This document shows, one piece after another, positions 1 through 16,553 of a DNA stretch of 16,553 bases. A program made the position numbers and the translations under genes. Where the stretch lies: assembly GCA_043778225.1 (NCBI GenBank), contig JAYWGM010000081.1, positions 1-16,553 of the forward strand. The letters run 5' to 3'. Below the pieces are notes generated by a model. It made no database searches, had not been told where the DNA came from, and saw nothing but the letters and a program-made list of their open reading frames with translations. The stretch is from Deinococcales bacterium (GTDB taxonomy: Bacteria > Deinococcota > Deinococci > Deinococcales > JAAFIG01). Position 1 is the first letter of the stretch; every line of letters begins with the position of its first letter.

Positions 1-94
1 ACTTTGAGGGTTTACCGAGTACAACCGAATCTTGGGCTTATTTGGCGAATATTCAGTTGATTTTGAGACGTTTTGACACTTTATAAACACGCTC
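1..94 (+). mobile_element. Right end of an IS5-family (IS1031-like) insertion sequence: transposase C-terminus plus terminal inverted repeat
   Basis: Frame 3 reads FEGLPSTTESWAYLANIQLILRRFDTL* (stop 84-86), resembling the IS5/IS1031 transposase tail (DYERLP..SEA.IYLA.I.L.LRR). It is followed by TTTATAAACACGCTC (end reads GAGCGTGTTTATAAA on -) and TAA at 95-97, a TNA-type target. Confidence 0.75.
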
Positions 95-187
95 TAAGAA
101 AAAACTGTACGATGGGGTTTCTCGACTGGTTGCTCACGGGCTTGGGTTGCTTGCCTCGCCTAACCCTGTACAAGCATAAATAAAAAC

Positions 188-225
188 AGGGCGACCCCCG
201 TCGCTAGACGCTCCGTCGCCCCTAC
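188..225 (-). terminator. GTAG-type REP-like hairpin, probable terminator after sufD
   Basis: Minus strand reads GTAGGGGCGAC...GTCGCCCT then GTTTTTATTT, starting 10 nt after the sufD stop; stem arms at 189-195 and 215-221. Confidence 0.6.
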
Positions 226-235
226 GATTTATGAA

Positions 236-1630
236 TTATTTTTCGTCGGTTTCGATACGGTTAAAGCCTTTTGGCGCACCAACTTTATTGGCAATTACTT
301 CCTCGAGGTACTTGACCACATTTTTAAGCGGCACACGGTTCAGCACATCCTCGAGAAACGCCGTGACCAGCATTTTCTCAGCAATGGGTTTGGTAATCCC
401 TCTCGAGCGCAAATAGAACAGTTCTTGTTCATCCACTGGCGCGGTGGTGCTGCCGTGGCTACAACGCACATCGTTGGCGTTAATCTCGAGTTGCGGCACA
501 CTGTCCGAACGGGCTTCGTCGGAAAGCAATAATGTGCGGTTCTTCTGGTAGGCATCGGTTTTTTGTGCGTTTAATTCGACTTTGATTAGCCCCGAAAACA
601 CGCCCCTTGCTTGGTCTGCCAGTACACCCTTAAAGAGCAAATCCGAATGCGCCCGAGGCATAATGTGATGCTGCAAAGTCTGCTGGTCAAAGTGCTGGTC
701 TTTATCAGCAAAGTAAATTGCCAGCATTTCCGAACTCGAATTGGTTTGCAAAGCACTTTGCACCTCGGTTCTGGACAGGCTCGAACCCATTGTTACATAC
801 AAACTATTCAGTACCGCATCCGACTCGAGGTTTGACTTGATGCGCTGAATGTGGGTCACACCACGACCCCAGTTTTGAATTGCCACATAACGCAAATTTG
901 CACCTTTACCAAGGAAAAGTTCAACCACACCAAAATTAGCTGATTTGAGGTCTGGGCTGTCCTGCTCGTCAATATAAGTGACCTTGGCATTCTCCTCGAG
1001 AACCACGAGTGTGCGCGAAGCCACAAAAGCACCGTCCTGCTCGAGATAACGAAAACCACCAAGTGGCAAGTCAAGCTCGACATTTTTTGGCACATACAAG
1101 AAAAAACCGTTCTCCCAAAAAGCAGCGTTTAACGCCGTGAACTTATCTTCGTCCAAATGCGGAATATGTTCATACCGCTCGAGGGCAAGGGCGCTTGGGT
1201 CTGGGTACGCCGCGCCAACCACACTGTACAAATACTTCTGTACAAGGTCTGGGTGTTTCTCGAGGGCGGTTTTGAGGTCTGTAAAAATAACGCCCTTCGA
1301 CTCGAGTTCAGACGGCACATCCGAGTAAATAACAGAATTACCAGACAGCACAATGCGACCAGCCGCATCGGTGCTAGACAAACGCTCACGAATTTTTTCA
1401 GGTAGTGCCTCGAGACTGCTGATTGGGCTAACGGCATTGGCTGGAACGAAATTCTCGGGTTTGAAACGCCGCAGATTCGTGTACTTCCACGCTTCGACTG
1501 CTGTAGAAGGCACAGCGCGGTCAGTGTAAATCTCGAGGGCAGAAGCTCGAGCTTTGAGCAGCCATGCGGGTTCGGCACGGCTCGAGATGGCGGAAAGATT
1601 GAAGGGCGATAGGGTGGTTACTTGGGTCAT
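236..1630 (-). CDS. sufD: Fe-S cluster assembly protein SufD
   Basis: EAWKYTNL N-terminal motif; beta-helix with QKTDAYQKNRTLLLS, PQLEINANDVRCSHGST and LFYLRSRGI. Start placed at ATG 1630 behind an AGGAG RBS (ORF track extends to 1696). Confidence 0.93.
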   Translation of the reverse strand: MTQVTTLSPFNLSAISSRAEPAWLLKARASALEIYTDRAVPSTAVEAWKYTNLRRFKPENFVPANAVSPISSLEALPEKIRERLSSTDAAGRIVLSGNSVIYSDVPSELESKGVIFTDLKTALEKHPDLVQKYLYSVVGAAYPDPSALALERYEHIPHLDEDKFTALNAAFWENGFFLYVPKNVELDLPLGGFRYLEQDGAFVASRTLVVLEENAKVTYIDEQDSPDLKSANFGVVELFLGKGANLRYVAIQNWGRGVTHIQRIKSNLESDAVLNSLYVTMGSSLSRTEVQSALQTNSSSEMLAIYFADKDQHFDQQTLQHHIMPRAHSDLLFKGVLADQARGVFSGLIKVELNAQKTDAYQKNRTLLLSDEARSDSVPQLEINANDVRCSHGSTTAPVDEQELFYLRSRGITKPIAEKMLVTAFLEDVLNRVPLKNVVKYLEEVIANKVGAPKGFNRIETDEK

Positions 1631-1655
1631 GATTGATTTTCTCCTAAAAGTGTTA

Positions 1656-2204
1656 TTACAAGCATCGGTTTTCCGTTTTTCCATCAAAGTAAACATGTTT
1701 TGAAGACACAGCTATAGTTCGGTCATTTGGCGTAAAAAACCCATTTTCTCGTGACAATGAATGGTCACTAAGGCAAGCACCTGCAAATTGACCTGAAGTC
1801 ACATCGTAGACCTGCCATTCCAAAGATGGATTTACACGTCGCGTAATTTGCGAGGCAGGGAATAGATCGTTAGGACGAATCTTAGGGTATTGGATACTAA
1901 AACTCCATTCAGAATTTGGCTCTGTATCAGCTTTTGACAAATCGTAAAAGGTGACATACACGACTTCTCCCACTTCGGGAACATTATAGATTAGTATTCG
2001 AGCATTTTTTATTTTTACCTCTTGAAAAGGGAAATCCTTATATCCATTTGGAGATGAAATCAATCGAGACAATAATTCGTTGACCGAAAAATCCAGTCTA
2101 CTTGCATTGGGCAAATTACCAGAACGAGCATAATAATAACGAGGAGGTTGCATACAAGAAACAAAAAGACAAAGAAGGCATATCACAATTAATTTTTTGG
2201 ACAT
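1656..2204 (-). CDS. Hypothetical lipoprotein (cassette cargo)
   Basis: 182 aa; MSKK, a hydrophobic stretch and a lipobox-like FVSC; no recognisable domain. Confidence 0.65.
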   Translation of the reverse strand: MSKKLIVICLLCLFVSCMQPPRYYYARSGNLPNASRLDFSVNELLSRLISSPNGYKDFPFQEVKIKNARILIYNVPEVGEVVYVTFYDLSKADTEPNSEWSFSIQYPKIRPNDLFPASQITRRVNPSLEWQVYDVTSGQFAGACLSDHSLSRENGFFTPNDRTIAVSSKHVYFDGKTENRCL

Positions 2205-2227
2205 AAAGTTTTCCAGTTTTATCTCGC

Positions 2228-2286
2228 GTAGGATGGGCTTTGCCCATCAACTTATATCCGACTATCTTCTATTTCTTTCTCGAGCC
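2228..2286. repeat. GTAG-REP-containing leader, copy 1 (GTAG-GATGGGC-TTT-GCCCATC) ending in a truncated cassette repeat
   Basis: Perfect 7-bp stem after GTAG (2228-2248); about 59 bp homologous to 4124-4181. Confidence 0.8.
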
Positions 2287-2289
2287 AAA

Positions 2290-2547
2290 TCACCTTTCGT
2301 AAATTTTGCTTCTATGCCCAACAGCGATGAGCGTCACCACCCGTTCTACTTCATTGACATTAAAAATCAGTCTGTAATCACCAACTCGAGTCCGAAATGA
2401 TTGTCGGTCTGTTAATTTAAGTACACCTTGCTTGAATGGATTCTCGAGAATAAGCTCAACTTCTTTAACAACCCTCTTTTGGATTTCCTCAGGTAAATCT
2501 TCAAACTCTTTATTAAAATGCTTGGAAAGTTGTAAAGCAAACCTCAT
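2290..2547 (-). CDS. relE: RelE/ParE-family type II toxin
   Basis: 85 aa with KL...FRTRVGDYRLIF...VGHRSKIY motifs; ATGA overlap with the upstream gene. Confidence 0.9.
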   Translation of the reverse strand: MRFALQLSKHFNKEFEDLPEEIQKRVVKEVELILENPFKQGVLKLTDRQSFRTRVGDYRLIFNVNEVERVVTLIAVGHRSKIYER

Positions 2548-2726
2548 TTTAAGCCCACTCGAGCCTGAAGTTCTTCAAGTGTTGTCGGGATTACTTCGTC
2601 GTTAGCACGTTCAATAAGAATTTGTTTGTGCCATGTCTCCTCGAGCATTTGTTCGTACTCCTCGAGTGGCAGTAAAACAAAGGTATTTCCTGTCTCATCT
2701 GTAATTTGCTGATGGGCTGTAAGCAT
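2544..2726 (-). CDS. Antitoxin partner of RelE (acidic, Phd/YefM-like VLL.LEEYE segment)
   Basis: 60 aa, acidic, translationally coupled upstream of relE, AAGGAG RBS; paralogous to 4463-4708. Confidence 0.75.
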   Translation of the reverse strand: MLTAHQQITDETGNTFVLLPLEEYEQMLEETWHKQILIERANDEVIPTTLEELQARVGLK

Positions 2727-2753
2727 TTTTATACTCCTTTCTTCTATTCTTTT

Positions 2754-2773
2754 CTCGAGCCTTGGCTGCTTGC
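2754..2773. repeat. Cassette-boundary repeat CTCGAGCCTTGGCTGCTTGC
   Basis: Exact consensus copy touching the vapC stop codon (2773-2775). Confidence 0.9.
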
Positions 2774-3180
2774 TAGGTTCTTTCTATCCAATTCTCGAGT
2801 CTCAAACCCCGAATTCTTGCAAAATGCTTTGTATTATCTGTCACCAGTACCGCTTGTTCGTATAAAGCAGTTGCAGCAATTAACGTGTCGGCATCTTCAA
2901 TAAGTTTTCCTTGGGGTTTAAGTTGTTGATAAATTTCGGATGCAGTATCTAAAATTTCTATGTTCAACATAATAATTTCAGCTTTGCTTAGAAAGGCTTT
3001 GAACTTACTAAGTTTTTTCTGGTATTTAGGAAGCGTTAAGCCTCGAGTAATTTCATAATAATTGATTGCGCTGATTATGAAAACATGACCATCATCATGT
3101 AGGAATTCAAGGGTTTTCACAACAACTTCGTTATCCTCGATAATGGCAGAAATAATATTTGTGTCAGGCAAGTATTTCAT
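2773..3180 (-). CDS. vapC: VapC PIN-domain toxin
   Basis: 135 aa with YLPDTNIIS, YYEITRGL, DADTLIAATAL and LVTDNTKHF. Confidence 0.92.
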   Translation of the reverse strand: MKYLPDTNIISAIIEDNEVVVKTLEFLHDDGHVFIISAINYYEITRGLTLPKYQKKLSKFKAFLSKAEIIMLNIEILDTASEIYQQLKPQGKLIEDADTLIAATALYEQAVLVTDNTKHFARIRGLRLENWIERT

Positions 3181-3434
3181 TGATTAGCTGCCCGCCAAGG
3201 TTGGCGTTTTATGGCTTCTTTGAATTCGGCTAAATCTTCGGCTGGCATCGGTTCGGCGAGTTCACGTAGGATTTGTTTGAATTCGTCTTTTTCAGCTTGC
3301 GTTCTTTGCGCTCGAACATCTGGCAAATCTGGATATTTGAAAGCGGGGTCTGAATCAATAACTTTTTTTAGGCGCTCGAGGGTGACTTCGTTCATTTGGT
3401 CTAAGCGTTGTGTAATTTCTTCGCGCATGGTCAT
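3177..3434 (-). CDS. Putative VapB-role antitoxin
   Basis: 85 aa from ATG 3434 (GAGGTG RBS); ATGA overlap with vapC; shares PDVR..RT..E...LAEP with three paralogues. Confidence 0.8.
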   Translation of the reverse strand: MTMREEITQRLDQMNEVTLERLKKVIDSDPAFKYPDLPDVRAQRTQAEKDEFKQILRELAEPMPAEDLAEFKEAIKRQPWRAANQ

Positions 3435-3453
3435 GGTTTCACCTCTGGCTTGA

Positions 3454-3552
3454 TTATAGGGCTTTAGCTCGAGCTTTGAGCAGCCATGCGGGTTTGGCAC
3501 GGCTCGAGATGGCGGCGGGGTTGAACGGCGATTGGGTGGTTAATTGGGTCAT
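3454..3552 (-). pseudogene. sufD: Truncated duplicate of the sufD 5' end (32 codons)
   Basis: Reads MTQLTTQSPFNPAAISSRAKPAWLLKARAKAL*; 3466-3552 matches 1544-1630 at 79/87 nt by hand alignment. Confidence 0.9.
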
Positions 3553-3559
3553 AATTACC

Positions 3560-4072
3560 TCAGAGACTAAAAACATCTTCAATCACAATATTCTTGAATC
3601 GTTCATCGAGATTGAATTTGACGGCTCGTATAACATCTGTTGGAATTGAAAAATAGACAAATAAGCCTTTACTGGAATTTGAATAGAAAGAGACCGATTC
3701 ATCATTATTAAACGAATCTACTGCCCCAGAAATTTGGTATGCAACGAATTTTTTTGAATCTGATGTTTCTATTGACATATATTTTGGTGATAAAATAGCT
3801 GTCACATCTCCTGATAAACTTGTCCAAGAAATGTCACACAGAACTTTAGACTTATCTGTGGGGTTTCGCAAGCAACCAGAAAACTCTACTTTTAGTTTGT
3901 TGCCTCGAGTATCGACATAGGTGATTGACCGCTTCGATTTTTCAATAATTGTTGCGTTACTCGAAGTGTTTGTACTATTGGTCACACTAGGGGATGTTGT
4001 AATCGAGTTCTGATTAGGCATACATCCTGTGAATACCATAGCGCCAATTACAGATATGATAATTTTTTTCAT
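3560..4072 (-). CDS. Hypothetical lipoprotein (cassette cargo)
   Basis: 170 aa; MKK, hydrophobic stretch, lipobox FTGC, S/T/N-rich linker, then a beta-rich domain; GGGAG RBS. Confidence 0.75.
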   Translation of the reverse strand: MKKIIISVIGAMVFTGCMPNQNSITTSPSVTNSTNTSSNATIIEKSKRSITYVDTRGNKLKVEFSGCLRNPTDKSKVLCDISWTSLSGDVTAILSPKYMSIETSDSKKFVAYQISGAVDSFNNDESVSFYSNSSKGLFVYFSIPTDVIRAVKFNLDERFKNIVIEDVFSL

Positions 4073-4123
4073 ATTTTTCTCCCAACACTTTACTTGACTT
4101 CTTTTTCTTGAGTTTCATCTCAT

Positions 4124-4193
4124 GTAGGATGGGCTTTACCCATCGAATTATAGCCGACTATCTTCTACTCTATCTCGAGCCTTGGCTGCTTGC
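4124..4193. repeat. GTAG-REP-containing leader, copy 2, plus a full cassette repeat (4174-4193)
   Basis: GTAGGATGGGCTTTACCCATC at 4124-4144; TATAAT on the minus strand; repeat abuts the relE stop at 4194. Confidence 0.85.
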
Positions 4194-4466
4194 TTATTTA
4201 TAAATATCTTTGCGCCTACCAACTTTTCTTACTTCTAGCACTTGTTCATCTCTTATAAAAATAATTCTTAAATCTCCGACTGCTAAACGATATTGTCCCT
4301 TAAATTCGCCTTTCATTTGCTTTATATCACCCATTGCTTCGGCGCACAGTATCAGCAACGCAGCCCATAGTTGTTCTTGTTCTAAACGTTCTAGCTTCCC
4401 AAATTCTTTAGCAGCTTTCTTAACAAAACGCAGTGCGTATGGCACATCTCGAGGGTGAATACTCAT
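4194..4466 (-). CDS. relE: RelE/ParE-family type II toxin
   Basis: 90 aa with GDIKQMKG...YRLAVGDLRIIF...VGRRKDIYK. Confidence 0.88.
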   Translation of the reverse strand: MSIHPRDVPYALRFVKKAAKEFGKLERLEQEQLWAALLILCAEAMGDIKQMKGEFKGQYRLAVGDLRIIFIRDEQVLEVRKVGRRKDIYK

Positions 4467-4708
4467 GGTTCTATTGGGAAGTTCTTGGGTAGTTCAAGTT
4501 GAGCTTGCAATTCCTCGGCACTGATGGTTTCATTGTTCTGACTTTCAATTACAGCTAGGCGTAAATCAGTTATGGCATCCTCGGTTAATTCTTCGTCGTC
4601 ATGGTCGTAAATACCATTTTGCTTTTTGAAAACCTCGTACTCCTCGAGCGACAAAAGTACAAAAGTTTGACCCGCTTCGTTGGTTAATTTTTCGTGAGCT
4701 GCTATCAT
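4463..4708 (-). CDS. Antitoxin partner of RelE
   Basis: Acidic; MIAAHEKLTNEAGQTFVLLSLEEYE aligns with 2544-2726; alternative start at 4720; ATGA overlap with relE. Confidence 0.75.
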   Translation of the reverse strand: MIAAHEKLTNEAGQTFVLLSLEEYEVFKKQNGIYDHDDEELTEDAITDLRLAVIESQNNETISAEELQAQLELPKNFPIEP

Positions 4709-4762
4709 TAGTTTAACCATCCTTTTTTTGTTTAACTCGAGCTACCTACATTTTATTCTTTT

Positions 4763-4782
4763 CTCGAGCCTTGGCTGCTTGC
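4763..4782. repeat. Cassette-boundary repeat
   Basis: Exact CTCGAGCCTTGGCTGCTTGC, 7 nt from the vapC stop at 4790. Confidence 0.9.
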
Positions 4783-4789
4783 TTATGCT

Positions 4790-5200
4790 TCACATAACGC
4801 CATCTTCCCAGTTTTCAAATCGAATTCCTATTACTCGAGAAAAATGCTTTACATTTCTGGTTATCAGTACGGCTTTATGGCGAATGGCTGTGGCTGCAAT
4901 GAGTGTATCGGAAATCCCAATGTCGTTTCCTGTGCTGGTCAATTCAAAATGGATGCTCGAGGCGGTATCAGCCGCTTCTTTGTCGAACCATAAACAGGGG
5001 TAAGTGTTGGCAAATTGCTCAAGCCGAGCAAGTTTGAGGGCATATTCGGGTTTGAGTAATCCTCGTTTGGCTTCCCAGAAAACGATGGGACTAAGAGTGA
5101 TTCGGTGAAGTTCCTGTACGGCGCGATTCAACCGAGCTTTACAGGCTTGATTTTCATTAATTATTTGTGAAACAAAATTAGTATCTAAAGTGTAAAACAT
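4790..5200 (-). CDS. vapC: VapC PIN-domain toxin
   Basis: 136 aa with YTLDTNFVS, FWEAKRGL, SDTLIAATA and LITRNVKHF. Confidence 0.92.
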   Translation of the reverse strand: MFYTLDTNFVSQIINENQACKARLNRAVQELHRITLSPIVFWEAKRGLLKPEYALKLARLEQFANTYPCLWFDKEAADTASSIHFELTSTGNDIGISDTLIAATAIRHKAVLITRNVKHFSRVIGIRFENWEDGVM

Positions 5201-5440
5201 TTATTTCTCGTATAACCAAGGACGGTCTCGTTTTAAGCCTTCGTTATATTCGGTTAAATCAATTCCAAGTGGTTCTGCAAGTGCTTCGGTAGCATCTAGT
5301 AAGGCTTGGGTTTCTTCTGGTGTCCGATTTTCTCGAATATCAGGGTATTCATCGTTTGCCTGTTCAATTTGCTTGATAAATTCGGCGTACTCAATTGGGT
5401 TTAGATTTTTGACTTGATGGACAATTTCAGCGACTGACAT
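5201..5440 (-). CDS. Putative VapB-role antitoxin
   Basis: 79 aa from ATG 5440 (GGGGG RBS); stop directly abuts the vapC ATG; YPDIRENRTPEE...LAEP motif. Confidence 0.78.
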   Translation of the reverse strand: MSVAEIVHQVKNLNPIEYAEFIKQIEQANDEYPDIRENRTPEETQALLDATEALAEPLGIDLTEYNEGLKRDRPWLYEK

Positions 5441-5482
5441 AAAACCCCCTTTGCTTCTTTGATTGTAACGCTTTTTAATTTT

Positions 5483-5502
5483 CTCGAGCCTTGACTGTTT
5501 GC
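5483..5502. repeat. Cassette-boundary repeat (degenerate)
   Basis: CTCGAGCCTTGACTGTTTGC, 18/20 to consensus. Confidence 0.8.
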
Positions 5503-5511
5503 CAATGCCAA

Positions 5512-5550
5512 TCAATTCTTATAAACCTTGCTCCGATGCCTTACCGTGCT
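5512..5550 (-). pseudogene. C-terminal scar of a deleted RelE-type toxin
   Basis: Reads STVRHRSKVYKN* versus IAVGHRSKIYER* of the RelE at 2290; followed by a boundary repeat. Confidence 0.6.
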
Positions 5551-5964
5551 TTATTCACGGCTATCTTCGATCCAATTTTCGAGCCTGATGTTTGGTACTC
5601 GAGCAAAATGCTTGGTGTTATTCGTAATGACTACTGCTTGATGCCGAATGCCTGTAGCTGCAATTTTGACATCTTCTTTGTCGAGTTGTAAACCTTGTAT
5701 TTCTAAAGTGTGGTAAATATCGGCTGCATACTCGGCAGATAAAGCATCAAAAGGTAAAACCCTGAACTTATTTGTTAATTTTTTTAAGGCAGCTAATTTT
5801 TTGAAAAGTTGTGGTTTTAATAAACCTCGTTTGACTTCAAAGTACGAAACTGCGTTCATGGTGATGTCGTGACCCTCAAAGGCTTTGATATGAACAAACA
5901 TTTCAAGCGCATGATTTTCATTCACAATTCCAGAGATGGTATCTGCATCCAAAGTATAAAGCAC
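5551..5964 (-). CDS. vapC: VapC PIN-domain toxin
   Basis: GTG start at 5964 behind an AAGGA RBS; LYTLDADTIS, YFEVKRGL, EDVKIAATG and VITNNTKHF. Confidence 0.9.
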   Translation of the reverse strand: MLYTLDADTISGIVNENHALEMFVHIKAFEGHDITMNAVSYFEVKRGLLKPQLFKKLAALKKLTNKFRVLPFDALSAEYAADIYHTLEIQGLQLDKEDVKIAATGIRHQAVVITNNTKHFARVPNIRLENWIEDSRE

Positions 5965-5971
5965 ATTTTCC

Positions 5972-6187
5972 TTAACGCTGCATGGCTGCATTGAACAGAT
6001 TTTTTTCTTCTGTGGTCATTGGTGCGGCAAGTTCAGCCAATAACGTTTTGATTTCCTGCATTTCTTCTGGGCTGCGCTCAACTCGGACATCTGGATATTC
6101 GTATGACTCGAGAATTTTGTTCAACCATTCAATTCGCTCAGACGACATTGTTTCTATTTTTTGGTGTAGTTGTTCTTTGGTACTCAT
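5972..6187 (-). CDS. Putative VapB-role antitoxin
   Basis: 71 aa; YPDVRVERSPEE...LAAP; GAGGTG RBS; directly upstream of vapC. Confidence 0.8.
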   Translation of the reverse strand: MSTKEQLHQKIETMSSERIEWLNKILESYEYPDVRVERSPEEMQEIKTLLAELAAPMTTEEKNLFNAAMQR

Positions 6188-6224
6188 GATTTCACCTCTG
6201 GCTTTATTCTAGCGCTTTTACTAG

Positions 6225-6244
6225 CTCGAGCCTTGGCTGCTTAC
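6225..6244. repeat. Cassette-boundary repeat
   Basis: CTCGAGCCTTGGCTGCTTAC, 19/20 to consensus; abuts the stop at 6245. Confidence 0.88.
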
Positions 6245-6469
6245 TCATGCAAACTCGAGTTCGGCTGTTCTGCCCGCACTTGGGTCTTGTTCCACCAATG
6301 CCCGCACTAGCGTCTCGAGCCGCAATGCTACGCCCATACTATGCGCTCTGAGTTCTTCACCATCTGGTAAATGATGGATATGGGTTGGAACTCCTTTTAT
6401 TGTGACATGAACTCCTTCTCGAGTAGTAATTTTATAATCCATTTTAACTTCATTAAGAATTTGACTCAT
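6245..6469 (-). CDS. YgiT/MqsA-like (cysteine-less) putative antitoxin
   Basis: 74 aa from ATG 6469 (AAGGAG RBS); G.V.I.GVP...GEE...VA..LE.L pattern; downstream of a DUF4258-like gene. Confidence 0.65.
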   Translation of the reverse strand: MSQILNEVKMDYKITTREGVHVTIKGVPTHIHHLPDGEELRAHSMGVALRLETLVRALVEQDPSAGRTAELEFA

Positions 6470-6477
6470 TTCGCTCC

Positions 6478-6792
6478 TTAAATTGTATGAACTGTAATAA
6501 CTAAGAAGTTGTTGACCCAAGCCACTTTGGTACGAATCCAGCGCCCATCTGCAATTTTATACTCAAAATTAATTCCTGGAATGCGTTTGTTGGAATTTCG
6601 CGGTAAATCTTTACTTACGGGTGTACCTACTAAAATAGTCTCGAGAACAGCAACAAGTGGAATTTTTTCTTTATTGGCTTCTTCTTGGGCGTGTTCGCTA
6701 ATTTGAATTTCTTGGAAAATAAGGGCTTGGTGAATTGCGTCTAATTCTGATTGGAGTATTTCTGGTGTTGAAAAATTGAATGGGTTTCTCAT
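6478..6792 (-). CDS. DUF4258-like putative toxin
   Basis: 104 aa with ISEHAQEE...I....V.E.I..G and C-terminal LVITVH, typical of DUF4258. Confidence 0.75.
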   Translation of the reverse strand: MRNPFNFSTPEILQSELDAIHQALIFQEIQISEHAQEEANKEKIPLVAVLETILVGTPVSKDLPRNSNKRIPGINFEYKIADGRWIRTKVAWVNNFLVITVHTI

Positions 6793-6881
6793 AAATTATT
6801 ACTTACCAAAACCTTTGTGCGTACAACCTGATCTTTTTTGAGCATTGCACTGATGGTATTAGAATCGAGCAAGTAAATCAT
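6789..6881 (-). pseudogene. vapC: Truncated vapC (first ~25 codons only)
   Basis: MIYLLDSNTISAMLKKDQVVRTKVLVSNNL* carries the PIN N-terminal motif; ATGA-coupled to the upstream antitoxin. Confidence 0.8.
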
Positions 6882-7120
6882 TGAATCTCTCGGCTATGGG
6901 GGCGGCGTTCTAGGGCTTCAAGCAACGGATTAATATTTTCGTTTGGCTGAGTTGCCGTAAAAGCATCTAAACGCTGATTAAAAAGCGCTATTTCCTCTGG
7001 GGTTCGTTGCACTCGCACATGAGCAGCTTGACGATGTTGGGTCAGGAGCGTATTCAACCACTCGAGGTCAGCTTGGCTCATGGTGTCAATGGTTTGTTTT
7101 ACTTCTTCTCGAGTTATCAT
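6878..7120 (-). CDS. Putative VapB-role antitoxin (toxin partner truncated)
   Basis: 80 aa, paralogous to 5972-6187 (I.TMS....EWLN, VRV.R.PEE); same GAGGTGAAATC-ATG leader. Confidence 0.78.
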   Translation of the reverse strand: MITREEVKQTIDTMSQADLEWLNTLLTQHRQAAHVRVQRTPEEIALFNQRLDAFTATQPNENINPLLEALERRPHSREIQ

Positions 7121-7160
7121 GATTTCACCTCTAGCTTTATTGTAGCGTTTTTATGATTTT

Positions 7161-7180
7161 CTCAAGCCTTGGCTGCAAGC
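7161..7180. repeat. Cassette-boundary repeat (degenerate, CTCAAG core)
   Basis: CTCAAGCCTTGGCTGCAAGC, 17/20 to consensus; 1 nt from the stop at 7182. Confidence 0.8.
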
Positions 7181-7181
7181 T

Positions 7182-7406
7182 TTATGTAAACTCGAGTTCA
7201 GCGCGTCTGCCCGCACTTGGGTCTTGGGCTACCACGGCTTTAACCAATGCCTCAAGCTTGAGTGCCACCGCAAAACTATGTGTTTGTAGTTCCTCTCCAT
7301 TTTCGTAATGGCGTAAACGAGTTGGAACACCTGTAATTTTAACGTACACACCTTCGGGAGTGGTCACGTCGTATTCCATTTTGATTTCGTTCAGAATTTG
7401 GCTCAT
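7182..7406 (-). CDS. Orphan YgiT/MqsA-like putative antitoxin
   Basis: 74 aa; 49/74 identical to 6245-6469 by hand alignment; no DUF4258-like gene upstream. Confidence 0.7.
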   Translation of the reverse strand: MSQILNEIKMEYDVTTPEGVYVKITGVPTRLRHYENGEELQTHSFAVALKLEALVKAVVAQDPSAGRRAELEFT

Positions 7407-7454
7407 AGGTTCTACCTTCATTTGGAGTTTAGCGCCTTTGGTTTTTCAAAATCA

Positions 7455-7784
7455 TTATATCATTTCAAGGATTTTATCCGATATAAGTTTTGTTTCAGCA
7501 ATGACTTTTTGTTGTTGGAGTTGACTTTCCCATGTTGTTGCCCAAGTCAATTGCCATTGCGCGAGTTGGATTTGATATTGCACCAGAATTTCTGAAATTT
7601 CAGGTGTTGTTTCAGTAGCAGTCCATTCAATAAAACGTACACTTTCAGCTAATAAGTTTCGTACACTTTCTGAAGTATTTTTCTTGGCAAATACACTCAC
7701 TCGGTTGAGATTAACTGCCAAATTGCCAAGTCGTCTCGAGATTGGGTCTTTAACAAATTTTTCTTTTCGAGCGTATTCGGTCAT
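7455..7784 (-). CDS. Hypothetical helical protein (type recalled as a DUF5674 neighbour)
   Basis: 109 aa, RLGNLAVNLNRV...ES..FIEWTA...Q.QLA.WQ; AGGAG RBS. Family link is from recall only. Confidence 0.65.
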   Translation of the reverse strand: MTEYARKEKFVKDPISRRLGNLAVNLNRVSVFAKKNTSESVRNLLAESVRFIEWTATETTPEISEILVQYQIQLAQWQLTWATTWESQLQQQKVIAETKLISDKILEMI

Positions 7785-7888
7785 GGTTTTACTCCTGCAA
7801 AGAGTTTTGTAACTATTTCTTGGATTTGTTGTCGCAAAGTAGGGTCTTGTACTGGAGTGACTTTTTCTTGAATAATTTGGATGCTCAT
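7781..7888 (-). pseudogene. 35-aa ORF, probable internally deleted DUF5674-like gene
   Basis: MSIQIIQEKVTP-VQDPTLRQQIQEIVTKLFAGVKP*; ATGA overlap with the next gene; looks like the N- and C-termini of DUF5674 joined. Confidence 0.5.
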
Positions 7889-7900
7889 GATGTCCAATTT

Positions 7901-7923
7901 GGGGTTTGCAAAATGCAAACCCC
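7901..7923. terminator. Perfect hairpin after sufB (terminator or mRNA-stabilising stem)
   Basis: GGGGTTTGCA-AAA-TGCAAACCCC, a 10-bp stem 7 nt after the sufB stop; no good U-tract on the minus strand. Confidence 0.55.
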
Positions 7924-7930
7924 TTAAATT

Positions 7931-9361
7931 CTAGCCGACGCTGCCTTCCATCTCGAGTTCAATTAAGCGGTTGAGTTCCACGGCGTACTCGAGTGGGAGT
8001 TCTTTGGCGATGGGTTCGATGAATCCGCGTACAATCAGTCCTGTTGCGGCTTCCTCGGACAACCCTCGAGACATGAGGTAGAACACTTGTTCATCGTTAA
8101 TTTTAGAAACGGTGGCTTCATGTCCAACCGAAGCAGTTTTTTCTTCAATTTCGATGTACGGGTACGTGTCAGTTCGGCTGTCATCATTTAACAAGAGCGC
8201 GTCGCATTCGACGTTGCTTTTGGCATTTTTTGCCCCGTCATAAATTTTGACTAACCCACGGTAACTCGAGCGACCATTGTTTTTGCTAATGCTTTTAGAC
8301 ACGATGCTCGAGCTTGTGTTGGGTGCAAAATGCACAACTTTGCCACCAGCGTCTTGGTGTTGCCCTGTGGTTGCCATGGCAATGCTCAGAATCTCGCCAC
8401 GAGCGCCCGGCTCGAGCAAATACGTGGCTGGGTATTTCATGGTGACTTTGCTGCCGAGGTTGCCATCCACCCATTCCATGACTGCGCCTTCGTAGACGGC
8501 TGCCCGTTGGGTCACAAGATTGTAAACATTGTGCGACCAGTTTTGAATCGTGCTGTAACGCATCCGAGCGCCTTTTTTGACAATAATTTCGATGACACCA
8601 GAGTGGAAGCTGTCCGAGGAGTAACTAGGTGCGGTGCAACCTTCGATGTAATGGGCGTAAGCACCTTCATCAATAATAATCAGGGTGCGTTCAAATTGCC
8701 CAGAATTTTCGGCATTAATCCGAAAATACGTTTGCAATGGCACTTCGACTTTTACACCTTTTGGCACATATACAAAGCTACCACCAGACCAAACGGCGCT
8801 GTTGACGGCGGCAAATTTATTGTCTTCGGGCGGAATGACTGTGCCAAAGTGTTCACGGAAGAGTTCTGGATGTTCACGCATTCCATCTTCGATAGACAAA
8901 AATATCACACCGAGCTTTTCCCATTCTTCTTTCAGGTTGTGGTAGACCATTTCTGATTCGTATTGAGCGCCAACACCTGCCAGCATTCCGCGTTCGGATT
9001 CTGGAATACCAAGTTTATCAAAAGTGCGTTTAATATCGTCTGGAACATCGTCCCAAGTTCGACTGTTGAGCATATCGGTGGGTTTGATGTAATAATAAAT
9101 GTTCTCGAGGTCAAGCCCACTTAAATCTGCGCCCCATTTTGGAATTGGTTTGCTGCGGTAAATGTCGAGCGCTTTCATGCGAAACTCGAGCATCCAAGCG
9201 GGTTCGTCTTTGGATTTACTAATCAGTTCAACCACGTCTCGAGATAAGCCTTTGGGGGCTTTAATCGTGTATTTTTCTGGTTCTGACCAGCCAAATTCGT
9301 AACCATCGTTAATTTTTCCAACGGCGGCATCGGGGATGTTATCGGAGTATTGTTGGGTCAT
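7931..9361 (-). CDS. sufB: Fe-S cluster assembly protein SufB
   Basis: 476 aa with GVGAQYESE, DNKFAAVNSAVWSGGSF, GQFERTLII, YIEGCTAP, HEATVSKI and ELEMEGSVG. Confidence 0.97.
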   Translation of the reverse strand: MTQQYSDNIPDAAVGKINDGYEFGWSEPEKYTIKAPKGLSRDVVELISKSKDEPAWMLEFRMKALDIYRSKPIPKWGADLSGLDLENIYYYIKPTDMLNSRTWDDVPDDIKRTFDKLGIPESERGMLAGVGAQYESEMVYHNLKEEWEKLGVIFLSIEDGMREHPELFREHFGTVIPPEDNKFAAVNSAVWSGGSFVYVPKGVKVEVPLQTYFRINAENSGQFERTLIIIDEGAYAHYIEGCTAPSYSSDSFHSGVIEIIVKKGARMRYSTIQNWSHNVYNLVTQRAAVYEGAVMEWVDGNLGSKVTMKYPATYLLEPGARGEILSIAMATTGQHQDAGGKVVHFAPNTSSSIVSKSISKNNGRSSYRGLVKIYDGAKNAKSNVECDALLLNDDSRTDTYPYIEIEEKTASVGHEATVSKINDEQVFYLMSRGLSEEAATGLIVRGFIEPIAKELPLEYAVELNRLIELEMEGSVG

Positions 9362-9720
9362 AAAGCTCCTTGTGAGGCAGGGGTTTTCTCGAGAATGCTG
9401 ATGAACTCTGTATAGCCGAAATCATCCATCATGCCGTTTGAACCGTACTGATAGACACGCAACTTGTATTGAAATCCAGCTTCGTGGGTAAAACCTTTAA
9501 TTGAACCATGAAAAAAAGTATTGCTGACGGAAGTATCGCGGACTTGGATGCAGTTCTGGATAGATTCTGGTGGGGCTGATGGACGTGGGTCGGTGTAGCC
9601 GCCAAAGCCTCCTGAACAAGGCTTGGTCTGTGCTGCGACTTCAACGGTTTTTACAGTCACACTGCGAACATTACAAGCAACCAAAGCTAACGCCAACGGA
9701 ACAAAAAATCTTATCTTCAT
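9358..9720 (-). CDS. DUF4377-like lipoprotein
   Basis: 120 aa from ATG 9720 (GGAGG RBS); lipobox LVAC; CIQVR...IKGFTHEAGFQYKLRV resembles DUF4377; ATGA overlap with sufB. Confidence 0.7.
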   Translation of the reverse strand: MKIRFFVPLALALVACNVRSVTVKTVEVAAQTKPCSGGFGGYTDPRPSAPPESIQNCIQVRDTSVSNTFFHGSIKGFTHEAGFQYKLRVYQYGSNGMMDDFGYTEFISILEKTPASQGAL

Positions 9721-9762
9721 ATTGCCTCCACTTTGAATTGCCTGCAAAACTTGCTCGAGAAT

Positions 9763-10524
9763 TTAGAACGCAACGACGGGTTGTGCGGCTGCAATAGCTT
9801 TAATTGGTTCGTAGCCGTTTTCCTCGAGTTCTACGGCTAATTCTTTGCCACCAGATTTTACAATGCGTCCATCGACCATGATATGCACCATGTCTGGCAC
9901 AATAAACTCGAGCAGGCGGTTGTAGTGGGTAATCATCAGGGCGCTAAAATTGGCGCTTCGCATCGCGTTGACACCCTTGGCTACAACTTTAAGGGCATCA
10001 ATATCTAAGCCAGAATCGGTTTCGTCCATCAGGGCGCAGCTTGGCTCGAGCATCAGCATTTGCAGGATTTCATTGCGTTTTTTCTCGCCGCCGCTAAAGC
10101 CTTGGTTCAAATAGCGATTGACCCAACTTTCGTCCCAGTCGAGAATCTCGAGGGCGCGGGTCAGTTTTTTATAAAAATCCATAAACTGGACTTCTTGTCC
10201 AGTGCGGGCTTGGATGGCGAGGCGCAGAAAGTTGGCGACCGTCACACCGGGAATTTCGACTGGGTACTGAAACGCCAAGTACAGCCCTTGGCGGGCGCGT
10301 TCGTCTGGCTCAAGTTCGAGGATATTCACGCCGTTGTAAAGTACCTGTCCGCGTTCAATGGTGTATTCGGGTGCGCCAGCAATGGCTTTCACAAGGGTGC
10401 TTTTACCGTTGCCGTTTGGTCCCATAATTGCATGGAATTCACCGGCGGGGACGTGCAGGTTTACACCTTTGAGAATCATTTCGCCGTCTATGCTGACCCA
10501 TAAATCTTTTATTTCGAGGTTCAC
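9763..10524 (-). CDS. sufC: Fe-S cluster assembly ATPase SufC
   Basis: Walker A GPNGNGKST, AFQYPVEIPGV, GFSGGEKKRNEILQ and DETDSGLDIDAL; GTG start with AAGGAG RBS. Confidence 0.97.
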   Translation of the reverse strand: MNLEIKDLWVSIDGEMILKGVNLHVPAGEFHAIMGPNGNGKSTLVKAIAGAPEYTIERGQVLYNGVNILELEPDERARQGLYLAFQYPVEIPGVTVANFLRLAIQARTGQEVQFMDFYKKLTRALEILDWDESWVNRYLNQGFSGGEKKRNEILQMLMLEPSCALMDETDSGLDIDALKVVAKGVNAMRSANFSALMITHYNRLLEFIVPDMVHIMVDGRIVKSGGKELAVELEENGYEPIKAIAAAQPVVAF

Positions 10525-10583
10525 GTTTTTCTCCTTGGATTCGAGCTTTTGGCGGCTCGAGGAATGCTGATTGCATTATGCTA

Positions 10584-10639
10584 TTAGGAATGATTCCTAA
10601 CTAGAGTTTAGATTACATGAGTTAGGCTGCGAATCTCAA
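10584..10639 (-). promoter_or_regulatory. Putative suf promoter with an 8-1-8 palindromic operator
   Basis: Perfect palindrome TTAGGAAT-G-ATTCCTAA at 10584-10600; minus-strand TTGAGA (10639-10634), 18 nt, TAATCT (10615-10610) just upstream. Confidence 0.6.
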
Positions 10640-10747
10640 GTCCATAAGTTGGGTTTTGCTATTCATGACCATGTATGTTGCCCTAGGGCTGGTCTACCAA
10701 GTCTTGAGTTGGGCAACCCCGAGGGACTTTCTGGTTTCGGTTTTGGG

Positions 10748-11344
10748 CTAATGCGTTTTGATGAAATTGACTGCTGCGGAGCGCACCTGCTTTTTTTGGT
10801 CTTTGGTCAGGGCGAGCCTGACTTCTAAAGGCGTGTTATACGCACCTGCCACGGCAACGCGAGTGAACTCATAAGTATCTGTGGCAAGTTTGGTGAGCAC
10901 CGAGGCTGGGCAATCTACCCTCAGCGCTGCGTAGAAACGAACATCGTCTTCGGGGTCTTGACTGAGTAATTCGTATAAATGCGCCGTCAGATTTTGATTT
11001 TGAGTTAATGCCATACGCACACTGAGTTCTGGGTGTTTGGTTAAAGTCTCGAGTAAGGTCGTGGATGTGCTGGTACTTGTGGCGACTGCTTCAACCACGG
11101 TCGGTTGTTTTTGACCAGCCAGCTTCTCGAGGATTGCCGAACTGACATTTGGGTTGTGCGCCAAGGCTTTGAGGATTGTCCATTTGCCGTGTCCACTCAG
11201 GTACTCGAGGGCGGCAACAGGTGTATTGGGATTGCTTGCCACGGCATACTGCACGGTTGGGTCGGGGGTTCGAGCCAACTCGAGTAAACGTGGTGCAAGA
11301 GTTTTTTTGCTTTTGGCTTCTTTTTTTAAGACTGCAATGTCCAT
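10748..11344 (-). CDS. HEAT/LRV (leucine-rich repeat variant) repeat protein
   Basis: ~24-aa repeats of the V..AVA.NPNTP...LE.L type; GGAG RBS; probably co-transcribed with tetR. Confidence 0.8.
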   Translation of the reverse strand: MDIAVLKKEAKSKKTLAPRLLELARTPDPTVQYAVASNPNTPVAALEYLSGHGKWTILKALAHNPNVSSAILEKLAGQKQPTVVEAVATSTSTSTTLLETLTKHPELSVRMALTQNQNLTAHLYELLSQDPEDDVRFYAALRVDCPASVLTKLATDTYEFTRVAVAGAYNTPLEVRLALTKDQKKQVRSAAVNFIKTH

Positions 11345-11360
11345 AGATTTTTCTCCGATT

Positions 11361-11996
11361 TTAAGTGCGAATAATGATACCCTCTAAAGTCTGCCGAACC
11401 ACATTTTGTGCCATGGCTTTGGCACTTTTGGCGGTGGTGGTTTTGCTGATTGGACTCTCGAGGAGAATGGTGCTGAGCCCGTGAACCACGCTCCATAAGG
11501 TTAAAGTTAAGTTCTGTGGGTCGCTTTTTTGAATTTGATTGGCAGCCTGTGCCTCGAGAATTGTAGTTTGTAGCACCGCTCGGGCATCTATTCCAGCCAC
11601 CTCGAGCGGGTCTGGAAGTCCGAACGCAGCGCAGAGTTCACGGCGAAACATAAACCGAAATTCGGCATGGTGTTCATAAGCAAACATCACATAAGCAATG
11701 CCAATCTGTTCAAGTTGCTCGAGCGGGCTGTGTTTTTTTTGCTTGGCGTTTTTTAGGGCATCGGTCAGCTTGCGAAAGGCTTCGATTGCCAAGGTACGAA
11801 TTAAATCTTGTTTATCCAAAAAGTGATGGTACGGCGCAGCAGGGGAGACGTTCGCCCGACGAGCCACTTCACGCAACGTAAAGTTGTCCACACCAATTTC
11901 GTTGGCGAGTTCTCGAGCCGCCTCGAGCAAGGTATTTTTAAGGTCGCCGTGGTGATAGCGCTCTGGTTTGACTTGGGTTGCACTTAAACTTGACAT
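11361..11996 (-). CDS. TetR/AcrR-family regulator (WHG-type C-terminal domain)
   Basis: YHHGDLK...TLREVARRANVSPAAPYHHF HTH; C-terminal LWSVVHG. Confidence 0.93.
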   Translation of the reverse strand: MSSLSATQVKPERYHHGDLKNTLLEAARELANEIGVDNFTLREVARRANVSPAAPYHHFLDKQDLIRTLAIEAFRKLTDALKNAKQKKHSPLEQLEQIGIAYVMFAYEHHAEFRFMFRRELCAAFGLPDPLEVAGIDARAVLQTTILEAQAANQIQKSDPQNLTLTLWSVVHGLSTILLESPISKTTTAKSAKAMAQNVVRQTLEGIIIRT

Positions 11997-12012
11997 TGTT
12001 TAGATTCTAGCA
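11986..12012 (-). promoter_or_regulatory. Leaderless tetR promoter with an operator over the start codon
   Basis: Minus strand TG-C-TAGAAT, 7 nt, ATG, with no RBS; imperfect palindrome AACTTGACATTGTTTAGAT also found at 13113-13131. Confidence 0.65.
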
Positions 12013-12022
12013 CAATGACCGA

Positions 12023-13027
12023 TTACTCGAGCATAAGAACTTCAGTAATTTCGGGTATCTGCCTGAGTTGTGCCATGAAACCCTCGAGTGGTTTTTGCAT
12101 CGAAAACCAAGTTTTATGAAGTTCAATCACCAGATTTACCTCTGGGTTATCCTGATAAAGATACGTGCCAGAGCGGTGTTGGTGGGGCGAAAGAATGGCA
12201 TAGATATTTCTGGTTCTGCCTTCTTCTTCTGACCACGCCAGCACTTCGGCGTATTCTGAATTGTTATTTTCGGCATAGATTCTCAGCGTTTGATCATCTA
12301 AATACAGTGGCAGATGCCCACTGTGCCATGTTTCAAAATTGTAATAACCAGAGCGGTCATCGTTTTCGTAGCTTTTGAAGGTCATCTTAAAGTGTTCAGC
12401 CAGTGTTTGAATGGTGTTTTTGTAATCCACTTGGCTGACAACGCCAATAAAAATTTCCAATTGGTTTTCGCTGTCAATTTTGAGGTTTTGCAAAAAAATT
12501 TCAAAACTTTCAAAGCGAGCAATCTCAGCAAACCCTAAAAAGCTCTTGTTATCATCATCGGTGCTGTAGGCATCATCGTCTATGATCACCACTTCTGGCG
12601 TTTCTAAAATTACTTCTGAGCGATAACCGTAATCAAAGCAAATTGTGCCATGACCGTCTAAATCCGAAAAAATAATCAGGCGTTCAGGGTAAAACGGCAT
12701 TAAGGTTTGCTTGGCTTCTAACAGGTCTTCGTCGCTGTAGGTTGCCAAAATATAATTGTTAAACTGATAGATGTAATAATCCAAGTCTAGGCGTAGCTCT
12801 CTAAAACCAGAATTAAAACTAAATTGGTCTACGCCGTTGATTTGGCTGTAGCGCACACTACCGCCATTTTGTAGTTGCATGATTTTGCGATAATTACTTG
12901 GTAGGGCAAACCCAATTTTTGCCTCAAACGCATCCAATTGTGCGGCACTTCTGCCTTGGCTATGCACATCAAAGCCTTCGGCGGGTTGCTTAAAAAAGTT
13001 TGGATATTGTCTATCACCTATTTGCAT
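12023..13027 (-). CDS. SMI1/KNR4 (SUKH) family protein
   Basis: FEAKIGFALPSNYRKIMQLQNGG motif plus ICFDY and FESFEIFL; extended C-terminal domain. Confidence 0.85.
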   Translation of the reverse strand: MQIGDRQYPNFFKQPAEGFDVHSQGRSAAQLDAFEAKIGFALPSNYRKIMQLQNGGSVRYSQINGVDQFSFNSGFRELRLDLDYYIYQFNNYILATYSDEDLLEAKQTLMPFYPERLIIFSDLDGHGTICFDYGYRSEVILETPEVVIIDDDAYSTDDDNKSFLGFAEIARFESFEIFLQNLKIDSENQLEIFIGVVSQVDYKNTIQTLAEHFKMTFKSYENDDRSGYYNFETWHSGHLPLYLDDQTLRIYAENNNSEYAEVLAWSEEEGRTRNIYAILSPHQHRSGTYLYQDNPEVNLVIELHKTWFSMQKPLEGFMAQLRQIPEITEVLMLE

Positions 13028-13056
13028 ACGACTTATTCAAACAGCTTTTTGCCTAA

Positions 13057-13077
13057 GTAGTATGGGCTTTTGCCATC
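13057..13077. repeat. Degenerate GTAG-REP copy
   Basis: GTAGTATGGGCTTTTGCCATC versus GTAGGATGGGCTTTGCCCATC at 2228. Confidence 0.6.
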
Positions 13078-13111
13078 GGTAGGTTCTCGAGCCGTGGTTT
13101 GAATAAAAAGC

Positions 13112-13176
13112 AAACTTGACAATGTTTAGATTGTAGTTTATCTTAACACTGTTCAATATCTAAGCATCGTTTAGAT
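13112..13176 (+). promoter_or_regulatory. Sigma70-type promoter with three TetR-like operators
   Basis: TTGACA (13116-13121), 17 nt, TATCTT (13139-13144); related palindromes at 13113-13131, 13140-13158 and 13158-13176. Confidence 0.7.
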
Positions 13177-13196
13177 ATATTCAAAAGGAGAAACTT

Positions 13197-14165
13197 ATGA
13201 AACATGTTATTTTTGGTACAGGACCACTCGGACGAGCCACCATGAACGCCTTACTCGCTCGAGGTGAACAAGTGCAAATGGTCAATCGCAGTGGCACAAT
13301 GCCCAACATTCCCTCGAGCATCAAAGTCCTCAAGGCTGATGCCTATAACCTCGAGAATGCTAAACAAGCGGCTCGAGGTGCAAGTATGGTTTACAACTGT
13401 ACTGCCCCAGACTACAGCACCAAACTCTGGACGACCCAACTGCCGATTTTATGGGGCAATATTCTCGAGGCGGCAGCCAGTCAGAAGGCAAAACTGGTGA
13501 TTGGCGATAATCTTTATATGTACGACCAACTTGGCACAAACATTCACGAAGATTTGCCAATGCAGAGCAGCACAGGCAAAGGAAAAGCCAGAATTGCAGT
13601 GGCTTTGCAAATGCTCCAAGCTCACAAAAAAGGTTTGGTACAAGTTGCTTTGGTGCGCGGTGCAGATTTTTTTGGCGCATATGCCGCCGACCAAAGCCAA
13701 TTTGGAACTCGAGTCATCCCACCGATGCTGCAAGGCAAGTCGGCTCAGATGCTTGGTAATCTCGAGCTTCCACACAGCATGACTTACATTAAAGATTTTG
13801 GTACAGCAATAGTTGCCGTCGCGGCAGCCGAAGATGCTTACGGGCAAGCATGGCACGTGCCAAACGCGCCCACCATCTCGAGACGCGCCATGCTCGAGCA
13901 GTTAGCCCAGATTATTGGGAAGCCACTGCAAGTTCAGGTCATGCCCAAATTCTTGATGTCGGCGCTTGGATTGTTTGTTGCGCCTTTGCGTGAAGTGGGC
14001 GAAATGATGTACCAATTCGAGCAGCCATACATTGTTAATCATGATAAATTTGTCGGTAAATTTGGCGACATCCATACGCCAATGCAAACTTCCCTCGAGC
14101 AGACTGTGGATTGGTTTAGAAGCCTCGAGCCAAAAATCAAAGGCGCATCCACCCAAGCTGCATAA
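13197..14165 (+). CDS. NAD-dependent epimerase/dehydratase (atypical SDR) family protein
   Basis: VIFGTGPLG Rossmann motif, DNLYMY, KGKAR, DFFG and GQAWHVPNAP; AAGGAG RBS. Confidence 0.88.
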   Translation: MKHVIFGTGPLGRATMNALLARGEQVQMVNRSGTMPNIPSSIKVLKADAYNLENAKQAARGASMVYNCTAPDYSTKLWTTQLPILWGNILEAAASQKAKLVIGDNLYMYDQLGTNIHEDLPMQSSTGKGKARIAVALQMLQAHKKGLVQVALVRGADFFGAYAADQSQFGTRVIPPMLQGKSAQMLGNLELPHSMTYIKDFGTAIVAVAAAEDAYGQAWHVPNAPTISRRAMLEQLAQIIGKPLQVQVMPKFLMSALGLFVAPLREVGEMMYQFEQPYIVNHDKFVGKFGDIHTPMQTSLEQTVDWFRSLEPKIKGASTQAA

Positions 14166-14321
14166 TTTTTTTTGAAAATCAAGTGGGATTTTGTACCAGA
14201 CTCGTTCTTTGGTACGACGACACCACGCCACTCAATTTATAGACTCAAATAGTCTTAAATAAAGACATCCAGCACCGTATTTTCTTGAGTGCAAAGTCAA
14301 GTATTGCCATAGGAGAAATGT

Positions 14322-15305
14322 ATGTTACTTACCAATCAACCGTCTAACCCCAATCCGCTCGAACAAGCGTGGAAAACCAATAAATCCTTAACTATTTTAC
14401 TTTTGGTTTGTCTCACCACCATGACCCTGAGCTTTCTTGGTTTATTTATTGACCCACGTCTGACCGAAATTCTGAACACGCCGACTTGGACCAAAACCTT
14501 TAAGTTCTCGATTTCTTTTGCCGTTTATGCCGCTTCTTTACTGTGGGTTTTACCGTTCCTCGAGCCTCGCTTACAAAGAAATGCCGGAATTGCAGTCAGT
14601 ATTGTCAGCAACGCCGGTCTAATCGAAGTGATTTTAATTGCCATTCAAGGATTTCGGGCTGTTCCGATGCACTTTAACGAAACCACCCCTTTCAATACCT
14701 TACTTTGGCAAATCATGACGGTTTCGATAGGTGTTTTGTTATTCAGTTATATCGCTTTTATGGTCATTGCTTGGCGTGGTATCAAAACCAATCCTGTGCT
14801 GGCGTGGGGTATCCGATTGGGTCTTGCTGTGACTCTGATTGGCTTATTGCAAGGCGGTGTGATGACTGGACCAAATTCGATGCAAATCCAAGCGATGGAT
14901 GCTGGGCAAACGTTAAGTATGGTTGGCGCTCATACGGTTGGAAACTCGAGTCTCACACCAGATAATGGTCCTGGACTGCCGCTTTTGGGTTGGAATACCA
15001 CCACTGGCGACCTTCGCATCGGGCATTTTATTGGCTTACACGCGCTACAACTGCTGCCATTTCTTGCCATTTGGCTTTCGCGTCGCCGTGAACTCTGGCT
15101 AACCGATAGATACCGTAACAACCTACTAAGTATTGCTGCATTTGGCTATCTCGGCATGATTGTACTGGTGACATGGCAAGCCTTTCGTGGACAATCGATT
15201 GTTGCGCCAGATTCCCTGACCATTAGTGTTTTTCTTGGGCTACTTGGAAGTGTTGCACTGCTGAGTTTTGGCGTACTTGCTCATGCTCGAGCCAAAAACC
15301 AATAA
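14322..15305 (+). CDS. Multi-pass membrane protein of unknown function
   Basis: About 8 hydrophobic segments; W.K.FKF.IS, HFN, GAHTVG and GDLRIGHFIGLHALQ motifs; AGGAG RBS. Confidence 0.8.
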   Translation: MLLTNQPSNPNPLEQAWKTNKSLTILLLVCLTTMTLSFLGLFIDPRLTEILNTPTWTKTFKFSISFAVYAASLLWVLPFLEPRLQRNAGIAVSIVSNAGLIEVILIAIQGFRAVPMHFNETTPFNTLLWQIMTVSIGVLLFSYIAFMVIAWRGIKTNPVLAWGIRLGLAVTLIGLLQGGVMTGPNSMQIQAMDAGQTLSMVGAHTVGNSSLTPDNGPGLPLLGWNTTTGDLRIGHFIGLHALQLLPFLAIWLSRRRELWLTDRYRNNLLSIAAFGYLGMIVLVTWQAFRGQSIVAPDSLTISVFLGLLGSVALLSFGVLAHARAKNQ

Positions 15306-15470
15306 AAGCATCGTACAAACTTTTTAGTCTGAATTTCAAAAGCAAATTTAGATTGCACTCATCCTTGTTAAGCCTTTAGCCGACTGGATAGTCTCGTTTA
15401 TCTGATGGGGATGGTTGCTTATGGGCTGAGACGCTTTCTACTTTTTTGCTTTTGACCTTATACTCTGCCC

Positions 15471-16124
15471 GTGCCGTATCGCCTAAATCTGACTGCTTTG
15501 TCTACATTTGAACAAGCCCGTTTGCTCGAGCCAAAAGAACGGGCTTCGTTGCTGCTGCCGCGCCTTTTGCGCCGTGCGGTTTTATCGCCCGACGATTACC
15601 CAGACGAACTGAAACTCGAGGTGGCACTCGAGGAACATTGGGATGCACTTGGAGCAAGTATCCAACACGCCTTAAAAGCCAAGGAAGCTCGAGATTTATT
15701 GGTTGGCTTAGATTTTGTCCAAGTCAATGCCTACCGACTTAAAAATATGCCATATCAGCGTAATTTTTTTGCTTATATTAAGGATGCCGATACCTTTGCG
15801 GCGGTTTATTTAGCCGATGCCAGTGGTATTGCGCCCTATGTTGAGATGTTTACGCTTTTCCGCGAAGCCAAAGACGGTAAAATTGGAATTCTGACCTCGA
15901 GTGCAGCCTTAATCGAACTGGACCCAAGCCCAGAACTCCATTTTATTCATTTGCCCGAAAAGCATCCTGAATTGGTTTTCAATTTGCACCGCAGCAAAGT
16001 GATGGAGTTTGGTAAAGCCAACAAGCCAGCCCGTAAGCCAGAGCATTTCGACCATGCCTATTTGGAAATTTGGAATGCCAATTATCAATCTTGGATTGCT
16101 CGAGGTGTCTTAAAGAAAGTCTAA
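15471..16124 (+). CDS. Hypothetical protein (probably leaderless)
   Basis: 217 aa; GTG start 6 nt after TATACT (15459-15464), no RBS. Confidence 0.7.
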   Translation: MPYRLNLTALSTFEQARLLEPKERASLLLPRLLRRAVLSPDDYPDELKLEVALEEHWDALGASIQHALKAKEARDLLVGLDFVQVNAYRLKNMPYQRNFFAYIKDADTFAAVYLADASGIAPYVEMFTLFREAKDGKIGILTSSAALIELDPSPELHFIHLPEKHPELVFNLHRSKVMEFGKANKPARKPEHFDHAYLEIWNANYQSWIARGVLKKV

Positions 16125-16248
16125 CCTTGGGGCGTGTAGGAACTGACCAAGAAAAACTCGTTACAAAGGTAGGCTAGAAAATATGGAACTTTTACTGAAC
16201 TGGAATAAAATCGATTCTAAGAATTCGCGTTACAAAAAAGGAGGTTTT

Positions 16249-16553
16249 ATGCTCATATCGGCAATCCTAGCCACTGCAATAGCATCTTGTGGACAAGCTC
16301 CAATTCAAGAACAACAAACCGAAGCTCGAGGAATGACAACCCAAAAAGATATGATGCTCCACGGAATAGTTGCTGGAACAACTTTTCAAAGTAACCAAGG
16401 TTTTACCTTACAAAATGGCTCGAGTATCCATGCCAATACTGGGTTAATCTTGAACTCGAGGAACATAGTTTTGAATGGTGGTCAAGTCTCGAGTACCAGT
16501 GCTGCCAGTTGCTCGGATAATTCTGGACAAGGTTTTTGCTTAAACGGTAAACC
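16249..16553 (+). CDS. Partial secreted/lipoprotein gene running off the window
   Basis: AAGGAGG RBS then MLISAILATAIASCGQ (lipobox-like), open to the window end; in-frame alternative ATG at 16183. Confidence 0.65.
   Translation, partial: MLISAILATAIASCGQAPIQEQQTEARGMTTQKDMMLHGIVAGTTFQSNQGFTLQNGSSIHANTGLILNSRNIVLNGGQVSSTSAASCSDNSGQGFCLNGK

Follow-up and report, generated by a model that had tools for sequence, protein, structure and literature searches.

CTCGAG, an iterated palindrome of an uncultured Deinococcales family and possible Chi-type stop signal of AddAB

The genome of an uncultured Deinococcales bacterium (JAAFIG01) is marked throughout by the palindrome CTCGAG. We regard CTCGAG as a genome-wide word created and kept by evolution, which from sequence data may, tentatively, be a Chi-type stop signal of AddAB, predicted to be read directionally along one strand. 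Support for this reading comes from abundance, graded fixation bias, crowding of the sites, co-occurrence with addA and addB, and an orientation-dependent substitute word; the mechanistic steps are all inferred. The window, i.e. the whole stretch of DNA analysed (16,553 nucleotides), corresponds to positions 1–16,553, forward strand, of contig JAYWGM010000081.1 (assembly GCA_043778225.1). The genome to which it belongs (G000) measures 4.03 Mb in 107 contigs (89%-complete assembly), in which no rRNA primer motifs were found.

CTCGAG occurs 99 times in the window, within 302..16493, starting at 302, 350, 402, 485, 824, 995, 1040, 1178, 1259, 1301, 1409, 1532, 1546, 1581, 2279, 2385, 2443, 2558, 2640, 2661, 2754, 2794, 3042, 3375, 3468, 3503, 3904, 4174, 4448, 4643, 4736, 4763, 4834, 4956, 5483, 5598, 6107, 6225, 6254, 6314, 6418, 6640, 7061, 7108, 7191, 7735, 7952, 7988, 8065, 8265, 8307, 8411, 9104, 9185, 9238, 9388, 9754, 9823, 9907, 10045, 10147, 10556, 11048, 11126, 11204, 11279, 11457, 11553, 11601, 11718, 11912, 11922, 12026, 12083, 13086, 13258, 13313, 13350, 13372, 13464, 13708, 13761, 13877, 13893, 14094, 14124, 14559, 14945, 15286, 15525, 15615, 15627, 15688, 15896, 16099, 16325, 16419, 16455 and 16488. 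The initial annotation had put the count at about 100 versus about 3 expected, close to the exact figures; the expectation is 3.0 from base composition, 2.2 under an order-1 and 6.6 under an order-2 Markov model. Each one-mismatch variant is found in 0–8 copies. By frame, 54 sites encode Leu-Glu, 19 x-Arg, 10 are in the Ser frame, and 16 lie beyond the ORFs considered. Genome-wide, 24,877 copies were counted (6.17/kb, about 1 per 160 bases), and Markov correction gave O/E ratios of 47.5 (order 1) and 15 (order 2), or 30–73 in masked Markov estimates. Density varies from 4.0 to 10.6/kb across all 107 contigs.

The palindrome is lineage-wide, as had been supposed: it is in excess in 19 of 19 genomes of the family, and 16 of 16 Deinococcales loci (GC range 45–59%) carry 4.7–7.8 copies/kb. 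In 26 named Deinococcus loci there are 20 CTCGAG in 500 kb, without bias. Thermus-like loci hold 139 copies versus 219 expected, yet 83–96% of all TCGA are CTCGAG in four of them. At least 128 viral stretches were collected by pattern scan; when the 12 with the strongest enrichment were compared by blastx with G000 proteins, nothing matched, and thus no stretch was linked to this host. A literature search, with most subscription papers and bioRxiv supplements outside its scope, found no description of CTCGAG over-representation in Deinococcota, and no named Chi of either Thermus or Meiothermus.

CTCGAG is equally dense in coding (6.18/kb) and non-coding (6.16/kb) DNA of the genome, and occurs in all frames (13,073, 4,470 and 4,636 sites, as against 1,654, 385 and 326 in within-gene synonymous shuffles), at 8–14 times the level of synonymous-codon shuffles. 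The residence in coding and non-coding DNA noted in the window thus holds genome-wide. Codon or dipeptide usage, named at the outset as what might explain the enrichment away, is rejected as its cause, since the counts far exceed those of the shuffles and non-coding DNA is equally populated. CTC-GAG makes up 13,073 of the 18,934 Leu-Glu pairs (69%), and no dipeptide is more over-represented than Leu-Glu (2.33x). Translational selection was also rejected: the probability that Leu-Glu is written as the word is 0.63–0.82, with no drop in genes with many optimal WWC codons. An assembly or cloning artefact was excluded, as a second sample of the same study (X2) is identical over 479–8477 and sites are kept at orthologous positions in related species. 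Flanking bases show no preference, and a longer consensus was discarded. GGCC and most other 6-bp palindromes are nearly absent. The word is not HIP1 proper (GCGATCGC), the core of which, CGATCG, is depleted (182 copies, O/E 0.29). It has these features of HIP-type words: many-fold genome-wide excess beyond Markov and codon expectations, presence in all frames and in non-coding DNA, and conservation of perfect and one-mismatch sites. Low-GC islands are short of CTCGAG; the longest gaps fall there, and the CTC-GAG share of Leu-Glu is 3% at 30% GC versus 72% at 50% GC.

Comparison with a related genome (G193; 369 orthologues, fourfold distance ~0.73) revealed that synonymous loss inside CTCGAG is 0.09–0.20 at all five positions tested, versus 0.4–1.6 (mostly 0.5–1.1) at control fourfold sites. 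A graded symmetric model gave S values of 4.9 for perfect and 1.0 for one-mismatch words (lnL −4592.9); a model with free gain and loss rates and the same number of parameters reached lnL −4612.9. In one stratum of this comparison (24–89 bp) the latter model is slightly ahead. The graded fit to G188 gave 5.3 and 1.4. CTCGAG is therefore favoured at fixation with S of about 5, one-mismatch words with S of about 1. Directed mutation, suggested by a first free two-rate fit (gain x17, loss x0.19), was dropped because the graded symmetric model fits better overall.

That first fit would also suit a CTCGAG methyltransferase which, together with methyl-directed or very-short-patch repair, makes and guards the sites, as in the HIP model of Elhai. 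MutL was found in the genome by motif scan, and orphan CTCG(m6A)G enzymes are reported in Marinithermus hydrothermalis, Meiothermus ruber and M. chliarophilus (Blow et al., PMC4752239, S3 table). We consider this explanation very unlikely. The asymmetric fit is inferior to the graded one, and loss is lowered equally at every position, without the C-to-T excess typical of m5C. The proposed link to a XhoI/PaeR7I-type methyltransferase found no support in this family: an M.TaqI-like probe (G043) matches 33 and a second probe (G014), which we take to be PaeR7I-like, 13 of 201 genomes, but neither has an orthologue in the family, where the best match is 32%. No methyltransferase cluster is common to all members examined; G201 and G206 have no C5 methyltransferase, the single-contig G216 no N6/N4 methyltransferase. 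No conserved cognate orphan enzyme was found with the two probes and four Pfam families (MT-A70, EcoRI-type and phage Dam-type left out) in the 89%-complete assembly. The XhoI endonuclease family (PF04555) had no match in G000, and the control likewise matched nowhere. No CTCGAG enzyme is listed for M. silvanus (PMC4752239), though CTCGAG has an O/E of 3.8 in its plasmid.

Sites exclude close neighbours over a range of about 24 bp. The probability that Leu-Glu is encoded by CTC-GAG is 0.31 with the next site at 6–11 bp, 0.43 at 12–17 bp, 0.59 at 18–23 bp, and ~0.77–0.81 at 96–180 bp. Words with an altered 5' base are still found at 1.6–1.8x in the genome. A lattice of sites maintained by selection, as proposed for HIP1, might be due to a dimeric protein, be it a nucleoid organiser or another, that covers ~20 bp of DNA when bound; for HIP1, Xu et al. 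(PMC5861425) infer selection and a role in chromosome structure. The perfect palindrome, the steep crowding below ~24 bp, the equal density within and outside coding regions and the graded tolerance of mismatches fit such a protein, which we nonetheless regard as quite unlikely: spacing in the genome is near random (CV 1.0), no candidate protein was identified, and the substitute word described below is non-palindromic, with opposite-orientation sites that are not mutually exclusive, contrary to steric occlusion.

The substitute word resides in G177, one of the two AddAB-positive genomes of group f2. The other, G178, has 107 CTCGAG versus 31 expected; G177 has 2 versus 12 expected, and carries CTCTGG/CCAGAG instead (294 versus 69 expected, ~5/kb). 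The switch is known from this one genome, and CTCTGG is unique to it among 201 (967 close pairs versus at most 92 elsewhere). CTCGGG, intermediate between the two words and common to their neighbourhoods, is at 1.85x in G000 and 4.2x in G177. Close pairs of CTCTGG number 454 + 513 = 967 when both copies face the same way, but 927 + 852 = 1,779 when they face opposite ways, with ~929 expected per class; for 80 control hexamers of G000 the same/opposite ratio is at least 0.87 (median 1.56). A non-palindromic word with a deficit solely in same-orientation pairs suggests a reader that travels along a single strand. CTCTGG with an altered 5' base is found at 1.7–2.2x. Around 5'-DTCGAG half-sites of G000, full sites 7–24 bp away number 371 on the 3' side versus 483 on the 5' side (p 1.4e-4), alike in coding and template orientation, although the ratio of 0.77 lies only in the 2.5% tail of single control hexamers. 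Chi readers enter from the 3' side of the site, and the deficit is on the side expected of such a reader. Co-orientation with replication has no meaning for a palindrome; for CTCTGG, strand polarity is weak in three 20-kb blocks (64:43, 43:51, 49:41).

A variable array (1656..7930, minus strand), made by small toxin-antitoxin-type modules and cargo genes, holds 32 of the CTCGAG sites of the window. It is flanked by sufD (SufBD family, 236..1630, minus strand; Pfam SUFBD_core, E 1e-78; start set by alignment to relatives) and sufB (7931..9361, minus strand), the gene by which the genome was assigned to the uncultured Deinococcales, followed by an ABC ATPase (9763..10524, minus strand; Pfam ABC_tran), probably sufC by position and family. 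One ParE and three PIN toxins were recognized by Pfam among the array ORFs, the others having no name or weak matches. Makeup and order vary across 8 relatives, and the array is absent from L006. A 33-nt junction repeat occurs seven times (2267–2299, 2742–2774, 4162–4194, 4751–4783, 5471–5503, 6213–6245, 7149–7181), each directly past the last stop codon of a module. Six copies include CTCGAG (2279, 2754, 4174, 4763, 5483, 6225), the last CTCAAG. The 21-nt core (up to 2 mismatches) is confined to this contig; in related strains (run X3) array modules are joined at the 33-nt repeat. A duplicate of the sufD 5' end (3458..3556, minus strand; 88% to 1536–1634) loses homology 2 bases past the CTCGAG at 3468.

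The suggestion of the initial annotation that CTCGAG supplies microhomology to the array stands in part. The word follows the stop codon in 18/33 array spacers versus 248/1,052 genome spacers, three orphaned gene tails begin at CTCGAG or at most ~6 bases away, and the sufD duplicate ends there; against this, most junction sites are embedded in a longer shared repeat of 21–33 bp. Breakpoints are not enriched genome-wide: CTCGAG is found at 10 of 79 rearrangement joints (10.2 expected; 4 joints are the same DNA in two overlapping loci, and repetitive L184 was left out) and at 1 of 346 ends of recent duplications (2.1 expected). A genome-wide recombination hotspot at CTCGAG is rejected on the joint counts. 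A scan of array breakpoints (83/547 versus ~17 naively expected) was set aside because shared repeats and motif conservation inflate the count. Alignment ends have about twice the expected CTCGAG 0–6 bp inside, explicable by conservation of the word. Same-orientation pairs are direct repeats and the array scars begin at CTCGAG, as if slippage or deletion purged close direct repeats, the abundance of the word having another cause. This explanation of the orientation effect is highly improbable: ordinary hexamers are in excess, not in deficit, as close direct repeats, joints show no enrichment, and neither the bias for CTCGAG nor the one-sided half-site asymmetry would be accounted for.

Genes for both subunits of the helicase-nuclease AddAB are present in the genome. 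AddA (G000:C79:31168-33813) has addA/recB as best NCBIfam matches, below cut-off; AddB (G000:C32:43473-45914) matches Pfam ADDB_N over cut-off and aligns at the N-terminus to B. subtilis AddB (3u44_B, E 0.005), with no clear nuclease motif at the C-terminus (PDDEXK_1 below cut-off). AddA turned up in 18 of the 19 family genomes; across the phylum sample it is present in 109 of 201 (f3 56/57, f4 9/9, f5 39/40, f2 2/92), but in 0/83 of the Deinococcus-like genus g2; the spread of AddB is nearly the same. CTCGAG bias is absent in 8/9 sampled AddA-negative genomes, yet G047, with no addA or addB match, retains the Thermus-like pattern. AddAB alone is insufficient, as bias is slight in AddAB-bearing G187 (20 versus 17.8 expected), G059 (20 versus 13.9) and G086 (66 versus 45.9). 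Behind the co-distribution stand about two independent losses, one in the Deinococcus clade and one in G174 (2.1 Mb), in which many other genes disappeared as well. Deinococcus is reported without addAB, and AddAB of T. thermophilus acts strongly on incoming DNA (PMC11143384); in an available genetic system addAB deletion increases transformation ~100-fold (PMC9751324, PMC11143384).

An oriented uptake or entry signal on single-stranded DNA, read by competence or conjugation machinery, would likewise predict a graded fixation bias, an imprint on the proteome, a lack of the word in low-GC islands and crowding that depends on orientation, biased uptake raising the word as for Neisseria DUS and Haemophilus USS. 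The scarcity of GGCC and most other 6-bp palindromes fits frequent DNA exchange. Such a signal is unlikely, as known uptake sequences are longer and sparser (9–12 bp, ~1/kb), and T. thermophilus is not known to prefer any sequence in DNA uptake. Deinococcus is transformable (PMC11143384) yet lacks the word. HIP1 is reported to boost transformation in Synechococcus 7002 (bioRxiv 2024.09.10.611283) and has been put forward as an uptake sequence (PMC13756078).

If CTCGAG is a Chi-type signal, AddAB would digest DNA from a break or an incoming end as far as the word, and then pass a 3' tail to RecA. The palindrome would be a stop signal for both directions at once. Repair would cost word-bearing DNA less sequence and recombination would favour such DNA more often, and the frequency of the word would rise; a second same-direction site just behind the first would bring little gain. 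Foreign islands would lack CTCGAG until amelioration, and array exchanges would tend to begin at it. More speculative is the joint reading, by which CTCGAG is the AddAB Chi of Deinococcota, driven to one copy per 160 bp with the proteome reshaped, a sister lineage having switched to CTCTGG via CTCGGG, and Deinococcus having given up the enzyme together with the word. Genomes carpeted with a stop signal and genomes that discarded the enzyme would then be two answers to DNA-end loss, HIP-type words generally could signal to directional end-processing enzymes, and CTCGAG added to constructs could improve genetic tools for Deinococcota. Since some carriers are in culture, a candidate reader has been named, specificity has switched in nature (CTCGAG versus CTCTGG) and a genetic system is at hand, the question reduces to one purified-enzyme assay or transformation series. 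Counting same versus opposite pairs is a cheap way to sort directionally read words from duplex-bound sites.

DNA uptake sequences of Neisseria and Pasteurellaceae resemble CTCGAG in drive-like accumulation, proteome imprint and rarity in recently acquired DNA; CTCGAG is shorter, denser, palindromic in this family, and has no identified receptor. To our knowledge, the mechanism of HIP1 has been unsettled for three decades, and CTCGAG offers a testable cause for a repeat of this kind. The orphan enzymes that modify CTCG(m6A)G in Meiothermus and Marinithermus (S3 table of Blow et al. 2016, PMC4752239) share word and phylum, but the probe enzymes are patchy in the phylum and were not found in this family; the accessible text discusses CTCGAG clusters for Nocardia only. 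Chi sites of AddAB and RecBCD (B. subtilis AGCGG, S. aureus GAAGCGG, L. lactis GCGCGTG, E. coli GCTGGTGG; bioRxiv 2021.07.08.451572) are not palindromes, and their copies often share the direction of replication (89.7% in S. aureus); in that paper Subramaniam and Smith argue that codon usage accounts for the abundance of Chi in E. coli and that computation is not an adequate means of predicting Chi sites. CTCGAG differs in being palindromic in most of the phylum and in excess far above codon usage, known Chi sites being far less enriched, and in the weak strand polarity of the G177 word in the three blocks. It is like Chi as a short word with a matching AddAB in the genome and statistical signs of one-directional reading, the G177 word being 5'-tolerant and 3'-strict. 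HIP1 (GCGATCGC) and the alternative HIPs belong to another phylum, with another word at 300–2,700 rather than 6,170 copies per Mb; the CTCGAG family differs by the lack of a family-wide cognate methyltransferase among those searched and by the non-palindromic substitute of G177, and orientation-specific crowding as seen for the latter was not found in the accessible HIP1 reports. Like CTCGAG, cyanobacterial HIPs (Elhai 2015, PMC4390886; Xu et al. 2018, PMC5861425) are short palindromes that populate coding as well as non-coding DNA, exceed what codon usage would give and persist from genome to genome, with one-mismatch forms favoured, outer positions more tolerant, and another word in some lineages.

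The window holds 99 copies of CTCGAG (models of order 0, order 1 and order 2 predict 3.0, 2.2 and 6.6, respectively), in agreement with the roughly 100 against 3 of the initial annotation. The whole genome (G000; 4.03 Mb in 107 contigs, 48.7% GC, 89% complete) contains 24,877 (6.17/kb); every contig carries the word, and flanking bases add nothing to it. Sites had been reported from coding and non-coding DNA and from different frames, and this extends to the genome, where densities in the two compartments are equal and the three frames contain 13,073, 4,470 and 4,636 sites. Codon usage, raised as an alternative source of the excess, was assessed by within-gene synonymous shuffles, which leave 1,654, 385 and 326 sites. 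Leu-Glu is the most over-represented dipeptide (2.33x), and CTC-GAG encodes 69% of its occurrences. The genome avoids nearly all other 6-bp palindromes: about 30 hexamers have O/E ratios of 0.1 or less, and GGCC occurs in 131 copies only (O/E 0.01). Four of the six CTCGAG-containing tRNA calls cluster at 9937-12769 of contig C19, which suggests an ameliorated tRNA array. The segment 479-8477 of the window recurs without change in a second sample.

By its sufB gene the genome belongs to a family of uncultured Deinococcales, and the word is, as surmised, lineage-wide: all 16 family loci, which span 45-59% GC, carry 4.7-7.8 CTCGAG/kb. Close CTCGAG pairs number 1,169-4,824 in the 19 family genomes, versus 0-3 for the reversed pattern. 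Among 201 genomes of the phylum, such pairs are common in several genera of families f3, f4 and f5 and in the f2 genome G178. They are rare in two genera, g2 and g3, which we infer from gene content and from the number and size of their genomes to be Deinococcus and Thermus, respectively. Named Deinococcus loci (n=26) hold 20 CTCGAG in 500 kb. Thermus-like genomes avoid TCGA except within CTCGAG, which makes up 83-96% of all TCGA in four of them and 51% in 29 pooled loci. By codon shuffle, CTTTCC/GGAAAG is another top word in Thermus-like loci (287 vs 93), and CAAGAG, which has C..GAG in common with CTCGAG, is one in G121 (29 vs 8; L479, L502).

Site evolution was analyzed by comparing G000 with G193 (369 orthologues) and G188 (171 orthologues), congeneric genomes of about 75-80% nucleotide identity, between which gene order is broken up into blocks of a few kb. 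At synonymous positions where the other five letters are kept, the base of the word is present in 91-97% of cases, and its loss is several-fold slower than at control sites. A free two-rate model yields gain x17 and loss x0.19. A symmetric model, in which fixation bias S is 4.9 for CTCGAG and 1.0 for one-mismatch neighbours, performs better with an equal number of parameters (lnL -4592.9 vs -4612.9; for G188, -1580.3 vs -1621.8), in fits that presuppose a stationarity which the counts meet only roughly. S drops from about 5.2 to 3.7 when a second shared site lies less than 24 bp away. Overall, sites are spaced almost at random (CV 1.0), with a depletion of pairs closer than about 21 bp, and the probability that Leu-Glu is written as the word increases with distance from the nearest other site, from 0.31 to about 0.8. 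The longest gaps are mostly low-GC islands. Some variants are tolerated (NTCGAG 1.6-1.8x, CTCGGG 1.85x, CTCAAG 1.64x); four internal transversions are at 0.54-0.78x.

Genome G177 of family f2 (loci L436, L462-L464, L486), which is AddAB-positive, features a different word. In 57 kb of coding DNA CTCGAG occurs twice, versus 12 expected, and the non-palindromic CTCTGG/CCAGAG 294 times, versus 69 expected, in all frames and at about 5/kb. Hundreds of close CCAGAG pairs were found in this genome only, among the 201. Pairs in opposite orientation number 927 and 852, those in the same orientation 454 and 513, about 929 being expected per class; the deficit vanishes beyond 50 bp in the loci examined. 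The same/opposite ratio of control hexamers is never below 0.87 in G000, and measures 259:195 when pooled in G177 loci. In CTCTGG the first base at the 5' side is free, unlike the 3' end; CTCGGG is enriched 4.2x. A corresponding deficit is seen on one side of half-sites (5'-DTCGAG) in G000, with 371 full sites on the 3' side and 483 on the 5' side.

A deficit specific to one orientation is expected from a reader moving along one strand, and not from a dimer binding the duplex or from a methyltransferase; some directional reader is the probable explanation. By convention, a Chi site is read by an enzyme entering from the 3' side. An uptake signal is a further rival. Known uptake sequences have 9-12 bp and occur at about 1/kb, and T. 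thermophilus is not known to select by sequence the DNA that it takes up. HIP1 of cyanobacteria raises transformation in Synechococcus 7002 (bioRxiv 2024.09.10.611283), and a role as an uptake sequence has been proposed for it (PMC13756078). That the reader is the helicase-nuclease AddAB, with CTCGAG as its Chi-type site, can be proposed tentatively. In G000 addA (C79, 31168-33813, plus strand) and addB (C32, 43473-45914, minus strand) lie on separate contigs, but next to each other in G188 and in many relatives (loci L431, L482). The G000 AddB has a cysteine cluster at its end and lacks a clear nuclease motif. Of the 19 family genomes, 18 have AddA, the exception being 57% complete; in the phylum sample it was found in 109 of the 201 genomes, with 2 of 92 in f2. 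AddB is distributed likewise, except that G193 gave no match and g2 gave three weak ones. The CTCGAG bias is missing in Deinococcus, from which addAB is absent according to PMC11143384. Deletion of addAB increases transformation about 100-fold in a genetic system of the phylum (PMC9751324, PMC11143384). Eight of nine AddA-negative genomes sampled are unbiased (G174, G179, G115, G111, G091, G063, G113, G191), G012 is one more unbiased case, and AddA-negative G047 retains a Thermus-like pattern. Against AddAB stand the few independent losses, the weak strand polarity of the G177 word, and the range of bias in AddAB-positive genomes, from extreme to as little as 1.1-1.7x by codon shuffle (G187, G059, G086, G121, G065), as well as the warning, in bioRxiv 2021.07.08.451572, that sequence alone cannot call Chi.

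A search for a methyltransferase of XhoI/PaeR7I type had been suggested, and a link of such an enzyme to the word found no backing in this family. Two probes of presumed specificity, an M.TaqI-like enzyme from G043 and an enzyme from G014 which we take to be PaeR7I-like, matched 33 and 13 of the 201 genomes, respectively, and none in the family, where the closest match has 32% identity. G000 has about 20 methyltransferase-like genes; among the loci listed and clustered, no methyltransferase cluster is common to all family genomes examined. CTCGAG-biased G178 gave no N6/N4 or D12 methyltransferase match. An M.TaqI-like enzyme resides in 30 of 30 Thermus-like genomes (L096-L124; g3 and kin), those avoiding TCGA outside CTCGAG. 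Orphan CTCG(m6A)G enzymes are listed for three Thermales species, and none for M. silvanus, in Blow et al. (PMC4752239).

The variable toxin-antitoxin-type array between sufB and sufD (window 1656-7930) has other content in eight relatives and is missing in L006. The region is a lineage-wide insertion hotspot (L003-L005, L007, L008, L010, L013, L014) of shuffled modules, the final gene usually being low-GC cargo; no integrase was found in the window. Of the 33 array spacers, 18 have CTCGAG after a stop codon, compared with 248 of the 1,052 spacers outside the array (p 2.4e-4 in a Fisher test, the counts not being independent). Of nine copies of the tail of one array gene, three are orphans: two begin exactly at its CTCGAG, and the third about 6 bases ahead of it. 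A sufD duplication stops 2 bases beyond CTCGAG, and in related strains modules are joined at the array repeat. Taken together, these data indicate that array exchange tends to fall at CTCGAG, mostly inside a longer repeat. The idea that the word supplies microhomology for the array thus holds in part, as neither genome-wide joints nor duplication ends are enriched at it. Two array modules are followed by a repeat of 57 nt (2215-2271 and 4111-4167; a similar sequence lies at 13066-13078), probably a REP-like element, whose hairpin core reads GATGGGCTTT...CCCATC.

The new findings speak for an oriented signal, for which AddAB is a named, testable candidate. The conserved cognate methyltransferase expected of a HIP was not found for CTCGAG with the probes and enzyme families used, and the word differs from HIP1 of cyanobacteria (PMC4390886, PMC5861425), being another and denser one, at 6,170 per Mb against 300-2,700 per Mb. 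It is nonetheless a real HIP-like word, and behaves like HIP.

Follow-up and report, generated by a model that had tools for sequence, protein, structure and literature searches.

The junction between sufB and sufD is a lineage-wide variable hotspot for small modules. We regard it as fairly probable that the array in this genome was built and reshuffled, free of an integrase, by short-homology recombination at a linker repeat (R) and at the hexamer CTCGAG, with DNA from outside, anchored in the suf genes, as its probable supply, and that a second, allele-like block was added in tandem by a single insertion with long target duplication. The window, i.e., the whole stretch of 16,553 nucleotides analyzed, comes from an uncultured freshwater bacterium whose genome is a metagenome bin of 4.03 Mb (89% complete). 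All features below lie on its minus strand, including sufC (9763-10524) and the two anchors of the array, sufB upstream (7931..9361; SUFBD_core, E 3.6e-87) and sufD downstream (236..1630; conserved start MTQV; SUFBD_core, E 1.1e-78). The sufB protein is 91-98% identical to those of 15 full-length family relatives, and sufD is 94-96% identical in five genus relatives. A hairpin with a 10-bp stem, read from the sequence, stands immediately 3' of the sufB stop (7901..7923) and recurs 3' of sufB in two other genomes (G005, G003). The interval in between (1631-7930; 6.3 kb) holds small genes and gene fragments, 21 in total and every one on the same strand as suf, which agrees with the roughly 20 co-oriented genes counted in the first-pass annotation. 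Its remark that the array carries no integrase or transposase also holds: no such family occurs among 22 scanned proteins, and no recombinase is found on the 16.5-kb contig.

Counted from sufB, the array opens with p45 (7781..7918, ATG at 7888), the remnant of a DUF5674 gene with an internal deletion, of which only the N- and C-terminal ends match the intact gene of locus L009 (116 aa; DUF5674, E 5.5e-31). Next is p109 (7455..7784), without a Pfam or NCBIfam match, which is the DUF5674 partner in relatives: homologues of 64-66% identity lie 3' of DUF5674 in L009 and L010. The following gene, p79 (7182..7421), had been called an orphan antitoxin; the gene is there, but it belongs to the p79/p91 family (67% identity to p91) and matches no antitoxin or other family. 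The antitoxin-position gene vapB80 (6878..7120), alignable with other vapB-position proteins, has a truncated toxin, a vapC 5' fragment of 30 codons (6789..6881) whose translation, MIYLLDSNTIS..., resembles the N-termini of the VapC alignment. The DUF4258-like gene (6478..6792; 104 aa; Pfam DUF4258, 18.1 bits; cut-off 25) is paired with p91 (6245..6520, conserved start 6472), and a copy of 64% identity in L001 also adjoins a p91 homologue. The middle part comprises vapB71-vapC146 (5551..6187; PIN, E 9.9e-11; orthologous pair in L007 with 87% and 91% identity), a relE 3' scar (5481..5547), which together with the R copy that follows it aligns over 68 nt with a relE85-like 3' end and R in L006 (82% identity), vapB-vapC136 (4790..5440; PIN, E 2.5e-14), phd85-relE90 (4194..4720; ParE_toxin, 19.8 bits; cut-off 23; orthologous pair in L002 with 79% and 94% identity) and lipoprotein A (3560..4072; 170 aa; signal peptide and Cys seen in the translation; no family match). 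Toward sufD follow a 99-nt copy of the sufD 5' end, vapB86-vapC135 (2773..3434; PIN, E 1.9e-15), phd60-relE85 (2290..2726; ParE_toxin, 38.7 bits, above the cut-off of 23) and lipoprotein B (1656..2204; 182 aa). Lipoproteins A and B occupy the variable last slot of array halves 1 and 2, respectively. In blastp, B has no match to A at E <= 10; the gene of A contains one CTCGAG in 513 nt and that of B none in 549 nt.

Of the genes given toxin-antitoxin names earlier, vapC146, vapC136 and vapC135 match PIN and relE85 matches ParE_toxin. In turn, relE90, phd60 (PhdYeFM, 19.4 bits; cut-off 29.8) and the DUF4258-like gene stay below their Pfam cut-offs, and the presumed vapB antitoxins match no known antitoxin family. 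A complex model of vapB86 and vapC135 scored 0.88 versus 0.00 for the best of three controls, a mark that 116 of 157 solved complexes and two of 215 mismatched pairs also attain. With at least 97% contact agreement between runs and a partner pLDDT of at least 87, this model supports a real toxin-antitoxin pair, although VapBC complexes have been solved, so the score may partly reflect likeness to known structures. As to the defence or anti-addiction role conjectured in the first-pass annotation, PADLOC matched one of 17 window proteins at E <= 0.001, weakly (18.6 bits).

The modules are separated by R, a linker of 20-24 nt that begins at the stop codon of the final gene in a module, continues with AGCAAGCAGCCAAGG and ends with CTCGAG. 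A 33-nt repeat search recovered seven copies with 70-100% identity to the reference (five full, one degenerate and one partial): copy 1 (7149..7181; repeat family D1, 82%), with its core hexamer decayed to CTTGAG; copy 2 (6213..6245; exact 17-mer); the degenerate copy 3 (5471-5503; D1, 76%); copy 4 (4751..4783; 97%, exact 17-mer); copy 5, joined to a 'REP' (4111..4194); copy 6, the reference (2742..2774); and the partial copy 7 (2267-2299), which together with a second 'REP' spans 2215..2299 (D1, 70%; D4, 88%). The repetition of the R core is not due to chance, because the exact 17-mer occurs four times in the 4.03-Mb genome and all four lie inside the array. R is restricted to this locus and this genus: it is present in all six genus genomes with array data and absent from all six checked arrays of other genera, and its strict pattern is confined to the suf arrays in G006 and G007. 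Across 185,579 species genomes, an R 18-mer gave 20 scattered single matches, with about 17 expected from length alone by our own arithmetic. The left edge of R is sharp and coincides with the stop codons of unrelated genes (VapC, RelE, p79/p91, p109), and copies appear more similar within than between genomes. The 57-nt repeat (two copies, 88% identity) had been labelled 'REP'. As a dispersed REP element it was rejected: its hairpin GATGGGTAAAGCCCATC occurs twice in the array and once in an unrelated context, and its 5' half is the tail of a vapC146-type gene.

The first-pass annotation considered sufB and sufD to be normally adjacent, and at the level of order they are, with matches 2-106 nt apart in five genomes (G019, G025, G027, G033, G039). 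The gap is 0.4-0.85 kb at two loci of family f3, and the inserts measure 0.7-6.2 kb in those family f1 genomes where a single contig holds both genes. All examined family members carry an insert, composed of the same module families in differing combinations and orders; the minimal form is sufB-vapBC-sufD (L022). The comparison of relatives that had been proposed earlier shows that the interval is not fixed, since content and order vary, with R at breakpoints. For instance, orthologues of vapBC135 (VapC identity 77-88%) occur in five different contexts. They lie 3' of the sufD copy, of p91 and R or of p109 and R, or directly 3' of sufB, with phd60, phd85 or vapB71 as the next gene. Contigs from two unrelated metagenomes of other studies join R copies 2 and 6 to each other in reciprocal order, one from 2753 to 6225 and from 6226 to 2756 (X4), the other from 6220 to 2752 (X3). 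Genera g3 and g5 contain the same modules, shuffled, without R.

The ends of homology blocks, the scars of gene tails and the duplication of the sufD start cluster at CTCGAG sites. This is the commonest six-letter word of the genome (24,877 occurrences, about one every 160 bases, with no flank preference); throughout the family it is kept at about 25-fold its expected frequency, and its density is 4.7-8.2 per kb at all 16 family loci. Block ends lie within 3 nt of CTCGAG in 30 of 136 cases against 10.5 +/- 3.0 expected, and none of 2000 random placements reached 30, an enrichment that is overstated, as a shared hexamer can attract the ends of BLAST segments and the six arrays are kin. The majority (106/136) lie further away. 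Outside R, the proportion at CTCGAG is 16/113 versus 5.7% expected (p 8e-4). L001, L006, L007 and L012 have R fused to tails of vapC and p91 that begin at CTCGAG, and at several joints one intact CTCGAG has unrelated sequence on either side. Many breakpoints fall at non-R CTCGAG sites or within sufD, and at least one scar junction in L007 is at TAGG instead of CTCGAG.

The sufD copy (sufD', 3458..3556) is 88% identical to 1536-1634, meets the head of vapB at CTCGAGCTAAAGC and was found in one of 11 loci, that of this genome. It divides the array into halves of common architecture with similar linkers (R 97%, 'REP' 88%, sufD' 88%), and their proteins are 30-40% identical or unrelated.

Taken together, an old vapBC insertion would first have separated sufB from sufD. 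Addiction-type modules (VapBC, Phd-RelE/ParE, DUF4258 pairs and DUF5674 pairs) and one variable single gene before sufD would then have been gained, lost and permuted through recombination between short stretches of common sequence, chiefly R in this genus. Recurring about every 160 bases, CTCGAG is therefore the likeliest site for any joining that depends on microhomology. Deletions between the CTCGAG of R and one near the end of vapC or p91 would leave the gene tails at junctions. In this genome, a 1.9-kb block comprising, in order, vapBC135, R, phd60-relE85, R with 'REP', lipoprotein B and the sufD 5' end was probably joined at a CTCGAG inside the sufD start, which would yield the 99-bp target duplication and place two allele-like versions of the locus one after the other. 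New modules are probably supplied by incoming DNA of relatives, for which the suf genes, being highly conserved, would be the anchor. ComEC and DprA homologues are present in the genome; both families were also matched in non-competent control genomes. As pathway we infer either RecA-dependent short-homology recombination or illegitimate joining, and the toxin-antitoxin pairs may have some selective role. For RecA-dependent exchange to be efficient, a length of 17-22 nt is short. Microhomology alone leaves the sharp left edge of R at unrelated stop codons unexplained; R could be a protein-recognized site or have a selected function. The likeness of R copies within a genome fits repeated duplication of a site as well as the short-homology model.

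A rather unlikely alternative is a dedicated site-specific recombinase, encoded elsewhere, that acts on R, i.e., a trans-acting, integron-like cassette system that duplicates R at each insertion. This would account for the sharp edges of R, for the permutations that map to it, including the reciprocal metagenome joints, for its limitation to one locus per genome and for its partly genome-specific variants, as attC sites of sedentary chromosomal integrons are similarly genome-specific. Three tyrosine recombinases are indeed encoded elsewhere in the genome, yet they score 67.9, 40.5 and 29 bits against an integron-integrase cut-off of 265, so that none passes the model, a result short of proof because the genome is 89% complete; the contig itself has no recombinase. 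Moreover, R has neither an inverted repeat nor a fold like that of attC, and its junctions folded as single-stranded DNA gave z-scores of -2.45 to +0.52 with only CTCGAG-CTCGAG pairing. An integron was rejected on these grounds, together with the R-less shuffling in genera g3 and g5 and the many breakpoints at other CTCGAG sites or inside sufD. Of the original description as an integron-like, apparently integrase-independent (or trans-acted) hotspot, we retain the hotspot without an internal mobility gene and drop the integron likeness. A CTCGAG-specific enzyme (an XhoI-type nuclease with ligase, or a word-specific nickase) that cuts and rejoins, with modules moving as CTCGAG-bounded fragments, is very doubtful. 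The intact CTCGAG between unrelated flanks, the enrichment of block ends outside R and the maintenance of the word across the family would suit it. However, the same joints fit an 8-9-nt microhomology, (G)CTCGAGAA, and the left edge of R and some scars are off CTCGAG; the lack of an XhoI-family match has little weight, as the same search also matched none of 14 control genomes.

It is also quite unlikely that the array grew from one or two ancestral modules that were duplicated in tandem on the spot and then diverged, with R and 'REP' kept alike by a regulatory function (as promoter, insulator or RNA-processing site) and not by recombination. The shared architecture of both halves, the confinement of R to the array and the vapB heads with a conserved -10-like box and Shine-Dalgarno sequence closely downstream of R speak for it. 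Nonetheless, linkers are 88-100% identical between paralogues of 30-40% identity or none, R stands 3' of non-homologous genes, and the same module occurs in five contexts among relatives. Promoter-like sites (19 versus 13.5 +/- 4.3 in shuffled controls) and terminator-like sites (7 versus 6.9 +/- 2.1) are not in excess, and a scan of positions 1-10600 gave no Rfam match. Finally, it is highly improbable that the whole array, or at minimum its tandem doubling, is a chimera assembled from strain variants. The genome is a metagenome bin, the halves resemble alleles of one locus, and the contig stops 235 nt beyond sufD, but in each of two runs Logan contigs about 8 kb long cover 1300-8200 with no differences (depths 26 and 14), which discounts an artefact of one assembler; both runs are probably from the source sample, so the independence lies in the assembler and not in the sample. 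The words shared at the sufD'-vapB joint (9-16 nt) also seem too short for a k-mer path, and six sister species have comparable arrays.

Several known systems resemble the array that we attribute to short-homology recombination. Sedentary chromosomal integrons such as the Vibrio superintegron consist of co-oriented small cassettes, many of them toxin-antitoxin pairs, with repeats that are uniform within each genome and a content that varies between relatives. The array shares co-oriented small modules, many toxin-antitoxin pairs, separating repeats and variable content. It differs in the lack of intI, attI or an attC hairpin, in a repeat of only 20-24 nt, in modules that appear to have their own -10-like boxes and in its position within an essential operon. 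Insertion with long target duplication was reportedly described for restriction-modification units by Nobusato et al. in 2000. According to Furuta, Abe and Kobayashi 2010 (PMC2853133), such units are below 20 kb, lack a mobility gene, are flanked by a direct target duplication of more than 30 bp and occur mostly in naturally competent species, with a Thermus thermophilus case listed. The sufD' event fits this description: an addiction-type block without a mobility gene, a 99-bp duplication of the sufD start and a single-copy site in relatives. In contrast, the cargo comprises toxin-antitoxin pairs and a lipoprotein gene instead of restriction-modification genes, and the insert is an allele-like copy of its own locus, one step in a multi-module array.

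In T4-type phages, PeSLs are, according to Arbiol et al. 2010 (PMC2839356), short conserved intergenic linkers between small non-essential genes that serve as recombination points for insertion, deletion and replacement of modules with no dedicated recombinase. R is likewise a short linker and probable recombination point between such genes. PeSLs are promoter-plus-terminator cassettes with a stem-loop, whereas simple scans reveal neither in R, and the array resides in a bacterial chromosome. HIP1 (GCGATCGC) of cyanobacteria is a palindromic word that is vastly over-represented lineage-wide; homologous sites placed in homology arms had a Chi-like effect, with integration raised up to 7-fold, and it is discussed as a recombination site (Elhai 2015, PMC4390886; 2018 Nucleic Acids Research, PMC5861425; Kamoku and Nielsen 2024 preprint). 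Similarly, CTCGAG is palindromic and hugely over-represented across its lineage; unlike HIP1, it is a hexamer from another phylum, with a recombination role suggested by breakpoint positions only. Homology-facilitated illegitimate recombination during natural transformation, reportedly described by de Vries and Wackernagel in 2002, is said to result classically in replacement. The present event differs in its duplication. It would have in common with that process one end of incoming DNA anchored by homology (sufD) and another attached through a few bases of GC-rich microhomology (GCTCGAGCT).

The window is an entire contig of 16,553 bases from a metagenome bin of 4.03 Mb that is 89% complete. 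Its minus strand carries sufC (9763–10524), sufB (7931–9361) and sufD (236–1630), with a DUF4377 lipoprotein gene (9358–9747) sited between sufC and sufB. The cassette array that the first-pass annotation had placed between sufB and sufD (1631–7930) is confirmed: it spans 6.3 kb and holds 21 small genes and gene fragments, all on the suf strand. Read from sufB, it opens with an internally deleted DUF5674 remnant and p109, followed by p79 and a copy of R, the short repeat between the modules (proteins are numbered by their length in residues). Then come vapB80 with a vapC fragment of 30 codons; a DUF4258-like gene with p91 and R; vapB71-vapC146 with a relE 3′ scar and a degenerate R; vapB-vapC136 and R; and phd85-relE90 with R and a 57-nt element termed 'REP'. 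Lipoprotein A and a 99-nt duplicate of the start of sufD (sufD′) follow, after which vapB86-vapC135 with R, phd60-relE85 with a partial R and 'REP', and lipoprotein B lead into sufD itself. Upstream of sufC, the minus strand at 10748–13027 encodes a leucine-rich-repeat-variant/HEAT protein, a TetR regulator and a SUKH/SMI1-KNR4 immunity-type protein; these genes are unrelated to the array.

The PIN toxins of the array (n = 3) are well supported (PF01850; E 1.9e-15, 2.5e-14 and 9.9e-11, all above cut-off), and NCBIfam VapC models score them under their cut-offs. PIN matches total 38 genome-wide and are spread over many contigs, with three stacked in the array. Proteins in the vapB position had no match in Pfam, NCBIfam or PDB profiles, and none to a known VapB fold family; when their alignment was run as a profile against the PDB, only matches to an unrelated ligase at E 0.03 came back. 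In every vapB-vapC pair observed at these loci, their position and coupling are those expected of an antitoxin. Modelled as a complex with vapC135, vapB86 scored 0.88, against 0.00 for the best of three controls. Among solved complexes, 116 of 157 attain the pair's mark, and among mismatched pairs two of 215. Contact agreement between runs was at least 97% and partner pLDDT at least 87. The vapB86 antitoxin is thus predicted by the complex model to bind the vapC135 toxin, although part of this pass may reflect likeness to known structures, since VapBC complexes have been solved. Among the other toxins, relE85 passes the Pfam cut-off of 23 with 38.7 bits and relE90 stays below it (19.8 bits). 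For the antitoxins, phd60 reaches 19.4 bits, under its Pfam cut-off of 29.8, and phd85 has no match. The DUF4258-like gene also scores below the Pfam cut-off, and no family could be assigned to nine of the 22 proteins scanned. PADLOC returned a single weak match on the window proteins (vapB71, 18.6 bits) and domain-level matches only on the last-slot genes of relatives. ESM Atlas gave no usable lead for p79 and p109. The p79/p91 family, whose paralogues are 67% identical, likewise comes without a known family or an Atlas lead. It is found as the second gene behind two different partners (7182–7421 and 6245–6520 in the window; L001, a relative's suf locus): the DUF4258-like protein and, in the related genome G001, a p109-like protein of 124 amino acids with a 4-nt overlap. 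One possibility for this family is an antitoxin or adaptor that different partners share.

A repeat search finds seven copies of R in the window, each of 33 nt. On the coding strand, R runs from a stop codon through AGCAAGCAGCCAAGG to CTCGAG, and it starts 0–7 nt past the stop of VapC, RelE or p79/p91 genes. The exact 17-mer of R occurs four times genome-wide, all four in the array, and the strict R pattern in the related genomes G006 and G007 is confined to their suf arrays. An 18-mer of R has 20 scattered single matches in 185,579 species genomes, which is at chance level, as about 17 are expected from length alone by our arithmetic. R is therefore specific to the suf array locus. R resembles a stretch in the 5′ part of sufD (one gap, about 14 of 18 positions alike) as well as the 3′ end of sufB (about 12 of 17), in both cases a resemblance rated near chance because CTCGAG is so abundant. 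The 57-nt 'REP' is present in two copies that are 88% alike. A reading of it as a dispersed element is rejected, as its hairpin occurs twice in the array and once in an unrelated place. The 5′ half of 'REP' is the tail of a vapC146-type gene that is still intact in G007.

The hexamer CTCGAG that closes R is a word of the whole genome. It occurs 24,877 times in 4.03 Mb (one per 162 bases), which is about 25 times the expectation (about 984 copies at one in 4096) and three times commoner than any other hexamer; its copies show no flank preference. Across the family, its density is 4.7–8.2 per kb in 16 of 16 loci, while in sister families it is lacking from two loci of one and reaches 4.2 per kb in the locus of another. 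CTCGAG is thus a HIP-type word, a palindrome more than 10-fold over-represented genome-wide and across its lineage. A literature search on CTCGAG as a palindrome brought up no paper about this word. The same genome all but lacks other palindromes: GGCGCC has three copies against about 2,072 expected, and GACGTC (1), TGCGCA (11), CTTAAG (8) and GTGCAC (9) are rare as well. Compared with the rest of the window, the array is poorer in GC (0.40 versus 0.47) yet rich in CTCGAG (5.1 versus 6.5 per kb), so its modules have long resided in CTCGAG-rich genomes. The two array lipoprotein genes hold zero and one copy of the word and, by this composition, look more recently imported.

Comparison with relatives bears on whether the junction is variable. 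sufB was found in all 41 related genomes. The gap between the sufB and sufD matches is 2–106 nt in five genomes of the same order and 0.4–0.85 kb at two loci of family f3, and in the window's own family it ranges from 0.7 to 6.2 kb where both genes share a contig. Inserts of relatives draw on the same module families in different mixes, and a minimal junction of sufB-vapBC-sufD occurs in a metagenome contig of the family. For instance, orthologues of vapBC135 (VapC identity 77–88%) have as upstream neighbour sufD′ in the window, p91 and R in G004, p109 and R in G007, and sufB directly in G014; only vapB survives in G015, immediately after sufB. Downstream, the neighbour is phd60, phd85 or vapB71. 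R itself is present in all six genus genomes with array data and missing from the six arrays of other genera checked, whose junctions consist of strings of p91 and vapC gene tails. A metagenome scan with SufD kept 80 loci with one close relative only (L022, at 84%), and gave no population sample of arrays. Array DNA searched at nucleotide level in distant mode against plasmids and phages had no match.

Several further features of these loci deserve mention. In G003 and G005, sufB (loci L005 and L004) has the same terminal hairpin and is then followed by ABC-transporter-like and other unrelated genes. The sufD of G003 lies on a separate contig (L006), and at the edge of that contig (2–133) an IS3-type transposase is represented by its 3′ end (rve_2, E 1.2e-4). 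Either the suf operon seems to be split there, or the array marks a break in the assembly. In G002 (L008, 1426–1572), sufB abuts the sufD start without an insert (TAG TC ATG) at a contig end; this sufD start is divergent, with 50% identity over 52 residues versus 94–96% sufD identity in other genus members. The DUF4377 gene is present in two of six relatives checked (G004 and G013); in the other four (G006, G007, G011 and the outgroup G025) it is absent and sufC lies next to sufB. This makes the sufC-sufB junction a second presence/absence slot. Directly before sufD (1656–2204 and 3560–4072 in the window; 3207–3989 in the relative's locus L002; 2696–3379 in L009), the occupant differs in almost every genome. 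The window has two unrelated lipoproteins and G004 a protein with a PLD-like nuclease fold (PLDc_2, E 1e-18), while G013 and G015 carry a Trypsin_2 protein and G006, G007 and G011 a small membrane protein. Downstream of the conserved REP hairpin there is thus a hypervariable single-gene slot.

The first-pass annotation had proposed a hotspot with breakpoints at R, and this proposal is supported: content varies among relatives, and joints and scars map to R. Of the 136 clustered homology-block ends in the six arrays of the genus, 30 fall no more than 3 nt from CTCGAG versus 10.5 ± 3.0 at random, and none of 2000 random placements reached 30. With R excluded, 16 of 113 ends lie within 3 nt (5.7% expected, p 8e-4) and 27 of 113 within 6 nt (8.4% expected). 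This enrichment is to be read with the arrays being kin, segment ends being open to a pull toward a common hexamer, and the majority of ends (106 of 136) lying away from the word. Scars lend qualitative support to breakpoints at CTCGAG. Tails of vapC, from the last CTCGAG of the gene onward, appear fused to R in G001, G003 and G004, as do p91 tails in G007 and G011, and tandem units of a vapC tail with a short R occur in G001 and G003. One scar in G007 has TAGG in place of CTCGAG. Module pieces 90–99% alike are also present in X3 and X4, two freshwater metagenomes from other studies read as contigs, where array stretches without cover were not counted as absent. Their R-to-R joints connect 2753 to 6225 (X4), 6220 to 2752 (X3) and 6226 to 2756 (X4), yielding p91-R-phd60 and vapC135-R-vapB71, the reciprocal of the window order. 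Two more joints fall within homologous vapC 3′ ends. Joints that run backwards are taken for a different linear order, like that of G007, and not for circles.

The two halves of the array share one layout: vapBC, R, phd-relE, R with 'REP', lipoprotein, sufD start. Linkers are 88–100% identical between the halves, whereas the proteins share 30%, 40%, 37% and 30% identity and lipoproteins A and B are unrelated. The second sufD start (99 bp, 88%) lies 1,922 nt from the first and is present in the window genome only, one of 11 loci; the other ten have a single sufD start. The joint between sufD′ and the vapB head falls in CTCGAGCTAAAGC, which is common to the sufD start and to sequences combining R and a vapB head. 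PMC2853133 describes insertions with long target duplication by an insert below 20 kb, a duplication above 30 bp, the lack of mobility genes and relatives in which the site is single-copy. The array doubling shows all of these, cargo excepted: the insertions described there carry restriction and modification genes, while this one brings VapBC, Phd-RelE and a lipoprotein gene.

On balance, the suf junction array is probably an integrase-free hotspot. The conserved suf genes would act as homologous anchor for incoming or sister DNA, and the second joint would form at short shared sequences, chiefly R, plus other CTCGAG sites. Insertions, deletions that leave tails, permutations and one long target duplication would be the outcome. 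Homologues of ComEC and DprA are present in the genome, but the same families also match in non-competent control genomes, so competence is no more than a possibility. That a trans-acting site-specific recombinase works on R is unlikely; its best arguments are the sharp left edge of R, anchored at the stop codon, and R variants that are partly genome-specific. The three tyrosine recombinases found elsewhere in this 89% complete genome score 67.9, 40.5 and 29 bits against the TIGR02249 cut-off of 265. Local duplication, with R kept as a regulatory piece, is quite unlikely, even if the halves of the array are alike in layout. Eight folds of R junctions on both strands gave no stem-loop (z −2.45 to +0.52, with CTCGAG-CTCGAG pairing only), Rfam had no match over 1–10600, and promoter- and terminator-like sites in the array did not exceed shuffled controls in simple scans.

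Two further readings concern CTCGAG itself. CTCGAG-specific cutting and rejoining is very unlikely. A search for the XhoI nuclease family had no match in the genome, but none in control genomes either, so it carries little information. It is quite unlikely, too, that CTCGAG is the family's active recombination word, at which a dedicated activity would cut, nick or pair, with R as preferred composite site. If so, this lineage would have integrase-free, word-guided cassette exchange, an integron-like function without integron parts, and the hyper-abundant CTCGAG would acquire a role of the kind on which debate continues for HIP1. Finally, an assembly artefact is extremely improbable. Read evidence consists of assembled contigs; in two runs of one study, Logan contigs about 8 kb long cover 1300–8200 without a difference, at depths of 26 and 14. 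As this study is probably the source of the window, they represent an independent assembler and not an independent sample. With this scope, the possible chimera of strain variants raised at first pass is countered.

Under the favoured reading of an integrase-free hotspot, selfish toxin-antitoxin modules can accumulate and swap within an essential operon without integrase, transposase or phage. The breakpoints are tied to a genome-wide iterated palindrome, a class of words whose function is an open question. The locus offers six variants at species level, scars that are clear and one dated insertion; as a compact natural test bed, it suits experimental testing of whether such a word steers recombination. 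A literature search on toxin-antitoxin arrays at sufB/sufD brought up no relevant paper.

Among known systems, integrons share with the array the co-oriented cassettes that vary among relatives and the breakpoints at a repeat. attC sites are imperfect inverted repeats of roughly 57–141 nt that fold as single strands, whereas R is only 20–24 nt and lacks attC-like folding. The absence of integrase and transposase noted from the sequence holds for the entire contig in a protein family search. With neither intI beside the array nor an attC-like fold of R, the 'integron-like' label is not supported, and the resemblance to sedentary integron arrays is merely one of appearance. In its link to an iterated palindrome, the array recalls HIP1, for which the Kamoku and Nielsen preprint describes homologous sites that acted in a Chi-like way and increased integration up to 7-fold. 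The PeSLs of T4-type phages (PMC2839356) mediate modular shuffling through linkers as in the suf array; a PeSL linker combines a promoter with a terminator stem-loop, while R has no stem-loop and such sites are not above shuffles. Insertion with long target duplication (PMC2853133) is a further system like which the suf array would work.

Follow-up and report, generated by a model that had tools for sequence, protein, structure and literature searches.

Integrase-free hotspots of horizontal gene transfer, flanked by core genes, have been described by Oliveira et al. 2017 (PMC5635113). In cyanobacteria, links have been drawn between the highly iterated palindrome HIP1 (GCGATCGC) and excision, recombination and transformation (PMC4390886, PMC5861425, PMC13756078, 10.1101/2024.09.10.611283), among them HIP1-flanked excision as cited in PMC13756078. 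Homology-facilitated illegitimate recombination (HFIR) combines a homologous anchor with a joint of 3-10 bp (PMC6382021). Here we describe an array of toxin-antitoxin (TA) modules lying between sufB and sufD in the suf operon of an uncultured member of the Deinococcales. Its 20-base repeat, likely a short-homology recombination joint, would then be an integrase-free look-alike of a superintegron repeat. In the literature searched, we found no description of this locus, of its repeat or of a CTCGAG palindrome of the HIP kind in Deinococcota.

A repeat restricted to the sufB-sufD locus

The window, that is, the whole stretch of 16,553 nucleotides that was analysed, contains six matches to a 20-mer when up to three mismatches are allowed: exact copies at 2754, 4174 and 4763, and copies with one, two and three mismatches at 6225, 5483 and 7161, respectively. 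None of 200 shuffles reached six matches (largest count 0). The first-pass annotation had reported these coordinates, mismatch counts and the common orientation correctly, and its shortened copy, CTCGAGCC, is present at 2279. The 20-mer, hereafter the linker, is composed of a 14-nt spacer and CTCGAG. The matched letters of all six copies read on the plus strand; since the genes are on the minus strand, the reading order is stop codon, 14-nt spacer, CTCGAG and next leader. Linker copies are 85-100% identical, whereas the paralogous array proteins share 24-66% identity, which bears out the earlier claim that the repeat is more conserved than the flanking paralogues.

In the whole genome (G000; other G labels denote genomes of the same family, g1 and g5 genera), all four matches with 0-1 mismatch fall inside the window, which also holds five of the seven matches with up to two mismatches and six of the 20 with up to three. 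The 14 remaining matches were taken as scattered single look-alikes of the common CTCGAG. The repeat is real rather than a chance match, and its restriction to the sufB-sufD locus is directly observed. A search for the linker pattern in all GTDB genomes, a set that perhaps does not include the window's own genome, returned a single match, in the suf interval of G001, and viral contigs returned none. Scanning metagenomes with the SufD N-terminus yielded distant homologues only (at most 36%) and no relatives. Linker look-alikes in G005, G012, G001:C54 and G003:C104/C105 are located outside arrays and were rejected as chance matches; G003:C30 is a true array piece. An assembly artefact was ruled out, as positions 479-8477 form one contig with even depth in two of the four sequencing runs examined, which may be the source of the assembly.

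Anatomy of the interval

All features of the interval are on the minus strand, except for one hairpin to which no strand was assigned. The upstream core anchor, sufB (7931..9361; Pfam SUFBD_core), is 91-99% identical in the family, and its stop is followed by that hairpin (7901..7923), which is REP- or terminator-like and found at a single locus in the genome. Next come an internally deleted DUF5674-family gene (7781-7888) with a partner of family F3 (7455-7784; together 7455..7888) and an F4 gene (7182..7406), a DUF4258 partner ending in CTCGAG-TTTACA-TAA. For F4 there is a weak YgiT-like lead, and an ESM Atlas search (best 0.87) likewise provided a lead only. The linker at 7161..7180 (17/20, core CTTGAG) separates this F4 gene from a leader with a TACAAT box and an F0 antitoxin-like gene (6878-7120), which is accompanied by a 30-codon 5' remnant of a PIN toxin (6789-6881; together 6789..7120). 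A DUF4258 gene (6478-6792) and a second F4 gene (6245-6469; together 6245..6792) precede the 19/20 linker, which abuts the F4 stop (6225..6244).

The following module consists of an F0 antitoxin-like gene (5972-6187) and a PIN/VapC toxin (5551-5964; together 5551..6187). Between it and the 18/20 linker (5483..5502) lies an orphan RelE/ParE 3' remnant of 10 codons plus stop (5512..5544). Another F0 gene (5201-5440) and PIN/VapC toxin (4790-5200; together 4790..5440) are followed by an exact linker preceded by a 6-nt trace of an F4 end (4763..4782), and an F1 antitoxin-like gene (4463-4720) with a RelE/ParE-like toxin (4194-4466; together 4194..4720) by an exact linker abutting the toxin stop (4174..4193).

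The leader of a terminal cargo slot (4111..4173) comprises a PIN 3' remnant, a TATAAT box and a GTAG-type hairpin (4124-4144), and leads into the first allele's terminal cargo gene (3560..4072), lipoprotein-like and without family. Behind it, an eighth joint is formed by a copy of the first 87 bp of sufD (3466..3552; 79/87 identical to 1544-1630), which ends 2 nt past a CTCGAG (3468-3473) and gives way to an F0 leader. The corresponding F0 gene (3177-3434) and its PIN/VapC toxin (2773-3180; together 2773..3434), which has a CTCGAG inside its LENW end motif, are followed by an exact linker overlapping the PIN stop by 1 nt (2754..2773). After a Phd/YefM-like antitoxin (2544-2726) and a ParE/RelE toxin (2290-2547; together 2290..2726) stands the shortened linker TTTGG-CTCGAG (2279..2289), likely an internal deletion of the full form, which G003 has behind the same gene. 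A second terminal-slot leader (2215..2278), with a GTAG-type hairpin (2228-2248), and the second allele's terminal cargo gene (1656..2204), again lipoprotein-like and without family, complete the interval up to sufD (236..1630; Pfam), the downstream core anchor. PADLOC matched neither of the two window cargo genes and 3 of 14 proteins of relatives.

The linker had been placed within about 10 nt downstream of stop codons. The distance to an intact gene's stop is 0-7 nt for five copies, in agreement with this, but the sixth, at 5483, is separated from the PIN stop by 48 nt and has the orphan RelE remnant's stop 9 nt away.

Module order and linker contexts in relatives

Array modules were found in 16 of the 17 relatives examined, and the sufB-sufD interval of G002 is empty of array. 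Module shuffling is directly visible: turnover between the same two core genes is high, and the module order is different in each of 11 complete intervals (1.4-6.3 kb; that of G012, with sufB and sufD at contig ends, was left out). In relatives' contigs from two other metagenomes, window position 2753 is joined to 6225 and 6220 to 2752. G003 and G005 share one array stretch at 98.3% identity, compared to 91% for their core genes; the divergence of most shared modules is close to that of core genes, so recent transfer is seen once only. The array region of G003 has an IS-like end and that of G005 an RRXRR-HNH gene.

In the window's genus, 16 linker copies are distributed across seven genomes, and their right flanks are of four kinds. 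By manual reading, 11 copies stand behind an F4 end or its trace and five are fused directly to the stop of another gene. The spacer originates in the 3' flank of the F4 gene. The linker tolerates substitutions and deletions. Genus g5 has a separate CTCGAG-ended repeat, with nine of 11 matches within the suf interval.

CTCGAG is a genome-wide palindrome

No hexamer is more frequent in the genome than CTCGAG, which reaches 6.17 per kb, a 26.7-fold excess over expectation, and occurs 99 times in the window; the next most enriched palindrome is 2.5-fold enriched. Its density is 6.1 per kb in coding DNA, in all three frames, and 5.4-7.9 per kb in intergenic DNA. Between G000 and G003 it is kept at 673 of 1071 sites, 63% versus 30% for all hexamers. 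By over-representation and conservation, the core is a highly iterated palindrome (HIP). The first-pass annotation held that genome-wide occurrence of the motif behind ordinary housekeeping genes would refute its proposal; the full 20-mer is not found genome-wide, the CTCGAG core is. G002 has CTCGAG at 4.7-7.0 per kb yet no array. Methyltransferases are numerous in the genome, none being assignable to CTCGAG specificity, and a search for the XhoI endonuclease family gave no match anywhere, controls included.

Where the joints fall

Among the second genes of modules, 27 of 45 have CTCGAG no more than 25 nt from the stop. The figures are 10 of 50 for the first genes of modules, 511 of 2543 for long ORFs of the whole genome and 3 of 13 for stand-alone homologues in G000. 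Linkage between left and right flanks drops at the hexamer: in genus g1 from 0.81-0.91 to 0.26, in genus g5 from 0.80-0.95 to 0.39. A census anchored on the sequence after the hexamer covered 17 orphan PIN and F4 ends in which an exact CTCGAG stands where it is expected; in 14 of them, homology to intact genes extends no further than 7 nt upstream. The bounding of orphan gene ends and of the sufD duplicate at CTCGAG is directly observed, as is the reassortment of flanks at or just after it. The recombination site suggested at first is in part upheld: the repeat is locus-specific and sits at boundaries of modules whose order varies.

Strict breakpoint tests are weak and count against a preference for CTCGAG. 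An automated search for sharp breakpoints found a shared CTCGAG within 10 nt in 5 of 48 clusters in g1 and in 0 of 25 in g5 (background 3-4%), a looser run found it at 175 of 1046 sites versus 6%, and an automated remnant test gave 13 of 44 versus a null of 22%. Genome-wide, ends of gains and losses between G000 and G003 are near CTCGAG in 5 of 102 cases within 12 nt (p 0.16), in 12 of 102 within 20 nt and in 20 of 102 within 30 nt, with possible alignment-extension bias. In the nuo and gcv hotspots, CTCGAG ends number 0 of 5 in G000 and 7 of 14 across the family. These counts are not independent because the genomes are related.

Alternatively, the linker could be a passive relic, the F4 3' spacer having been multiplied by unequal crossing-over and gene conversion among paralogous modules, with CTCGAG playing no guiding role. 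The word recurs every 160 bp, between genes too, and F4/PIN homologues elsewhere in the genome carry it within conserved Leu-Glu end motifs. Many breakpoints coincide with a start or stop codon or lie within a gene, and two deletions in the window, those of the RelE remnant and the DUF5674 gene, have no CTCGAG at the joint. However, the orphan ends that begin at the hexamer, the sufD duplicate that ends at it and the fall of flank linkage in two genera all speak against this, and CTCGAG makes up just 8.9% of hexamer microhomologies. We regard the passive origin as possible but rather unlikely.

Integron, REP and regulatory readings

The attachment site proposed initially, if taken in the integron sense, is not supported. 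No integron integrase passed the TIGR02249 cut-off of 265 bits in any of 19 family genomes (57-94% complete; best 62.5). The inverse core of attC follows the pattern RYYYAAC, which is absent after all eight module stops, and matches to GTTRRRY are 53-123 nt away, outside the linker. The fold of five linker regions is no better than that of shuffles (z −0.24 to +0.80). Integron-like traits are nevertheless present, namely, repeats between genes and variable cassette order.

A dedicated system could still operate if an unrecognised recombinase or methylation-dependent nicking, encoded elsewhere, used linker-CTCGAG as an attachment site in the manner of IntI and attC. It would account for the superintegron-like layout, with genus-specific repeats behind stops, TA cassettes having their own -10-like boxes and shuffled order, and it would parallel the connection of HIP1 with site-specific recombination in Synechococcus (PMC4390886); G000 does encode three tyrosine recombinases, besides its many methyltransferases. 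However, these recombinases are all on other contigs, two of them apparently phage-like, and neither the window nor the intervals examined contain a recombinase ORF. Moreover, the exchange zone is about 10 nt wide, many joints lie elsewhere, and the linker is tolerant of sequence change and has neither attC boxes nor fold. We consider such a system unlikely. One Y1 transposase was also found.

REP elements of the GTAG type are short dispersed intergenic repeats with a GTAG end and a stable hairpin. GTAG hairpins do exist in the array (2228, 4124), but the 20-mer itself is not dispersed and has neither a stable hairpin nor a GTAG end, and a REP identity was rejected.

A shared regulatory element under selection, which might serve the array antitoxins as an operator, belong to a promoter or direct RNA processing, would be compatible with a spacer recognisable between species whose core genes are 85-87% identical, and with its position in F0 leaders, 9-16 nt upstream of TACAAT/TAGAAT/TATAAT boxes. 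However, that spacing varies and the box is absent in two leaders. CTCGAG as a -35 box was ruled out by the same 9-16 nt. The linker dyad is intact in 6 of 16 genus copies and in 1 of 10 outside G000, the linker regions show no fold, genus g5 uses a different spacer, and antitoxins of two unrelated families as well as non-TA cargo genes come after the repeat, which argues against the shared operator suggested earlier. Promoter and terminator scans gave no excess over shuffles; on the minus strand, the copies have neither a sigma-70 site nor a terminator, and three terminator-like matches at copies are weak and on the non-coding strand. Rfam had no match. A regulatory role seems to us very improbable.

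A probable short-homology joint and its scar

On balance, we favour the view that the 20-mer is probably the short-homology joint and scar of ordinary recombination that favours CTCGAG and remodels a core-gene-anchored hotspot, and not the site of a dedicated recombinase. Alleles of the interval would come from relatives, probably via natural transformation, ComEC and DprA families having been found. Incoming alleles may be anchored by homologous recombination, either in one of the two core genes, sufB and sufD, or in a module common to both partners, while the second joint would be illegitimate, preferring CTCGAG plus a few matching neighbours, as in HFIR. The duplicated sufD 5' end would result from one homologous anchor combined with a 3-10 bp joint, and so would the orphan 3' gene ends. 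Modules could be lost by deletion between a linker CTCGAG and a CTCGAG near the end of the downstream gene, which would leave the last 10-25 nt of that gene together with its linker. Recurrent gain, loss and conversion would then produce near-identical linkers behind unrelated stop codons, and essential flanks and addiction modules may keep the interval compact and populated.

More tentatively, and with a lower probability than for the joint-and-scar view, CTCGAG might be actively recognised, e.g. by methylation-directed nicking, as a universal crossover point for cassette capture, excision and reordering in the suf operon. With a CTCGAG-ended repeat evolved separately in each genus, the array would work as a superintegron that needs neither IntI nor attC, and would show in nature what purpose highly iterated palindromes serve. 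Should the passive reading be right, the interval would still be a clear record of gain and loss of TA modules within an essential operon.

Comparison with known systems

Like the integrase-free hotspots (PMC5635113), the locus has variable accessory genes between two core genes, no integrase and a host with competence genes. It differs in being inside an essential operon, in consisting nearly entirely of TA modules and in its internal reshuffling at a CTCGAG-ended linker; the parts of that source considered here describe no internal repeat. By the anatomy of the duplicated sufD 5' end and of the orphan gene ends, the locus appears to be a candidate case of HFIR, and ComEC and DprA are present. 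HFIR as described in PMC6382021 is not reported to involve ordered TA arrays or a palindrome iterated throughout the genome. With superintegrons carrying VCR-type attC sites (PMC8876359), the array shares species-specific near-identical repeats, TA cassettes with their own promoters and variable order. In contrast to what is reported there, it has no IntI, no GTTRRRY core at the repeat, no hairpin, a repeat of 20 bp instead of about 120 bp and a location inside the suf operon. Since a superintegron-like layout is possible without an integrase, layout alone is no ground for calling repeat-bounded arrays integrons.

As with HIP1, whose function is an open question in cyanobacteria, one palindrome is hyper-abundant in coding and non-coding DNA and is conserved above other words. 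Here, however, the word is another one, a hexamer, in another phylum, and it marks the joints of a gene array. With such a palindrome at the borders of genes that were gained and lost in nature, the locus allows one to test directly whether these words serve as recombination joints.

A toxin-antitoxin array between sufB and sufD

All genes of the array region lie on the minus strand, including sufB (7931-9361) and sufD (236-1630), which enclose a 6.3-kb interval of small genes. This interval encodes three PIN/VapC and two RelE/ParE-like toxins with antitoxin-like partners, one DUF4258 protein and two members of its partner family F4. It also holds two cargo genes for lipoprotein-like products and a DUF5674 gene that is broken but still stands next to its partner. 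Positions 479-8477 are covered by a single contig of even depth in two sequencing runs that may be its source. A DUF4377 gene (9358-9747) is inserted between sufC and sufB and overlaps the sufB start. The slot immediately ahead of sufD is occupied in most genomes by a differing gene outside the toxin-antitoxin (TA) repertoire (1656-2204 and 3560-4072 in the window; L031-L048), of lipoprotein-like, trypsin-like, PLD-like, RRXRR-HNH or unknown type. A GTAG-type hairpin with a TATAAT/TATAAG box (2228-2248 and 4124-4144; degenerate copy at 13057) is kept ahead of the terminal cargo gene in the genus of linker-bearing genomes (g1), and may be a promoter securing sufD expression.

The family, f1, comprises 18 further genomes, and we compared 17 of these. 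Modules of the same families follow sufB or precede sufD in 16 of the 17. The 11 complete intervals, including that of the window, span 1.4-6.3 kb; no two have the same order, and their far end holds a variable cargo gene. In one relative, G002, sufB directly adjoins sufD. Two others, G003 and G005, have unrelated genes after sufB and retain the array beside sufD (L033, L036, L032, L192); one array stretch is 98.3% identical between them versus 91% for the cores, and other shared modules diverge about as much as core genes. The G003 array is interrupted at an IS-like sequence. An array module in genera g3 and g5 (L040, L043, L046) combines an antitoxin-like gene with a retroviral-type aspartyl protease, matching PADLOC PDC-M52B. 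Across the family, variable TA and other accessory genes also separate almost all core-gene pairs of nuo and gcv (contigs C79, L134, and C98, L135, in the window's genome). Core operons are thus recurrent insertion targets in this lineage; in G002 the suf, nuo and gcv operons are all compact.

A repeat built on a highly iterated palindrome

The array joints carry a 20-nt linker, read at each copy as stop codon, 14-nt spacer, CTCGAG and next leader. The copies reported in the first-pass annotation are all present, with no mismatch at 2754, 4174 and 4763, one at 6225, two at 5483 and three at 7161, and none of 200 shuffled sequences contained any match. The genome-wide search that it proposed gave a divided answer: all four matches with at most one mismatch in the 4.03-Mb genome lie in the window, whereas the CTCGAG core is the commonest hexamer genome-wide. 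When GTDB genomes were searched with a degenerate linker pattern, one exact match emerged, located between sufB and sufD of a relative; viral contigs gave none.

CTCGAG is a highly iterated palindrome in this Deinococcales family. It occurs 6.17 times per kb, 26.7-fold over expectation (2.5-fold for the second-ranked palindrome), in coding and intergenic DNA alike, and is retained between species in 63% of cases versus 30% for all hexamers. Six other sampled genomes of the family have comparable densities (4.4-8.8 per kb); short samples from other families of the order gave 0-4.2 per kb, with no copies across three 4-kb samples of family f3. For HIP1, the cyanobacterial highly iterated palindrome, active recognition has been suggested (PMC4390886, PMC13756078, PMC5861425 and 10.1101/2024.09.10.611283); CTCGAG might conceivably be actively recognized by analogy. 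Of the methyltransferases found, none was assigned to CTCGAG.

CTCGAG at the joints of the array

CTCGAG lies within 25 nt after 27/45 second genes of modules, 10/50 first genes and 511/2543 long ORFs genome-wide. In the window's genome alone, it follows 5/8 such second genes in the suf array, 3/13 stand-alone homologues and 0/5 second genes in nuo and gcv (one of these five being off-frame); over the whole family, nuo and gcv reach 7/14. Flank linkage, the chance that like left flanks have like right flanks, was calculated at 33 (g1) and 39 (g5) near-stop sites, a few of them actually within genes. In g1, cuts placed 8-16 nt left of the hexamer give 0.81-0.91, a cut at the hexamer itself 0.26 and one at +8 0.18, with a further dip (0.52) at -20, close to the stop codon; in g5 it falls from 0.80-0.95 to 0.39. 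Of 15 PIN-like and 23 F4-like candidate orphan ends, only those 17 were retained in which CTCGAG stood unaltered where it was expected; the other 21 were set aside as near-matches or chance matches within genes. Homology to intact genes ends at most 7 nt upstream of CTCGAG in 14 of the 17. Ahead of the second allele of the window, the first 87 bp of sufD are duplicated with 79/87 identical positions, and the homology stops 2 nt beyond CTCGAG. In two further metagenomes, contigs of relatives connect position 2753 to 6225 and 6220 to 2752; these were found at 85% likeness and hence from other organisms rather than variants of the window strain.

The linkage drop, orphan ends and sufD duplicate partly support the earlier proposal of a recombination site; strict breakpoint tests are weak. 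Joint and breakpoint counts all come from related genomes and are hence not independent. A shared CTCGAG lies within 10 nt of sharp pairwise breakpoints in 5/48 clusters of g1 and 0/25 of g5 (background 3-4%), a looser run gave 175/1046 versus 6%, and an ungapped remnant test 13/44 versus 22%. At gain/loss ends between 345 kb of G003 and the window's genome, mostly located at gene limits, CTCGAG was found in 5/102 (12 nt), 12/102 (20 nt) and 20/102 (30 nt) cases, against backgrounds of 2.8%, 6.0% and 9.9%. Several deletions in the window have joints lacking CTCGAG. With modest confidence, we favour reading the linker as a short-homology joint biased to CTCGAG; that it is a passive relic is conceivable but rather unlikely.

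An attachment site in the integron sense is not supported: all 19 genomes lack an integron integrase, the linker has no attC boxes and linker regions show no fold. As no recombinase was found within the window either, a dedicated recombinase acting on the linker is improbable. A tyrosine recombinase gene (C75:51169-51681, L131) is unlinked to the array; similar weak matches occur in most genomes of the family, including G002. The small dyad described earlier is intact in 5/6 copies here but in just 1/10 copies of relatives, which, together with the unfolded linker regions, makes a regulatory element very improbable.

Possible origin of the linker and its joints

Sixteen linker copies occur across seven genomes of the genus. 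By our reading, the left flank is an F4 end or trace in 11, and in 5 the linker is directly fused to the stop of another gene; the right flanks are of four kinds (F0 or F1 antitoxin-like leader, PIN end, terminal-slot leader). Gene ends are primary and intergenic copies remnants, because F4 and PIN homologues elsewhere in the genome also carry CTCGAG within their Leu-Glu end motifs. The repeat of g5 consists of an F4 end, T and CTCGAG; 9/11 matches lie in the suf interval and the other two elsewhere, by chance.

We interpret the sufB-sufD interval as a core-gene-flanked hotspot, comparable to those of PMC5635113, in a host that has ComEC and DprA. Homology-facilitated illegitimate recombination combines a homologous anchor on one side with a short-match joint on the other (PMC6382021). 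An incoming allele may likewise be anchored on one side by homology and joined on the other by a short match; a right-hand anchor in sufD would leave the sufD 5' duplicate, and left-hand anchors or deletions the orphan 3' ends. CTCGAG makes up 8.9% of all hexamer microhomologies, and its share is higher within the array, in which linkers and the regions near gene ends both contain it. Deletion from a linker CTCGAG to one near the end of a downstream gene would remove a module while keeping its last codons and its own linker. This would account for the stacking of remnants and for linkers that follow the stop codons of unrelated genes.

Comparison with known systems

Our literature search turned up no account of the locus or of its repeat. 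The linker is neither a REP nor a conserved operator. The array looks like a superintegron (PMC8876359), yet fails the integron tests. It is best read as a variant of the integrase-free hotspots (PMC5635113) whose joints favour an iterated palindrome.

Follow-up and report, generated by a model that had tools for sequence, protein, structure and literature searches.

The window, by which we mean the whole stretch of 16,553 nucleotides, is contig C81 of the Deinococcales genome G000, which is 89% complete. On the minus strand it carries, in this order, sufC, a gene for a DUF4377 lipoprotein, sufB (9361-7931) and sufD (1630-236), the last two separated by 6.3 kb with small genes. Most of these are of toxin-antitoxin type; Pfam assigns three of them to PIN, two to ParE/RelE, one to Phd-like and one to DUF4258 proteins. 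The distance of 6.3 kb between sufB and sufD is about twice the largest complete interval among the relatives (1.4-3.2 kb in the nine that have one), and in G002 the two genes are 2 nt apart. Throughout the family this gap is a variable toxin-antitoxin array (window 1631-7930, loci L031-L050) of 1.4-6.3 kb, empty in G002, and the last gene before sufD differs in most of the genomes. A literature search for toxin-antitoxin arrays at this position gave only papers that, by their titles, look unrelated.

Next to sufB, the conserved upstream flank, lies an upstream array (4111-7900, minus strand) with two PIN genes, ParE, DUF4258 and unknowns. It contains five copies of a repeat, R (7149-7181, 6213-6245, 5471-5503, 4751-4783 and 4162-4194), and a further copy lies at 2742-2774. 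R is confined to the suf locus in this genome, save one weak match on contig C51, and its pattern was not found in the displayed arrays of other genera. The upstream array allele ends with the lipoprotein-like ORF A (3560-4072, minus strand, 170 aa, no Pfam match, lipobox recognized by eye). The downstream allele, on the same strand, consists of a vapB-like gene (3434-3177, no Pfam match) with vapC (3180-2773, PIN), a relB/phd-like antitoxin gene (2726-2544) with a RelE/ParE toxin gene (2547-2290), an orphan vapC tail that starts at CTCGAG and is followed by a hairpin of the GTAG type (2215-2286), and the lipoprotein-like ORF B (1656-2204, 182 aa, no Pfam match), which is its last gene. A copy of the tail and hairpin, 86% identical, precedes ORF A at 4111-4181; the hairpin is presumably REP-like. 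The layout vapBC-relBE-hairpin-lipoprotein-sufD start is present twice in the window, the paired proteins of the two units being only 22-48% identical; ORF B and ORF A are unrelated (22% in a forced global alignment).

Some observations on the surroundings may be given here. Hairpins starting with GTAG, which we take to be of the REP type, are found at 190-222, 2228-2249, 4124-4145 and 13057-13078. The DUF4377 lipoprotein gene (9358-9720) overlaps the start of sufB; it is present between sufC and sufB in G004 and absent there in G003. A 25-nt site, a probable TetR operator, occurs in near-identical form (92%) at 11986-12010 and at 13112-13136, before tetR and before a divergent epimerase gene, with an SMI1/KNR4 gene between the two. 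The array of G004 is a mosaic, with a downstream-type vapBC joined to an upstream-type relBE. In a single low-depth piece from run X3 of another study (joint 4790-6225) a vapC-like tail stands between two copies of R, 22 nt from each other, which is a further arrangement of the array, and in G005 (L035:2381-3652) a 423-aa ORF, which we take to resemble IscB/HNH proteins, adjoins the start of sufD. Relatives of the same toxin-antitoxin genes form a second operon-internal array, lacking R, on contig C98 of the same genome (16676-19928), between genes that we presume from their translations to be gcvT-like and gcvH-like.

Between ORF A and the vapB-like gene lies a 5' stub of sufD, 95 nt long (3552-3458, minus strand; codons 1-31 plus CT), which matches the start of the intact sufD in this window at 84 of 95 positions and sufD of G003 at 86 of 95; 1.9 kb separate it from the intact gene downstream. 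The earlier note had described it as 87 nt at 91% identity to the true start of sufD, with a ribosome site GAGGT of its own and a different upstream sequence, and apart from the length this is confirmed: 79 of 87 positions (90.8%) agree over 3552-3466 against 1630-1544, with a longest exact run of 29 nt and an E-value of 3.6e-28 in a search against the genome, and the sequences upstream of the two starts differ. The GAGGT (3561-3557, in the segment 3553-3562) overlaps the stop codon of ORF A, to which the start of the stub may once have been translationally coupled. Read onward, the frame of the stub gives a 32-aa ORF with the stop TAA at 3456-3454. The stub is without a predicted function and is likely the remnant of a once-functional sufD allele.

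Misassembly is ruled out as far as it is testable with the available runs. The earlier note had proposed spanning reads as a check, and in each of two runs one unitig crosses the join with no gap and 0 differences: 7,999 nt at depth 26 (479-8477) in X1 and 8,002 nt at depth 14 (479-8480) in X2. These runs are possibly the source samples, and unitigs are contigs, not raw reads, so that the check stands at the level of unitigs. Runs X3 and X4 yielded scattered short pieces only, uninformative on the join. No second sufD stub was found for certain in the 18 other family genomes, several of whose intervals are broken by contig ends; an extra sufD match in G002 is a 49-nt contig overlap, and a metagenome scan for more sufD starts gave one match, a chance and unrelated one. 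G016 has two ends of the type "last gene plus sufD start" on separate contigs (L049:4447-4517 and L016), 67/71 identical, explained by a mixture of two strains or by another scar.

The stub and the intact start differ at 11 positions. Among the intact sufD genes of five congeners, eight of the stub states and nine of the intact states recur, an AAA/TCT codon swap being one of those found in relatives, and three of the 11 stub states are private. Judged by these states, the divergence of 9-12% reads as allelic rather than as decay. The earlier note had attributed the 9% to a different-strain donor or to an old event; the allelic origin is borne out by the 8 of 11 states present in the sufD of relatives, and decay is not what the differences look like. 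The two starts also have 29 identical nt in common that five relatives do not show, and both carry the lineage-specific LLKARA stretch. The intact gene together with its native ribosome site GGAGAAAATCAATC (1644-1631) occupies 236-1644 on the minus strand, and the 14 nt of the site are identical to those before sufD of G007. Sliding identity along sufD reveals no donor-recipient boundary; against the five congeners the body of the gene is 76-96% identical in 150-nt windows, so that a long homologous anchor is available there.

A lipoprotein gene like ORF A directly before an intact sufD, for which the earlier note had advised to search, does exist: the closest and only homolog, in G008 (1 of 18 family genomes), ends 13 nt before the intact sufD, with the reservation that it is 30% identical and belongs to another genus. 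Considering this arrangement and the native ribosome site of the intact sufD, two array alleles were likely fused here, and sufD remains intact because the second allele supplies its own start and ribosome site. Thus, of the earlier proposal that a new block brought its own sufD start, the two alleles and the intact gene with a native leader are retained, and either block may have been the incoming one. Within the family, the vapBC of the downstream block is matched best in the G004 and G007 suf arrays (81% at the DNA level) and its relBE in that of G005 (81%). These matches, the low identity of the paired proteins (22-48%) and the length of the sufB-sufD interval also favour the fusion.

The join lies in a 21-nt block, CAAAGCTCGAGCTAAAGCCCT (3458-3478, minus strand), which includes a CTCGAG at 3468-3473, as had been stated earlier. 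The block is sufD-like throughout and at the same time resembles the vapB leaders of relatives: its first 11 nt match the leader in G007 (11/11), with which the join has CAAAGCTCGAG in common, and its last 16 nt agree at 15 positions with the leader in G005, so that a short shared sequence is present at the join. No single relative has the whole block in a leader, and it is pieced from two. At the breakpoint the intact sufD reads GCTCGAGCTAAAGCCCTCGAG in G006 and GCTCGAGCCAAAGCCCTCGAG in G001 and G007. The intact genes of G006, G001, G003 and G007 encode ARAKAL, as does the stub, and the intact gene of the window encodes ARASAL; since the stub reads like the sufD of relatives, it tracks sufD over 95 nt, as far as the "CT" (3458) of the CTCGAG that follows. 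The claim that sufD identity ends at the CTCGAG has accordingly to be corrected, as the relatives' sufD carries the match 10 nt further.

Past the join, the similarity to a vapB leader that had been pointed out is confirmed (82.7% over 52 nt against 6184-6235). This leader (3435-3457) has a TATAAT-like box (3458-3453) and a GAGGTG ribosome site; a promoter and terminator scan at the join gave nothing above shuffles and no full promoter was called, and Rfam had no match. The vapB leader of the G005 suf array is 93% identical to the join over 61 nt beginning at CTCGAG, which would allow a crossover at the hexamer. A crossover between the core of R and the CTCGAG, as suggested originally, is more than the data bear: judging from the matches, it can lie anywhere within the near-match 3458-3478. 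The short-spaced leader is found in this genome and G005 only among 19 genomes, apart from one unrelated match with two mismatches; given this distribution, the G005 leader may descend from a similar join. A single join cannot demonstrate the use of CTCGAG, because three copies occur in the first 100 nt of sufD, 58% of the positions 21-110 of the gene are at most 6 nt away from a copy, and the genome has 6.17 per kb.

The hexamer is indeed abundant: G000 has 24,877 copies, 27 times the base-composition expectation. Its density is 4.2-8.9 per kb in all 19 family loci, and it is absent from all 6 loci of family f3. A literature search with few subscription papers in reach turned up no description of CTCGAG as an iterated palindrome. 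Among its flanked forms CCTCGAGG is far rarer than the others (243 against 1,117-2,203 copies), and TTCGAA (34) and GTCGAC (49) are strongly avoided; the rarity of all three may point to restriction targets. Eight matches to the Eco57I family, possible sources of a methyltransferase that marks the hexamer, were found in the genome.

Joins of a similar kind were sought as gene ends repeated in two copies; the two-copy filter was added after a CRISPR array dominated the first scan, and both the filter and the threshold of 6 nt were chosen after seeing G000. In this genome 6 of the 12 candidate scars break no more than 6 nt from a CTCGAG of the intact gene against a null of 12.7%, and in G013 (2.4 of 5.1 Mb scanned; 7 rows, 6 distinct events) 2 do so against 8.3%, which by itself is not significant (P about 0.08, by hand). 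Pooled, 8 of 18 breaks (44%) are near a CTCGAG with 2.0 expected (P 4e-4), or 7 of 17 without the sufD case. Curation by eye removed seven rows due to shadow ORFs or internal repeats (C2, C3, C18, C92:164; L089, L101, L123); in the curated set 6 of 11 are near CTCGAG, and 5 of 10 without the sufD case (P 0.003). The other breaks (10 of the 18 candidates, 5 of the 11 curated) lie elsewhere, and the near ones are at differing offsets (0, 2, 5, 6 nt). The curated scars affect genes of aldehyde dehydrogenase, a metalloenzyme (presumably deoB-like), phosphoglucomutase, valyl-tRNA synthetase, DAG kinase, AlbA-HATPase, a thioredoxin-reductase-like protein and recG, and the gene-end scars other than that in sufD enclose ParE, PIN, XisHI, BrxD/helicase, SMEK or AlbA inserts. 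Stranded 5' or 3' copies of housekeeping genes, with toxin-antitoxin or defence inserts between the copies, can be seen at L191-L196 (G000 contigs C48, C80, C89, C65, C4 and C91), L086:7545-8313 and L150:15352-18744.

Within the suf arrays, the orphan tails of vapC and "LEFA" mostly begin at an in-gene CTCGAG, often in a longer match such as AGGCTCGAGAA; the exceptions are in G007 (about 9 extra nt) and G003 (no CTCGAG), and many of the tails are of common ancestry. Such tails form intergenic CTCGAG-to-CTCGAG tiles, some 2-3 deep (L031:1-5868, L032:330-1000, L038, and 2215-2286 with 4111-4181 in the window). At the ends of homology blocks in 16 arrays, 78 of 554 have a shared CTCGAG against a background of 5.0%, which is a 2.8-fold enrichment; the ribosome-site word AGGTGA is enriched there 14-fold. 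The block-end enrichment is not counted as support, since it is confounded by gene boundaries and kinship.

We consider it rather probable that the stub was stranded when a one-sided homologous integration (homology-facilitated illegitimate recombination, HFIR) fused two different versions of the toxin-antitoxin array between sufB and sufD. The DNA of a relative, presumably taken up by natural transformation, would pair along an extended conserved flank, the body of sufD being the simplest choice, and its other end would join at the 21-nt near-match of sufD codons 25-32 with a vapB leader. The side of the anchor we infer; as to direction, an incoming downstream block would be the simplest choice by analogy with the other scars, and the mirror event would give the same product. 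The genome has comEC and dprA, and these two genes suggest a naturally competent host. According to the available parts of PMC6382021 and PMC2884548, HFIR combines one long conserved flank with a join at a short match, and an event of this type is proposed for the growth of Vibrio immunity arrays in the part of PMC5361080 at hand. The present case has in common with HFIR the short match at the join, the lack of an integrase, the competence genes and, as far as the conserved body of sufD provides it, a long homologous flank on one side; it departs from it in the join (up to 21 nt against the 3-10 nt quoted in the portions consulted), in the hyper-abundant palindrome and in being inferred from genomes, not measured. 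It is a known, ordinary route of gene gain, and the stub is a clean case of it. Several points weaken the fusion: the "empty" arrangement in G008 is a 30% homolog in another genus and not a conspecific parent allele; the 21-nt block is assembled from the leaders of two relatives, of which the G005 leader is possibly itself the product of such a join; no donor-recipient boundary shows in the sliding comparison of sufD; competence is deduced from two genes; and the LLKARA stretch in both sufD starts fits a duplication inside one chromosome as well.

Such a duplication would run in tandem from the vapB leader to base 95 of sufD, via the same near-match, the copies being later overwritten by the alleles of relatives. 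The parallel layout of the two units, the 29 identical nt unseen in five relatives and the mosaic nature of arrays such as that of G004 all agree with it; however, with gene pairs only 22-48% identical and the leaders of sufD different, nearly the whole of one copy would have to be replaced between short flanks, and we find it quite improbable. A copy of a 95-nt target made at insertion, with subsequent drift, is the least credible of the possibilities, to the point of being hardly tenable: direct repeats of about 95 nt over a translation start do flank an insert that has no mobility gene, as in the part of PMC2853133 available, but the differences are allelic, the native leader of the intact copy lies outside the repeat and the insert has no restriction genes. 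In that source (Furuta 2010, as far as it is accessible) restriction-modification genes are inserted with long target duplication; inserts are below 20 kb, direct repeats above 30 bp extend over start or stop sites, and the species are for the most part competent ones. The repeats here, 95-99 nt around 1.8 kb, formally fit this description but are two alleles with different leaders (84/95), and the cargo is PIN, ParE and unknown ORFs. A site-specific cassette system with R as its recombination site, either integron-like or an element replacing 5' ends, is also very improbable and already largely refuted. Six R copies stand between gene pairs and are nearly confined to the suf locus; yet the join is inside sufD and not at R, and R varies in spacing and sequence. 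The window and the inserted block have no integrase (three tyrosine recombinases are on other contigs), IntI is absent above the cut-off from the 89% complete genome (TIGR02249, best 39.5 of 265 bits), and within 80 nt of seven R or CTCGAG sites no GTTRRRY core was found on the plus strand (RYYYAAC at 2 of 7). Integration of SXT/R391 in prfC replaces the 5' end of that gene, and here likewise the target gene is restored by a new 5' end with the old start stranded; the difference is again the missing integrase.

The remaining question is whether CTCGAG takes an active part in the fusion that we favour. A nick, break or strand exchange aimed at the palindrome, perhaps in methylated form, would be similar to what is proposed for HIP1, which the available parts of PMC4390886 and bioRxiv 2024.09.10.611283 link to site-specific recombination and higher transformation. 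The roughly fourfold enrichment of breaks (8 of 18 in the pooled set; 5 of 10 curated without sufD) and the in-gene starts of the orphan tails are in favour of it. On the other hand, 10 of 18 breaks are elsewhere, the offsets vary, block ends prefer AGGTGA, G013 alone is 2/6, and a nuclease of the XhoI family is found in none of the 19 family genomes; moreover, the rate equals the passive prediction. Exact matches of 8, 10 and 12 nt between two places of G000 contain CTCGAG in 21%, 32% and 39% of cases. One copy per 160 bp thus seeds a third of the 10-nt chance matches, so that joins often contain the hexamer and no enzyme has to be assumed. On present numbers passive microhomology seeding suffices for 8 of 18, the predicted 21-39% being near the observed 44%. 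CTCGAG therefore probably acts passively, by supplying chance matches, and active use has a low probability in our opinion. We also doubt, somewhat less strongly, the wider idea that CTCGAG is a working joining signal in this Deinococcales family, by which toxin-antitoxin and defence genes are spliced in with one homologous flank and the arrays are cut into reshuffled CTCGAG-to-CTCGAG tiles.

Among the systems described elsewhere, the T6SS immunity arrays of Vibrio cholerae (Kirchberger 2017, PMC5361080, in the part available) together with orphan Rhs tails are similar in that an array of variable content, next to a conserved gene, is extended by an appended allele, in sequential displacement, and strands pieces of genes. 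Here, by contrast, the suf operon carries type II toxin-antitoxin pairs as cargo, and what has been left over comes from the 5' end of a housekeeping gene. HIP1 of cyanobacteria is, in the accessible portion of Elhai 2015 (PMC4390886), a short, hyper-abundant palindrome for which a link to recombination has been suggested; ours is another word in another lineage, at about 6 per kb, and joins are enriched at it yet not dependent on it. Whether a highly iterated palindrome has an active role is a question that cyanobacterial HIP1 raises too. Gene-end scars are joins that can be counted, and a null from word statistics (21-39%) now exists against which such a role can be tested. If CTCGAG were a joining signal, the scars would document, for the first time on a genome scale, that a highly iterated palindrome has a function. 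As for the locus itself, under the fusion of two array alleles that we favour the scar lets one read with unusual clarity how a variable toxin-antitoxin array grows inside an essential operon without an integrase.
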